In this document: positions 1-35,622 of the stretch, piece after piece
How positions within the stretch are numbered: position 1 is the stretch's first letter
Layout of the letters: every line of letters starts with the position of its first letter
Notes under the pieces: generated by a model
What the model was told of the DNA's origin: nothing
What the model saw: the letters and a program-made list of their open reading frames with translations, nothing else
The model's database searches: none
Position numbers and translations under genes: made by a program
Virus record (IMG/VR): IMGVR_UViG_3300045912_000521
Span: 1 to 35,622 of that record
Strand: one strand, 5' to 3'
Origin: a virus
Length of the DNA: 35,622 nt

Positions 1-127
1 TGCTTTGATTGGCATGGGTGCAGCAGCCGGCTACAGCGCATTATCTCGTACCGATTTAGGCGCGCAGCGCAATCTACAAGCGGCGCCGGGTCAGTTGGCC
101 ACGGTTGCGGCTTATTACTCCGGCCGT
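1..127. repeat. Terminal overlap: 1-127 is identical to 35496-35622, the signature of a circular contig
   Basis: Compared base by base. tgctttgattggcatggg...tactccggccgt occurs at both ends. The repeat lies inside one continuous ORF and preserves its frame. Confidence 0.9.
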
Positions 128-1351
128 TATGGTTTATTTGGTTCTGAAGAACGTGGACAGCAGTGGGCGCTGATGATCGGCCAGCTGACGGGAGTAATTG
201 AGAAACATGCCGAAGCGGCACAACGTGATACACTGGCAACCCAACAGCAATTGGACGCGTTTGCAGCCTATGAACAAGCCCAGCAGCAGCGTACTGAGTA
301 TGAAAGGCGGGCACAGGTAGAGCGCAACCAGATTGTCGCCGAATTTGCTGCTCAACGGGTTGAAATCGAACGCAATTATGAAAATAATCGAAAATCTCTG
401 CTTGCTCAATATGCCGAACAGCGTATACGTCTGATGCGTGATTTTACCCGTACCGAACGGCAGGCGGAGCAGGATTATTATCAAAACAGGCTCAAGTTGT
501 CTCAAAATTATCAGATTGACGTTCAGCGAGCAGAAGAAGATCATCAACGCCGAATGCGTCAGATACGCGTCGAACACGATGAACGGTTACAAGAATTAAT
601 TGAAAATCGAGACGCATTGGGTATTATTCGTGAAAAGCGATCTTACGAACGTCGGCGACAGGAAGAAGAAGAGACATATCAGATACAAGCCGCGCGTCGG
701 TCGGGGGATTTTGCTCGTCAAATACAGGAAATGGAAAGCCAGTTTGCTATACAGCGCCAGCGCCGTTTGGAGGATTATCGGCTGCAACTTGATGATATGA
801 CTGAACAGCACCGACAACGTATGGTGCAATTGGCTGCGCAGCGGACAGAGGAACTGAAACGATTAGATGAGCAACAGAGCAAGCGATTGCAACAGTTTGA
901 TCGCCAGTATCAAAATGAATTACAACAATTGCGCAATGCTGAGCAAAATAGACTCAATGTATTGCGAATGCTGGCATTGAATGATCAAGCCTTATTGCAA
1001 AAAACTGGTGCGGAGCTTACGGCACGATACAAAAACTGGTTGGAACAACAAGTACGAGGCTTTTTGGATACAAAACCGCAACGGCGTGCATCGGGGGGGC
1101 TGGTCAATGCCTGGCAGCCATATTTGGTAGGTGAGCAGGGACCGGAATTATTTGTGCCTGGAATTAGCGGTACGATTGTGCCAAATTCATTGACGCAATC
1201 TATGCTTACGAATACTCAGTATGGAAGGGGGGAAAGGGTTATTAATATGCGGGTGGAAACAAACAATCTCACGCTGAATCAGGTGCTGCGAGAAGTGGAA
1301 CGGCTGTTGGATCGTCATGACCGAAATCTGTCTCGCGCATTGGGAGGGTGA
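2..1351 (+). CDS. Tape measure protein, C-terminal part (joined protein about 698 aa)
   Basis: Position 5 equals position 35500, which is in the same frame as the ATG at 34750. There is a long Q/E/R-rich coiled-coil region (QRTEYERRAQVERNQ...). TGA at 1349-1351. Confidence 0.85.
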   Translation, partial: ALIGMGAAAGYSALSRTDLGAQRNLQAAPGQLATVAAYYSGRYGLFGSEERGQQWALMIGQLTGVIEKHAEAAQRDTLATQQQLDAFAAYEQAQQQRTEYERRAQVERNQIVAEFAAQRVEIERNYENNRKSLLAQYAEQRIRLMRDFTRTERQAEQDYYQNRLKLSQNYQIDVQRAEEDHQRRMRQIRVEHDERLQELIENRDALGIIREKRSYERRRQEEEETYQIQAARRSGDFARQIQEMESQFAIQRQRRLEDYRLQLDDMTEQHRQRMVQLAAQRTEELKRLDEQQSKRLQQFDRQYQNELQQLRNAEQNRLNVLRMLALNDQALLQKTGAELTARYKNWLEQQVRGFLDTKPQRRASGGLVNAWQPYLVGEQGPELFVPGISGTIVPNSLTQSMLTNTQYGRGERVINMRVETNNLTLNQVLREVERLLDRHDRNLSRALGG

Positions 1352-1352
1352 C

Positions 1353-1730
1353 ATGGCAGATTTCAGAATTGGGACTACGCAGGCAAATATGACGAATATC
1401 GAGCTGTTGCCTGTACCATTGCCTGTTCCGCGTTCCATATTTCGTGATTTTTCCGAAGCAGTTGTTGCAGCAAGCGGGCGGTCGTATGGTCGTGGTTTGC
1501 CGGTTTGTAAATGGGTATTTGCTATGTTAACTTCGGCGCAGCGGCAACAATTGAAATCCTACTGTATTGGATTGTCAGCAGTGGTGTATATCCGCACATT
1601 GGTCAATGATGATCAGTACTACAACTATCGTGCGATTATGCACTGGCCAATTGATGAAGAGCGTGATGCTTCTAAACGCCGGGATAGACTTGAATTTGAA
1701 ATTGAATTTACCCATCTGGAAAAACTATGA
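1353..1730 (+). CDS. Small tail protein of 125 aa, in the minor or distal tail position
   Basis: ATG at 1353 follows GGGAGGG, 1 nt after the tape-measure stop. The call rests on synteny only. Confidence 0.45.
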   Translation: MADFRIGTTQANMTNIELLPVPLPVPRSIFRDFSEAVVAASGRSYGRGLPVCKWVFAMLTSAQRQQLKSYCIGLSAVVYIRTLVNDDQYYNYRAIMHWPIDEERDASKRRDRLEFEIEFTHLEKL

Positions 1731-4543
1731 GCCGTGCTTTGACTTCTCAAGAATTGCAAATTCTTCGCTCTGATGGTTTAGCTGCGAAACTGCTTGCCGT
1801 TATTGATCAACCGGTTACGATATTTAGTTGTCGGGTAAATCAAAATTTTTCAAGCGGTGAACCGGTTGCACAAATTACTTATAACAATGCTAGTGGAAAT
1901 TTGAATAATGTCTTACCCGGTATGACGGTGCTGATCGGCAGTACTGCCGGTGCCTGGGATAAAGGACTGGCGCGGGTGCGGAAAACCTGGACAAGTACGA
2001 TTGCTTATATCAATGAAACAGCCGAAATTGAATGGTCGAATGGGCTTTACCTGACGGTGATTGATGAGTTTTCAATTTGGCCGCGGCATTTGCGGATGAT
2101 TGGCGAAACGCCATATATGGATTACGATATTCCATACAGTAATCAACACAGCAATTTTGATCCGATTGTTGTGATGGGACCAGATCGAGTCATTAGACTG
2201 AGTAGTGGGGGGGTGAATATTAATCTGGACGCGTCACAATCGTGGGTGTTTGATAGCACGATTACTCAGTACAATTGGGGAATTGTGAGTGGCAGCGGAA
2301 CATTAACAAATACAAATACCGCAATGCCAATTTTGACTGTAACTGTTGCGGGGCGGATTGTTTTGAAGTGCACTGTAACGGCGGCTAATGGGAAGAGCAG
2401 TACAGGTTATCGAACGATATATGTTTATGATGACAACACAATATTGACGGAAGTGCAATTAGACAACCTATCTGGTAGTTTGGATCAGGGTGGGTATGAA
2501 TTTAGCGTATCAATACCGAAATCGGTTTCGGTTGCACCGCGAGATTATTTGAAAATTATTTTATTTACCGAAGACTATCCACAACCCATTGGTTCTGTTA
2601 GTGGTGCAGAGAATATACTGGCTATCGGTTGGCTGGATGAAAGAGAATGTGTGATAGATGAACAAAGCGGCCAAAGTCAGTTAACTGCCAGGGGTGCGCA
2701 ATACTGGCTGGGGCAAATGATGGCTTTCCCGGCTGGTTTGGAGAACACAAATGGTACTCCAAAACAATGGACACAAATACAGGGATTGACAGTTGACAAA
2801 GCAATCTGGCATTTGTTGTATTGGCGCAGTACGCTGCCAAATTGTGTGGATGTCATATTGAGTGGAGACACTCGAATTGCGCCGGTGTTTAGGGCAGTAG
2901 GAACTTTGTGGCAGCAAATCAAATTGATTGCCGAAGAAAGTATCCTGGCAACGCCATTTTGCGATTCATATAATCGTTTTCTTTTGCAGATACATCCCAA
3001 CTTTCGGAATGCTGCTGCCAGAACAAATATTCCGATAATCATGTCGCTTTCAAAGGACGATTATGAGTCTATCGAAATATCAATTCGAAGCACAAATGTA
3101 GCGCAATATGAAGTTTCCGGCATTGGCCAAAACAATGAGCCAATTCTGGCTAAATCACCCGGTAAAGTTTTTGGGCGTTTCGGTCAGATACTCAGTAAAG
3201 AAGGACTTCTGTTCAGTAACAATCAAAATGCTTTGGAAACGGCCGGTTTGCTATTTACTCGTGAGAAACGGTTGTATGATTTTACAATTCATCTTATAAG
3301 TCCAAATAGGGTAATTAGTTTAGTGCCGTTTGGATTTTTATCTCTAGTAATAAATGAAGCGGATACACCAGCGAAGATAACTTTTTCTGGCAATGTCATT
3401 CCATATCGTGTTGAATATAGTTTTTCAAATGGGATATTGAAGCAAACGGTTTTTGCTGAACCAGAAGTGTTTCCAAGCATTGCTCAAAATATTATTGTGC
3501 CTGCGACACCGATTGTTGGCACACCTGAATTTTCTTTGCCGGATTTTGAGTTACCCACCTGGCCGGCATTGACGCCGGGGCGATTTTCGCCGCCTCTGAT
3601 ACCAGGTGATGACCCGCTGCCGCCGGAGGAAGGTGCGACTTGTCCGGTGAACGCTCTGGCAAACGGTCCGTTTATCTGGTCGTTGTTTTATACGCTGGTT
3701 GGGAACAGCACATATCGAGTCAATATACCGATTAAGGCTGTAATTCGATCTAGCAGCCATGATAACAAAACAGTATGGGGTATTCGGGGGCGATTTTTGA
3801 AACTGAACAGTGTTACCAACGTGTGGGAAGAAACGAACGAAAACGCGTTTTACAACATCTATGCTTACAACAGTGCCGGTCAGCGTGTGGCAACGGGTTT
3901 GAAAGATACTGTCACAGATTTACGATACCGTACCGGCACATTTCAACCGCCGGCAGCTACTGAGATTGCGTATGTTGGGGTAGAGATCGAGGCAGATTTG
4001 TTGCGGCCAACCAGTACACCTTACGCTTGGATAAGACTGAATCATTTTTGGGATGATTGGACAATTATCAATCCTGAATTTTCATGGGGATATTTCGGGG
4101 CGGGTATTTGGGCTTATGCTAAAAATGGTATGGCTTCACCAAATTACTCTTGGGAATGCGATTTATTGATTTGGATTGGGGGAGTTGAATTACTGAATGT
4201 ACCGTTAATAATCGAACAGCATGTATTTGCCTATCGGCCAGTTGACAAAAGCTTCAATACGGTCAGAGGCAAATTGCTTACGGACTGGTTGGGCTGGACA
4301 GATCTATGGCTAGTTGAATTAACTGAAAACCCATTTGCTACTCCAAAATGGCTATGGGAAAAAGGGAAAACAAGTTATGTAAATGGACGTAATGGAAACA
4401 ACGTGGACGCGGTTTTTGGTATCAATAATCCAGGTCAAATCTTTATGAATCAATTCATTTATGTCTGGCGGCAAGCCCGTTACAAAATCGAGTTGCAAAC
4501 TATTGAACTGTGGAATGTCTGTCCTGCGCCGAAGGAGGATTGA
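1727..4543 (+). CDS. Large tail-tip or baseplate protein (938 aa)
   Basis: ATGA overlap with the upstream gene. The call rests on its size and its position after the tape measure. There is an Ig/PKD-like stretch (ITQYNWGIVSGSGTLTNTNTAMPILTVTVAGRIVLKCTVTAANGKSSTGY). Confidence 0.6.
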   Translation: MSRALTSQELQILRSDGLAAKLLAVIDQPVTIFSCRVNQNFSSGEPVAQITYNNASGNLNNVLPGMTVLIGSTAGAWDKGLARVRKTWTSTIAYINETAEIEWSNGLYLTVIDEFSIWPRHLRMIGETPYMDYDIPYSNQHSNFDPIVVMGPDRVIRLSSGGVNINLDASQSWVFDSTITQYNWGIVSGSGTLTNTNTAMPILTVTVAGRIVLKCTVTAANGKSSTGYRTIYVYDDNTILTEVQLDNLSGSLDQGGYEFSVSIPKSVSVAPRDYLKIILFTEDYPQPIGSVSGAENILAIGWLDERECVIDEQSGQSQLTARGAQYWLGQMMAFPAGLENTNGTPKQWTQIQGLTVDKAIWHLLYWRSTLPNCVDVILSGDTRIAPVFRAVGTLWQQIKLIAEESILATPFCDSYNRFLLQIHPNFRNAAARTNIPIIMSLSKDDYESIEISIRSTNVAQYEVSGIGQNNEPILAKSPGKVFGRFGQILSKEGLLFSNNQNALETAGLLFTREKRLYDFTIHLISPNRVISLVPFGFLSLVINEADTPAKITFSGNVIPYRVEYSFSNGILKQTVFAEPEVFPSIAQNIIVPATPIVGTPEFSLPDFELPTWPALTPGRFSPPLIPGDDPLPPEEGATCPVNALANGPFIWSLFYTLVGNSTYRVNIPIKAVIRSSSHDNKTVWGIRGRFLKLNSVTNVWEETNENAFYNIYAYNSAGQRVATGLKDTVTDLRYRTGTFQPPAATEIAYVGVEIEADLLRPTSTPYAWIRLNHFWDDWTIINPEFSWGYFGAGIWAYAKNGMASPNYSWECDLLIWIGGVELLNVPLIIEQHVFAYRPVDKSFNTVRGKLLTDWLGWTDLWLVELTENPFATPKWLWEKGKTSYVNGRNGNNVDAVFGINNPGQIFMNQFIYVWRQARYKIELQTIELWNVCPAPKED

Positions 4544-6426
4544 TGACCGATTTGCGTGATGCGCTGGCAAAGCTGGTTGAAAACAAACAGGATGCCATTA
4601 CTGTTTATCCGGCGAGACTTGGAGATGGTTCTGGCAGGGTAATTGCCGGTGCAGGGCTGGTATATGTGCGTGTCGCCGATACGGTTACCATTGCGGTCTG
4701 TGCCAGTGTGCCGCCGATTCATGATTTGAATGTCTGGATTGGCTATGATCCAATTCAACCCAACATTTTGCGTGTCATCAGTCAACGCGATATAACCGGT
4801 AAGCAGGAATTTGCACCGGGGGTTTCGGCACATGCAGCGATGCATGAATTTATGGGAGCGGGATCACTCGGTGGTACGGATGTAGTCAAAGTACAGTTGC
4901 AGCAGTTTATGCCGCTGGCAGTCTGGCCGTATCAGGGGTTAAAAGTCATTATTTATCCCGGCGTTGTCTGGCTTGATACTCAGTACAAACTGATTGCTGA
5001 TACCAATCCATACGGCAAACCTGTACCAAAGGTTATTGATTTTGCTGAGTATCCATCGCCAAGTATTAACAAAGAAATGTATTACCTGATCGGCATTGAT
5101 AACACAGGTAATATCCAGGTGATCGGTGGCAATCAGGTAGATTGGGGGACGATTACACTAGCCGATATACCCGCTGTACCGGCTGGGATGAAATATCCAT
5201 TGGCAGCGGTACGGCGTGCATTTGAACAGGATGCAATTGTCATTAATCGAGAATCAACGGATATTGTTGACTTGCGCTTTCCGCTGGCACACAAGCATAC
5301 AGAGAACGATTTACCCAATAATGCTTTGAAAATTGGCGGGTATCCTGTGGACGTCAGCGGATTGACTGTGGGCAATACGTTGGTCTTCGATGGGACAAAA
5401 TTTGCACCGGGCGATGCCGTTGGTGGCAGTGGCGGAATACACTGGTACGTGGATGGATATCTTGAATCTGACAGTGTAATTGTTCGCTCTTATGTTGCGC
5501 CGCGAGATATGACCATCCGCAAAGTTTTTATGATGTTAGAGCAATTGGGAACAAGCGGAAACACTACGATTGACATTAAGAAGAACGGCACAACGATTTT
5601 TACCAATCCGACCAGCAAGCCGTCATTAGCGTACAACGCAAGCAACAGCGTAACAAGTGTAGTACCAGATGTAGTCAACGTGAGCGAAGGAGATATATTG
5701 ACGCTACACATAGACAGTGCAGCGGTTGGCGCAGAGGGATTAAATGTCATTGTTGATATTGGAAGCAGCAGCAGTAGTAGTGGTAGCAGCGGTTTTGATG
5801 TTGGGCTCGACTCACCAGTAAACTGGCCAATTTCCCCATACAACGAGGAGTTCGACGATCCGTTATCAAGTGAATGGATGGCAGTTAATCTAGGAAGCAA
5901 TACATACACCGTTGCGAATAGCGCGCTGATTGTGAATATGGCCGAAACGAGCAGTAGTAATGGACGTGGTGTTGTGAAGCCTATACCACCCGGATACTGG
6001 CGTTGTTATGCAAAAGTCGGGTTATCGGCCAGGTCACAGGGCAGTGCGTCTGATTGGGTGGCCTCTGGTGTCTTTTTGTACGATCAGAATAGTGGGCGTC
6101 TTTGTGTGCTTATCAACAATCGCAGTTATCAAAACAATGCGTTGAATATAAACGTAGAACTTTGGAATAGTTTTACTTCGTGGAACAGCAATCCCGTTAC
6201 AAACGAAAGAATGCAGTATTTCCACCCATATCTCATGGTGGCAAAAAAGTCCACCGGATGGGATTTTGGAATTTCTTATGATGGCGTTGCTTTTTGTATG
6301 ATATTGGATGATTACAATCTGACATTTCTGACGCCAACTCATATTGGATTGTTTTGTAATGCAGTAATTGGCTCAACATCCAAAAGCGTCCACACCATGC
6401 ACTGGATGCGTTTCGAGATTTTGTGA
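4543..6426 (+). CDS. Tail fibre or receptor-binding protein (627 aa)
   Basis: AGGAGG then ATG at 4543, overlapping the upstream TGA. It has a poly-Ser/Gly linker (SSSSSSGSSG) followed by a C-terminal globular domain. It lies within the tail module. Confidence 0.5.
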   Translation: MTDLRDALAKLVENKQDAITVYPARLGDGSGRVIAGAGLVYVRVADTVTIAVCASVPPIHDLNVWIGYDPIQPNILRVISQRDITGKQEFAPGVSAHAAMHEFMGAGSLGGTDVVKVQLQQFMPLAVWPYQGLKVIIYPGVVWLDTQYKLIADTNPYGKPVPKVIDFAEYPSPSINKEMYYLIGIDNTGNIQVIGGNQVDWGTITLADIPAVPAGMKYPLAAVRRAFEQDAIVINRESTDIVDLRFPLAHKHTENDLPNNALKIGGYPVDVSGLTVGNTLVFDGTKFAPGDAVGGSGGIHWYVDGYLESDSVIVRSYVAPRDMTIRKVFMMLEQLGTSGNTTIDIKKNGTTIFTNPTSKPSLAYNASNSVTSVVPDVVNVSEGDILTLHIDSAAVGAEGLNVIVDIGSSSSSSGSSGFDVGLDSPVNWPISPYNEEFDDPLSSEWMAVNLGSNTYTVANSALIVNMAETSSSNGRGVVKPIPPGYWRCYAKVGLSARSQGSASDWVASGVFLYDQNSGRLCVLINNRSYQNNALNINVELWNSFTSWNSNPVTNERMQYFHPYLMVAKKSTGWDFGISYDGVAFCMILDDYNLTFLTPTHIGLFCNAVIGSTSKSVHTMHWMRFEIL

Positions 6427-6433
6427 GGTGACT

Positions 6434-7636
6434 ATGAAGATTAACGACCAGCAATTTGGACGACCACAAATACTTTACAAAGCAACCAAAGCACAGATTG
6501 AGGCTACGCCAAACCCGCAGCCTGGTATGATTGCATTTGCAACAGACACCAATCAGATTGGCATTTATACCGGCGGCGGCTGGCAGTGGGGAACTGGCGG
6601 AGGCGATATGCTTAAGGCGATTTACGACACAGACAATGACGGAGTAGTAGACGCCGCCGAGAGTGTAGATTGGGACGGAGTGCAAAATAAGCCGTCAACC
6701 TACCCGCCGTCCAGCCACAATCACGATGACCGATACTATACGGAAGATGAATTGAACACCAGTGGTGGTGGTGGTCAAGTGCATTGGAATAACGTTACCA
6801 CCAAGCCAAGCACTTACCCGCCAAGCGCTCATCAGCACGCCGCCAGTGACACAACCAGCGGAGTATTTGACCCGGCGCGTATCCCGAACCTGGATGCCAG
6901 TAAAATTACCAGCGGCACGCTGAGCACGGACAGGTTTTCGGCGTACAGCGATTTGCAGGCGGAAAGCCGTATCGGCATGGGTATCGGGTTAATGCCCACA
7001 GGTACAGAGTTGCGCCGTGCGCTCAATCAATCGTCTGATATTACAGAAGATTTTACTGGCTCATCTATGCCGTCCGGCTGGTCATGGGCAGGCAGTCCAT
7101 TTGTGACACCGCCAACGGTTGATTATGCTGTTGTGGGCACTCTGTTGCGCGCACGCAGTTATACCAGTGCGTTTCGCTCGTTCTTATTCAAATCAGCGCC
7201 GAATCTATATGCTTATTCAATTCTGTGCGGTTTCGAGGTTGGGACTCAAACCGGTGCTTATGCTGGTGTGCGACTCGACGACGGGACGGACAATAATTAT
7301 GTCGAAGTGGTCTGGTGGAACGTATGGAGTGCAAGCGAGCCCAATATACGCGTGTACTTACGCCAGCGCACTGGGGGCGGTGCGGTCGTAGAAACGGAGA
7401 TGACCAATATGCGTCAAACAATGCCATTAACGTTTACGCGGTTAACGGTTGTGGCAAATGGTACACGCTGGTCAAGTTGGCAACCAGGGGTGCGGCTGGA
7501 TAATCAGTACTTTAGACTGTCTGGATATAGCACCGGCTCAACCGTATCATGGACACCAAGTCGCGCTGGCGTGATTTTTGGCGCGCCGTCCGCGCAGGAC
7601 TGGATGGTGTGGGGCGTTGACGCAGTGGCATTCTGA
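6434..7636 (+). CDS. Tail fibre protein (400 aa)
   Basis: GAGGTG then ATG at 6434. The peptide KPSTYPPS-x-H-x-H is duplicated (SSHNH and SAHQH), an HxH metal-site type of fibre repeat. The fibre motif IPNLDASKITSGTLSTDRF is present. Confidence 0.75.
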   Translation: MKINDQQFGRPQILYKATKAQIEATPNPQPGMIAFATDTNQIGIYTGGGWQWGTGGGDMLKAIYDTDNDGVVDAAESVDWDGVQNKPSTYPPSSHNHDDRYYTEDELNTSGGGGQVHWNNVTTKPSTYPPSAHQHAASDTTSGVFDPARIPNLDASKITSGTLSTDRFSAYSDLQAESRIGMGIGLMPTGTELRRALNQSSDITEDFTGSSMPSGWSWAGSPFVTPPTVDYAVVGTLLRARSYTSAFRSFLFKSAPNLYAYSILCGFEVGTQTGAYAGVRLDDGTDNNYVEVVWWNVWSASEPNIRVYLRQRTGGGAVVETEMTNMRQTMPLTFTRLTVVANGTRWSSWQPGVRLDNQYFRLSGYSTGSTVSWTPSRAGVIFGAPSAQDWMVWGVDAVAF

Positions 7637-7688
7637 CGGAGCGGAGTTGGAAAAAGCGTCACAAAATGCGCAAGATACACCTCAAGCG

Positions 7689-7937
7689 ATGATGATTGAC
7701 GGAAAAATTTACGAAGTGACAAAAGAAGAACCTCGCCTGACGGAAAAGTCCAGGTGGGTGCTTATCCGCCAGAAGCGAAATCAGTTACTTGCCGAGTGCG
7801 ACTGGACGCAGATACCCGATGTACCGCTGGACGAAAAGCAGCGCGAAGCGTGGCGGAAGTACCGTCAGGCACTGCGGGACATACCACATCGGTTTGAAAA
7901 AGCAGATGACGTGACTTGGCCGAAGAGGTCGTCATAG
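7689..7937 (+). CDS. Tail fibre assembly chaperone-like protein (82 aa)
   Basis: RNQLLAECDWTQIPDVPLDEKQREAWRKYRQALRDIP matches the Tfa-type chaperone pattern. It lies directly after the fibre gene. The start is ambiguous, with a TTG at 7647 also possible. Confidence 0.6.
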   Translation: MMIDGKIYEVTKEEPRLTEKSRWVLIRQKRNQLLAECDWTQIPDVPLDEKQREAWRKYRQALRDIPHRFEKADDVTWPKRSS

Positions 7938-7988
7938 CCGCCAGTTATCCACCGGGTTGGACACATTAGAATGATTAGGAGTAGGAAG

Positions 7989-8840
7989 ATGGAGTGGCCA
8001 AAATCACCATTACCCGATTCCGTATATATCCCAAACGAAGCCGATAAGCGGCTGTTTGGCATTGACATTTCGGGGCATCAGGGTGCAATTGACTTTACCA
8101 AGATGTCTCAATACGCCTGGCCGAAAATACGCTTTATCGCTGCGCGGGCAACCATCAATTGGGGCTACAAAGACGCCTGGTTCAAGAGCTACTGGCGTTC
8201 GATCAAAGAGATACTCAGTATTCCTCGTGCAGCCTACGCGGTTTTGTACCCGCTGCAATCGGTCGCAAGGCAGGTTACCAACTTTGCTGAGCAGTTCGAT
8301 GCACAACGATTCGACGGTGACATTGTTGTGCCAGACATAGAACTCGATCATGGCGCAAGCCGGGCGCAAATCACGACTGCTGTGATCGAGTTTACTAATC
8401 GACTGCGCGACTGGGCAAAGAAACCGGCCATCGTTTATTCGCGCTTCACCTGGGTACAACAATTCATGGATTACCAATCTTCAAAAGCGGTCGATTTTAT
8501 TCAATCCGTGCCTTGGTGGATGGCGCAGTACCTGGCGAACCCACCGCGTGAGGATAACCGCGCGCTGGTGATTCCAAACGCGCTGAAAGGACTACGTTGG
8601 AACGTTGTCATACATCAAACCGGCGAGAAAGCGGCAGGATCGCTGTTCGGCGTTTCGAGTGCGCAGCTCGATACAAACCGCTGGCTGCTTGGAGAAGCCG
8701 AATTTAATGAACTTTGGGGCATACCCCGGGATACTGAGTATCCTGGGGCGCAACCGCAACCTATGCCGGTCGATGTGAGCGCGGAGCTGGCAGCGATCCG
8801 CGAGGCGGCGAATAGGATTGAAGCAAAGATCAAGCAATAA
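7989..8840 (+). CDS. Endolysin, glycoside hydrolase family 25 muramidase
   Basis: AGGAG lies 7 nt before the ATG at 7989. The N-terminal GIDISGHQGAIDFTKM motif is typical of GH25 lysozymes. Confidence 0.8.
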   Translation: MEWPKSPLPDSVYIPNEADKRLFGIDISGHQGAIDFTKMSQYAWPKIRFIAARATINWGYKDAWFKSYWRSIKEILSIPRAAYAVLYPLQSVARQVTNFAEQFDAQRFDGDIVVPDIELDHGASRAQITTAVIEFTNRLRDWAKKPAIVYSRFTWVQQFMDYQSSKAVDFIQSVPWWMAQYLANPPREDNRALVIPNALKGLRWNVVIHQTGEKAAGSLFGVSSAQLDTNRWLLGEAEFNELWGIPRDTEYPGAQPQPMPVDVSAELAAIREAANRIEAKIKQ

Positions 8841-9744
8841 CAAATTTACGTTTGTTTTTTGCCGTTCGCCTGGCGCTGTTGCGCAGATCTTCGCGGGATA
8901 GTTTTACGTAACGACGAATCGTTTTATCATCGCGATGGCCAATGCGCTTTTGGATGGTCAACTCTCCTTCACCAGCTCGATACATGTCCAGCACGTGCTT
9001 CCGGCGGAAGGCATGCAACATTACGGGTTCGACGCCAGCCAGTTTTGCCCGATAGATAATGACTGAGCGTAATCCATCATAGGTCAAGCGTTCTCGATAC
9101 CTGCTAATAAAAACTGCATTCGTGTCACATCTAGGGCGTACATTCAAATAGGCTTTTAGGGCTCGTTTTGTATCACGATCAAAGTCAACCGCGCGTGGAT
9201 AACCGCCCTTGCCCTTTTCTACGTACAAAACAGACAGCGGCAAATCGAGAGCGTCCAGGTCCAACATGAGCAATTCAGATGCCCGTAATCCGGTATTATC
9301 CAGCAGCATGATGATGGCTCGATCCCGGATGCCAGATTGCGTTTTATCACATGCTTTGAGGAGTGCCTCTACCGTTTCCCTGGAAACGGGATCAAGAATT
9401 TCTTCGGGAACCTTGGGCGCCTTGATTTTCCGTATTGGATTTTTCCAGTCTTTAGGCTCATACTCAGTATCATACCAGGTGAAGAATGCGTGTACAGCAC
9501 GGAAGAAGGCGTGTACGCCACCTGGCTTATGACCGGTTTTTAGTTGCAGCAGATAGTCACGAATCATTTCTTCGTCGATGGTAAAAATATCGGTCTTATC
9601 GACCCATTGACAGTAATTCACAAAATTTTCAAGTTTTTGCTTGTAAAAACGCAAAGAACCCGGCGAAAGGTTCTCGGATTCTTTAACTTTTATGAAATAT
9701 TGGGTCAGATATTTTATGGAAGTCCGCTGAGAATCGTTTCTCAT
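8830..9744 (-). CDS. int: Tyrosine recombinase / phage integrase (304 aa from the ATG at 9744)
   Basis: It has a SAM-like N-terminal domain, the C-terminal motifs HAFRRKHVLDMYRAG and GHRDDKTIRRYV (catalytic Tyr region) and RASELLML. The ORF-track extension to 9861 runs through a tRNA fragment. Confidence 0.9.
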   Translation of the reverse strand: MRNDSQRTSIKYLTQYFIKVKESENLSPGSLRFYKQKLENFVNYCQWVDKTDIFTIDEEMIRDYLLQLKTGHKPGGVHAFFRAVHAFFTWYDTEYEPKDWKNPIRKIKAPKVPEEILDPVSRETVEALLKACDKTQSGIRDRAIIMLLDNTGLRASELLMLDLDALDLPLSVLYVEKGKGGYPRAVDFDRDTKRALKAYLNVRPRCDTNAVFISRYRERLTYDGLRSVIIYRAKLAGVEPVMLHAFRRKHVLDMYRAGEGELTIQKRIGHRDDKTIRRYVKLSREDLRNSARRTAKNKRKFVIA

Positions 9745-9823
9745 TTTTATAACCGGCCTTTCATTTTGATACCCCCATATATGCCGGTTATCATCGAAAA
9801 AGAGCGCAAAACAACCAAATGTG

Positions 9824-9879
9824 TAGGGCGGGTGGGACTTGAACCCACAAGGTGTCTCCACCGGCGGATTTTAAGTCCG
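9824..9879 (-). other. attP core: the 3' part of a tRNA-Leu(UAA) gene (part of the anticodon stem, anticodon loop, long variable arm, T arm and 3' acceptor strand)
   Basis: The minus strand reads CGGA-CTTAAAA-TCCGC, then CGGTGGAGACACC, then GTGGG-TTCAAGT-CCCAC, then CCGCCCT-A. No matching 5' acceptor strand or D arm lies upstream. It is adjacent to int. Confidence 0.75.
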
Positions 9880-10203
9880 AACACCTGGTTGCTCTATATA
9901 TGGTAAAACGGCTCGTTTTGTGATGAATTTATGGCATATATGGCGGGTTGATTAAGGTTGTTTTTGGGTATCCTCTGTTTCTCACAACCATGATTTCATG
10001 ATTGAATCCCCACAAATACTCAGTATTCAGGGGGATTAACCCGGGTTTAATTCCTGATTCCTCCTTGTTTTAATATAGAACTCTTGTACTATTTTGGTAT
10101 GAAAGTGAGATTATATAGATATCGATCGGGCAGTCTGCGTGCCGTTGCGCTGGAGATTTTCGGCTGGACAATCCAGGTGCTGTGTTTTCGTGTTTTAGAT
10201 TAG

Positions 10204-10599
10204 TCATTTCCGCCTCTTCTTCTCTTCCATCTCCACCAGGAAGCGGATGTAATCCACCGCTATTTGTTTTTTCTCTTCGGGCAGCAGGTCGAGCAGGTGA
10301 ACCAGCTGCTGTTGGTACTCAGTATATGCCGGGGCGGGGGGAAGCAGCCCGGCGGCGCGGAAGACGGTTTCGGGGGGTACACGAAAGGCGTTTGCAATAG
10401 CAACACACAACTCATTTCCTGGGCCGCGAGCGCCAGTCAGGACGCCGTTAATGGCCGCTCTCGTTACTCCAGCTTCTCTGGCTAAATCCGCCTGGGATAA
10501 ATTGCGCTTACTCATCTCGGATTGAAGCCATTCAGAAAAGGGATATTTGTCAGCCATTGCTAACATTTTATCTTCAAGAACGTATGCTATGGTGGACAT
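10204..10599 (-). CDS. XRE/CI-type helix-turn-helix repressor
   Basis: The HTH is LSQADLAREAGVTRAAINGVLTG. It is transcribed divergently from the early operon and lies next to int. Confidence 0.85.
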   Translation of the reverse strand: MSTIAYVLEDKMLAMADKYPFSEWLQSEMSKRNLSQADLAREAGVTRAAINGVLTGARGPGNELCVAIANAFRVPPETVFRAAGLLPPAPAYTEYQQQLVHLLDLLPEEKKQIAVDYIRFLVEMEEKKRRK

Positions 10600-10614
10600 A
10601 GTGTAAATTGATAG

Positions 10615-10643
10615 TTGACAAATTCAGATACCGATGCTATTAT
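10615..10643 (+). promoter_or_regulatory. Rightward early promoter (sigma70-like)
   Basis: TTGACA at 10615-10620, a 17-nt spacer, then TATTAT at 10638-10643. GAGAGGAG and the ATG at 10690 lie downstream. Confidence 0.6.
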
Positions 10644-10689
10644 GTATGCAGCAGTTAACAATATGTAAGCAAACAAGAGAGGAGTCCTC

Positions 10690-10896
10690 ATGCCCGATCC
10701 TAATCAACTTATTCGTGTAAACGATGTTGAAGCCCTGGAGATGATCCGCACCCTGTCCGAACAAGACCTGCGCTCTATGGGCGCAGAAGTCGCCTGGCTC
10801 ATCCGCCAGGAATGGGCGCGGCGGTATTCGCGTCCCAATCCGCTCATCTCGGTGGCGGACGCGATGACGGCGGGGGAGAAACTCGATGAGGAGTAG
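10690..10896 (+). CDS. Small first early-operon protein (68 aa) in the Cro position; function unknown
   Basis: It has a strong RBS and is divergent from the repressor. No HTH was recognised by eye. Confidence 0.5.
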   Translation: MPDPNQLIRVNDVEALEMIRTLSEQDLRSMGAEVAWLIRQEWARRYSRPNPLISVADAMTAGEKLDEE

Positions 10897-10948
10897 GTTC
10901 TCAGGCGGTTGGTCGTAGTGGGATGTTCATTGGAAGGCAGGTAGATTG

Positions 10949-11704
10949 ATGCGCGGATTGATTCTCTCCCTCTTTCCGGGGCTGGGACTGCTGGATGTGG
11001 GTTTCATGGAGCAGGGCTGGACGGTTGTGCGCGGACCAGATATTGTGTATGGGAAACTGCACGACATCCGGGAGTTTTACCCACCTGCTGGTGTTTTCGA
11101 GGGAATCATCGGCGGACCGCCGTGCCAGGCGCACAGTCGCCTGGCTGCCGTGGTGCGCAGCCGTTATGGAGAGGATCATGTCGCGCCCGATTTGATACCT
11201 GAGTTTGTACGCTGTATCGAAGAAGCCGGGCCGGAGTGGTTCCTCATGGAAAACGTCCCAAATGCTCCCGGTCCACAGGTCAGCGGCTATGGCGTACATT
11301 CGTTTTTGCTGAACAACCGCTGGCTGATGGACGGTACGCCGCAGAATCGGTTGAGAAGATTCTGGTTCGGCATACGGGGAGAGGAGGAGGTTGACCTGCG
11401 CCAGTGGATCCAGTATACACCGCTGGAACCGGTAGAGTATGAGGGTGCAGTCCTGGCCAACGGGCAGTTTCAGGAACGGCAATTGAGCAAAAAGATTGAC
11501 AGTTCCAATGCCCTGGTGCGCAAGTCCCTGTACTTGCAAGGTCTTCCTGAAAACTTCTTCGATACCACTCCACTGACGGTTCGGGGAAAGCAGCGGTTGA
11601 TCGGCAATGCCGTCCCGCTGCCAATGAGCCGGGCAATAGCCGGGGCAATTCGCAGTTTTCTCAGATCCAAAGGAGTGAGTCATGTCCACACGGGAAATCA
11701 TTGA
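10949..11704 (+). CDS. DNA (cytosine-5)-methyltransferase, compact at 251 aa and orphan
   Basis: Motifs seen: I (LSLFPGLGLLDVGF), IV (GGPPCQAHS), VI (ENVPN), VIII (QNRLRRFWFG) and X (GNAVP). No restriction endonuclease partner is visible. Confidence 0.9.
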   Translation: MRGLILSLFPGLGLLDVGFMEQGWTVVRGPDIVYGKLHDIREFYPPAGVFEGIIGGPPCQAHSRLAAVVRSRYGEDHVAPDLIPEFVRCIEEAGPEWFLMENVPNAPGPQVSGYGVHSFLLNNRWLMDGTPQNRLRRFWFGIRGEEEVDLRQWIQYTPLEPVEYEGAVLANGQFQERQLSKKIDSSNALVRKSLYLQGLPENFFDTTPLTVRGKQRLIGNAVPLPMSRAIAGAIRSFLRSKGVSHVHTGNH

Positions 11705-11846
11705 ACGGCTTGAACAAATCCGCAGGATGGTCAACTGGGCTGAAATCAATCGCAGCCCTGAAGACTTCATCCAAATTCGGCTGGAAATCAATGCCCTGGA
11801 AGAAGAAATTCGCTCTCATGAACTCATTGTAGGAGAAAAGGCATGA
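11682..11846 (+). CDS. Hypothetical 54-aa helical protein, below the ORF-track cutoff
   Basis: AAAGGAG precedes the ATG at 11682. Its stop forms an ATGA overlap with the next gene at 11843. Translated by hand: MSTREIIERLEQIRRMVNWAEINRSPEDF... Confidence 0.5.
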   Translation: MSTREIIERLEQIRRMVNWAEINRSPEDFIQIRLEINALEEEIRSHELIVGEKA

Positions 11847-12169
11847 ATATCGACATCGGGGCAGATTTCGGAACGATTCTGGCGGTCCTGATGGGGCTAT
11901 TTCTTTTCGGTATCGGCTACAACGCGCTGGTTGCCTGGCTGGAACGCAAGGGGTACACAGAAGGCTATTTGAGCCTGATTGTAGCCTTCGGCGTTTTTGT
12001 TACCCTGTGCGGCGTTGCGATACTGAGTATCCACGCTGCGCTGATCACCCTGGGAGCGTTTATCGCCAGCGGGACGCCCATGATTGTCGGGTCAATCATT
12101 CGCTACATCAAAGCGCGTGAGGATGCCAAACGCGCCATTCTTGAGGAAACCCATGACCAAACCGCGTGA
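11843..12169 (+). CDS. Hypothetical membrane protein (108 aa, about 3 TM helices)
   Basis: Hydrophobic segments ILAVLMGLFLFGIGY, LSLIVAFGVFVTLCGVAIL and LITLGAFIASGTPMIVG. Confidence 0.6.
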   Translation: MNIDIGADFGTILAVLMGLFLFGIGYNALVAWLERKGYTEGYLSLIVAFGVFVTLCGVAILSIHAALITLGAFIASGTPMIVGSIIRYIKAREDAKRAILEETHDQTA

Positions 12170-12362
12170 ATGGCCCAATTCGGCACGCGAAGCCCGGGAC
12201 CGCAGCGCCGAGGAAGCCATCCGCGCATTGCGGGCAATAGAGCCGCTTCTAGAAAAGGAGGTGACGGAGACGGAAAAGATACGAAGACTGGCAATTGCGA
12301 TACATGCTTTGCAAACGATTTTGCGCTTACTCGAAAGGGAAGGCGCGCAGACAAGACCGTAG
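12153..12362 (+). CDS. Hypothetical protein (69 aa)
   Basis: An in-frame ATG at 12153 lies within the listed ORF 12084..12362. The sequence is helical and charged. Confidence 0.45.
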   Translation: MTKPREWPNSAREARDRSAEEAIRALRAIEPLLEKEVTETEKIRRLAIAIHALQTILRLLEREGAQTRP

Positions 12363-12377
12363 AAAGGAGAAAAGATT

Positions 12378-12605
12378 ATGCCGATGAGTTGGAGTACTGA
12401 GTATGACTTGCGGCGCGCATTGCGAGATGGCGATGAAGAACTCGTTGAGGAGATTTTACGCCGCGACCGGTTTGCCGATTTCGATGAGGTAAAGCAGGTT
12501 TTTGAGGATGAGCGAAAAGGTCGCATCCGCCCACTTGGCAATATCGAATACGGCGACCTGAACATCCGCGACCGCTTTGGACGACCTGAAGTACGGAGAA
12601 AGTAA
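12378..12605 (+). CDS. Hypothetical protein (75 aa)
   Basis: AAGGAG lies 8 nt upstream of the ATG at 12378. Confidence 0.55.
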   Translation: MPMSWSTEYDLRRALRDGDEELVEEILRRDRFADFDEVKQVFEDERKGRIRPLGNIEYGDLNIRDRFGRPEVRRK

Positions 12606-12913
12606 TGGAATACGAAAAGCGTATCTATACCCAATACGGCTGGATGCCAAAAGAAGGAAAAGCCATGACCGAACTGGAAAAAGTCGTATCTCTGATCGCC
12701 GATGCCCTCGAGTATCCTGAGTCCCCCGATCCGCACCCGGTATTGATCTACGCCGCCCGCTATGTGCTTACTGAGTATGACCGGGCTGACATCCCGGACT
12801 GGGTAGAGGCGTTGGCAAACGGCAACCTGGATTTGTGGGAAGACGTGGTGGATGAGGTTCGACGGTTGAAGAAAGCCGAGGAGATGGACGATGACAACGA
12901 TGACGATGACTAA
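12605..12913 (+). CDS. Hypothetical protein with an acidic C-terminal tail (102 aa)
   Basis: TAATG overlap with the upstream gene. The C-terminus is EEMDDDNDDDD. Confidence 0.55.
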   Translation: MEYEKRIYTQYGWMPKEGKAMTELEKVVSLIADALEYPESPDPHPVLIYAARYVLTEYDRADIPDWVEALANGNLDLWEDVVDEVRRLKKAEEMDDDNDDDD

Positions 12914-13229
12914 CAGTCAGCGCATGTCGCTTAAGCCGCTGATCATTGCGATGATCCTTATTGCACTTGCAGTTGTATCAATGCACGCCTTGGCCAAGCA
13001 TGGTCAGGCGGCAGTTGTGGCCAGCCAGTGTGCGGACTTCCCGCAAGCAAGGATGGAAAACCCAATCAACGGACGCATCGCATTTATCTGCTTGACCGAT
13101 TCAGGTTGGGGTGTGGCAATTTCCGAACGAAATGGTCAACCTGTTACTTCGTTCTTGCGCGAAAAAGCGAAACGGCTGGAACAGGTCATCCGATATTTGC
13201 GTAATGGTGGCTACGAACTAGTCCAATAA
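12891..13229 (+). CDS. Hypothetical secreted or membrane-anchored protein (112 aa)
   Basis: It has an N-terminal signal or TM segment (LKPLIIAMILIALAVVSMHALA). Confidence 0.5.
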   Translation: MTTMTMTNSQRMSLKPLIIAMILIALAVVSMHALAKHGQAAVVASQCADFPQARMENPINGRIAFICLTDSGWGVAISERNGQPVTSFLREKAKRLEQVIRYLRNGGYELVQ

Positions 13230-13233
13230 AAAA

Positions 13234-13255
13234 CCGCCCTGGCCGGGGCGGTATT
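13234..13255. terminator. GC hairpin terminator candidate; reads better on the minus strand
   Basis: CCGCCC (13234-39) pairs with GGGCGG (13246-51). It is flanked by an A-run upstream and TATT downstream, so the T-run lies on the minus strand. It sits right after the stop of 12891..13229. Confidence 0.4.
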
Positions 13256-13307
13256 AGGGAAAGAGCGGAAACTCTTTACATTTCAATTATACCAGAAGGA
13301 GATAAAA

Positions 13308-14039
13308 ATGGTAACTCAATTTGTTGATCCGTGGGACATTGCCGAACAGGCAAAAGAACCCCAGTTCTCAAACGTGATTTGGGGACAGTGTGAGGCAAAG
13401 TCGTGGTGGTGTGTACTGGAGAAAGGAGTTGGTAAGGTGGAATTTGATCCACAGATGCACAGCCCGGATTTGCGCCGCACGGCAATTGACATCATCATTC
13501 ATCCCCTGGCTGACATGGGACTAAACTTTGACCTGGCACGCAACATGATTGCTGAATCGCGGGAATGGGCTGGAATTGTCCTCCCCAGCATCCGTGATAT
13601 GGGCATTAGCCCGAAACAGCTGAACGGTTCGTGGGTCAAGGTGCAAACTGTGACACTGACTGACAAAGCAGGCAATCCGGTTACATACACGGACGGGAAC
13701 GGCATTGTCAAAGAAAAGACCACAATCAAATTCCTGGCGATTTTCAAAGACGAAGCCGAGTGCCGCGCCGACTACCTGGCGAATTCCGGGAAAGCCCACC
13801 AACAGACTCAGTATGCTGGGGGGGGTGGCAATGAAAACGGCAATGGTAACAAAGAGCGCGAAACTGCGTTGAAGTTTCTCAAGGTTTATGTGGAAAATGC
13901 CTGCCGTGGGCAAACCGACCTGAACGTCATCCGCAACACGTTGGCACTGAATATTGCACAGCAGTCACTCATTGCCAAATACTTCACTGTGGATAGCCCC
14001 GAAGTCGTTGAAATGATTGCCAAAGAGATGAGCAAGTAA
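13308..14039 (+). CDS. Hypothetical early protein (243 aa)
   Basis: AAGGAG RBS. No family was recognised by eye. Confidence 0.6.
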   Translation: MVTQFVDPWDIAEQAKEPQFSNVIWGQCEAKSWWCVLEKGVGKVEFDPQMHSPDLRRTAIDIIIHPLADMGLNFDLARNMIAESREWAGIVLPSIRDMGISPKQLNGSWVKVQTVTLTDKAGNPVTYTDGNGIVKEKTTIKFLAIFKDEAECRADYLANSGKAHQQTQYAGGGGNENGNGNKERETALKFLKVYVENACRGQTDLNVIRNTLALNIAQQSLIAKYFTVDSPEVVEMIAKEMSK

Positions 14040-14041
14040 CT

Positions 14042-14218
14042 ATGTACGATGTAACTTTTCTCATCCCGGATTATACAGACTGGCAGGATGAAGAAGATTT
14101 CACTCCACCCGATCCGGACAGCGGAATGCCAGAAACTGAGCGAGACCGCCTATTTGAGGAACTGTGCGCCATGATTGACGCTGGCGCATTTGACCCAGAA
14201 AACGAGATTCTCGCGTAG
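14042..14218 (+). CDS. Hypothetical acidic 58-aa protein, below the ORF-track cutoff
   Basis: The ATG lies 2 nt after the upstream TAA. Translated by hand: MYDVTFLIPDYTDWQDEEDFTPPDPDSGMPETERDRLFEELCAMIDAGAFDPENEILA. Confidence 0.45.
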   Translation: MYDVTFLIPDYTDWQDEEDFTPPDPDSGMPETERDRLFEELCAMIDAGAFDPENEILA

Positions 14219-14233
14219 TGTTGGCTCAAAACC

Positions 14234-14927
14234 TTCAGGCGGCAGGTGCGTGATGATGGGTTCGAGTCCCATTCGCCTGAAACAGCACCTTGACAAGTGA
14301 CATGATCTAAACCAGCCGCCAAAGGGGCAGGATGGAACATCCTGATGGGTGCAAGTCCCATCGGCTGGTTTGGCGAACCTGACCTTGCTAGCGAGGCAGG
14401 TGAAGCCCGTCGCACCCTACACGTGGTGAAAGAGACATGAGCGGCGGGAAAAAGGCAGGGTGACGGCTCGGAGAGACGAGAATACAGACCTGCCTGCAAT
14501 GGCGGGTGCCAAAGCGGATAGAACGCTTGACGAGTGTGGACAGTACATGGTGACACCTCCCACGCCTGCGCCGTGCGGCGTCTGGAACGGCGCAAGTTCT
14601 TTACCATGCTATACGTCGGCTGTGTTGGGAGGCGGGGTCAAGGGTTGAGTCACCAGCCCTTGGCGGTGTAGGGGCAAGGAGTCCCTACAACGGGCGGCAA
14701 GTGAGACCTTTGGAAACTTGCCGGGGGGCGTGACAGCCGGGAGAGACCGGCAACCTTGTACCTTGACATGCGGCAATAGTTCAACAGTAGAGCGGGTTAT
14801 TAAGACTCAGATGGAAGTTCAAATCTTCCTTGCCGCTTTAGCCGGGTGTCCTTTTCACCCGGTGATCCTCCTTCGCAAGGGCGGGCGCGAGGCACATTGC
14901 AAATTATTGGTAGCCAGACGCCCGCCC
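14234..14927 (+). ncRNA. Large unclassified structured RNA locus with three tRNA-like modules carrying T-arm hairpins
   Basis: There is a 730-nt gap between CDSs (14219-14948). I counted 36 G+C in the 60 nt at 14401-14460. At least 11 helices of 5-10 bp were found by hand: 14234-41/14274-81, 14309-18/14362-71, 14394-401/14488-95, 14556-62/14626-32, 14568-74/14587-93, 14637-44/14657-64, 14668-73/14683-88, 14695-702/14716-23, 14736-40/14747-51, 14842-48/14856-62 and 14879-87/14919-27. Strand is inferred from the flanking genes and the T-loop orientation. Confidence 0.6.
14770..14837 (+). ncRNA. tRNA-like element with intact acceptor, D and T arms but no canonical anticodon stem
   Basis: GCGGCAA (14770-76) pairs perfectly with TTGCCGC (14830-36). 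The D arm is GTTC-AACAGTA-GAGC and the T arm is GGAAG-TTCAAAT-CTTCC. The 19 nt between them (GGGTTATTAAGACTCAGAT) cannot form a 5-bp anticodon stem. No CCA is encoded. Confidence 0.55.
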
Positions 14928-14948
14928 AAAAAAATCAGGAGCACTCAG

Positions 14949-15710
14949 ATGGCTATATCAGCAATTATGATAGACCAAAGAGAACCAGATTACATCCAGC
15001 ATCAATTCCCGGGCGCAGCAATAACCCTATTGCAAGCCGGAGACGCCTGGGTTGCGTGTGACGACGGGCATATCCTGTTAATTGAACGAAAGACAAGCGA
15101 TGATTTGCTCAACAGTTTGCGAGACGGCAGACTGCTGGAACAAATTGGACGGCTGGTCAACAACCGCATCAATCAGCAATTGCAGGGGAAATCCCAAACG
15201 TACTGGCCATACCTGGTCGTGACCGGCACACTCAGCCCAGATCACAACGGCAAAGTCTACACCGGACGTGAAACCGGCTGGGCGTGGAACGCGGTGCAGG
15301 GAGCACTATTGACCGTGCAGGAAATGGGCTGTTACGTAGTGCATTGCCCTTCAGATACTGAGTATGGGGGGGTTGTGAATATGCTGGCAAATCGCAAGCA
15401 TGATGACGTGGTGGACATATTGCCGCAAAAACAGCCTATTCCGGTAGACGCAAAGTCAGTTTTCTTGATGAGTTTACCGGGCATCGGCCTGGAACGAGCG
15501 CGGATGATTCTGGAGTGGAGCGGAGGGATTCTGGCTCACGCGATTGTCGGATTAACCGATATGAGCATCAAGTCTCCAATCAGCGATACAACACGACAAA
15601 AAGTACGCGGATTTTTGGGATTGAAAGATAAACAGACGATTGAGTTAAATCTGGATGAACAGGATAGAGAAAAACTGACCATTTTTGAAAAGGAGAAAGC
15701 ACATGTCTGA
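14949..15710 (+). CDS. ERCC4 (XPF/Mus81-type) nuclease with a C-terminal helix-hairpin-helix
   Basis: AGGAG lies 7 nt before the ATG at 14949. The ERK motif is ILLIERKTSDDLLNSLRDGRLLEQ and the HhH is LMSLPGIGLERARMILEW. The 77 codons upstream in the listed ORF lie in the RNA locus. Confidence 0.75.
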   Translation: MAISAIMIDQREPDYIQHQFPGAAITLLQAGDAWVACDDGHILLIERKTSDDLLNSLRDGRLLEQIGRLVNNRINQQLQGKSQTYWPYLVVTGTLSPDHNGKVYTGRETGWAWNAVQGALLTVQEMGCYVVHCPSDTEYGGVVNMLANRKHDDVVDILPQKQPIPVDAKSVFLMSLPGIGLERARMILEWSGGILAHAIVGLTDMSIKSPISDTTRQKVRGFLGLKDKQTIELNLDEQDREKLTIFEKEKAHV

Positions 15711-16425
15711 CGAAAAACTTGCCATTGTTCCGATTCAACAGCGGGAACTGACCCCGCAAATCTGGCAGATGATCAGCCAGATGGCGCCGGTGATGTGGAA
15801 ATCGCGCCTGTTCGGTGTGGTCAGCCAGGAAGCGGCGGCTGCAATCATGCTGAAAGGATACGAATTGGGATTGAGCATCACGGCCAGTTTTGAATTTATC
15901 CACGTCATTCAAGGCAAGCCCGGACTTTCACCACGCGGCGCTCTTGCGCTATTGCATTCCCATCCCGATATCGACAAAGTAGAAATCAAACGTCTTGTGG
16001 ACGAAGCCGGAAATTACATCGGGCATTCCTGCACGATCCGCAGAAAGAATGGGTTTGAATATACTGCCCAGTTTACACTTGAGGATGCAAAGAAAGCCGG
16101 GTTGATCAAACCAGACAGCGGGTGGACGAAGTACCCAGAACAAATGTGTATGTGGCGCGCGGTTGGTTTTGCAGCCGATGTAGCAGCACCAGACATTACC
16201 GCCGGCATGACAACCATTATGAAGATGCCGGAGGAACTGGGTATAGCCATTAATGACAATGGGGAAGTCATTGAGGTCAAACCGGTAGAACAGAAGCCAC
16301 AAATTACTCTTGACCAGTTACTGGAACGGTTTGACCCCGTTGCGATTATGGAAGCCAACGGTGGAAAGATTCCCGCCACTCAGGAAGAAGTGGAAAGTGT
16401 ACTTTCGATACTGAGTAATCAATAA
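15703..16425 (+). CDS. recT: RecT-family single-strand annealing protein
   Basis: AGGAGA then ATG at 15703. Matching sequence includes LKGYELGLSITASFEFIHVIQGKPGLSPRGALALL and TLEDAKKAGL...GWTKYPEQMCMWRAVGF. Confidence 0.8.
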   Translation: MSDEKLAIVPIQQRELTPQIWQMISQMAPVMWKSRLFGVVSQEAAAAIMLKGYELGLSITASFEFIHVIQGKPGLSPRGALALLHSHPDIDKVEIKRLVDEAGNYIGHSCTIRRKNGFEYTAQFTLEDAKKAGLIKPDSGWTKYPEQMCMWRAVGFAADVAAPDITAGMTTIMKMPEELGIAINDNGEVIEVKPVEQKPQITLDQLLERFDPVAIMEANGGKIPATQEEVESVLSILSNQ

Positions 16426-16438
16426 GGATACCAACATC

Positions 16439-17182
16439 ATGATTGAACATCTTTCCTACTCCAGCATCAGTCTTTATCTCGATTGCCCGGAAGCCTGGCG
16501 GCGCAAGTACATCGCGCAAGAGCCAACAAAAAAGACATCTGCACTCGCTTTTGGCAGTGCATTTCACGGCACAATCGAACGGATGATCCAGAGTACTCAG
16601 TATGATTGGGCGTCAATCTGGTCAGAAGAGTTTGGAAAAGCATTTCAGGACATCACATGGGAATCAGGAGAAACACCAGAACAGCACTACAACGAGGGCG
16701 TGCGTCTGCTGAGTCATGAGGATGTCAAAACGGCTATTCAGTCTATTCAACCCAAATCATCTGATCACATCGAAAAGAAAGTAGAACTGCGTGTACCTGG
16801 TGTACCTGTACCAGTCATTGGCTACATTGACATTATCCTTGCGGACGGTACACCGGCGGACTTCAAAACCAGCGCCAGATCGTGGACACAAGACCAGGCG
16901 AATAACAGCCTGCAAACTTTGTTCTACCTGGCTGCCATGAACCAGATGGGCTTTGAGGTCAACTGGCGTTTCAAACATTTTGTTTTTGTCAAGACCAAAA
17001 CGCCCCAGGTGCAGGTTCTGGAACACAGCCACACACCCGGGGAACTGTTTTTCCTGTTTGAGATGATTAATAGAGTGTGGGAAGGCATCAGCAAAGAGTT
17101 TTTCCCGTTGAATCCAACCACCTGGCGCTGCTCAGAAAAGTACTGTGACTTTTTCGCCAATTGCAGAGGGCGGTATGTATGA
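16439..17182 (+). CDS. PD-(D/E)XK exonuclease, Cas4/RecB-like with a Cys cluster
   Basis: There is an N-terminal Cys (LDCPEAW), the core GYIDIIL...DFKT and a C-terminal WRCSEKYCDFFANC. It is adjacent to recT. Confidence 0.75.
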   Translation: MIEHLSYSSISLYLDCPEAWRRKYIAQEPTKKTSALAFGSAFHGTIERMIQSTQYDWASIWSEEFGKAFQDITWESGETPEQHYNEGVRLLSHEDVKTAIQSIQPKSSDHIEKKVELRVPGVPVPVIGYIDIILADGTPADFKTSARSWTQDQANNSLQTLFYLAAMNQMGFEVNWRFKHFVFVKTKTPQVQVLEHSHTPGELFFLFEMINRVWEGISKEFFPLNPTTWRCSEKYCDFFANCRGRYV

Positions 17183-18014
17183 CTTATTCGGCAATCCAGT
17201 TACAACTCAATCGAAATGCAAAGTCACCGTCCAGAACGGCGCGCTGCAAATTGTCACCCCATACAATCCGCAATTTGTAGCATTAGTGAAAAGTCTGCCA
17301 GCCAGCGCCAGACGTTTTGACCCAATCAGCAAAGCCTGGCTGGTGGACACTCAGTATGGAAGACAGGTGCGGGAATGGATACAAAAGGTTTACGGTGAGG
17401 ATATTAATATTGCAGTATCCGATTTCCAACCGAAAAGTGAAACGCGCATCCTTGATGTTTGGTATCTCGGCAAGACCAAACCCGTTGGCGATGAGTATGT
17501 TGCCAACGGCATGAATGCACAGAAGGAATGGGTCTTCATCTTTCCCGAACGTGTCCTGAAAGAATGGTTTGAAGGATTCACAACCAGTCTGAGTGGTCCA
17601 ACGCTTTACGGTATCCTCGGTATCCACCGCAACGCATCACAAGACGAAATCAAGAGCGCTTACCGGCGTATGGTCAAACAGTGGCATCCTGACGTCTGCA
17701 AGGAACCAAATGCACAGGAAGTGTTCATCAAAATCAAAGAAGCCTACGAGATACTGAGTAACCCGCAGACCAAAGCCAAATATGACGCTGGACTGGCACT
17801 GGAAGCCAGTTTGGGAAAACAGCACGAGATTGAGAATCGTTTTGGCTACCGCTCGCCCTTACGATGCGGCTATGTCCTTGCCGAAGGGTATGACCGTCTC
17901 GGCCGTTTCTACGTTCAGAAAATCCTGAATTGGGAAGACATTACAACTGATAAGGGCACGCTGGTCGCGTCATGGCCAATGGGCGCGACAGAACCTATGT
18001 GGAGCTGGATATGA
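17175..18014 (+). CDS. J-domain (DnaJ-like) protein (279 aa)
   Basis: LYGILGIHRNASQDEIKSAYRRMVKQWHPDVCKEPNAQEVFIKIKEAYEILSNPQTKAKYD contains the HPD tripeptide. Confidence 0.8.
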   Translation: MYDLFGNPVTTQSKCKVTVQNGALQIVTPYNPQFVALVKSLPASARRFDPISKAWLVDTQYGRQVREWIQKVYGEDINIAVSDFQPKSETRILDVWYLGKTKPVGDEYVANGMNAQKEWVFIFPERVLKEWFEGFTTSLSGPTLYGILGIHRNASQDEIKSAYRRMVKQWHPDVCKEPNAQEVFIKIKEAYEILSNPQTKAKYDAGLALEASLGKQHEIENRFGYRSPLRCGYVLAEGYDRLGRFYVQKILNWEDITTDKGTLVASWPMGATEPMWSWI

Positions 18015-18262
18015 AAGACTTATCCGAACTATCCGATGAGGAACTTTTGCGTCTTACCAGTCCGCTAGCCGATAATGATTACATTGAAATTAACTGAAAA
18101 AAGTGCGGTGCAAAAGTCATCGTCAGGAGAAGGCAATTAGCGACAAAGTACTGTCAGGAATGTGCTAATAAGATGGAATATTCTCGGCCGAGAAAGAAAA
18201 CAAAACCATCCTGGCGAAGCGGTACATTGGGAGAACGCTGGAGGTGGGAACACACACTGTAA
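18011..18262 (+). pseudogene. Zinc-ribbon ORF interrupted by one in-frame TGA (18095-18097) at the first Cys position
   Basis: Hand translation gives MKDLSELSDEELLRLTSPLADNDYIEIN-TGA-KKCGAKVIVRRRQLATKYCQECANKMEYSRPRKKTKPSW...HTL-TAA, a single frame throughout. The start forms an ATGA overlap with the upstream gene. Confidence 0.5.
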
Positions 18263-18272
18263 GGAGGCTATC

Positions 18273-18461
18273 ATGTATCAATCAGAAAAGCATTTGTGCG
18301 GAGTCGGAAAATCTCTGGAAAGCGATTGGAGTCAAGCAGTAGAAAATTACAAAAAAGGAAAAACAGAGACAAACAAAGAAAAAGCTTATAAAACCGCTTA
18401 TTTGTACTTTACCCACCGGCGCGAATGTTCCTTCTGTACCGTGATTTGGGAGAAGAAATGA
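18273..18461 (+). CDS. Hypothetical small Cys-containing protein (62 aa)
   Basis: AAGGAGG precedes the ATG at 18273. There is an ATGA overlap with the next gene. Confidence 0.5.
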   Translation: MYQSEKHLCGVGKSLESDWSQAVENYKKGKTETNKEKAYKTAYLYFTHRRECSFCTVIWEKK

Positions 18462-19015
18462 ACGCGATTGTTCCGGGCTCACTCAGTGCAATTGCAAGAC
18501 AGGAAAACAAATCCATTGCGGAGACATTTGTCAACGCTGATTTGATCGTTATCGTAGACACCAGCGGCAGCATGGCTACCCACGACAGTCGAGGCGGTAA
18601 ATCCCGCTACGACGTGGCGTGTGAGGAACTCGCTGCACTGCAAACTCATCATCCAGGAAAAATCGCCGTTTTAGCATTCTCGGATGATGTCATCTTCTGC
18701 CCATCCGGAATTCCAACCTATTTCGGCGGCGGTACGGATATGGCCAAAGCATTACAGTTTACCAAAATTGCCGATGTGCCCGGTATGCAATTTGTGCTTA
18801 TCTCAGATGGTGAGCCGGAAGACGAAACAAAAGCCTTACAGGTTGCAAGGACATACCGGAACAAAATTTCCACCATATACGTTGGGCCGGAAGAGCGTCC
18901 GACCGGAAGAGGCTTTCTGGAGCGCCTGGCCGCCGCAACGGGCGGGCAAACCATCGCGGTGGACCGGGCAAAAGAATTAAAATCCGGCATTGAGAAACTC
19001 TACCTTCCGGGGTAA
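18458..19015 (+). CDS. von Willebrand factor type A (vWA) domain protein
   Basis: The MIDAS motif is LIVIVDTSGSM, followed by GGTDMAKAL and LISDGEPED. Confidence 0.8.
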   Translation: MNAIVPGSLSAIARQENKSIAETFVNADLIVIVDTSGSMATHDSRGGKSRYDVACEELAALQTHHPGKIAVLAFSDDVIFCPSGIPTYFGGGTDMAKALQFTKIADVPGMQFVLISDGEPEDETKALQVARTYRNKISTIYVGPEERPTGRGFLERLAAATGGQTIAVDRAKELKSGIEKLYLPG

Positions 19016-19018
19016 TTT

Positions 19019-20506
19019 ATGACAACCCTTGTCGAACCATCGCTGAAAAAAGACTTCGAGACATTGAATCAGTACTTCGGCATAGATTGTTCCGAAGTCG
19101 GCGATCTGGACGAGGTCGCGCGATTAATTGCGCTGAAAGCTAAACCGAATAGCCAATACATCAAGGACTGCCTACCACCATGGGAGAAAGTCTACGATGA
19201 CTACCTGATCGCCCTGGAAGTCTACGGAGACCACGACACTGCGTGGCTGGAGACGATTAAGACATATCCCATCGATGTGCAGCTGGCCATGCGCAATGTG
19301 ATCCAGGTATTGATCAACCAGCACACTACACAAAACCTGAAAGCCAAGCAAAAAAGAAAAATCAAGACCAAAGAATACATGGCCCAGTTCAAAAAATTGG
19401 GCTATGAGTTTGCACTAAATTTAGTTGATGATACAGTATATGTTCGCCGAAATGGACATCAAGAAATTCTCAACGATATTGAGTTTTCAGTTGTCTACCG
19501 CGCATTGGTTGATACCGGAATGTCGACACGTGAAAATGACGTCCGCCATGCTATTCACATAGCATCGAAAAACAATGCTTTTCATCCCGTAAGAGACTAC
19601 CTTGACTCACTATCATGGGACGGCCAACCACACATTGCTAAACTCGCCGAGCACTTTACGGATAAGTACAATATCTTTCCATTGTACTTGCGTAAGTGGT
19701 TAATAGGCGCAGTTGCCAGAGTTTACACACGGGGCGCGCAAAATCCCATGCTGGTTATGGACGGCAAGCAAGGCATCGGTAAATCGTATTTTGTGCGTTG
19801 GCTAACCCCCACCTTAGAAGTCTTCAACGAAGGCCCAATACAACCGGACAACAAGGACGACCAGCTGCGTCTAATGTCGGTTTGGATTTGGGAAGTCAAA
19901 GAATTGGGCGCTACATTCCGCAAATCCGATTTGGAAGCGCTAAAATCATTCCTCACCCTTGAGAGTGTCCGCGTGCGAAGGCCCTACGGCCACTACGACA
20001 TCTACAAGCCGGCAATCACAAGTTTCATCGGCACAATCAATAATGTGGAAGGTTTCCTCAGTGACCCATCCGGATCGCGCCGTTTTAACATTACCCGCAT
20101 ACTCAGTATTGACTGGGAATATAAGAACACGATAGACCGCAATCAGGTGTGGGCGGAAGCAAAAGCCGCATTTCTGGACCGCGAAGATTGGATGCTTTCC
20201 TCCGAAGAACAGAAAATCAGAGACGAAATCAATGACGATTACGCCATTGAGGACCCAGTAGAAAATGCGCTGCCGCTGTATTTCGATATTGATCCATCGA
20301 GACAAGATTGGTGGATGGATACGTCCGAAATTGTCAAAATCCTGGAAGACCCAATCTCTGGCGCTGGGCTGCGCCTGGGCGGGTCAAGGGCTGCAAGTAT
20401 GATGCTGGCGCGTATCATGATGAAATTGGGATGCGAAAAGAAACAAAGACCATTAGGATCAACACGAATACGCGGATACACCGGAATCAGGAGAAAAATA
20501 CCGTGA
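19019..20506 (+). CDS. VirE-family P-loop NTPase (primase/helicase-associated replication protein)
   Basis: DYLDSLSWDGQPHI and the Walker A MDGKQGIGKSYF. It is adjacent to the origin and the prim-pol gene. Confidence 0.7.
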   Translation: MTTLVEPSLKKDFETLNQYFGIDCSEVGDLDEVARLIALKAKPNSQYIKDCLPPWEKVYDDYLIALEVYGDHDTAWLETIKTYPIDVQLAMRNVIQVLINQHTTQNLKAKQKRKIKTKEYMAQFKKLGYEFALNLVDDTVYVRRNGHQEILNDIEFSVVYRALVDTGMSTRENDVRHAIHIASKNNAFHPVRDYLDSLSWDGQPHIAKLAEHFTDKYNIFPLYLRKWLIGAVARVYTRGAQNPMLVMDGKQGIGKSYFVRWLTPTLEVFNEGPIQPDNKDDQLRLMSVWIWEVKELGATFRKSDLEALKSFLTLESVRVRRPYGHYDIYKPAITSFIGTINNVEGFLSDPSGSRRFNITRILSIDWEYKNTIDRNQVWAEAKAAFLDREDWMLSSEEQKIRDEINDDYAIEDPVENALPLYFDIDPSRQDWWMDTSEIVKILEDPISGAGLRLGGSRAASMMLARIMMKLGCEKKQRPLGSTRIRGYTGIRRKIP

Positions 20507-20508
20507 GT

Positions 20509-20626
20509 GTAGCAACCTGAGCAACCGTAGCAACCATTTCTATTAAATTAAATTTTTGCAATCACAAAAAAAAATCTTTTTCTTATAGGTTGCTCAGGTT
20601 GCTAAGGTTGCTACGGAGGTTGCTAC
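20509..20626. repeat. Candidate replication origin: inverted iteron arrays flanking an AT-rich spacer
   Basis: AGCAACC occurs at 20511, 20520 and 20529 (9-bp period). Its complement GGTTGCT occurs at 20588, 20597, 20606 and 20618. The spacer 20536-20587 is AT-rich and contains an A9 run. Confidence 0.65.
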
Positions 20627-20641
20627 GAAGGATAAAAACAA

Positions 20642-21529
20642 GTGGAAAATTCTCAATCAATACTCAGCTACGCACAGTTTTGGCAAAAACTCGGAATCGC
20701 TACAATTCCAATCCGGTACAAAGACAAAAGACCGGAACTCAGATCATGGCAGGAATTTCAGAAACGATTACCCACCGATACTGAGTTGGTCAAATGGTTT
20801 TCCGGTCCATTTCACAATTTGGGTGTCGTAGTGGGTTGGCGCAACCTGGTTGTCATAGATTTCGACAGCGATACTGAGTATGCGCGGTGGGGATTATGGA
20901 TTGCCAAACGGCCAATTTACAGGTGGATAAAGCAAACACTTCAGGTTAAAACTGCACGTGGAGTACATGTCTATGTCATCACCGCAGAACCTGCACAAAA
21001 TGCAAAATTGCCCGGTATAGACGTAAAAGTACAGGGTGGATACGTCCTTGCACCACCAAGTGTACATCCCAGTGGCTTTTCATACTCAGTTTTGTCAGGT
21101 ACACTGCCTGTAAGAATTGATGCTTTATCCGATATTCTCCCTGCCGATCTGTTAGCCCTTTATACTGAGTTACCAAAGCGGCAAAACAATTTCGTTTCTT
21201 CTCCGGTTACGCTTACCGCAACGGACGACCCATGGGAGCGGGCAAACCAACCGCTTGAACCGGATCGTGATCTTATCGAGCAGATCAAACAGCGTTATCG
21301 AATTGAGGATTTCTTCACGAAACTCATTCCCAAAAAAGACCGATGGCACATGACCAATTGCCCATTCCATGACGATAAATCCCCAAGTATGTGGGTGGAT
21401 ACTGAGCGGCAATTGTGCGGATGTTTCGCCGGTTGCACTGTACAGCCGTATGATGTCATAGACCTGTACGCAAGGCTGCACAATCTGAGCGTGCAGGAGG
21501 CAATCAGAATTATGGCGGTGGGGAAATGA
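20642..21529 (+). CDS. Bifunctional primase-polymerase (prim-pol) with a C-terminal CHC2 zinc finger
   Basis: GTG start. Motifs seen: NLVVIDFD, TARGVHVY and GGYVLAPPSVHPSG. The zinc finger is CPFHDDKSPSMWVDTERQLCGCFAGC. Confidence 0.8.
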   Translation: MENSQSILSYAQFWQKLGIATIPIRYKDKRPELRSWQEFQKRLPTDTELVKWFSGPFHNLGVVVGWRNLVVIDFDSDTEYARWGLWIAKRPIYRWIKQTLQVKTARGVHVYVITAEPAQNAKLPGIDVKVQGGYVLAPPSVHPSGFSYSVLSGTLPVRIDALSDILPADLLALYTELPKRQNNFVSSPVTLTATDDPWERANQPLEPDRDLIEQIKQRYRIEDFFTKLIPKKDRWHMTNCPFHDDKSPSMWVDTERQLCGCFAGCTVQPYDVIDLYARLHNLSVQEAIRIMAVGK

Positions 21530-21729
21530 ATCTCGAAGTTTCTCAAGAAGACGCAGCGGTTTTGAATGCCATCCGTCAGGTTCGCGATGGTACTGGGTTT
21601 GGGCGAGTTGTGATTGAGATCAAAGAAGGACAAATTATATTTATCGAGATCAGCTCGTCGGTTCTAATTAAGCGAAGTGATGGTAAAATAATTATAAGTT
21701 CACGAGGTACGCGCCCGGAACAGTCTTGA
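21526..21729 (+). CDS. Hypothetical small protein (67 aa)
   Basis: ATGA overlap with the upstream gene. The GFGRVVIEIKEGQIIFIE stretch is reminiscent of small YezD-like proteins, a weak impression only. Confidence 0.5.
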   Translation: MNLEVSQEDAAVLNAIRQVRDGTGFGRVVIEIKEGQIIFIEISSSVLIKRSDGKIIISSRGTRPEQS

Positions 21730-21750
21730 TGGCTGTCCGGGTTTTTGTTT
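21714..21750 (+). terminator. Intrinsic terminator at the early/late boundary
   Basis: CCCGGA(A)CAG (21714-23) pairs with CTGTCCGGG (21733-41), with one bulged A. It is followed by TTTTTGTTT (21742-50). Confidence 0.7.
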
Positions 21751-21761
21751 AAGGATTGGGT

Positions 21762-22151
21762 ATGGCGCGGAAAAAGTTTGAGAAAGAAAAGATTGCGCAA
21801 ATATTGGTAGAAGCAATGTTTACCAATGTCCGCGATACGGCAAATAAATATGGAATTGCGGAAAGAACGATTGAGCGTTGGCGTGATAGGGTTTCGATTG
21901 ATACTGAACTGTCGCGATTGGTCGAAATTAAAAAGCGCACGTTCCAGCGCCGTTGGGTGGATGAAGCCGGGGCTTTTATCAGTCAGGGGTTTAAATACCT
22001 CCATGAGGCGGCCAATTCTCCGAACGTTTCTGCTGAAATGATCCACGCTATTGCCGGGGCGATGAAGATTGCTAGTGAGATTATCACTCTACGCGAGGTA
22101 TTGGATGCTCGACTCTCTGGACAGGATCGAGAGGACGATACGCAGGATTGA
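21762..22151 (+). CDS. terS: Terminase small subunit (putative)
   Basis: There is an N-terminal HTH-like region (VRDTANKYGIAERTIERWRDR). It lies immediately upstream of the large terminase gene. Confidence 0.6.
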   Translation: MARKKFEKEKIAQILVEAMFTNVRDTANKYGIAERTIERWRDRVSIDTELSRLVEIKKRTFQRRWVDEAGAFISQGFKYLHEAANSPNVSAEMIHAIAGAMKIASEIITLREVLDARLSGQDREDDTQD

Positions 22152-22158
22152 GCGGTGG

Positions 22159-23529
22159 ATGCCGCGCCAGGGGCCACGTATTGGGCAGATGACCTTTGGG
22201 GATTGGCTGAAAGCCGTCACGCCGGCATATCAATGGAACTGGCCGTATCTTGTCTTTCTCCGATCTGAATTGGAGCGGGTAGCCAATGGCGAGATAAAAC
22301 GTCTCATGGTCATGATGCCGCCGCGCCACGGGAAGACAGCAACTGTCACAGTGCGCTTCCCGGTATGGTGGATGGAGCGGAAGCCTGGACTGCGGGTGAT
22401 TGTGGCGGCGTATAACCAGACGCTTGCGAATAAGTTCAGCAGGATGAGTCGCAAACTGGCACAGATGCGGCTTGGGCTACGCGAGGATCGCCGGGCAGTC
22501 GAGGAATGGGAAACACAAACGGGGTGCTGGTATCGGGCGGTGGGTGTAGGCGGCGGTATCACCGGTATGGGCGGCGACCTGATTGTCATAGATGACCCAA
22601 TCAAGAGCCGGGAAGAGGCCCAATCGCTGACCTATCGAGAGAAGGTATGGGATTGGTACACGAACGATCTGTACACCCGTCTTGAACCTGGCGGTGCGAT
22701 GATTTTGGTCATGACGCGCTGGCATGAAGACGACCTGGCCGGGCGAATACTGAGCAGTGCAGAGGGAGAAAACTGGCGTGTGGTGCGGCTGCCGGCGCTG
22801 GCCGAGGAAGGCGATCTGCTGGGTCGTGCGCCTGGCGAGGCGCTGAATCCGGAACGGTATCCGGTTGAAGAACTGCTCAAGATTAAAGCCGTGCTTGGCT
22901 CGTGGGCGTTCGAGGCGCTGTACCAGCAGCGACCGATGCCGGCTGAGGGCGGTTTGTTCAAACGCGAGTGGTTCTCGAAATTCATGGATGCCGTCCCAGC
23001 ACAGGTTGAAGCGCGAGTGCGCTATTGGGATAAGGCGGCAACGGCCGGAGATGGTGATTACACGGTTGGCGTGCGCATGAGCCGGGCTGACGGGGTGTAT
23101 TATGTTGAGGATCTAACGCGGGGGCGTTGGTCACCAGGAGAGCGGGACAAGGTGATCAAGCAATGCGCTGAAACCGATCCGCCCGGTACGCAAATCTGGT
23201 TAGAGCAGGAGCCGGGCTCCAGCGGTGTGGACAGTGTACAGGCGCTGATACGGCTGCTATCTGGATACTCAGTACACGCAGATCGGGTGACGGGGAGTAA
23301 GCAGGTGCGTGCTGAACCGTTTGCTGCTCAAGCCGAAGCCGGCAATGTTGTGCTGGTCAAAGGGTACTGGAACGCGCCGTTTTTGGATGAATTATTAGTA
23401 TTCCCGAATGGCGCGCATGATGACCAGGTGGACGCGGCGAGCGGGGCGTTTTTGGCTTTGACGAAAAGCTTTTCTAGCCTCGTGGAATATTATCGCAAAC
23501 AATTGGAGAAGACAAAATGGACGGGATGA
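22159..23529 (+). CDS. terL: Terminase large subunit
   Basis: Walker A is MMPPRHGKT and Walker B is LIVIDDP. The C-terminal nuclease motif is NGAHDDQVDAASGAF. The start is uncertain; 22105 is also possible. Confidence 0.85.
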   Translation: MPRQGPRIGQMTFGDWLKAVTPAYQWNWPYLVFLRSELERVANGEIKRLMVMMPPRHGKTATVTVRFPVWWMERKPGLRVIVAAYNQTLANKFSRMSRKLAQMRLGLREDRRAVEEWETQTGCWYRAVGVGGGITGMGGDLIVIDDPIKSREEAQSLTYREKVWDWYTNDLYTRLEPGGAMILVMTRWHEDDLAGRILSSAEGENWRVVRLPALAEEGDLLGRAPGEALNPERYPVEELLKIKAVLGSWAFEALYQQRPMPAEGGLFKREWFSKFMDAVPAQVEARVRYWDKAATAGDGDYTVGVRMSRADGVYYVEDLTRGRWSPGERDKVIKQCAETDPPGTQIWLEQEPGSSGVDSVQALIRLLSGYSVHADRVTGSKQVRAEPFAAQAEAGNVVLVKGYWNAPFLDELLVFPNGAHDDQVDAASGAFLALTKSFSSLVEYYRKQLEKTKWTG

Positions 23530-25079
23530 AAACTGATTTAACCGAGCGATTAGGTTCACTAATTCGAATGGCGCAATCGGCGAATGTGGCCTTATTTGGC
23601 CCCGGTGCACCGCCTCAGCCGTTATTGGATGATGAGCTGCCGCGTTTGTTTGAATATCAACCTGGTATCAATCTGGTTACTGTACCGCGGGCCGGCTTTG
23701 GTGTATTGCCGTTTTCAATTTTGCGTGCTCTGGCACAGACCAGCAAGGAAATCCGATTGAATATTGAGTTGATCAAACGCACAATACGCGGGCTGGAGTG
23801 GGACATTGTGCCGCGAGGTAAGGGAATAGACAATTATCAGGTTGGAACGGACGAGATAGTACATTTTTTCGAGCAGCCGGACGGCGTACATGACTTTGAC
23901 TCTTGGGTCAATCAATTACTGGAAACCCTGTTGACGATTGATGCGGTGACGATTTATCCAGATATTCAAGATGGTAAATTGGTATCATTGGACCTGGTAG
24001 ATGGTGCGACTATACGTCCGTTGCTTGATTTGCGCGGGCGTATACCCAGACCGCCGCAGCCGGCCTATTTGCAAGTGTTATACGGAATGCCGGCGACCCA
24101 TTATTCAGCAGATCGTCTAATCTATGCGCCGCTTAATACCAAGACGCATACGCCCTATGGAGAAAGCCCAATTGAGTGGGCATTGATGGCGATCAATACA
24201 GCGATCCGTCATGATGCGGTGCGGTTAGGGTGGTTTACGGAAGGCAACATACCAGGCGTACTGGTAAGTGTTTCGCCGGATTGGACACCAGAGCAATTGA
24301 CTACTTTTACCGAGTATTTTGACGCGCTGGCGAAGGGGGACATTCAGCGAGCCAGTAAAATCTTGTTTGTACCGGGCAATGGTGCGCAGTCCATTTTTCA
24401 GCCCCAGCAGGGGGATGCAGACAAAATTGAGGTAGATAAATGGTTGATGCAGGTAGTTTGCTGGGCGTTCGGCAACAACCCGGCGGAGTTTGGTTTAATT
24501 CCGGCCAGTGGGCTGGGAGGTTCAGGTTATGTTCAGGGTATGGAAAACGCGCAGTACCGTTCAATGATCGGTCCGATTACGGGTTATTTGAAGACGTTAT
24601 TTGATCGCATTATTCGTGATTACATGCGTCGTCCAGACTTGCAATTTAAGTGGATCGGTTTAGAACCGCCGGAGGATGAACTGCGCCGGGCGCAGATTGA
24701 CCAGGTATATCTATCAATGGGTGTGTACTCGCCGGCGTATGTACAGGATCGGCTGGGAGTACCGGTGGAATTTCGGGAAAGTTCGCCGGTGGTCGGGCTG
24801 CCTGCGCAGTTTTCATCTTTGTTTGAGCGGGCGATGAAATACGAGCTGCACCGCTGGCGGCAGAACGCGATTGCACTGAAGAAGGGCAAAACAACTGAAC
24901 AGTTTACGAGTGAAATTCTGCCGCTGGAGTTGCAAAACGAAATTCGGGTGCGGCTGAATTCCTGTCAAACGGCAGATGAAGCAGCAGTTTTATTTGACTC
25001 TATACTGAGCAGCGATTTGCAAAGGTCTTTGTTCCCCGTCCAGGAGGTCGGGGAAGCGCAGCCCTTTCGCTACCCGTGA
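23517..25079 (+). CDS. Portal protein
   Basis: It is 520 aa, overlaps the end of terL, and is followed by a MuF-type head morphogenesis gene. Confidence 0.75.
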   Translation: MDGMKTDLTERLGSLIRMAQSANVALFGPGAPPQPLLDDELPRLFEYQPGINLVTVPRAGFGVLPFSILRALAQTSKEIRLNIELIKRTIRGLEWDIVPRGKGIDNYQVGTDEIVHFFEQPDGVHDFDSWVNQLLETLLTIDAVTIYPDIQDGKLVSLDLVDGATIRPLLDLRGRIPRPPQPAYLQVLYGMPATHYSADRLIYAPLNTKTHTPYGESPIEWALMAINTAIRHDAVRLGWFTEGNIPGVLVSVSPDWTPEQLTTFTEYFDALAKGDIQRASKILFVPGNGAQSIFQPQQGDADKIEVDKWLMQVVCWAFGNNPAEFGLIPASGLGGSGYVQGMENAQYRSMIGPITGYLKTLFDRIIRDYMRRPDLQFKWIGLEPPEDELRRAQIDQVYLSMGVYSPAYVQDRLGVPVEFRESSPVVGLPAQFSSLFERAMKYELHRWRQNAIALKKGKTTEQFTSEILPLELQNEIRVRLNSCQTADEAAVLFDSILSSDLQRSLFPVQEVGEAQPFRYP

Positions 25080-25080
25080 C

Positions 25081-26196
25081 TTGGAGAAACAGGTTGAGCC
25101 GTATCACCCGGAATATGCAGCAAATCGGGTAAAAAGCGCGCTGGAGCGGGTAGAGGAAGATTTACAGCGTGATTTGATGCGCTGGTTTGCCGAATTCCTC
25201 GACGACCTGACAGGTGTGCAGAAAATAGCAAAAGATGAACCGCTGCCCGGCTTCCTGTTAGCCCGCTTAAATGACCAGATATGGTGGAAAACATGGAGCG
25301 AGAAATTATCCGAGATTTTGACCAGCAATATACTCAGCGCCATGAGAGTCGGTGGTCAGAGTGCCGGGCGTCAGTTGGGAATGAACCTGTCATGGGATTA
25401 CATTCAACCGGCTGCGGTAGAATGGGCGCGGCAAAACGCGGGTAAACTGGTAACCGGTATTTTACCGGATATACAAACGGACATTTCTCAGATAGTGATG
25501 GCTGGTTTGAGTGAAGGCAAGACAATTTATCAAATTCGAGATGAAATTGCCGGACTGCGGGATGATGCAGAGCGAGCCGTTTTCCCAGAGTGGCGGGCGG
25601 CTCGAATTGCGCGGACAGAAGTTATCCGTGCTCATGCCCAGGGAGCAAAACTCGGTTATCTGGAAAGCGGAGTGGTGAGCGGAATGCGCTGGCTGGACGG
25701 GCAGACGGGTGCGTGTCCAAAGTGTAGGGAATTGCACAACAAGACGATTCGTCTGGGCGAAAAGTTCTACATTGATCCGAAATTTGGTGATGGCTTACCG
25801 CCGCGTCATCCGCACTGCCGCTGCGCGGTTGCGCCGGTGACGCTGGATCAGGTCAAGTATCTACCGGCGGATCATCCATTGAGGGAGAATCGGCGAAACA
25901 GTATTGAGGAGATAACAGATATACAGGCTTATACTGAGATTGGAGGAGTACGGGTAACTGGTGAACGTTTGCGTCATGCTCAGTATAAGCATCCTGAAAT
26001 AAAAGGAATGATAGATATGATTCAGCGTGGTTTGCTTTCACCGGATGCAATAACGGACAAGGGAGAAGTTCGAGTATATCATATCGGTCTTAACCGAATA
26101 TCATCCCGTGGTAATCCGTTGTATTTCAATATTGCTGTAAGAATGGGAGAAAGTCCTTTTATGCTTACCAGCTACATTGCCCCAATTAAAAAGTGA
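25081..26196 (+). CDS. MuF / SPP1 gp7-type minor head protein with a C-terminal extension of about 118 aa
   Basis: RIARTEVIRAHAQG and GLPPRHPHCRCAVAPV are MuF hallmarks. TTG start. Sequence continues from about 25840 to 26196 beyond the canonical domain end. Confidence 0.8.
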   Translation: MEKQVEPYHPEYAANRVKSALERVEEDLQRDLMRWFAEFLDDLTGVQKIAKDEPLPGFLLARLNDQIWWKTWSEKLSEILTSNILSAMRVGGQSAGRQLGMNLSWDYIQPAAVEWARQNAGKLVTGILPDIQTDISQIVMAGLSEGKTIYQIRDEIAGLRDDAERAVFPEWRAARIARTEVIRAHAQGAKLGYLESGVVSGMRWLDGQTGACPKCRELHNKTIRLGEKFYIDPKFGDGLPPRHPHCRCAVAPVTLDQVKYLPADHPLRENRRNSIEEITDIQAYTEIGGVRVTGERLRHAQYKHPEIKGMIDMIQRGLLSPDAITDKGEVRVYHIGLNRISSRGNPLYFNIAVRMGESPFMLTSYIAPIKK

Positions 26197-26257
26197 AGCT
26201 CCGGGCAAACTTGCACGAGGTTTGCATCTCCCTTTCGGGCGTGCTTTGCAGCGACAT

Positions 26258-26286
26258 TTGCACCACCGGAGCGATTTCAGTATATC
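26258..26286 (+). promoter_or_regulatory. Weak promoter candidate upstream of the gp10-like gene
   Basis: TTGCAC at 26258-63, a 17-nt spacer, then TATATC at 26281-86. Confidence 0.3.
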
Positions 26287-26308
26287 ATGATTTGAGAGAA
26301 GATTCAAG

Positions 26309-26899
26309 ATGAACAAAATTGTACAAGTCGAAGGTTTACAGGAATTGATACGACAATTGGAACACTCCGGTGACCTGCGCGAAAAAATATACTTTCCCAT
26401 TCATGATGCAATGGCACAAGCCGGCAGACTGCTGGAAGACCAGATCAAACAAAACCTGACCGAGAATGACAGTGTAGTAACCGGCGATTTGCGCGGCAGC
26501 GTGTCTTCCAGCGAGGTGCAGATAACCAAAGAGGCGATATTTATTGAAGTGGGCGCAGGGCGGGGTTTGCCGTATGCGCGGGCAGTGGAATATGGAACCA
26601 AACCGCATACACCGCCGCTTTCGATTACCGAGCCGGGCCAGCCATTATATAAGTTTGTCGAGATCAAGCGGTTAACCGGTCTATACTCAATAAAAACGGG
26701 ACGCAGATTGGGCGGCAATAAAAGGCAGGTAGATGAGAACCGCCAGGCGGCGCGGGCGATCTGGGCGCACATTCGTAAGTTTGGAACAAGGCCGCATCCA
26801 TATTTCATGCCGGCGATTGAGCAAACGAAAGAACGGATTGTAAAACTCTTCGAGGAAGCAGTAGAAAAAATTGCAGAAAATATTCTCAAAAGCGCTTGA
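26309..26899 (+). CDS. HK97 gp10-family head-tail protein
   Basis: VVTGDLRGSVSS, LPYARAVEYGTKPH and RPHPYFMPAIE are family-typical motifs. Confidence 0.7.
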   Translation: MNKIVQVEGLQELIRQLEHSGDLREKIYFPIHDAMAQAGRLLEDQIKQNLTENDSVVTGDLRGSVSSSEVQITKEAIFIEVGAGRGLPYARAVEYGTKPHTPPLSITEPGQPLYKFVEIKRLTGLYSIKTGRRLGGNKRQVDENRQAARAIWAHIRKFGTRPHPYFMPAIEQTKERIVKLFEEAVEKIAENILKSA

Positions 26900-26925
26900 C
26901 TTTTATGGTGTAAATGTTCTATAAT
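26896..26925 (+). promoter_or_regulatory. Strong sigma70-like promoter
   Basis: TTGACT at 26896-901, an 18-nt spacer, then TATAAT at 26920-25. Confidence 0.6.
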
Positions 26926-27020
26926 TGCAGTAACAATTTAGCCCGGAAGGGCAGGCTGCAAACTGATTCGCGGAAGAACCCGATAGGGGCGCAGTAACTA
27001 CTCTCGCAAGACCGGTAGAG

Positions 27021-27100
27021 CCGGTGAGGGTAAGCAAATAATTGCACTGTGGTTTATCCACATGATTAAATATTGCTTACTCTCACCGGCTTTTTTATTT
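27021..27100 (+). terminator. Intrinsic terminator with a 17-bp stem, about 100-170 nt downstream of the 26896 promoter
   Basis: CCGGTGAGGGTAAGCAA (27021-37) pairs with TTGCTTACTCTCACCGG (27073-89) with one G-T pair. It is followed by TTTTTTATTTT (27091-101). Confidence 0.7.
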
Positions 27101-27112
27101 TGGGGTTTACGT

Positions 27113-28453
27113 ATGCCGTATCCTAACGAACATGCAGCGCGACTGATTGATCCAGACCGATTTGATGCCGATTCATTTCGCCGAGAAAACGACAAATTTG
27201 GAGAGGGAATTCACGCCATATTTGGCAAGCTGAAGGGCGAGGACAGCATGACCTTGCAGGCGATCCGGTTTAATGCGGATAAGTTTTCTGCCGAAGAAGT
27301 GCGACAGTGGTTGAAAGCGCATGATTATGAGCCGATTTCCTTTGAAGAAGCCGCTAATGAAGCAGAAAAAGGCCTGACCTATTTTATGCCCTTGCAAAAG
27401 GTCATCGAGGCGCGTCGTGAAGTGTGGGGAATTGCCGCGGCAGAACAACCCGATTCCAGCGGTGAGATCATGGATTACGCCAGGTCCAAACCGCACTTCT
27501 GGGAATGGTCGAAACGCGTCCACAAAGCCAGCAAGGGAAAAAGTCTCGGAAATGTTCGGGACAGCCATACCAGCAAGGCGGTTGGCAAGGTGATCAAATT
27601 ACTCTTCGATGATGCCGCCAAAGCAATTCGTGTGGGTGTAAAAGTGGTGGATGGTGAAGCCTGGCAAAAAGTAATCGAGGGGGTATTTACCGGTTTTTCG
27701 ATTGGCGGTGCATATGGCCGACGTTGGCCGGATGAAATGAACAAAGGCTATATCCGCTACGAAGCCATACCCAGCGAAATCAGCCTGGTTGATCTGCCCT
27801 GCATTCCGGGGGCAGTCATTGAAATGGTCAAGGCGGACGGCACTCAAACCATACTCAGTAAAAACGAGGTAACCATGAAGGACAAAATTTTGACCACTCT
27901 CAAAAATAAATTAGGCGATTTGAGCGAAGAAGAACTCTCTGCTATCGCCGAAGAATTAGCGGCCATCATTGAGGATAACGAGAACGATGAAAGTGAAACT
28001 TCAGAGGAAACTCAGAGCGATTCGAAGAACGAATCGGAAAAAGCGGCTGAAGAGCAGCCGAAAGGGGTTACTGCGGATGAAGTCAAAGAAATTGTTCTCG
28101 CTATCTTGCAGGAGTTTGGACTGGTGGAAAAAATCAACGGGCAATTATCGCTCAGCGCAAAAGTTGCCGACATGACTAAATCCGAAATCGCAAATTTGCG
28201 CAAGTCGCTAAATACAGTTGCAAATGATGTAGCTAAACTGGCTGTGGTCATTGAGGAACTGGAAAAGCGTGGCGGAAGTGGTCCCGTATTGCGCGAGCTG
28301 GGGACACTGACGCCGCAAGCAAGCGCGGCATTGCAAAAAGCCGAAACATTAAAAGCCGAACTGGCCAAAACCACCGATCCGCTGATTCGGCAGAGTTTAC
28401 AAAACGAAATTGCACGTCTTGAAATTCAGGTTGTGCAGCAATCTCAGAGATAA
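27113..28453 (+). CDS. Prohead protease / scaffold fusion (XkdF-like N-terminal region, acidic coiled-coil C-terminal region)
   Basis: It lies directly before the capsid gene. The C-terminal half is acidic and helical (EELSAIAEELAAIIEDNENDESETSEE...). The ATG at 27113 is preferred over 27062, which lies in the terminator loop. Confidence 0.55.
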   Translation: MPYPNEHAARLIDPDRFDADSFRRENDKFGEGIHAIFGKLKGEDSMTLQAIRFNADKFSAEEVRQWLKAHDYEPISFEEAANEAEKGLTYFMPLQKVIEARREVWGIAAAEQPDSSGEIMDYARSKPHFWEWSKRVHKASKGKSLGNVRDSHTSKAVGKVIKLLFDDAAKAIRVGVKVVDGEAWQKVIEGVFTGFSIGGAYGRRWPDEMNKGYIRYEAIPSEISLVDLPCIPGAVIEMVKADGTQTILSKNEVTMKDKILTTLKNKLGDLSEEELSAIAEELAAIIEDNENDESETSEETQSDSKNESEKAAEEQPKGVTADEVKEIVLAILQEFGLVEKINGQLSLSAKVADMTKSEIANLRKSLNTVANDVAKLAVVIEELEKRGGSGPVLRELGTLTPQASAALQKAETLKAELAKTTDPLIRQSLQNEIARLEIQVVQQSQR

Positions 28454-28464
28454 GGAGCAAGGAC

Positions 28465-29952
28465 ATGATTGAAAATCTTTCACAATTGACTCGTGAGGCA
28501 GTTGCCGAGTTTTACAAAGCGCTTGGCAAACCGATGCCGGCCGATGCGCTGAAGAAAGCCGGCGTTACTCAGGCAACTGGTCTGGTGGCTTACGATCTGC
28601 AAGCGCCCGCCAAGAATCTGGTGCCGGTTTTGACGCCGATCCGCAACCGGACGCCGCGTGTTTCCGGTGGTGGCGGCACGTCAACCAACTGGAAAGCGGT
28701 GGTGGGTATCAACACGGCCGGCCTGCGTGGCTTTGTGCCGGAAGGTGAACGCAATGGTGTAGTTACTACCGATGTTCAGGACAAGAGCGCACCCTATCGT
28801 ACCTTAGGACTTGAGGACAGCATCACTTTTGAAGCCGAACGCGCTGCGGTTGGCTTTGAAGATGTGCGCGCCACGCAAGCTCAGCGATTGCTCTGGGCCA
28901 CCATGATCGAAGAAGAAATTGCTGATTTGGGTGGAAACTATACCGTTCAGCTGGGAACGCCCTCAGCGCCAACCGTTACCACCGAAGCAAGCGGCGGCTC
29001 AATCGGTGCCGATACCTACAACGTGATTGTTGTAGCGCTGACGCTGTATGGTTATCTGTCATCCTCGCTGAGTGGTGGGGGGGTTGGTCAGGTCAGTGTC
29101 ACCCCGGCCAGTGGCGGTTCACCATTCACATACGGCGGCGGATCATCGAATAAATCCAATCCGACCAGCACCGGCGCTTTGACCGACTCGACCAATGTGA
29201 TTAAAGCCAAAGTGACCCCTGTAACGGGAGCTGTGGCTTACGCCTGGTATGTGGGTACCAGCGGTAATGAAGTGCTGCAAGCTATTACGACCGTCAATAG
29301 CGTTGTGCTGACCAGCCTGGTGACTTCCGGCCGGCAGAATGCCAGTGCAATTTCCGGAGATAACTCGCGCAATCTGCTCAGTTACGATGGTATTCTGTAT
29401 CAGGCCTGGACGAGCGGTTCTGGCGCTTATATCAAGGTAATGCCAGATGGGACTTTAGGGACTGGTACCGGGCTTTCCGCTTCTAATGATGGCGGCATTA
29501 CCGAAATCAATGAGATGTTCCGCTGGATGTGGGATAACTACCGGTTGTCGCCGACCCGCATCTATGTCAATGCGCAGGAAACAGACAATATCACTAAGAA
29601 AGTGCTCACGTCAACTGCGGCGCAGATTCCATACGTGACCGGTATGGAATTCACTGCCGGTATGCGTGTGAAGAGCCTGCTTAACCGCTTTGCGATGGGT
29701 GTGGCGCCAGAAGTTCCGCTGGAGATTCATCCCAATCTGCCACCCGGCACGCTGGTCGCGGTTACTGAGCAATTGCCTTACCCGATCAACGGCGTGCCCA
29801 ATGTGATGGAAATGCGCTTGCGCCAGGACTACTATCAAATTGAATGGCCACAACGCACGCGGAAATACGAGAGTGGTGTGTATTTTGACGGTGTCTTTGC
29901 TCACTATTTTCCGCCTTCCATTGGGATCATTACCAATATCGGCAATGAGTAA
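28465..29952 (+). CDS. Major capsid protein
   Basis: AAGGAG RBS. It is 495 aa, follows the scaffold gene and is followed by a hairpin. Confidence 0.75.
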   Translation: MIENLSQLTREAVAEFYKALGKPMPADALKKAGVTQATGLVAYDLQAPAKNLVPVLTPIRNRTPRVSGGGGTSTNWKAVVGINTAGLRGFVPEGERNGVVTTDVQDKSAPYRTLGLEDSITFEAERAAVGFEDVRATQAQRLLWATMIEEEIADLGGNYTVQLGTPSAPTVTTEASGGSIGADTYNVIVVALTLYGYLSSSLSGGGVGQVSVTPASGGSPFTYGGGSSNKSNPTSTGALTDSTNVIKAKVTPVTGAVAYAWYVGTSGNEVLQAITTVNSVVLTSLVTSGRQNASAISGDNSRNLLSYDGILYQAWTSGSGAYIKVMPDGTLGTGTGLSASNDGGITEINEMFRWMWDNYRLSPTRIYVNAQETDNITKKVLTSTAAQIPYVTGMEFTAGMRVKSLLNRFAMGVAPEVPLEIHPNLPPGTLVAVTEQLPYPINGVPNVMEMRLRQDYYQIEWPQRTRKYESGVYFDGVFAHYFPPSIGIITNIGNE

Positions 29953-29961
29953 AATCAATGA

Positions 29962-29989
29962 GGGGAGAGGTTTGAAAAGGCTTCTCCCC
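29962..29989 (+). terminator. Post-capsid hairpin (possible attenuating terminator)
   Basis: GGGGAGAGG (29962-70) pairs with CTTCTCCCC (29981-89), including one G-T pair. The downstream T tract is interrupted (GGTTTGGTCTTT). Confidence 0.4.
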
Positions 29990-30003
29990 CAGGTTTGGTC
30001 TTT

Positions 30004-30234
30004 ATGAAATATCGGATATTTGGAAACTTACACAGTATCAGTCAGGGTGATTTTATTGCCTATGCCGAAGATGGCTGGATTGAATTACCGGAAGAGATAG
30101 CGGAAAACATGATTGGCTCCGGCATAATTGCCCCCCCTGATACTGAGTATGGGAGCTGGGAGCAGGCAAATGGCAGACTACACGACAATAACAGCGGTCA
30201 AACGCGCTCTAGGAAGCAACGAAAACACCGATGA
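30004..30234 (+). CDS. Hypothetical small protein (76 aa)
   Basis: ATG at 30004. It overlaps the next gene by 65 nt, so its 3' end is uncertain. Confidence 0.4.
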   Translation: MKYRIFGNLHSISQGDFIAYAEDGWIELPEEIAENMIGSGIIAPPDTEYGSWEQANGRLHDNNSGQTRSRKQRKHR

Positions 30235-30742
30235 CGTTCTTCTGGCAGAGTTAATCACTCAAGCCAGTCGCACTATAGACTGTTATTGTGCTGGCAGTGT
30301 GGGCTGTGACAATTATTTTGTTTACGAAACGCTATCGAATATGCTGTTGAGTGGCAATATTGGCAACGGATCACTATATTGCCGTCCGCTTAAACCTGTA
30401 ATCAAAAGTATCAGCGCACTGGCATATCGTATATCTGTCCGGGACAACTGGAAAGAATTAGACCCGGCATATGTGATTATCAAAGGCTATACAGTGCGTT
30501 GGGAAGGCGTAGATGGCCGTGGGGATGTGCAGGTAAAAATCTCATTTACCGGTGGATTCAATCCCTTGCCTGACGATTTGGTGAATGCCGCCACATTGCT
30601 GAGTGTTCGTTTTTATAAAGAGGTCAAATCGGGCTTGACAGACAGCATTGGCGTAGCAGAACTGGGTACGTTGCAATACACCAAAGCGTTGCCAGAGCGT
30701 GTTCAGATTATGCTGAGACCGTATAAACGGGTTGTGTTATGA
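30170..30742 (+). CDS. Head-tail connector (gp6-like adaptor)
   Basis: ITAVKRALGSNENTDDVLLAELITQASRTIDCYCAG matches the N-terminal pattern of gp6-like connector proteins. Confidence 0.6.
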   Translation: MADYTTITAVKRALGSNENTDDVLLAELITQASRTIDCYCAGSVGCDNYFVYETLSNMLLSGNIGNGSLYCRPLKPVIKSISALAYRISVRDNWKELDPAYVIIKGYTVRWEGVDGRGDVQVKISFTGGFNPLPDDLVNAATLLSVRFYKEVKSGLTDSIGVAELGTLQYTKALPERVQIMLRPYKRVVL

Positions 30743-31197
30743 GCGATATTCGACAGCGATTAGCGGATATTCAGAAAACCATCACTGGCGTCAAACGGGT
30801 TTATGTGTGGGCACCACAATCACTGGCCGATTCGGATTTGCCAGTCTTTTGCACATTTGCCGGGACAGCAACGGTGAATACTTTGAGTGAAACTCTGGCT
30901 GAAGAGACTCGCACCTGGCTAATGCGCGTGTATGTCAAACCAATCCTACAAGGCATTGATGGTGAGGCGGAAAAATTGGTTGAGCCGTTTCTGGCGAATG
31001 TGCGCAATGTGTTTTTGTCACATCCTTTGCTTGGAAAGGGAGCAAAAGATTCTGTGTTGCCCTGGATCGAGAAAGCCACTTGGCTTGGCGATAACGGTAT
31101 TCAGGTTTTGAGTTACGCAGGACAGAACTACTTAGGTGTTGAATTCAGATTAGCAATCACTACGATTGTGCCAATTTCAATTGCGTTGTATGAATGA
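30739..31197 (+). CDS. Head-tail joining or tail completion protein (putative)
   Basis: ATGA overlap with the upstream gene. The call rests on synteny only. Confidence 0.4.
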   Translation: MSDIRQRLADIQKTITGVKRVYVWAPQSLADSDLPVFCTFAGTATVNTLSETLAEETRTWLMRVYVKPILQGIDGEAEKLVEPFLANVRNVFLSHPLLGKGAKDSVLPWIEKATWLGDNGIQVLSYAGQNYLGVEFRLAITTIVPISIALYE

Positions 31198-31205
31198 GGT
31201 GAAAC

Positions 31206-31481
31206 ATGGAGATCATCAGTGAATCAATGGTCAATGGAATTCCTCTTGTACTGGTCGTACTTGGCCTGGTGGAGTGGTCGAAACGATTGGGTGTTGAAGG
31301 AAAGCACCTCCAGATACTGAGTATGCTGATTGGTGTTGTGTTGGGCGTATTGTATCAGTACAGTGTCTTTCCGCTGGTGACATTTAGCGAGTGGTTCAGT
31401 GCTGTTATCTATGGTCTGGCGTTAGGGCTTGTTGCCAGCGGAATCTATGATGCCGCGCGGAGCGCGGTAACGCGCGGATAA
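31206..31481 (+). CDS. Holin (91 aa, 3 TM)
   Basis: GAGGTG RBS. TM segments are IPLVLVVLGLVEW, ILSMLIGVVLGVLYQY and FSAVIYGLALGLVASGIY. The C-terminus is charged. Confidence 0.65.
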   Translation: MEIISESMVNGIPLVLVVLGLVEWSKRLGVEGKHLQILSMLIGVVLGVLYQYSVFPLVTFSEWFSAVIYGLALGLVASGIYDAARSAVTRG

Positions 31482-31487
31482 GATGCC

Positions 31488-31844
31488 ATGAATGCAGTCG
31501 AGGAGCGCGTATCGAACATGAGTTTGCAGCGGCAGATGTCCGCGCTGTCATCGCGGCTGGATCAGGTTGCCAATGATCTTACGGAGATAAAGTGTATGTT
31601 GAAAGACATCGAAGCGCGGGTACGCAGGCTGGAAACGCACGAAGCAGGCGCACATCCGCTCATGGACAGTAAGATTGACGCGGCCTGGCGGAAAATCGAA
31701 GAACACGATAAGCGATTGGACAATCTTGCGCAAATGGCGACTCGACTCGACCAGTCTAACCGCACGATGACCTGGCTGGGTGGGATTCTCGGATCTACCG
31801 TGTTGATCTGGTTGATTACACAAATACTGGGCATGATTAAATGA
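31488..31844 (+). CDS. XhlA-like lysis-associated membrane protein
   Basis: It has an N-terminal coiled coil and one C-terminal TM helix (WLGGILGSTVLIWLITQILGMI). Confidence 0.5.
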   Translation: MNAVEERVSNMSLQRQMSALSSRLDQVANDLTEIKCMLKDIEARVRRLETHEAGAHPLMDSKIDAAWRKIEEHDKRLDNLAQMATRLDQSNRTMTWLGGILGSTVLIWLITQILGMIK

Positions 31845-31963
31845 CGATCTGGCTTGCGGCTGGTTTTTTGCTTGTCTTCGTGCTGGTGATTGTTTTCGGC
31901 GCTCGCCGGTCACGGTGTGTATTTTATCGGCATGGATCAACAGAAAGGAGGAGTAGCGCGTGA
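31841..31963 (+). CDS. 40-aa single-TM peptide, below the ORF-track cutoff
   Basis: It has an ATGA overlap upstream and a GTGA overlap downstream. Hand translation: MTIWLAAGFLLVFVLVIVFGARRSRCVFYRHGSTERRSSA. Confidence 0.45.
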   Translation: MTIWLAAGFLLVFVLVIVFGARRSRCVFYRHGSTERRSSA

Positions 31964-32943
31964 TCAGCGGTAAAGGCATGTACCTGTGGAACATTAGCCG
32001 CAGCGAAGGCGGCGAAGCGGAGGCAATTGCCCGCGTTGCGGTCGAAGCCGGGTTGAGTCACGTACTGGTAAAGATCGCGGATGGCACGCAAACCTTCCCA
32101 TATCCGACTGCTACGAGCGCCCCAGAGCAGGCGCAAGCCGTGATTGATGCCCTGCGACGGTCCGGCATCCAGGCATGGGGCTGGCAATACGTGTATGGCA
32201 ACCAGCCGGAGCGGGAGGCAGACATTGCCATCCAGCGATGCACAGAATTAGGGGTTGACGGGTTCATAGTCAACGCCGAGGTGGAGTACAAGCACCGCCC
32301 ATCACAGGCAGAGCGGTACATGCGGCGGCTGCGGGGCGGGCTGGGTGAAATGCTGATCGGGTTATCGAGCTACCGTTTTCCCAATCTGCATCGAGAGTTT
32401 CCGTTCAATGCCTTTTTGGAAGGCTGCGATGTGAACATGCCCCAGGTTTACTGGATGCGGGCAACGAATGCCGGCGAGCAGTTGATGACGTGCATTGCCC
32501 AATTCCGACAATCATGGCTGATACAGAAGCCAATTTTGCCTACCGGATCGGCATTCCAGGAACATGGCTGGCGTCCGAGACCAACGCAAATTTTTGAATT
32601 TCTCGACACGGCGCGGAAAACCTGCGGTGGGGCAAATTTTTGGGTATGGGAGAACGCGCGGCGTCATGCCGAGCTTTGGGCTGCTATCCGGGATTATCCG
32701 TGGGGTGACACTGCCGTTGAAGCGCCAGTTGCAGCAGCCATACGACTGCGGGTCATCCCGCCAACGCTGAACGTACGATCGGGACCGGCGATGTCCCGCG
32801 CACTCTCTGGCAGCCTGAGCGGGGGAACGTTCGTCACTGTTGAGGCGGTTCACGTTGAGAATGCCCGGCGGGTATGGATCCGACACAGTGCCGGCTGGTC
32901 GGCCATGGTTTACGATGGCAGCGTGCTCATGCAGGAGGCGTGA
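31960..32943 (+). CDS. Putative cell-wall hydrolase: TIM-barrel glycosidase-like N-terminal domain plus a C-terminal SH3b-like domain
   Basis: GAAAGGAGGAG precedes the GTG at 31960. The C-terminal LNVRSGPAMSRALSGSLSGGTFVTVEAV...WIRHSAGWSAMVY resembles an SH3b cell-wall-binding domain. It follows the holin genes. Confidence 0.5.
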   Translation: MISGKGMYLWNISRSEGGEAEAIARVAVEAGLSHVLVKIADGTQTFPYPTATSAPEQAQAVIDALRRSGIQAWGWQYVYGNQPEREADIAIQRCTELGVDGFIVNAEVEYKHRPSQAERYMRRLRGGLGEMLIGLSSYRFPNLHREFPFNAFLEGCDVNMPQVYWMRATNAGEQLMTCIAQFRQSWLIQKPILPTGSAFQEHGWRPRPTQIFEFLDTARKTCGGANFWVWENARRHAELWAAIRDYPWGDTAVEAPVAAAIRLRVIPPTLNVRSGPAMSRALSGSLSGGTFVTVEAVHVENARRVWIRHSAGWSAMVYDGSVLMQEA

Positions 32944-33119
32944 TGGCAAAAACAATGTCATCCTCTGAGAAAATAGAATTGTGTCCGCTTTGCAACAAGC
33001 AATTGCGCCCGTCTAGGGACGGAAATAGCGTTAAGTATTTTTGCAATTGTAGTGGATATGACCGTCCTGTAATTGAAATCTTGAAAGAAGGAGAAAAACA
33101 AAATGGCAGCACCGACTGA
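32943..33119 (+). CDS. Small zinc-ribbon protein (58 aa)
   Basis: ATGA overlap with the upstream gene. The Cys pattern is CPLC...CNC. Confidence 0.45.
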   Translation: MAKTMSSSEKIELCPLCNKQLRPSRDGNSVKYFCNCSGYDRPVIEILKEGEKQNGSTD

Positions 33120-33912
33120 AAAAACGTTGAATTATGGCTTACGGTATGCTTGTGTGTTTGAATTGGACGCCAATGGCTATCCGAAAGCATCCGGAATAAC
33201 GGCATACGAAGGCGCGCAGTTCAAAGGAGCGACAGCATTTGATCTAACCTTACCAGACGCGCGTAAACTAACCGGCTTGGGCGAAGACGGCATTACCCAG
33301 GTCGTGTATTTGCCTCCCCAAGAGGGCGCCGATGCGCGTCTTAATGTTGAGGCAGCCGATCCTGTTTTGGCGGCATTGCTGGATGGCACGCGCGTGCTGA
33401 GCGTAGGAGAAGCATCCATTGTCGGCATAGCGACTGACAAACAGGGATTTGAGCCGCGCGTCGCGTTGCTCTTGTACCAGGCAGCAAAGGGATTGGAAAC
33501 CGGCAAAACATATTGGCACAGTTTCATCATTTCCTCCGCGCAGATTGTGCGCAAATCACCAGGCATGGGCGCAGACAAAGCGGTTACTCAGTATCAGGTG
33601 GCGCCAGGCAGGACGCAAAAACATCTGTGGGGAGCGCAGTTTAGCAATGCCAACGAAGGCTTTTTAGAGGCGCAGATCTTGGAATCCTGGAGCAATTACC
33701 CACTGCGGATCGCCTCGTATCTAGGTGATGGCAGCACCACGGTTTTCAATTTTCCAATTAATTTCCCGGCTGTGTCTACGGATGGGATCAAGGTTTGGAA
33801 AAACGGCACGGAAGTTACCACCGGTTTGACCAAGACGGTTACCGGGATTACATTCACAACCGCGCCGGCCAATAATGATGTCATTGTCGTTTTGCGTGAG
33901 GTTGCTGGATGA
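33103..33912 (+). CDS. Major tail protein with a C-terminal Ig-like domain
   Basis: AGGAG RBS. It lies immediately upstream of the G/GT chaperones. The C-terminal beta-rich domain is GDGSTTVFNFPINFPAVSTDGIKVWKNGTEVTTGLTKTVTGITFTT. Confidence 0.7.
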   Translation: MAAPTEKTLNYGLRYACVFELDANGYPKASGITAYEGAQFKGATAFDLTLPDARKLTGLGEDGITQVVYLPPQEGADARLNVEAADPVLAALLDGTRVLSVGEASIVGIATDKQGFEPRVALLLYQAAKGLETGKTYWHSFIISSAQIVRKSPGMGADKAVTQYQVAPGRTQKHLWGAQFSNANEGFLEAQILESWSNYPLRIASYLGDGSTTVFNFPINFPAVSTDGIKVWKNGTEVTTGLTKTVTGITFTTAPANNDVIVVLREVAG

Positions 33913-34262
33913 GAAATCTGGAATTGAGCGCTGAAGGTATAACGGTGCGGTTGACTATCCGCCATGCCACTGTAAGTGATGCGATGCGGCGCGGAATGCT
34001 GGCTACCAAAGTAGCTGAAACAGATTATCCCAGTGATGTCGAGCAGGCTGTCGCAGTAATGATCTATCCGCGCTGCATCGCATGCACACAAGGCGAAATT
34101 GAGCGGAATGGCGAAACAAAATCTATTGAAACCTTAACTCCTTCAGAATTCTGCGAATTGCCTTACGAGATTGGCGAAACGTGGTTGGAAGCCGTCCTTG
34201 AGGAAAATCCCGGCTGGTCTCTGCAACCGCTGGAAGAGCGCGACAGCGAAAAAAAAGATTAG
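33909..34262 (+). CDS. Tail assembly chaperone G
   Basis: ATGA overlap with the upstream gene. It sits between the major tail protein and the tape measure and ends just after an A8 slippery run. Confidence 0.75.
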   Translation: MRNLELSAEGITVRLTIRHATVSDAMRRGMLATKVAETDYPSDVEQAVAVMIYPRCIACTQGEIERNGETKSIETLTPSEFCELPYEIGETWLEAVLEENPGWSLQPLEERDSEKKD

Positions 34263-34516
34263 ATGTTGTCAGACAATTAGAACGATTTTACTGTTCAAAG
34301 GCTGCTGGGGATTTTCCGGACGAATCGTTTGGTTTGGGGGAAATCCCCACTTCTATTCTGGGTCAGGCATTGGATATTCTACTGGTGCTAGAGGCAGTCG
34401 AATGGAAATGGGACATCAACACCATACTCAGTCAGCCGGATGATCTGCTGCGAGCGGTATTGCGACTGAAATCGGTTGGTGAGAAGTTGCGAAGGGAGCA
34501 ATTAGATGCGGAGTAA
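34250..34516 (+). CDS. T extension of the tail assembly chaperone, reached by a programmed -1 frameshift (GT product)
   Basis: The heptamer A AAA AAA lies at 34250-56 in the zero frame. The -1 frame is open, checked codon by codon, from 34256 to the TAA at 34514-16, and includes the listed ORF 34334..34516. Confidence 0.75.
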   Translation, partial: KKRLDVVRQLERFYCSKAAGDFPDESFGLGEIPTSILGQALDILLVLEAVEWKWDINTILSQPDDLLRAVLRLKSVGEKLRREQLDAE

Positions 34517-34729
34517 GCGAAATAACCAAAACGTAAAGACAATTCCAGCAAGAGGCAGTCCGCAAATTGCAATCAATAATCCCGGGTCTGGCATAAAAAC
34601 CGCAAGACCAGTCAAGACAAGAGCCGTAATACACATGGAAATAAACCAGATTGTCCCAATATTTGAAGAACGCGGTAGCGATTCCCGTGTATTTTCATCG
34701 GGATCATTCTTGAACCAACTGCTGTACAT
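34502..34729 (-). CDS. Reverse-strand 2-TM membrane protein (75 aa), a moron candidate
   Basis: It is one of only three convincing minus-strand genes (with int and the repressor) and the only one in the structural module. TM helices are IWFISMCITALVLTGLAVFM and LLIAICGLPLAGIVFTFWLFRLL. The overlapping + strand ORF 34506..34742 looks non-protein-like. Confidence 0.5.
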   Translation of the reverse strand: MYSSWFKNDPDENTRESLPRSSNIGTIWFISMCITALVLTGLAVFMPDPGLLIAICGLPLAGIVFTFWLFRLLRI

Positions 34730-34749
34730 ATCTTTATTGTAGGTGAATC

Positions 34750-35622
34750 ATGGATGAAAAGCAATTAAAACTTTTGTTAGTCTTTGGTTCGGACGCATCC
34801 AAAGCGCAAGAGGATTTCAAAAAATTGCAGTCTCGTGCTGAGGAACTTCAGAAGCGTATCCAGACTCTGCGCGAGACCATGAAGTTACATCAGGCGGTTG
34901 GTAAAGACGTAACTGCTCTTGAAAAAGAATTACAAGCAATTACCCACGAATTAGTAGATTTGGATCAAAAAGCGCAGCGCGCTCAAACCGCCTTGCGCGG
35001 GATGGCCAACAGTTCACGAGATATTCGTGATAATTTATTCAATTTGCGTGACATCGGCGAGAAAATTGATCAAATCGGTGGAACATTTGAACGGTTTGGT
35101 CGAGGCATATTATCACCAATAACCGGTTCAATTCAATCTTATTTGCAATCCGCATCACCCTTTGACACGGTTGCCTTTGCCTGGAAGCAAGCGCAAATGG
35201 ATATTCAACAATCTTTTACGCGGATCGGGGCGGTGGCGACAAATGAGTTATTGCCGGCATTGCGTATGGCTGCCGATCTGGTTGCCAAAATCGCCGATCT
35301 GGTTGAACGCAATCCCGACTTAATCAAAGTTGGTCTGATGTTTGGCGGCAGCCTGGTCGCGATTGGTGGTCTGGCACAACTGGCCGGACAGATTACGATG
35401 TTGGTTGGGGTTACAAAGGCACTCAATATTCCGGCCTTGCTTGGCAGTATGGGTAGTGCTGGCGGTGCGCTGCTCAATCCATACGTTGGCGCGACTGCTT
35501 TGATTGGCATGGGTGCAGCAGCCGGCTACAGCGCATTATCTCGTACCGATTTAGGCGCGCAGCGCAATCTACAAGCGGCGCCGGGTCAGTTGGCCACGGT
35601 TGCGGCTTATTACTCCGGCCGT
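34750..35622 (+). CDS. Tape measure protein, N-terminal part (open at the window edge, continues at 2..1351)
   Basis: ATG at 34750 follows AGGTGA. There is no stop before the window end. The sequence has a coiled-coil N-terminus and then Gly/Ala-rich hydrophobic segments (LMFGGSLVAIGGLAQLAGQITMLVGV). It sits directly after the G/GT chaperone genes. Confidence 0.85.
   Translation, partial: MDEKQLKLLLVFGSDASKAQEDFKKLQSRAEELQKRIQTLRETMKLHQAVGKDVTALEKELQAITHELVDLDQKAQRAQTALRGMANSSRDIRDNLFNLRDIGEKIDQIGGTFERFGRGILSPITGSIQSYLQSASPFDTVAFAWKQAQMDIQQSFTRIGAVATNELLPALRMAADLVAKIADLVERNPDLIKVGLMFGGSLVAIGGLAQLAGQITMLVGVTKALNIPALLGSMGSAGGALLNPYVGATALIGMGAAAGYSALSRTDLGAQRNLQAAPGQLATVAAYYSGR
35496..35622. 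repeat. Second copy of the 127-bp terminal overlap
   Basis: Identical to 1-127. The implied unit length is 35,495 bp. Confidence 0.9.

Follow-up and report, generated by a model that had tools for sequence, protein, structure and literature searches.

The 35,622-nt stretch of viral DNA analyzed here (the window) represents, in circularly permuted form, the genome of a temperate siphophage infecting Anaerolineales (Chloroflexota). It carries a strand-specific signal, 5'-(C-rich)-N-W-TACTGAG-Y-A-3', as its elementary unit, whereas the conspicuous palindrome TACTSAGTA is not elementary: it consists of two overlapping inverted units, such that one site serves both strands. The units are polar about a putative replication origin, co-occur with a family of primase-polymerases (PrimPol) and cluster within the PrimPol gene. 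In the reading favored here, to which we assign a probability of about 0.45 on the basis of sequence comparisons, the units would be recognition or priming sites of the phage's own primase on the lagging-strand template.

The initial annotation had reported 24 exact copies of TACTSAGTA, 11 of them extended to ATACTSAGTAT, together with partial copies. A recount gave the same 24 and 11 copies at the same positions, except for one start at 23266 instead of 23267, and the partial copies that had been named are present. In dinucleotide-preserving shuffles the 9-mer count was 0.07 (never more than 1) and the 11-mer count 0.01. Against the 23 copies observed in coding sequences, synonymous-codon shuffles within genes gave 1.84 +/- 1.16 copies (maximum 7 in 1000) and codon-order shuffles 0.14. 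TACTWAGTA, with W at the center, does not occur in the window, and each single-base variant of the palindrome occurs at most four times. The full sites are as follows, with the encoded residues in parentheses.

292-300, full site TACTGAGTA (RTEY)
1213-1221, full site TACTCAGTA, 11-mer (NTQY)
2263-2271, full site TACTCAGTA (ITQY)
3189-3197, full site TACTCAGTA (ILSK)
4977-4985, full site TACTCAGTA (DTQY)
8212-8220, 11-mer in the GH25 lysin gene (ILSI), kept in L048
8732-8740, 11-mer (DTEY) within the longer near-palindrome CCCCGGGATACTGAGTATCCTGGGG
9461-9469, 11-mer in the integrase gene, minus strand (DTEY)
10017-10025, 11-mer, the sole intergenic full site, in the gap between repressor operon and int, flanks AATCCCC...GGGGATT; counterpart at L048 position 6661
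10316-10324, full site in the HTH repressor gene, minus strand (YTEY), at the identical codon position in L201, L202 and L208
12021-12029, 11-mer in a membrane-protein gene (ILSI), kept in L201, L202 and L208
12395-12403, full site (STEY)
12769-12777, full site (LTEY), one substitution apart in L001
15356-15364, 11-mer in the ERCC4 nuclease gene (DTEY, aa 213); aa 197 in another clade
16409-16417, full site at the end of the RecT-like gene (ILSN)
16594-16602, full site in the PD-(D/E)XK nuclease gene (STQY, aa 52); aa 90 or 100 in relatives
17752-17760, full site in the DnaJ-domain gene (ILSN, aa 203), kept in 7 relatives whose proteins are as little as 42% identical
20100-20108, 11-mer in the VapE helicase gene (ILSI), center C changed to G in L003 and L019
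20872-20880, 11-mer in the PrimPol gene (DTEY, aa 77), kept in 5 relatives
23266-23274, full site in TerL (YSVH), also in motif-poor L002, L016 and L021
27852-27860, full site (ILSK), kept in L004
30141-30149, 11-mer (ILSM), kept in L004
31315-31323, 11-mer (ILSM), center flipped in L003
33585-33593, full site (VTQY), kept in L004

Thirteen sites are read as xxT-ACT-SAG-TAY (T[EQ]Y) and nine as ATA-CTS-AGT (ILS), in place of the 14 and 8 counted previously; the single YSV and the single intergenic site were counted correctly, and sites do occur on both coding strands, since the integrase and repressor genes that carry them lie on the minus strand. T[EQ]Y peptides number 18 versus 2.3 expected and ILS peptides 16 versus 3.6, and within them the otherwise rarest codons are chosen, ACT in 15 of 18 and ATA in 15 of 16 cases. 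Together with the codon shuffles, this peptide excess bears out the earlier view that enrichment acts on the DNA and not on the peptide: it prevails over codon usage and alters even the amino-acid sequence.

Three relatives of the phage are prophages in Anaerolineales MAG contigs. Their DNA contains 6.3-8.7 copies of the motif per 10 kb, whereas the adjoining host flanks, 23.3 kb of housekeeping genes, contain none. The 7-mer TACYSAG is near chance in these flanks (7 seen versus ~11 expected for four variants on both strands), and TACTGAG occurs twice. The motif is a feature of the phage rather than of its host, and the analogy drawn in the initial annotation with HIP1, a palindrome iterated throughout host genomes, does not hold. 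A host-driven signature of the HIP1 or DNA uptake sequence type, acquired by the phage through amelioration, shares with these data a formal likeness, namely a short palindrome at ~0.7 per kb, mostly coding and in several frames; it is already contradicted and scarcely credible, as the host DNA has no copies and unit counts at or below chance, other Anaerolineales phages lack the motif, and no record of it as a genome signature was found in the literature.

Among related phages, sites turn over while their density is maintained. Point substitutions create and erode them, about one site per ~1-kb gene is kept, and codon positions vary by clade. Some sites are kept at the same codon. L002, L016, L018 and L021, with TerL proteins 81-86% identical and a different replication module, are not enriched; the TerL site occurs in motif-poor relatives and is therefore probably ancestral or protein-constrained. 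Modules of differing ancestry all bear the motif once they reside in a motif-type phage; structural genes, for instance, are motif-rich in L004 and motif-free in L018. Such a pattern, the origin of sites by point substitution, and the nucleases and C5 methyltransferase encoded in the window would agree with a mutational drive, in which a phage nuclease or repair system turns near-cognate sequences into the motif via biased gene conversion in heteroduplexes without benefit to the phage. This drive is very unlikely, because it predicts neither origin polarity, nor the cluster in the PrimPol gene, nor compensatory turnover at ~1 site per gene. Moreover, the motif-rich relatives do not share the C5 methyltransferase, and single-mismatch variants show no directional depletion as far as tested here.

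The elementary unit was recognized in relatives that carry asymmetric versions on both strands, ATACYGAGC in L209, L215 and L223 and CCCC-N2-TTACTGAGC in L229. From these variants it follows that the functional unit is W-TACTGAG-Y, often preceded by a C-run. A logo of 711 unique units is C-rich from -10 to -4, followed by W, TACTGAG, Y and A. The window contains the following solo half-units in addition to those within the PrimPol gene.

2198-2204, minus strand, TACTCAG
3958-3964, plus strand, TACTGAG
5045-5051, minus strand, TACTCAG
13807-13813, minus strand, TACTGAG, one substitution away from a full site, which has decayed here but is retained at this codon in L202, L208, L213 and L214
17350-17356, minus strand, TACTGAG
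22748-22754, plus strand, TACTGAG
25003-25009, plus strand, TACTGAG
25331-25337, plus strand, TACTCAG
25932-25938, plus strand, TACTGAG
25979-25985, minus strand, TACTGAG, the sole wrong-sense strict TACTSAG solo between 20.6 and 34.4 kb
28566-28572, plus strand, TACTCAG
29763-29769, plus strand, TACTGAG
34425-34431, plus strand, TACTCAG

The palindrome is symmetric in its flanks as well (G-ATACTSAGTAT-C, one shoulder C-rich and the other G-rich), which would equally fit a dimeric double-strand binder. A dimeric phage DNA-binding protein that silences or organizes the prophage through dispersed sites would be modeled on the stoperators of mycobacteriophage L5, the phiC31 CIRs or the 17-bp dyad repeats of Cluster O phages; there are precedents with at least 30 copies per genome (PMC9283540, PMC4351075). 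Twenty-four sharp dyad-symmetric sites across a temperate phage genome, absent from the host, resemble this arrangement. Arguing against it is the repressor-cro control region (10600-10689), which lacks a site even at 2 mismatches. The recognition helices of CI-type repressors differ among phages with the same motif, and the repressor of motif-free L016 is equally similar (43% identity in alignment A2, versus 38-55% in motif-rich phages). The small terminase is likewise uncorrelated with the motif. Half-site centers 6 bp apart would be ill-suited to an HTH dimer, the asymmetric units of relatives lie on both strands inside one-directional operons, and polarity flips at the origin while the direction of transcription is unchanged. 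A dimeric binder is therefore rather unlikely.

The replication region comprises the following features.

18425-19015, plus strand, small VWA-domain protein
19019-20506, plus strand, VapE/D5-type helicase
20509-20628, putative replication origin, between the helicase and PrimPol genes and directly upstream of PrimPol
20642-21529, plus strand, PrimPol (AEP primase-polymerase) fused to a DnaG-type CHC2 zinc ribbon, proposed motif reader
20661-21406, plus strand, cluster of 5 same-sense half-units (20661, 20779, 21083, 21163, 21400) and the full site at 20872, inside the PrimPol gene and adjoining the origin

The putative origin contains three copies of (G/T)(T/G)AGCAACC, a 51-nt AT-rich spacer and four inverted copies of AGGTTGCT(A/C); different iterons occupy the equivalent place in relatives. 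No strand or positional polarity had been seen in the initial annotation. This remains correct for the center base of the 24 full palindromes of the window but not for the half-units, of which 17 are plus and 3 minus to the right of the origin and 2 plus and 7 minus to the left (p=0.002). Across relatives, in counts that ignore phylogeny, the units of a first set were 24+/2- on the right and 20+/26- on the left (p=3.6e-5), the center bases of full palindromes on the right were G 77 : C 23, and the plus fraction in 80 PrimPol-centered loci rose from 0.37-0.42 at -4 to -1 kb to 0.84 within the PrimPol gene, with values of 0.52-0.75 past it. A per-locus sign test of 57 related loci gave 39 versus 5 on the right (p=1.4e-7) and 21 versus 9 on the left (p=0.043), and an unbiased scan of all 7-mers ranked TACTGAG second among origin-polar words (z=6.9). 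Polarity is strong on the right and weak on the left (43% plus overall; full-palindrome centers 38:40). The genes flanking the switch point all lie on one strand, yet unit polarity flips there. Correctly oriented units have a mean spacing of ~0.7-0.8 kb, the widest gaps being 2.0 kb (right side) and 3.2 kb (left side). Spacing of this size is on the scale of Okazaki fragments.

The units run in the leading-strand sense, which is also the orientation of Chi and KOPS, and orientation alone therefore does not identify a primase. They might instead form a Chi-like or anti-nuclease polar signal that a helicase-nuclease of host or phage reads so as to halt degradation or stimulate recombination. Chi acts in this way for RecBCD and AddAB, and its leading-strand orientation in E. 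coli is known. The same orientation on either side of the origin, the recombination module of the phage (ERCC4 nuclease, RecT-like SSAP, PD-(D/E)XK exonuclease) and the density held while sites turn over are consistent with such a signal. However, over-representation in the host would be expected of a host Chi, yet TACTGAG is not enriched in the host flanks; several unit-rich loci lack the SSAP and the PD-(D/E)XK nuclease, and no gene resembling RecBCD or AddAB turned up in the window. As the conserved cluster in the PrimPol gene by the origin would also be left unexplained, a Chi-like function is unlikely.

A further possibility, quite unlikely, is that a phage nickase interrupts single strands of packaged DNA at the units, as at the site-specific nicks of T5, phiKMV and tf. 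Phage tf has 14 nicks at TACT/RTGMC, a phage-specific 9-mer, all on one strand, and variants of this site (TACTATGAC) lie at similar positions in related phages (PMC3517423). The unit of the window likewise begins with TACT followed by a purine, its variants co-vary with phage clade, and nearly all units right of the origin are on one strand. To the left, however, they are on both strands, and cutting both strands of a full palindrome would risk a double-strand break. Nor does nicking predict any association with PrimPol and the origin, except if the nicks themselves arise as a by-product of priming. The known nicked phages are virulent, and no nickase gene is known to have been assigned in them, so that no gene comparison is possible.

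The proposal that PrimPol reads the motif draws on the distribution of the units. The protein matches Prim-Pol (4.7e-17) and Zn_ribbon_DnaG (2.6e-11), and almost every PrimPol gene (55 non-identical loci, including those with GC >0.60) contains 2-5 same-sense units at recurrent positions. TACTGAG occurs 569 times in the 699 kb of PrimPol-family loci, where the median for words of the same composition is 66, and 25 times in the 458 kb of control phage loci (rank 531/630), a co-occurrence that is partly by design because the PrimPol-centered loci were selected by PrimPol homology. PrimPols of phages with the identical 9-mer are just 40-80% identical. For each of the SSAP, the PD-(D/E)XK nuclease, the DnaJ protein and the helicase there are unit-rich loci that lack it, and the helicase was rejected as reader on finding an unrelated 632-aa protein in its place in motif-rich L201 and L208. 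PrimPol and the VWA protein are present in every unit-rich locus; the latter, as the sole non-PrimPol gene in all unit-rich relatives, is therefore a possible primase partner. In L263, L279 and L282, TACTGAG density is low despite PrimPol and the VWA protein.

A precedent for a sequence-dependent enzyme is the PrimPol of phage NrS-1, which is dependent on an 8-nt sequence in its template; this sequence occurs once on each strand, close to the center of the genome (PMC7102993). According to the primase model, replication would start at the iteron origin directly upstream of the primase gene, and the PrimPol-zinc ribbon primase would recognize or initiate at the units, possibly helped by the small VWA protein. 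The same-sense cluster within the primase gene would supply the first priming sites, and Okazaki fragments would be primed from the dispersed units, spaced roughly 0.7-1.5 kb apart along each fork's lagging-strand template. Most characterized primases require just 3-5 nt. Since this primase would need a long site, rare by chance, selection would have written the sites into coding sequence, mostly as Thr-Glu/Gln-Tyr or Ile-Leu-Ser in otherwise rare codons. If the model is correct, PrimPol, with or without the VWA protein, would favor single-stranded DNA containing CCCNNNATACTGAGTAT over point mutants.

The window holds 24 exact copies of TACTSAGTA, at the positions reported in the initial annotation with the single correction that one copy starts at 23266 rather than 23267, and 11 copies of the longer palindrome ATACTSAGTAT. 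Dinucleotide-preserving shuffles yield 0.07 copies of the 9-mer and 0.01 of the 11-mer. A synonymous-codon shuffle within each gene, by which every protein and the codon usage are retained, yields 1.84 ± 1.16 copies (maximum 7 in 1000 shuffles) versus the 23 found in genes, and codon-order shuffles yield 0.14; the gene model for these controls was derived from codon statistics. Because the synonymous and codon-order shuffles fall so far short of the observed count, the excess acts at the DNA level, as the initial annotation had inferred. A or T is never seen at the motif centre, and each single-base variant occurs at most four times in the window. The excess reaches the proteins as well: T[EQ]Y is present 18 times versus 2.3 expected from residue shuffles and ILS 16 times versus 3.6, a 4- to 8-fold enrichment of these peptides, which are written with otherwise rarest codons (ACT in 15 of 18, ATA in 15 of 16). 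The sites are read as T[EQ]Y in 13 cases, as ILS in nine and as YSV in one, and one is intergenic. Their spacing is only marginally even (CV 0.72 vs 0.94, P=0.07). Overall, the motif is virus-private, origin-polar and tied to the primase gene; in the literature searched, neither this sequence as a genome signature nor any virus-private, origin-polar motif was found described.

The window is a circularly permuted genome of a temperate siphophage. The close relatives of its TerL are encoded by prophages in Anaerolineales MAGs and by IMG/VR contigs. Its genes are arranged as follows.

Gene content of the window (strand where assigned)
1-7.9 kb, tail genes
7971-8840, GH25 lysin
8830-9861, minus strand, integrase
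10204-10599, minus strand, HTH repressor
10690-10896, plus strand, Cro-like 68-aa protein
10946-11704, plus strand, C5 DNA methyltransferase
13308-14039, plus strand, conserved 243-aa early protein
14718-15710, ERCC4 nuclease
15685-16425, RecT-like protein
16439-17182, PD-(D/E)XK nuclease
17145-18014, DnaJ-domain protein
18425-19015, plus strand, small VWA protein
19019-20506, VapE helicase
20642-21529, PrimPol fused to a DnaG-type zinc ribbon
21756-22151, small terminase
22069-23529, TerL
23517-25079, portal
from 25081, head and connector genes

Several features of these genes deserve mention in their own right. The 68-aa protein in the Cro position is without a family match and by eye resembles a ribbon-helix-helix protein, in which two helices come after a short strand (LIRVNDV) at the N-terminus. 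The C5 methyltransferase ORF comprises only 252 aa, matches profile positions 49-174 of 324 and may be truncated or split. A tRNA at 14770-14837 on the plus strand (Rfam, 44.3 bits), missed by ARAGORN, lies under the N-terminal extension of the ORF at 14718-15710; since the relatives of this protein have 251-254 aa, the ERCC4 gene probably starts later than 14718. Two T-arm-like repeats, TGATGGGTTCGAGTCCCAT, at 14254-14272 and 14343-14361, 89 nt apart, are located in a gene-free stretch of ~500 nt. This stretch is missing in the short contig L317, which comes from a different sample and encodes the adjacent 243-aa protein in identical form. In the prophage locus L202 (JARKPB010000008.1), TerL at 18847-20732 is annotated with 794 aa, matches PT-HINT and Intein_splicing and appears to carry an intein; in tblastn, the window TerL aligned with it over residues 170-464 only. 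The related phage contig L214 contains ten tandem 45-nt repeats (…CAAGCCAACCGGCAGCG…) at 8117-8530, probably a repetitive coding region.

The initial annotation had likened the palindrome to HIP1 (GCGATCGC) of cyanobacteria, an analogy that proved wrong. Among phages with TerL 78-89% identical to that of the window, L001, L003, L004, L015, L017, L019 and L020 are motif-rich (4-8 copies per 10 kb), and L002, L016, L018 and L021, which differ in the early and replication module, contain 0-1 copies. Through a conserved early protein, the left prophage-host junction was reached in three MAGs. The host flanks encode housekeeping functions (ribosomal protein L25, MnmA, TrmI, a phosphate ABC transporter and a radical-SAM enzyme) and in 23.3 kb in total contain no copy of the motif, whereas the adjoining prophage DNA carries 6.3, 8.7 and 7.4 copies per 10 kb, starting inside the repressor gene. 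The 7-mer TACTGAG, the unit discussed below, is at or below chance in the same flanks. These data remove both the HIP1-like reading and a DNA uptake sequence (USS/DUS), which would be present at ~1 copy per kb in a competent host. Like HIP1, the motif is a short palindrome, over-represented hundred-fold, read in several frames within genes and maintained by substitution and selection; HIP1, however, is found throughout host chromosomes and is linked with a methyltransferase of the host, whereas the host flanks lack the window motif, whose building block is an asymmetric polar unit and for which no methyltransferase partner is conserved. The C5 enzyme was rejected as such a partner, since it is unique to the window and has no homologue in any related locus sampled, motif-rich relatives included. 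A viral scan for two motifs 10-40 nt apart yielded nothing beyond local pairs in unrelated phages; enrichment across a genome was not observed. A metagenome scan with a three-motif pattern for motif-rich chromosomes was dominated by tandem arrays and supplied no usable host DNA. TACTSAGTA occurs in many such unrelated arrays (metagenome contigs L081-L200), with periods of 7 nt (heptad runs), 21-24, 32, 41-48 and 69-72 nt, and these are separate from the phage phenomenon; those of 69-72 nt, e.g. several Ga0307507 contigs, may be CRISPR-like. As a caution, the enrichment of a motif in a phage cannot be used to assign its host.

Distant relatives, gathered with an alignment of the conserved 243-aa protein, disclose the composition of the palindrome. 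It is common to some distant clades, and in others asymmetric words occur at similar density, on both strands of one-directional operons. Examples are ATACYGAGC in L209, L215 and L223 and CCCC-N2-TTACTGAGC in L229; clade variants of the unit include TACTGAGTA, ATACYGAGC, TTACTGAGC and ATACCGAGC. A logo of 711 unique TACTGAG sequences from the family is C-rich at -10 to -4 and has W, Y and A at positions -1, +7 and +8, respectively. Sites of the palindromic clade are flanked symmetrically, as G-ATACTSAGTAT-C, with shoulders rich in C and in G. From the asymmetric variants, the logo and the symmetric flanks, it follows that TACTSAGTA consists of two overlapping inverted units. No protein was found whose divergence separates the palindromic from the asymmetric types; the shared proteins are all 35-60% identical. 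The sole intergenic site of the window, at 10017, is placed within a longer inverted repeat, AATCCCC-N19-GGGGATT (10000-10045), close to the likely attP in the interval that separates the integrase gene from the repressor operon, and an equivalent site exists in the related locus L048 at 6661.

The initial annotation had regarded positional conservation in related phages as bearing on whether the sites are selected. At ~73% nucleotide identity, 19 window sites could be aligned with one or more of the relatives sampled for this comparison; 10 of these sites are retained in every aligned relative and a further five in some. The motif centre sometimes flips between G and C. An origin of the sites by insertion was rejected, as substitutions, rather than 9-nt indels, distinguish orthologous positions; a decayed window site at 13807 is intact in four relatives. 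At deeper divergence, sites turn over with compensation, such that nearly every gene of ~1 kb has about one site, in codons that differ by clade: the ERCC4 site is at aa 197 or 213 and that of the PD-(D/E)XK nuclease at aa 52, 90 or 100. This turnover indicates that selection acts on local density and not on particular positions. A pure mutational drive predicts neither compensatory turnover nor the strand polarity described next.

An origin-like element lies at 20509-20628 between the helicase and PrimPol genes. In it, GTAGCAACC/TGAGCAACC is repeated three times and followed, after an AT-rich spacer of 51 nt, by four inverted copies of AGGTTGCT. Other iterons occupy the equivalent place in related loci (GGTTGGAC in L223, GTTGGAAC in L212, TGACAACC in L237, AGGTTTGG in L234, ATACCGCG in L201, AAAACCTG in L208, and likewise AGGTTGGC). 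From this arrangement we infer that the iteron region is the replication origin. Units outside full palindromes switch strand there: on the circular map of the window, split at the putative origin and its antipode, 17 are on the plus and 3 on the minus strand to the right, and 2 and 7, respectively, to the left (Fisher p=0.002). The first set of relatives displays 24 plus and 2 minus units to the right and 20 plus and 26 minus units to the left (p=3.6e-5), although counts across relatives are not phylogenetically independent. Since the genes on both sides have the same orientation, transcription and codon constraints cannot produce the switch.

The same pattern was observed in 80 loci selected by PrimPol homology and centred on the PrimPol homologues. 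In 1-kb bins, the plus fraction is 0.37-0.42 at -4 to -1 kb, 0.84 in the PrimPol gene and 0.52-0.75 beyond. Sign tests per non-redundant locus, with the PrimPol gene excluded, gave 39 vs 5 to the right (p=1.4e-7) and 21 vs 9 to the left (p=0.043), the polarity thus being weaker on the left. Of the full palindromes in relatives, 77 of 100 on the right-hand side of the origin have G at the centre on the plus strand, compared with 38 of 78 on the left-hand side. When all 7-mers were scanned in 699 kb, excluding the origin and the PrimPol gene, TACTGAG ranked second for origin polarity (367 co-oriented vs 202, z=6.9). It is also the most abundant word of its composition, with 569 copies in the 699 kb versus a median of 66 and 253 for the runner-up; in 458 kb of control phage loci without this PrimPol, it is present in 25 copies and ranks 531 of 630. 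T/G-rich 7-mers (TTTTGTT, GGGTTTT, TTTGTTG) are likewise co-oriented away from the iterons in 57 PrimPol-centred loci (L238-L316), e.g. TTTTGTT with 68 right-plus and 98 left-minus versus 36 right-minus and 22 left-plus copies, which suggests a general replication-linked strand skew.

The units are concentrated in the gene next to the putative origin. PrimPol is joined at 20642-21529 to a CHC2 Zn_ribbon_DnaG domain, the zinc-ribbon residues of which are invariant in alignment A3. Almost every PrimPol gene among 55 non-identical loci contains 2-5 same-sense units at recurrent positions, including loci with a GC content >0.60 in which the palindrome is absent elsewhere; in the window gene, a full site and five half-units lie inside 750 nt. 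The positions correspond to T-E dipeptides in the protein, and far fewer units would be expected if codons at conserved T-E positions were chosen neutrally, for which the estimated rate is ~1 in 8 per position. L016, a phage without this PrimPol, is also without the motif, and three PrimPol loci have a low unit density. Every unit-rich locus encodes both the VWA protein and PrimPol, the latter having been the selection criterion. The VWA protein is the best-conserved early protein (48-81% identity versus ~40% for others), and in L280 and L314, which encode PrimPol without it, the unit density is at chance level.

Other candidate readers were discarded. None of the SSAP, PD-(D/E)XK nuclease, DnaJ protein and helicase is encoded in all unit-rich loci. 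The small terminases of motif-rich L202 (54% identity) and motif-free L016 (52%) are equally distant from that of the window. For the 243-aa protein, 248 homologues were obtained at E<=1e-20, and PDB, Pfam and PHROG gave no match; its AlphaFold2 model (pLDDT 88.7) comprises a beta-rich N-terminal and a helical C-terminal domain, and the only similarities retrieved by Foldseek were weak ones to the OB folds of the MCM N-terminal domain and of SSB. It is probably a phage SSB, as judged from the model, and not a sequence-specific reader. A dimeric DNA-binding protein, acting as at the stoperators of Cluster A or the 17-bp dyad repeats of Cluster O (PMC4351075), would fit the symmetric flanks, and these repeats, like the window motif, are present in dozens of copies (>30) in the phage and absent from the host. 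The function of the Cluster O repeats, about one-third of which are within genes, is still unknown (PMC4351075); they differ by 7-bp arms and a 3-bp spacer, and a link to an origin has not been reported. Stoperators are asymmetric and transcription-oriented, have the sequence of the early-promoter operator and vary in step with the repressor; the window motif shares none of these properties. Within 10600-10689, the repressor-cro control region, no site was found with <=2 mismatches; the recognition helices of the CI-type repressors vary and the repressor of motif-free L016 is equally similar, so that the motif does not co-vary with the repressor; and the strand switches inside a one-directional gene block and not with transcription. 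A dimeric binder also leaves the asymmetric variants and the polarity unexplained. The reader that we infer is PrimPol itself.

The following scheme would account for these observations. To the right of the putative origin the plus strand would be the lagging-strand template of a rightward fork, and to the left the minus strand, which would place 5'-TACTGAG-3' on the lagging-strand template on both sides. The units would be recognition or initiation sites of the PrimPol/zinc-ribbon primase, the cluster at the origin serving initiation and the dispersed units, at Okazaki-scale spacing, lagging-strand synthesis. Correctly oriented units have a mean spacing of ~0.7-0.8 kb, the largest gaps being 2.0 kb to the right and 3.2 kb to the left. 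In the palindromic clade one site would serve both strands. The frequent palindromes and weaker polarity left of the origin might mark a region crossed by forks in both directions; speculatively, replication would be bidirectional early and then proceed rightward as a rolling circle. Priming by phage enzymes is known to be template-specific in T7, where the site of the gp4 primase is 5'-GTC-3'.

The closest precedent is the PrimPol of NrS-1: it needs a sequence of 8 nt, of which each strand has a single copy close to the middle of the genome (PMC7102993). This precedent, together with the apparent location of the units on the lagging-strand template, underlies the proposal of priming sites. 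In both cases a phage-encoded primase has a dedicated template-recognition module and a strand-specific site of several nucleotides, located in NrS-1 with one copy per strand near the presumed origin (PMC7102993) and here clustered beside the putative origin on what would be the lagging-strand template. NrS-1 differs in having two copies, in contrast to dozens per genome here, in coding sequence and at an amino-acid cost; in using a helix bundle instead of an AEP domain with a DnaG-type zinc ribbon; and in the absence of the palindromic form that arose in one clade here.

Two further systems resemble the units. Chi and KOPS are 7-8-nt words, strongly over-represented and co-oriented with replication on both sides of the origin, and a Chi-like recombination signal would be oriented in the same way as the units. 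Chi and KOPS, however, are signals of host chromosomes read by RecBCD or FtsK, whereas the window motif is confined to a phage family: the enrichment expected in the host is absent from the flanks, a gene of the RecBCD/AddAB type was not found in the window, and the cluster in the primase gene remains unexplained by such a signal. The nick sites of phage tf, where TACT/RTGMC is repeated 14 times on a single strand and varies by clade (PMC3517423), resemble the unit in that TACT is followed by a purine. As in phiKMV and T5, they are phage-specific words of ~9 nt, repeated 4-14 times largely on one strand, with positions conserved and a consensus that co-varies among relatives. The window sites belong to a temperate phage, are 2-5 times denser, occupy both strands and are palindromic; units are largely on one strand to the right (24 vs 2 in the first relatives) but not to the left. 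A simple nickase is disfavoured by the palindromes and by the presence of sites on both strands; such nicks could also result from priming.

Recognition of the units by PrimPol is the reading we propose. In its boldest form, with a probability of roughly 0.4, the PrimPol/zinc-ribbon primase would need a 7-9-nt site, the phages would have rewritten their genomes, codons and amino acids included, to supply such sites at Okazaki spacing and with origin polarity, and one clade would have evolved a palindrome. If this is true, it would be the first replication-polar, virus-private genome-wide motif, from which the origin, fork direction and primase specificity could be read in metagenomic phage sequence. 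Even with a nickase or a Chi-like reader, a virus-private, origin-polar motif would be new. What first looked like a HIP1-like curiosity becomes a connection, open to experiment, of a phage primase with a sequence signal found across the genome. Should the units be priming sites, they would allow origins and fork directions to be located from sequence in uncultured phages and would provide natural 7-9-nt primase sites, with clade variants, for structural work on PrimPol/zinc-ribbon enzymes; primase specificity could then be a major force on viral coding sequence.

Follow-up and report, generated by a model that had tools for sequence, protein, structure and literature searches.

The 35,622-nt stretch of phage DNA analyzed here (IMG/VR record IMGVR_UViG_3300045912_000521; "the window") carries an integrase gene and an HTH repressor gene on the minus strand, and after the repressor comes a run of plus-strand genes (Table 1). 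The upstream part of this run includes a methylase, small genes, a 243-aa gene and a 58-aa gene and ends in a gap of 730 nt (bp 14219-14948); downstream of the gap lie genes for ERCC4, a RecT-like protein, a PD-(D/E)XK nuclease, a DnaJ-domain protein, VapE, PrimPol, terminase and portal. An earlier sequence-only reading placed the gap between early genes and the recombination module and called it GC-rich, and both descriptions are accurate: small early genes lie 5′ and the ERCC4-RecT-exonuclease module 3′, and the GC content is 0.574 in the gap and 0.495 in the remaining window. The 243-aa and 58-aa neighbor proteins have no match in Pfam, PHROGs, NCBIfam or PDB. A sigma-70 promoter scan and an intrinsic terminator search of the plus strand of the gap gave no credible candidate; three TTGAC-type hexamers are present, all without a -10 element.

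Table 1. Features in and around the gap (window positions), with their counterparts in related loci
Feature	Position	Strand	Remarks	Counterparts in related loci
Integrase	8830-9861	-		
HTH repressor	10204-10599	-		
178-aa ORF	14071-14607	antisense	overlaps 58-aa gene	
58-aa ORF, stop	14216-14218		upstream border of gap	
Conserved leader TGTTGGCTCAAAAC	14219-14233	+	immediately 3′ of 58-aa gene stop	L006, L009, L011, L012, L017, L068, L079, L085, L086, L088, L127, L344, L348, L349
E1, tRNA-like minihelix	14234-14281	+	acceptor-type stem and T arm	homologue L129 (1097-1137); same architecture L011, L012, L013, L016, L017, L068, L122, L131
Spacer ACCTTGACAAGTGACATG	14287-14304, repeated 14753-14770	+	direct repeat D3; each copy directly 5′ of a tRNA-like module	similar spacers L127, L129, L130
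E2, tRNA-like junction	14309-14371	+	10-bp closing stem, 14309-18 with 14362-71	
Motif 1 copy a (weaker)	14414-14481	+	R1 20.9 bits, E 3.6e-4 at 14446-14484	
62-aa ORF	14460-14648	sense		
Segment with hand-paired and MFE helices	14482-14612 (likewise 14377-14413)	+	comparative support absent	100% identical copies (of 14377-14612) L002/L084, L003
Motif 1 copy b, decorated P1	14613-14752	+	R1 42.2 bits, E 1.2e-9 at 14712-14754	L129
E3, tRNA-like, related to tRNA-Thr	14770-14837	+	Rfam tRNA match	tRNA-Thr(UGU) in same slot L006, L009, L079, L086, L128, L075; by eye L344, L350
Hairpin H-a, GCCGGGUG-UCCUUUU-CACCCGGU	14841-14863	+	predicted fold	L005, L087, L125, L127, L130
Probable ERCC4 translational operator	14866-14941	+	anti-SD, H-b, A-run, SD	blastn/nhmmer L005, L087, L125, L127, L130; comparable layout L013, L017, L068, L024, L075
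ERCC4 gene start	ATG 14949; SD AGGAG 14937-14941	+	downstream border of gap	

A blastn search of bp 14100-15100 against 50,697 phage records gave zero matches, as did an IMG/VR scan with the single ERCC4 protein as query; the loci of relatives were gathered by profile-based IMG/VR scans and number 350 (L numbers). They place the gap in a hypervariable slot of temperate Anaerolineae phages that has the conserved 58-aa gene on its 5′ side and the ERCC4-RecT-exonuclease module on its 3′ side, and the order 243-aa gene, 58-aa gene, gap, ERCC4 is retained in dozens of loci despite the variation of the gap itself. Gap length in the syntenic relatives ranges from 87 to 730 nt, with most below 250 nt, and their gaps hold subsets of the modules described below in other orders, or a genuine tRNA-Thr, or protein-coding inserts. 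The L129 gap has a type B element, E1 and motif 1 copy b; that of L127 has type B, a long tRNA-like form, an E3-like element and hairpins H-a and H-b; those of L006, L009, L079, L086, L128 and L344 have type B and tRNA-Thr, and that of L349 type B alone. In L347 and L348 a methylase gene lies inside the slot, and the more distant L024, L028 and L075 (ERCC4 identity only 40-45%) again have motif 1 together with a tRNA or a tRNA-like element, to which L024 and L075 add an anti-SD hairpin. The long layout that includes E2 is known from two phage backgrounds only, which have different upstream genes and a 100% identical gap. Each of the conserved pieces is a small self-contained fold of ∼45-140 nt, and the gap is modular. 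Quite probably it is an untranslated cassette slot of the early rightward operon, filled with independent small RNA modules that would serve in cis control and processing. In a large group of Chloroflexi phages this slot behaves as an exchange point for small RNA cassettes (genuine tRNA-Thr, tRNA look-alikes that have all arms but no working anticodon loop, and T-loop minihelices), and it supplies a natural series for asking what part anticodon-less tRNA mimics play in phage infection.

The leader TGTTGGCTCAAAAC is near-identical at the same site in most syntenic relatives and occurs only once in the window; it is not a repeated operator. It is followed by the first of three tRNA-like modules, E1, E2 and E3. 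The sequence-only reading had tied the gap to tRNA-like elements and had listed three T-arm-like hairpins; all three modules do lie inside the gap, and the hairpins are located at bp 14256-72, 14345-61 and 14813-29. E1 has a closing stem of 7-9 bp (14234/36-14242 with 14273-14279/81), a 13-nt linker, and a T-arm-like hairpin (ATGGG-TTCGAGT-CCCAT) flush against the 3′ strand of the stem. Its acceptor and T arms align weakly with the Rfam models for tRNA (15.3 bits) and mascRNA-menRNA (RF01684; 17.7 bits, E 1.8, below the gathering threshold of 42.5). The E1 homologue in L129 has a compensatory T-stem change from AU to CG, and the same minihelix architecture is present at the E1 site of eight other relatives, with four different closing stems and seven different T stems. 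Since the MAFFT alignment of the family was too poor for a covariance model, a structure scan with shuffled controls was used; it found two matches in the window against none in shuffled sequence, and 18 in the related loci against 0.67. The second window match is E2, in which the 10-bp closing stem encloses an inner hairpin (∼14328-14344) and a T-arm-like hairpin, ATGGG-TGCAAGT-CCCAT, that is an 89% copy of the E1 T arm (direct repeat D1). The arms of E2 form a perfect inverted repeat (I7), and its MFE of -36.7 kcal/mol (z -4.68) was equaled by none of 200 shuffles. E2 has no Rfam tRNA match at E≤10, and no diverged homologue of it was found among the loci searched. Spacers of the type GAACCTTnT...AACA, like ACCTTGACAAGTGACATG, also stand 5′ of tRNA-like modules in three relatives; the sigma-70 scan found no promoter in ACCTTGACAAGTGACATG.

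E3 scores 44.3 bits with the Rfam tRNA model (RF00005; gathering score 29). Its acceptor, D and T arms are intact and its anticodon arm is short: the predicted fold has a loop of 5 nt (AUUAA) on a stem of 5 bp, and the Rfam alignment has 10 rather than 13 inner positions; given this 5-nt anticodon loop, E3 is not a decoding tRNA. ARAGORN reports zero tRNAs in the window. A genuine tRNA-Thr(UGU) occupies the slot of E3 in six relatives and, by eye, in two more. Outside the anticodon arm E3 is 72% identical to the tRNA-Thr of L006 and L079 and 68-70% identical to other tRNA-likes, and from a contrast of this size we infer only that E3 may descend from tRNA-Thr. A short anticodon arm is also found in the tRNA-likes of L085 and L127. 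A set of nine sequences, made up of E3, two tRNA-likes similar to it and six tRNA-Thr genes of the slot, shows 97% pairing in the acceptor, D and T stems and 35 double-change cells compared to 10.8 in shuffles. None of E1, E2 and E3 encodes CCA. Unusual tRNA-likes occur often among these phages; there are anticodon loops of 6 and 8 nt in L122 and L026, respectively, and long forms of 94-130 nt in L005, L087, L127, L130, L024 and L028. The T4 tRNA region likewise produces stable species 1 and 2 RNAs from non-canonical tRNA-like genes. E3 resembles phage tRNA genes in occupying a tRNA-Thr slot and in keeping the acceptor, D and T arms, but its 5-nt anticodon loop sets it apart; E1 and E2 have no D arm, and E1 has no anticodon arm either. 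Known tRNA-like processing signals include mascRNA at the MALAT1 3′ end, mitochondrial tRNA punctuation and RNase P minihelix substrates. In these, as in the modules, the acceptor stem stacks on the T arm inside a longer transcript, and motif 1 copy b ends 17 nt 5′ of E3 much as the MALAT1 3′ structure precedes mascRNA; on the other hand, the E1 score is far below the mascRNA threshold, and the setting here is bacterial and phage-borne.

Two copies of a two-hairpin motif, here called motif 1 (consensus AC-NNN...NNN-GUGAC-R-[GCNNG GAGAGA CNNGC]-A), lie among these modules. With filters off, the R1 model of the motif gave two significant matches only in the whole 35.6-kb window, both in the gap and on the plus strand. 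In copy b, P1 (ACGUC 14613-17 with GGCGU 14727-31) encloses three hairpins and is followed by GAC-A (14732-35), P2 (GCCGG-GAGAGA-CCGGC, 14736-51) and A14752. Folded in isolation, copy b has an MFE structure that is exactly the motif 1 architecture with its long-range P1, and its homologue in L129 (nhmmer 4e-15) keeps all the helices with five pairs changed on both sides. In copy a, P1 is ACCCU (14414-18) with AGGGU (14457-61), followed by GAC-G (14462-65) and a P2 of 14466-70 with 14477-81 around the GAGAGA loop (14471-76). The outermost P2 pair of copy a, G14466/A14481, is a G.A mismatch that leaves four standard pairs, and the MFE structure prefers a GGCAGG/CCTGCC helix around P2 to the motif fold; because of this mismatch and the competing helix, the fold of copy a is uncertain and it is the weaker member. 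In 23 sequences of motif 1, 99.6% of cells are paired and covariation is 0.349 compared to 0.107, with none of 500 shuffles as high. Since P1 was picked by a script that requires pairing, its pair statistics are biased upward; P2, where no constraint was placed on the variable positions, gives the unbiased test of covariation.

The exact motif 1 pattern is present in more than 120 IMG/VR contigs among the matches listed, and in none in the reversed control; a P1 of the AC-NNN/NNN-GU type with 5 bp or more was identified for 87 of 119 instances. Among the hosts are cyanobacteria, beta- and alpha-proteobacteria (Ralstonia and Bradyrhizobium, respectively) and Chloroflexi. Motif 1 overlaps no Rfam 15 family, even at E≤5, and is a covarying RNA motif, widespread in phages of several phyla, that Rfam 15 lacks; its sequences were also not found in a literature search that did not extend to the catalogue of 10,006 candidate structured RNAs from IMG/VR (PMC10690425). 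Copy number is mostly one, or a tandem of two to three, per ∼8.5 kb. The genes 3′ of the motif are diverse (145 clusters out of 175), and the motif often ends merely 8-25 nt ahead of an RBS. A tRNA lies within 300 nt of 15% of instances, compared to 4% of random positions, often starting 4-13 nt downstream of the motif, and all 18 of the 18 nearby tRNAs are on the motif's own strand.

The 3′-terminal part of the gap is occupied by hairpin H-a, which has equivalents with different stem sequences in the same relative place in five relatives, and by the region just upstream of the ERCC4 start codon. The latter comprises an anti-SD tract UCCUCCUU (14866-73), hairpin H-b (14879-87 with 14919-27), an A-run and the SD sequence, and is the sole part of the gap that blastn or nhmmer matched in several relatives. 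In the MFE structures of the window, of L005 and of L130 (but not of L127), the pyrimidine tract and the SD are paired to each other at the foot of H-b, and a comparable tract, hairpin and SD are present in five other loci. This is the layout of SD-sequestering 5′-UTR hairpins, in which a stable hairpin ahead of the start codon has at its foot a helix between the SD and a tract complementary to it, so the anti-SD, H-b and SD are, judging by these predicted folds, a probable translational operator of ERCC4. In relatives the operator hairpin loop has a conserved sequence of its own, GCGTTGCGG..TTAC.GGTA, which hints at a bound factor. The last hairpin offers a specific hypothesis, open to experiment, of how translation of the recombination module is controlled.

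The description of the gap as densely base-paired is borne out by an MFE of -306.7 kcal/mol for its 730 nt, with z = -4.68 on the plus strand (20 dinucleotide shuffles) and -3.59 on the minus strand. Every helix of the sequence-only reading that was re-read is present where it was reported: GGCAGG at 14395-400 and at 14454-59 are each complementary to CCTGCC at 14489-94, CCTCCCA (14556-62) to TGGGAGG (14626-32), and GCGCCGT (14568-74) to ACGGCGC (14587-93). The 14377-14612 segment was seen only as 100% identical copies, and no diverged copy was found in any of the 350 loci. Its helices outside motif 1 thus lack comparative support, including the two alternative GGCAGG/CCTGCC pairings that the sequence-only reading put forward as a possible conformational switch, for or against which the comparison gives no evidence. 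Local folding has z ∼0 for 14496-14560 and for 14553-14640, and the 3′ partner of the 14556-62/14626-32 helix is inside motif 1 copy b, whose P1 that helix would cross. About 210 nt (14377-14413 and 14482-14612) have no assigned module and no diverged homologue, and a longer-range fold may take them in. Stems of E1, E3 and motif 1 contain G.U pairs that would become A.C mismatches on the minus strand; these strand-specific pairs, the better plus-strand z-score and the co-orientation of tRNAs with motif 1 support RNA structure on the plus strand as the best reading of the gap.

The sequence-only reading went further and suggested a single large ornate RNA of the GOLLD or ROOL kind, possibly a new large class. 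GOLLD and ROOL often adjoin or contain tRNA-like elements, and the gap resembles them in its phage or prophage setting, its tRNA or tRNA-like adjacency, its high GC, its lack of ORFs and its length of several hundred nucleotides. If it were one ncRNA of ∼700 nt, with the tRNA-like arms and hairpins as domains of a single fold, one might expect the stability of the whole gap relative to shuffles, its apparent movement as a block between two backgrounds, and a helix such as CCTCCCA/TGGGAGG that connects the unassigned segment to copy b. However, cmscan with all 4227 Rfam 15 models (whole window at the gathering score; bp 13900-15300 at E≤10 with lax filters) accepted only the tRNA family in the gap, at 14770-14837, and GOLLD, ROOL, tmRNA, RNase P, introns, ribozymes and riboswitches have no match there even at E≤10, nor in 45 loci carrying canonical motif 1 or motif 2; neither ARAGORN nor Rfam detects a tmRNA in the window. 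Weak matches to ST7-OT3_2, Pyrobac-1, sR39, Entero_5_CRE and Yar_3 (E 0.5-9) were judged to be chance. Moreover, the relatives carry the modules apart, reordered and mostly in short gaps, the segments between modules fold at z ∼0, the long-range pairs lack comparative support, and no conserved multi-stem junction spans the gap. Neither the single RNA nor the new large class is supported by these comparisons, and the chance that the gap is such an RNA seems slim; the outcome is deflationary in that the gap is not a giant new RNA and should not be classed with GOLLD and ROOL. A degenerate or unrecognized protein-coding gene is harder still to credit. There are mechanical ORFs of 178 aa (antisense), 62 aa (sense), 55, 48 and 45 aa, but ten ORFs searched against Pfam and PHROGs gave no match at E≤1, an identical public contig has zero gene calls within the gap, the longest ORF is antisense to the 58-aa gene it overlaps, and the homologous stretch of L129 differs by non-triplet indels and paired compensatory changes; the earlier statement that the gap has no credible ORF stands.

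Two other explanations deny the gap an RNA function. It might be functionless evolutionary debris, a decaying tRNA cluster with recombination scars at a hot spot of moron insertion, and the hypervariability of a slot that also takes protein-coding inserts, the inability of E3 to decode, the duplicated T arm common to E1 and E2 and the ∼210 nt without homologue would all be at home there; the tRNA-like modules could indeed be remains of a tRNA-Thr gene retained briefly. Decay does not easily account for the intact stems of all three modules, for the compensated differences from relatives in acceptor, D and T stems, for a short anticodon arm combined with perfect other arms in three lineages, or for a minihelix architecture that recurs with many stem sequences (18 matches against 0.67 expected), and it leaves aside the covariation and cross-phylum conservation of motif 1 and the conserved anti-SD/hairpin/SD layout, so this explanation is unlikely. 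An element acting as DNA (a replication origin, an attP or other recombination site, or a packaging site, with hairpins in single-stranded DNA) is suggested by the position directly 5′ of the recombination and replication module, by the abundant inverted repeats, and by folding of the minus strand, too, beyond shuffles. Phage attP sites often hold the 3′ part of a tRNA gene, but the integrase gene is 4.3 kb away and the tRNA-likes include a covarying 5′ acceptor strand, which an attP core does not need, and for these reasons attP was rejected. The G.U pairs are strand-specific, the T loops have the sequences expected of RNA T arms, motif 1 runs in the same direction as the genes and tRNAs downstream of it, and repeat searches found neither iterons nor a repeated operator, all of which makes a DNA element very improbable.

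The gap most likely functions in cis-acting control and processing of the early transcript, with which it would be transcribed on the plus strand as part of the operon. The tRNA-like modules may be processing signals of the RNase P/RNase Z type that direct cuts in the polycistronic RNA, comparable to tRNA punctuation or mascRNA-type 3′-end formation, and once cut they may be freed as stable tRNA mimics. The last hairpin would keep the ERCC4 RBS closed and so set translation of the recombination module. Motif 1 and its CGUAA-loop variant may be a generic cis expression element that uses a host machine conserved across phyla; the favored guess is that, like put, it acts on RNA polymerase and would carry transcription through long untranslated Rho-sensitive stretches (the gap, tRNA arrays), and the second a processing or stability structure.

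The put RNA of phage HK022 (∼70 nt, a pair of stem-loops) makes RNA polymerase, in cis, less prone to pause and to terminate, the latter through binding of the β′ zinc-binding domain, and about ten put sequences of lambdoid phages have been aligned (PMC9378689). Compared by architecture and position only, motif 1 is similar: it has two neighboring stem-loops, its common form is 45-70 nt long, and it occurs in leaders of early operons and between genes, where it would serve ahead of untranslated stretches. So wide a spread among phyla would suit a partner conserved to the degree of RNA polymerase. It differs from put, with its ten or so lambdoid sequences, in its presence in hundreds of contigs, in lying often very near an RBS, and in being sometimes tandem; this proximity and tandem arrangement fit a role in translation or stability at least as well as processive antitermination. 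Because motif 1 is small, generic and shared among phyla, RNA polymerase, the ribosome and an RNase are good candidates for a direct partner, and its shortness would allow quick in vitro tests. We regard it as possible, if doubtful, that motif 1 and the CGUAA-loop variant constitute a new cross-phylum class of phage cis-acting RNA accompanied by anticodon-less tRNA mimics; the target of such a class may be RNA polymerase, with put-like processive antitermination shielding untranslated tRNA arrays and leaders from Rho, or the RNase P/RNase E processing apparatus. If so, the class would act directly on a universally conserved host machine, and the tRNA mimics would be kept on purpose by this lineage.

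Several other resemblances were considered. The CCUCCUCGC loop of the type B variant resembles the L3 region of the HDV ribozyme, and the theta ribozymes, which lie downstream of tRNAs, are nested double pseudoknots (P1, P1.1, P2, P3, P4) whose catalytic C is in J4/2. Cleavage sites of these HDV-like ribozymes are at most 5 nt from a tRNA (PMC10879173). Motif 1 shares with them the tight association of a small RNA with phage tRNA genes, but motifs 1 and 2 each consist of two simple hairpins side by side, usually upstream of a tRNA or gene; manual mapping of an HDV-like fold onto type B (CCUCCUCGC loop) or motif 1 gave no P2 and no J4/2, and HDV-type Rfam models had no match in the gap or the motif loci. 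The hairpin-ribozyme resemblance of UGACAG was rejected because the topology does not map, and that to T7/SP6-type promoters (GTGACA...GGGAGA) because the bases between form a covarying GC-rich stem; the cobalamin-riboswitch resemblance of the GGTGCAAATCC hairpins is without Rfam support, and a CRISPR-repeat mimic is unlike the repeat families known to us. In Synechococcus phage MinM2, motif 1 sits between divergent genes, ∼170 nt ahead of an operon's first gene, and in Pectobacterium phage ZF40 a motif 2-based query matched in two pieces, from downstream of cI to beyond gp09, a region ahead of the early exonuclease genes.

The gap between the 58-aa gene and the ERCC4 nuclease gene (window 14219–14948) belongs to a known type of locus, the phage cluster of tRNAs or tRNA-likes combined with probable cis-regulatory RNA, and one of its components is a candidate for a separate, new class of RNA. 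The window is that of a temperate phage, in which a long plus strand run of genes starts after the repressor with a C5 methylase gene, small genes, a 243-aa gene, the 58-aa gene and the gap, and continues with genes for the ERCC4 nuclease, a RecT-like annealase, a PD-(D/E)XK exonuclease, a DnaJ-domain protein, VapE, PrimPol, terminase and portal. The J-domain gene (17145–18014), inside the replication/recombination module, is also kept in relatives L002, L003, L125 and L127. The 243-aa protein (with a Gly/Asn-rich linker, GGGGNENGNGN) and the acidic 58-aa protein (window 13308–14218) are kept beside the slot throughout the phage group, down to about 30% identity; neither has a match in Pfam, PHROGs, NCBIfam or PDB sequences.

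The stop of the 58-aa ORF is at 14218; no start has support before the ATG at 14949, which follows an AGGAG at 14937–41. A 178-aa antisense ORF that shares DNA with the 58-aa gene and further ORFs of 62, 55, 48 and 45 aa lie within the gap; Pfam and PHROGs gave no match to any of them, even at E ≤ 1, and a public contig of identical sequence has no gene call there, in agreement with the sequence-only reading that the gap holds no credible gene. It is also GC-rich, as had been claimed (57.4% G+C vs 49.5% in the rest of the window), and its plus strand RNA folds at −306.7 kcal/mol (z = −4.68 against dinucleotide shuffles; minus strand z = −3.59). Every hand-paired helix that was re-read is present in the sequence, including the nested pair 14556–62/14626–32 around 14568–74/14587–93 and the alternative pairings of CCTGCC (14489–94) with GGCAGG at 14395–400 or 14454–59. 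The three T-arm-like hairpins lie at 14256–72, 14345–61 and 14813–29. About 210 nt of the gap (14377–14413 and 14482–14612) have local fold z-scores near 0 in parts and no diverged homolog among the relatives' loci.

The same reading had proposed a single large ornate RNA resembling the phage-associated GOLLD and ROOL classes. When the window was searched by cmscan with all 4227 families of Rfam 15, the sole above-threshold match was to tRNA (element E3), and GOLLD, ROOL, tmRNA, RNase P and introns gave no match, even at E ≤ 10 over 13900–15300. Lax filters at E ≤ 10 added chance-level matches and weak tRNA and mascRNA alignments of 14236–14280, which are exactly an acceptor stem and T arm; ARAGORN called neither tRNA nor tmRNA in the window. 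The gap is not conserved as a unit either, relatives holding only pieces of it. It thus fails both defining tests of GOLLD and ROOL, model match and conservation as a unit, and the large-RNA reading is downgraded in favor of a modular slot whose parts recur separately in relatives.

Hundreds of proteins related to the ERCC4 protein, many of them 60–83% identical to it, come from Anaerolineae MAGs and digester metagenomes. In about 130 syntenic loci the 243-aa and 58-aa genes, the gap and ERCC4 keep their order, and the gap is 87–730 nt long. Blastn or nhmmer matched no more than pieces of the window's gap: its final 80–130 nt in L005, L087, L125, L127 and L130, and 14219–14286 and 14601–14778 in L129. 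The slot is a cassette or moron hot spot, because its fillings differ: in the most frequent layout a conserved leader, TGTTGGCTCAAAAC, is followed by a type B element (a two-hairpin variant with a CGUAA loop), an optional genuine tRNA-Thr(UGU) and the RBS, and others hold a minihelix, small ORFs or a methylase gene. The window's filling is unusually long and all RNA. In L347 (117–1716) and L348 (905–2504) the slot is occupied, in place of RNA modules, by two genes, one for a 394-aa ParB-N/N6_N4 methyltransferase and one for a 140-aa protein; leader and type B element still precede this insert in L348, and the corresponding part of L347 lies beyond the contig end.

A contig of a Bellilinea sp. 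MAG (L002/L084) and a Logan contig (L003) carry the gap and ERCC4 with 100% identity. From about 14147 on (58-aa gene end, gap, ERCC4) the window is 98–100% identical to the Bellilinea MAG (L002 5199–6200), whereas upstream the identity drops to 70% for the 58-aa protein and 76% for the 243-aa protein, so that the gap and the recombination module move jointly across a recombination boundary near 14147. The downstream RecT is 86% identical.

Features of the window and of the corresponding slot in relatives (window coordinates unless a locus is named)
Feature	Position or loci	Strand	Remarks
GH25 lysin gene	within window		
Integrase	8830–9861	−	
HTH repressor	10204–10599	−	
E1	14234–14281	+	closing stem + T-arm-like hairpin
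E2	14309–14371	+	closing stem + T-arm-like hairpin
Motif 1 copy a	14446–14484	+	R1, 20.9 bits, E 4e-4
Motif 1 copy b	14712–14754	+	R1, 42.2 bits, E 1e-9
E3	14770–14837	+	Rfam tRNA, 44.3 bits
H-a	14841–63	+	hairpin
H-b	14879–14927	+	hairpin; UCCUCCUU (14866–73) before, A-run and SD after
Leader / type B / optional tRNA-Thr	L006, L009, L079, L086, L128, L344–346, L349, L350		
Slot with minihelix only	L011, L016, L019		
Slot with small ORFs	L005, L012, L018, L056, L122		
Slot with ParB-like N6 methylase gene	L347/L348		
Type B element	L129 1006–1055; L006 ~818–868; L344, L348, L349		
Long tRNA-like	L005 1125–1218; L087 ~2786–2880; L127 2551–2657; L130 ~2775–2887; L024 ~1562–1685; L028 ~2493–2615; L294 ~6600–6716		
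Aberrant-anticodon tRNA-like gene	L122 2680–2756; L123 1779–1855; L026 2662–2738; L100 2662–2738		ARAGORN

In E1 and E2 the 3′ strand of the closing stem is flush with a 5-bp hairpin bearing a 7-nt T-loop (U[UG]C[GA]ANN). This predicted architecture is that of the acceptor/T-arm coaxial stack of tRNA, with a 13-nt linker (E1) or a linker and one hairpin (E2) in place of the D and anticodon arms; as modeled, the two appear comparable to tRNA minihelices. They are members of no Rfam family, and their T arms are duplicates (89% identical). This architecture, with four closing-stem and seven T-stem sequences overall, directly follows the leader in L011, L012, L013, L016, L017, L068, L122, L131 and L129. 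A structure scan of the window found exactly E1 and E2 (0 in shuffles); the related loci gave 18 matches vs 0.67 in shuffles, and unrelated IMG/VR loci 11 vs 2.7.

In E3 the acceptor (7 bp), D (4 bp) and T (5 bp) stems are perfect, and the anticodon arm has a 5-bp stem and a 5-nt loop; E3 is matched by the tRNA model but lacks a proper anticodon loop, and is therefore tRNA-like rather than a tRNA. With the anticodon arm left out, it shares 72% identity with the tRNA-Thr(UGU) found in this slot in L006 and L079, about as much as with other tRNA-likes (68–70%); slot and similarity suggest descent from tRNA-Thr. The tRNA-likes of L085 and L127 have shortened anticodon arms of their own. When these two, E3 and six genuine tRNA-Thr genes are aligned, pairing in the acceptor, D and T stems reaches 97%, double-change cells number 35 vs 10.8 in shuffles, and 0 of 500 shuffles reach the observed score; this argues for a tRNA shape maintained without decoding rather than free decay.

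Other relatives carry in this slot a long tRNA-like family (94–130 nt) with a GGCGGGC/GCCCGCC acceptor, a hairpin at the D-arm position (GYGTG-GTGGGRA-CACRC), a long variable middle and a canonical T arm. Only one of them was called by ARAGORN (L005, a 94-nt “tRNA-Ala”), and none reached E ≤ 1 against Rfam tRNA. In further relatives ARAGORN called, just upstream of ERCC4, tRNA-like genes whose “anticodon” has 2 bases in a 6-nt loop or 4 bases in an 8-nt loop; such aberrant loops seem to recur within this group of phages.

A direct repeat in the gap (GTGACGGCTCGGAGAGAC/GTGACAGCCGGGAGAGAC) was the starting point for an exact-pattern scan of IMG/VR, in which GTGACRGCNNGGAGAGACNNGC occurred in more than 120 contigs among the matches listed and the reversed pattern of the same composition in none. 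The two-hairpin element so defined (motif 1) consists of P1, (A)AC-NNN and NNN-GU around a variable loop of 4–78 nt, then GAC-R, P2 (GCNNG-GAGAGA-CNNGC) and a 3′ A. In an alignment of 23 sequences 99.6% of cells are paired, and the covariation score is 0.349 vs 0.107 (as high in 0 of 500 shuffles). At the variable positions of P2, left free in the search pattern, GC, CG, UA and AU pairs all occur, and G·U pairs are confined to the motif's strand. Its covariance model (R1), run over the whole window without filters, gave exactly two significant matches, both in the gap. Copy b has a better, long-range P1 (ACGUC 14613–17 with GGCGU 14727–31) that encloses three hairpins; the module folds to this architecture in isolation, and the L129 homolog keeps all helices with five pairs altered on both sides. 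Copy a is weaker, with a G·A at the P2 base, and the MFE fold there favors the GGCAGG/CCTGCC helix.

No Rfam 15 family overlaps motif 1 (at gathering score in 40 loci; at E ≤ 5 for canonical copies). Annotated phages of Synechococcus, Planktothrix, Ralstonia and Bradyrhizobium carry it too, mostly between genes in DNA that bears no annotation; the copy in Synechococcus phage MinM2 sits between divergent genes, about 170 nt ahead of an operon's first gene. R1 also detects it in phages whose ERCC4 is only 40–45% identical, just upstream of ERCC4 in L024, L028, L075 and L023 but not in L031; the first three also have a tRNA or long tRNA-like element. In the L024 gap a sub-threshold DUF3800-VI RNA motif match (1829–1878; 26.7 bits vs a gathering score of 35, E 0.31) sits between motif 1 and a tRNA-Thr(CGU). 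A tRNA lies within 300 nt of 15% of motif 1 instances vs 4% of random positions; these tRNAs are without exception on the motif's strand, often 4–13 nt downstream of it, and in L143 a run of tRNA genes begins with the motif. An HDV-like theta ribozyme was considered and rejected, since the motif does not map onto that topology and is placed on the opposite side of the tRNA (PMC10879173).

The downstream genes are mutually unrelated (145 clusters among 175), and the motif is usually single per roughly 8.5-kb locus. That it is generic to the downstream gene, precedes both tRNAs and mRNAs, is usually single and crosses phyla points to a cis-acting element addressing a conserved host machine. The first candidate is a put-like effect on RNA polymerase that would prevent termination in long untranslated RNA; put has two stem-loops of about 70 nt in early operons (PMC9378689). 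Alternatively, it might be a processing or stability structure, which fits at least as well, since an RBS frequently follows motif 1 at 8–25 nt and tandem copies like those of the window (2–3, 100–350 nt apart) are present in about 13 of 100 loci.

The gap would be transcribed together with the early plus strand operon. Acceptor/T-arm minihelices are classic RNase P substrates, and because their shape is that recognized by RNase P and RNase Z, the tRNA-like modules would act as punctuation signals at which the polycistronic RNA is cut between the early genes and the recombination module; they might also be released as stable tRNA mimics. MFE folding pairs the pyrimidine tract before H-b, the last hairpin, with the ERCC4 SD in the window and in L005 and L130 but not in L127, and similar tract/hairpin/SD layouts occur in L013, L017, L068, L024 and L075. 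Most likely, in these folds, the final hairpin region would hold the SD closed until it is opened by some factor or event.

The type B element, a hairpin with a CCUCC loop and then GCCGG-AGAGCGUAA-CCGGC, falls under a second pattern, GCCGGAKARCGTAACCGGC (motif 2), found in 88 IMG/VR contigs. Because L127 carries a hybrid (GUGAC, then a CGUAA-loop hairpin), motifs 1 and 2 look like variants of one family. The first type B hairpin has a 7-nt loop (CCCUCCU, UCCUCCC or CUCCUCC) that mimics the anti-Shine-Dalgarno sequence, and its stem has a conserved bulged A and covaries (GCG/CGC, CUG/CAG, GUG/CAC; UCGGCG/CGCCGA vs UCAGCG/CGCUGA). The loop could pair with the next gene's SD or with the conserved GGGAGG of copy b (window 14625–30). 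Pectobacterium phage ZF40 (L341, JQ177065.1 5534–5981) has an 89-nt two-piece match to an IMG/VR motif 2 copy, which starts shortly after the cI repressor gene, extends past gp09 and precedes gp08 and the early exonuclease genes. The intergenic parts of this match carry no annotation. Its position is that at which λ has PL and nutL.

Follow-up and report, generated by a model that had tools for sequence, protein, structure and literature searches.

The stretch of DNA analysed here (the window, 35,622 nucleotides) belongs to a temperate phage of the Anaerolineae (Bellilinea-type), that is, to a Chloroflexota phage. Its early rightward operon contains a non-coding gap of 730 nt, which is bordered by a 58-aa ORF upstream and an ERCC4 gene downstream, and which immediately precedes the genes for recombination (ERCC4, RecT-like, and PD-(D/E)XK). 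Two tRNA-like modules, termed A and B, are found on the plus strand within this gap (Table 1). The promoter scan revealed a sole strong promoter and none inside the gap, with no sigma-70-type promoter in the linker between A and B, and the terminator scan found nothing in the gap beyond one weak terminator-like hairpin. None of the ORFs overlapping the gap, including one of 178 aa on the minus strand, matches a Pfam or PHROG family, and the gap was left without genes by the gene callers in L026. blastn searches against GenBank phages gave no match for the locus, and the literature, searched by sequence and by topic, contained no description of the modules or the associated elements. A sequence-only reading had proposed two tandem modules at this place. 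All coordinates and sequences that it gave for them were correct when checked on the sequence, and both modules are real, but they are not isolated and belong to an array that also contains a third tRNA-like element (T1) and the elements X and Y. The whole array is also present in L003, L026/L146, and L027, all of which are 100% identical to the window over the gap, and the nearest relatives therefore provide zero covariation.

Table 1. Features discussed in the text, numbered along the window.
Feature	Position	Strand	Description
Integrase gene	8830-9861		
tRNA-Leu(UAA) 3' fragment	~9823-9890	-	Adjoins the integrase; likely attP
Promoter	10615-10643		Sole strong promoter in the scan
Leader	14219..14233	+	Conserved, 15-16 nt, GTGTTGGCTCAAAAC(C); downstream of the 58-aa ORF's stop codon and immediately ahead of module A
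Module A	14234..14281	+	tRNA "top half" of 48 nt
Linker	14282..14306	+	Contains the box CAGCACCTTGACAAG
Module B	14307..14373	+	tRNA-like four-way cloverleaf; core 14312-14368
Element X, copy X1	14369..14486	+	Directly 3' of B; family of ~110 nt
Structured spacer	14487..14603	+	Weak terminator-like hairpin (14578-14593), then AAGTTCTTTA
Element Y	14604..14753	+	Multi-hairpin RNA, z = -3.47; ends with GGGGGGCGTGACA and the hairpin GCCGG-GAGAGA-CCGGC (14736-14751)
Box ahead of T1	14753-14769		AACCTTGTACCTTGACA, like the box in the linker
Third tRNA-like element (T1)	14770..14837	+	Full acceptor, D arm, and T arm
ERCC4 gene leader	14866..14944	+	Conserved

The leader in front of module A also follows the same ORF in L002, L021, L023, L028, and L033, and has the form GGTGTTTGCTCAAAACC in L328, where it lies directly 5' of a homolog of module A. 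Boxes of the CAGAACCTTG type precede tRNA-like units in L033 and L028. No homolog of the structured spacer was found among the fetched loci. A homolog of element Y (L328:1159-1304) is identical in 85% of the columns, and two of the hairpins show compensatory changes. For the widespread hairpin GCCGGA-N-AGCGTAA-CCGGC, the put RNA of HK022 was considered and rejected, since HK022 lacks the motif even at 3 mismatches. The anticodon arm of T1 is aberrant and consists either of 5 bp and a 5-nt loop, or of 4 bp and the loop UAUUAAG with A33. T1 scores 44.3 bits against the Rfam tRNA model (z = -3.38), and ARAGORN does not call it by default but only as "tRNA-Stop(tta)" at 80% thresholds. In its homolog (L033:2826-2890) the changes in acceptor and T stem are compensated. 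The ERCC4 leader is ~80% identical in L024, L031, L032, and L149. It contains a G+C-rich hairpin (GGGCGGGCG...CGCCCGCCC) in which a CCUCC tract pairs with the Shine-Dalgarno GGAG, and the ribosome-binding site of ERCC4 is sequestered in the predicted folds of both the window and L024.

In module A, the closing helix pairs TTCAGGCG (14234-41) with CGCCTGAA (14274-81), followed by the G.U G14242.T14273 as ninth pair. It consists of a 7-bp acceptor (CAGGCGG/TCGCCTG, with the inner G.U) lengthened by two U:A pairs. The T arm is ATGGG-TTCGAGT-CCCAT (14256-72), and a linker of 13 nt replaces the D arm, the anticodon arm, and the variable region. Only acceptor and T arm could be aligned to the Rfam models of tRNA (15.3 bits, threshold 29) and mascRNA-menRNA (17.7 bits, threshold 42.5). 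The folding signal of A is weaker than that of B (z = -2.34, with 8 of 200 shuffles equally good), and its minimum free energy of -19.7 kcal/mol belongs to an alternative inner pairing, compared to -16.8 kcal/mol for the fold with the T hairpin. A diverged homolog of A was identified in L328, a JGI metagenome contig whose ERCC4 is 81% identical, and reads TTGAGGCGG-CAGGTGCGCAAG-ACGGG-TTCGAGT-CCCGT-CCGCCTGAA. Compared to A, a U:A pair of the T stem has become C:G by compensatory change and the inner G.U has become G:C, while T loop and 5' leader are unchanged. The third pair of its 9-bp helix contains an uncompensated mismatch. No X follows module A.

The closing helix of module B pairs AAACCAGCCG (14309-18) with CGGCTGGTTT (14362-71). 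The acceptor of 7 bp (CCAGCCG/CGGCTGG) is lengthened by 4-5 pairs, among them the G.U U14308.G14372, to a predicted closing helix of 11-12 bp. The cloverleaf contains the T arm ATGGG-TGCAAGT-CCCAT (14345-61), the hairpin AGGATG-GAA-CATCCT (14329-43), and a D-like hairpin (GCC-AAAGG-GGC, 3-bp stem and 5-nt loop) without connector nucleotides. The statement that neither module has a D arm therefore holds for A but fails for B, whose closed cloverleaf includes this 3-bp D-like hairpin. Both modules indeed have no 7-nt anticodon loop, the place being taken by the 13-nt linker in A and by a 6-bp stem with a 3-nt GAA loop in B. The minimum free energy of B is -36.7 kcal/mol (z = -4.68), and none of 200 shuffles was as good. 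The stretch CAGGATGGAA is common to B and the 48-nt module of L249. The hairpins are kept at homologous loci, in L328 for A and in L249 for B. A search of phage genomes for the 17-nt hairpin, as had been suggested, revealed that B's exact version is the T arm of canonical phage tRNAs (tRNA-Met, tRNA-Arg, and tRNA-His) in 5 of 16 IMG/VR matches, so that B's variant T loop (UGCAAGU) does occur in canonical phage tRNAs.

The two modules have in common the 8-nt stretch TGATGGGTNCNAGTCCCAT, the motif GGCAGG, and the T arm, and their acceptor cores (CAGGCG/CGCCTG in A, CAGCCG/CGGCTG in B) differ by one swap from G:C to C:G, which is compensated. A and B are therefore paralogs, with A as the shortened paralog of B. 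As a chance control, the window was searched on both strands with a descriptor that required a 5-bp stem with the loop T[TG]C[AG]ANN and, directly adjoining, a strand of 7 nt that pairs along its full length with a 7-mer located 12-160 nt further upstream. Exactly three modules were found, A, B, and that at 14770-14836, all on the plus strand and inside the gap. In 200 dinucleotide shuffles of the window the mean was 0.115 modules and the maximum 2.

A DNA-level element, i.e. an attachment, replication, or recombination site or a cruciform, might come to mind, as tRNA 3' fragments are found at the attP of temperate phages and the gap is located just upstream of ERCC4, RecT-like, and PD-(D/E)XK. 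The probable attP, however, lies elsewhere. The attP reading of A and B was rejected because the tRNA-Leu fragment on the minus strand adjoins the integrase, from which A and B are 4.4 kb away; in addition, they hold both acceptor strands, unlike an attP fragment. The modules fold with better energies on the plus than on the minus strand which, together with the pairs G14242.U14273 and U14308.G14372, argues for RNA and not DNA. The T-loop consensus and the G.U pairs exist on the transcribed strand only, and the covariation keeps RNA pairs including G.U. We consider a function at the DNA level highly improbable.

Like tRNAs, both A and B have a 7-bp acceptor abutting a 5-bp T stem with a 7-nt UUCRANN-like T loop, and the arrangement of T arm against acceptor is that of tRNA in both modules, as had been proposed. 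A canonical anticodon arm (5 bp, 7-nt loop with U33 and anticodon) is absent from A and B, and so are a canonical D arm (3-4 bp, 7-11-nt loop with GG) and the U8/N9 connector. The view that they are tRNA mimics and not tRNAs is borne out by the searches. ARAGORN reports no tRNA gene at the locus by default and nothing credible for A or B in its default, relaxed, intron, mitochondrial, and tmRNA modes; the relaxed modes, which the sequence-only reading had recommended, gave an implausible "tRNA-Leu(cag)" at 14209-14281 over A and never called B, which also has no match to the Rfam tRNA model. An identity as tmRNA was rejected, as neither the ARAGORN tmRNA search (also at 70% thresholds) nor Rfam found one. 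A and B are tRNA-derived top halves, with the acceptor stacked on the T arm and without the decoding half, and the sequence comparisons show the tRNA ancestry of both. They also correspond to minihelices in that acceptor and T stem form a coaxial stack of 12 bp capped by the T loop (minihelix substrate definition as in PMC11143913). The leader at -1, the discriminator, and the 3' trailer, expected to be unpaired in an RNase P/RNase Z minihelix substrate, are paired in both, with positions -1 and -2 paired with 73 and 74 in A, and positions -1 to -5 paired with 73 to 77 in the predicted 12-bp helix of B. Pairing of positions -1 and 73 disfavours RNase P and RNase Z, and closing helices that continue beyond the 7-bp acceptor, by 2 bp in A and 5 bp in B, are not ideal for these enzymes. 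Such extra acceptor pairs also occur in related modules, three each in L257 and L155 but none in L249. CCA is encoded after no module, which fits RNase Z-type 3' processing.

Among related phages, the slot between the 58-aa ORF and ERCC4 is often occupied by a canonical tRNA-Thr(UGU), as in L002, L021, L023, L029/L030, L251-L256, L259, L266, L279, and L329. Other occupants are further tRNA-likes, an extra ORF (L024), and an HNH gene (L001). Three tRNA-shaped units are present in the window, and two or three in L033, L236, and L279. All 13 instances of X in related phages have a tRNA-shaped 5' neighbour. X starts 3-5 nt past the acceptor 3' strand and 1-3 nt past the discriminator. The 24 nt immediately upstream invariably (13/13) comprise the two 5-nt strands of the T stem around a loop of 6-7 nt and then 5-7 nt of the acceptor 3' strand, after which the discriminator, 2-3 nt, and GCGAAC follow. 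This neighbour is tRNA-Thr in L251, L256, and L259, and a non-canonical module in the other ten cases, where the same tRNA half is kept and the acceptor sequences differ. The smaller non-canonical modules measure ~47 nt (L233), 48 nt (L249), 57 nt (B), 64 nt (L155 and L236), and 66 nt (L257), and larger ones of 91-173 nt adjoin X in L227, L279, L250, and L318. The acceptors next to X are mutually unrelated in sequence, yet paired. The L257 module resembles a tRNA-Thr whose anticodon stem is shortened and whose acceptor changes are compensated, and the modules next to X in L248 and L250 have T loops outside the UUCRANN consensus. Module B takes the tRNA position directly 5' of X. We suggest that the two belong to a conserved composite RNA, in which a tRNA or a tRNA-like module, here B, provides the tRNA-position domain and X the second part. 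This fusion in fixed register is the most informative fact on B. Module A lacks an X behind it and may therefore have another role than B, if it has one at all.

Element X forms a three-way junction and, in most copies, a pseudoknot. In the family alignment 93% of the cells are paired and 19 of 20 pairs show double changes; the covariation score is 0.741, compared to 0.227 for shuffles (0/500) and at most 0.112 for slid controls. Pseudoknot and 3' hairpin are supported as well, and GCGAAC, GCAGCC, GGGAAAcAGC, and GGGUGAC are invariant junction nucleotides. The window's copy X1, the most divergent but one, consists of the three-way junction, GGGTGAC, and the hairpin CTCG-GAGAGA-CGAG (14467-14480; loop GAGAGA). 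It has a weak P1 and a simple hairpin where the family has the pseudoknot, and its first nucleotides, UUUGG, form pairs outside P1, namely with the 5' flank of B. X1 matches the covariance model R1 with 51 bits (E about 5e-10), but the window's sequence is one of the six seeds, so the match is partly by construction. X has no Rfam match at the gathering threshold or at E up to 10. With the same settings, the window gap, L002, L042, and L251 gave only tRNA, plus sub-threshold noise. When 0.94 Mb of phage loci that are unrelated but carry the AGCGTAA hairpin were searched with model R1, no X was found, and X is therefore not simply part of that wider motif. By its covariation X is a new, well-supported structured RNA that is absent from Rfam.

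The modules could be neutral relics, i.e. functionless tRNA pseudogenes losing internal parts in a recombination-prone tRNA slot. This would fit the high variability of the slot among close relatives (tRNA-Thr, tRNA-likes, the L024 ORF, the L001 HNH gene) and the degenerate anticodon and D regions, but not the register with X, fixed in 13 of 13 cases, nor the retention of the same tRNA half in ten non-canonical X-adjacent modules with differing acceptors. The favoured fold of A without its T hairpin, the mismatch in the L328 copy, and the fact that the window's array is otherwise known from identical copies only are also in line with decay. However, stem changes are compensated between A and B, A and L328, T1 and L033, and L257 and tRNA-Thr, and perfectly paired, even lengthened helices such as the 12 bp in B are unlike decay products. 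We regard this explanation as rather unlikely.

Alternatively, module and X might constitute a single non-coding RNA, in which the tRNA-shaped domain is a handle for folding and stability of X or for docking of a protein, as in tmRNA or YrlA. X begins 1-3 nt past the discriminator every time, possesses a three-way junction, a pseudoknot, and invariant junction nucleotides, and pairs with the B 5' flank through its UUUGG in the window, which speaks for one RNA; module A, however, exists without X, and no partner protein like Ro60/TROVE was found among the ORFs scanned (no TROVE domain in the 30 larger ones). Theta ribozymes hold the same place beside phage tRNAs (PMC10879173), and X resembles them in adjoining the tRNA 3' end. 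The strand topology of X is not HDV-like, though, and its junction lengths are not those of hammerheads, and no Rfam ribozyme family matches even at E up to 10. Such a single RNA seems rather unlikely. An HDV-like or theta ribozyme was rejected as identity of X, which contains nested helices, a three-way junction, and only a local pseudoknot, and has no match to an HDV family at E up to 10; hammerhead and T-box, for X or the flanking hairpin, were rejected on strand topology, junction lengths, and missing Rfam matches. It is also conceivable, although distinctly unlikely, that the tRNA or top half plus X represents a new class of phage RNA, in which X, with a fold that is not HDV-like, would be catalytic or would recruit an enzyme, acting on or through the 3' end of a handle pared to its minimal unit. 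The acceptor/T-arm unit would then be all that X or the host machinery needs, hence the repeated paring-down of the handle.

RNase P/RNase Z processing is proposed because selection kept exactly that part of tRNA which the end-processing enzymes read. Most likely, as we infer from the conserved parts, the host's RNase P, RNase Z, and CCA-adding enzyme would recognise the modules and cut the transcript. A and B lie within the early rightward operon, with which they would be transcribed, have no promoter of their own, and do not decode. RNase P would cut on the 5' side of a module and RNase Z, or an enzyme of equivalent action, behind the discriminator, where CCA might then be added. By these cuts the polycistronic early transcript would be divided here, and X would obtain its 5' end. 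Hairpins of acceptor stem, T stem, and T loop are efficient substrates of RNase P RNA (PMC11143913), and YrlA of M. smegmatis, a non-coding RNA with a tRNA-like domain, undergoes RNase P cleavage and receives CCA in vivo (PMC4201824). Among the functional ideas of the sequence-only reading, processing probably suits the pattern of conserved parts best. Taken as a whole, the reading of A and B as non-decoding top-half mimics in the early operon, with B as the tRNA-position domain ahead of X, A as a paralog of B, and the transcript cut by host tRNA enzymes, has in our view about an even chance of being correct.

Some observations speak against processing. The helix extensions (2 bp in A, 4-5 bp in B) pair position -1 with 73, the T hairpin of A is outside the minimum free energy fold, the L328 homolog carries a mismatch, and the T loops of L248 and L250 are off consensus.

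The modules might instead be decoys or competitors, acceptor/T-arm mimics that titrate a tRNA-binding factor of the host such as a defence nuclease, a modification enzyme, or the CCA-adding enzyme. Phage tRNAs counter anticodon nucleases, and both the location in an early operon and the presence of several tRNA-shaped units per genome would suit this function. However, the known tRNA-targeting defence nucleases cut anticodon loops, and it is this target that the modules do not have. The fixed fusion to X would be left unexplained, and no defence or anti-defence gene was recognised beside the modules. A decoy function is therefore very unlikely.

If processing by host tRNA enzymes is correct, the modules represent a natural deletion series of tRNA, from 72 to 66, 64, 57, 48, and 44 nt, which would reveal the part of tRNA needed for a non-decoding job. 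A temperate phage would then place tRNA-shaped signals in its early operon, where the transcript would be open to cleavage by host tRNA enzymes. Chloroflexota phages have hardly been studied, and any defined RNA element in them is thus new ground.

The minihelix substrates of RNase P, RNase Z, and the CCA-adding enzyme share with A and B the 7-bp acceptor that is stacked on a T stem of 5 bp and a T loop of 7 nt, as well as the lack of a true D arm and anticodon arm. E. coli RNase P RNA cleaves such hairpins efficiently, and does so at the canonical site (PMC11143913). In contrast to designed minihelices, A and B are natural and putative substrates inside a phage mRNA, they carry internal bulges or extra hairpins of 13 nt (A) and 26 nt (B), and their closing helices are 2-5 bp longer. 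The stable RNAs of the T4 tRNA cluster are processed through tRNA-like features and are co-transcribed with tRNAs. The C4 antisense RNA of P1/P7 and the M3 RNA of phi80 are phage RNAs that use host RNase P through their likeness to a tRNA top half (PMC11143913). None of these RNAs has sequence or structural homology to the modules, and here the tRNA-like unit is a domain of its own, which a genuine tRNA-Thr can replace and to which a conserved RNA with a pseudoknot is fused. Theta ribozymes, like X, are conserved structured RNAs abutting the 3' end of phage tRNAs, and lie within +/-1 nt of it in 77% of the tRNA-associated cases (PMC10879173). However, X does not have the HDV double pseudoknot, and it is found in phages of Anaerolineae, not in gut phages. 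YrlA is also a non-coding RNA with a tRNA-mimicking domain that occurs in phages; in it the D arm comes first, followed by a closed acceptor-like stem-loop and then the T arm, and it is encoded ~4 kb or less from a Ro60/TROVE gene (PMC4201824). The acceptor of the modules, in contrast, is open as in true tRNA, and the locus has no match to the Rfam Y RNA/YrlA family. In the mascRNA of MALAT1, a tRNA-like cloverleaf with a defective anticodon arm is part of a longer transcript, and RNase P and RNase Z use it to define RNA ends. mascRNA is eukaryotic, and A's 17.7 bits are far below 42.5, so this is an analogy and not a homology. Finally, tRNA pseudogenes and attP fragments are likewise tRNA-derived sequences in prophages, but unlike these, A and B have been kept by compensatory change, and B in fixed register with X.

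The window is temperate phage or prophage DNA, with tail genes, a GH25 lysin, a tyrosine integrase and a cI-like repressor, after which an early operon on the plus strand encodes a cytosine methylase, small ORFs, an ERCC4 nuclease, a RecT-like protein, a PD-(D/E)XK exonuclease, a DnaJ-domain protein, VapE and Prim-Pol primases, terminase, portal, and head genes. The source labels of the ERCC4 homologs are Anaerolineae or Chloroflexi MAG proteins, and an identical copy of the locus is found on a 91-kb contig of a Bellilinea sp. MAG. Between a 58-aa ORF and the ERCC4 gene the operon contains a gap whose overlapping ORFs do not match any Pfam or PHROG family, and which gene callers left without gene calls in the MAG copy. 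Folding of the entire gap shows that it is unusually structured (z = -4.7). The promoter scan found one strong sigma-70-type promoter in the region 9800-15200, and none inside the operon belonging to the modules described below. The 3' portion of a tRNA-Leu(UAA), running from the anticodon arm through a long variable arm and the T arm GTGGG-TTCAAGT-CCCAC to the 3' acceptor strand, adjoins the integrase. It is probably the attP core, which would imply integration into a host tRNA-Leu gene; modules A and B are thus ruled out as attP.

Features of the window and of related or matching loci (L-numbers)
Feature	Locus	Position	Strand	Remarks
Tyrosine integrase	window	8830-9861	-	
tRNA-Leu(UAA) 3' portion	window	~9823-9890	-	overlaps integrase ORF 5' end as listed by ORF finder
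cI-like repressor	window	10204-10599	-	
Promoter TTGACA-17-TATTAT	window	10615-10643	+	
58-aa ORF	window	14042-14218		
Gap	window	14219-14948		730 nt
Module A	window	14234-14281	+	
Module B	window	14307-14373	+	core 14312-14368
Element X copy	window	14369-14486	+	
AGCGTAA hairpin variants	window	14460-14480, 14730-14751		
Element Y	window	14604-14753	+	kept in L328 with compensatory changes
Hairpin with second GCGGCAA	window	14694-14724		
T1	window	14770-14837	+	Rfam tRNA 44.3 bits; aberrant anticodon arm
ERCC4 leader	window	14866-14944		conserved
ERCC4 leader	L024, L031, L149	1254-1334, 2914-2994, 2415-2495		
ERCC4 likely start (ATG)	window	14949		
Long tRNA-like elements	L024, L033, L227, L236	1126-1216, 2550-2656, 1966-2078, 1959-2044		
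Long tRNA-like elements	L279	1577-1669, 1877-2049		
Long tRNA-like elements	L270, L250, L324	2227-2312, 1179-1269, 2180-2255		
ORF reading like HNH-type endonuclease	L001 (IMGVR_UViG_3300037484_000319)	4300-4885		putative; in the slot
ORF in the slot	L024	733-1050		~105 aa
Exact ATGGGTGCAAGTCCCAT matches (examples)	L009, L006, L007	7677-7693, 200-216, 1072-1088		
Exact AGCGTAA hairpin	L002	1922-1940		

Modules A and B had been proposed in a sequence-only reading as tRNA mimics, and this holds: all its sequences and coordinates are correct, and both modules lie outside the tRNA calls while showing the same acceptor/T-arm arrangement as tRNAs. The fold of B, predicted with high confidence, is a closed four-way cloverleaf of -36.7 kcal/mol (z = -4.68; 0 of 200 shuffles match it). 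It combines the T-type hairpin with a closing helix (11-12 bp), a D-like hairpin (3 bp), and a further hairpin of 6 bp that has a GAA triloop. In A, a 9-bp helix with one G.U pair surrounds the T-type hairpin and a 13-nt linker. The statistical support is weaker than for B (z = -2.34), and the nearest-neighbour model favours an alternative inner pairing by 2.9 kcal/mol. A strict descriptor that requires a T arm directly against an acceptor with all 7 bp paired matches only three times on both strands of the window, namely at A, B, and 14770-14836, all on the plus strand and all in the gap, compared to a mean of 0.115 in shuffled windows. The observation is real and non-random. That A and B are tRNA genes is ruled out: default ARAGORN calls neither, relaxed ARAGORN never calls B, and with the Rfam tRNA model A scores 15.3 bits against a threshold of 29 and B does not match. 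No other Rfam family matches either of them.

The slot between the 58-aa ORF and ERCC4 is occupied in many relatives by a canonical tRNA-Thr(UGU) (L002, L021, L023, L029/L030, L251-L256, L259, L266, L279, and L329), and in others by elements with perfect acceptor and T arm, an aberrant middle, and mostly no ARAGORN call. Judged from these sequences, A and B are tRNA-derived top halves. The exact 17-nt hairpin of B has 16 exact matches in IMG/VR, five of which are the T arm of canonical phage tRNA-Met, tRNA-Arg, or tRNA-His. UGCAAGU is therefore a legitimate, though unusual, T loop. The other 11 matches to this hairpin, ATGGGTGCAAGTCCCAT, are in sequences without an ARAGORN tRNA call. In at least one of these (L009), an encoded ACCA comes after a near-complete acceptor. 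Non-canonical elements of this tRNA-like kind may be more common across phages. A and B are paralogs: both contain TGATGGGTNCNAGTCCCAT and GGCAGG, and their six-pair acceptor cores (CAGGCG/CGCCTG and CAGCCG/CGGCTG) differ by a single pair flipped on both strands. A diverged homolog of A is present in L328, a JGI metagenome contig with an ERCC4 of 81% identity. It has the same 5' leader, linker start, and T loop, a compensatory change from U:A to C:G in the T stem, an inner G:C instead of the G.U, and one uncompensated mismatch in the outer helix.

The sequence 3' of B is homologous to that 3' of the tRNA-Thr or tRNA-like module in other phages of the group, and defines element X, a structured RNA of about 110 nt. 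A covariance model seeded with six copies recovered six more in non-seed loci and none in 0.94 Mb of unrelated phage DNA, and an independent pattern scan of IMG/VR added one. X forms a three-way junction of P1 (UAGC/GCUA), a long P2, and P3 (CCCG/CGGG) with the invariant junction nucleotides GCGAAC, GCAGCC, and GGGAAAcAGC, followed by GGGUGAC and a short hairpin with the loop GAGAGA. In the alignment of 11 distinct sequences, 93% of the cells are paired and double changes occur in 19 of 20 pairs. Computed from an alignment fitted to the model, the covariation score is 0.741, whereas shuffles give 0.227 (0 of 500 reach 0.741) and slid controls no more than 0.112. The P2 tip holds another covarying helix (GGGC/GCCC), which forms an H-type pseudoknot with its neighbour. 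Rfam contains no match to X even at E values up to 10. The window copy is divergent (51 bits), with a weak P1 and a plain hairpin in the pseudoknot position.

In all 13 copies, the 24 nt directly 5' of X consist of a 5-bp stem with a 6-7-nt loop and the 3' acceptor strand, followed by the discriminator, 2-3 nt, and GCGAAC. The occupant is tRNA-Thr in three loci and a reduced module in ten, of about 47 nt (L233), 48 nt (L249), 57 nt (B), 64 nt (L155, L236), 66 nt (L257), or longer. As either stands in the same register, B occupies exactly the position of a tRNA. The acceptor sequences of these modules are mutually unrelated, yet paired; B and the 48-nt module have CAGGATGGAA in common, and the 66-nt module looks like a tRNA-Thr whose anticodon stem has 3 bp and whose acceptor carries compensated changes at either end. 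Across the family, the decoding half has been lost repeatedly and the acceptor/T-arm half kept. A and B belong to a previously uncatalogued family-level arrangement of Anaerolineae phages, in which a tRNA or tRNA top half is followed by X.

Further elements occur in the gap and in other phage loci. The L033 homolog of T1 has compensated acceptor and T-stem changes and does not share its anticodon loop. With thresholds set at 80%, ARAGORN calls T1 a 'tRNA-Stop (tta)' that has an ochre-suppressor-like anticodon, a 4-bp anticodon stem, and A at position 33; the phage ORFs show no sign of recoding. A second copy of the T1 5' acceptor strand, GCGGCAA, lies 76 nt upstream and pairs with ACTTGCC in a hairpin of its own; in L028, too, one 3' acceptor strand has a choice of two 5' strands. 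Such duplicates could provide alternative pairings or be left over from a deleted copy. Longer tRNA-like elements, of 76-173 nt, make up a second family. Each member has a 7-bp acceptor and the conserved 5' hairpin CGGCGUG-GUGGGRA-CACGC, whose D-like stem of 5 bp covaries and carries a GG loop; the middle varies, and the T arm is normal. Two members receive ARAGORN calls as odd class-II tRNAs: a 94-nt 'Ala(cgc)' and a 'Ser(aga)'. In some relatives a protein gene replaces or accompanies the RNA modules, which makes the slot a hotspot for cargo exchange. Y ends with the same GUGAC and GAGAGA hairpin as X. The fold predicted for the ERCC4 leader pairs a CCUCC tract with the Shine-Dalgarno GGAG across a hairpin rich in G+C, hiding the ribosome-binding site, which suggests translational control of the recombination genes. 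A 19-nt hairpin, GCCGGA-N-AGCGTAA-CCGGC, recurs exactly between genes of very diverse phages, Pectobacterium phage ZF40 among them (L002 and 112 IMG/VR stretches, L034-L145; 98 distinct contexts). Upstream of it there is usually a variable hairpin whose closing helix covaries, and ACCA often follows. It does not match Rfam and is absent from HK022. A tRNA lies within 80 nt downstream in only five of the 98 contexts; in Anaerolineae phages the hairpin or its GUGAC...GAGAGA variant is found 5-40 nt upstream of tRNA or tRNA-like units.

Hairpins that join an acceptor stem to a T stem and T loop are efficient substrates of RNase P RNA (PMC11143913), and in one bacterial ncRNA a domain resembling tRNA is cleaved in vivo by RNase P and gains CCA (PMC4201824). 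The kept part of the modules corresponds to the known minimal substrate of tRNA end-processing enzymes. Because this part is kept, the operon offers no module promoter, and no module is followed by an encoded CCA, recognition by host RNase P and RNase Z is favoured. Cutting of the early transcript would then separate the small upstream ORFs from the recombination genes and create the 5' end of X. Against such processing, the closing helices continue past the acceptor, pairing position -1 with 73 and running on for 2 bp in A and 5 bp in B in total, and such pairing lowers the efficiency of both RNase P and RNase Z. In addition, the first nucleotides of the window X pair with the 5' flank of B and not inside X, and X is missing behind A. 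Rivals to processing are neutral decay of the modules, a joint ribonucleoprotein or ribozyme of the tRNA-like part and X, a decoy, and a DNA-level site. The modules resemble a known class of elements, the tRNA-like processing or structural handles.
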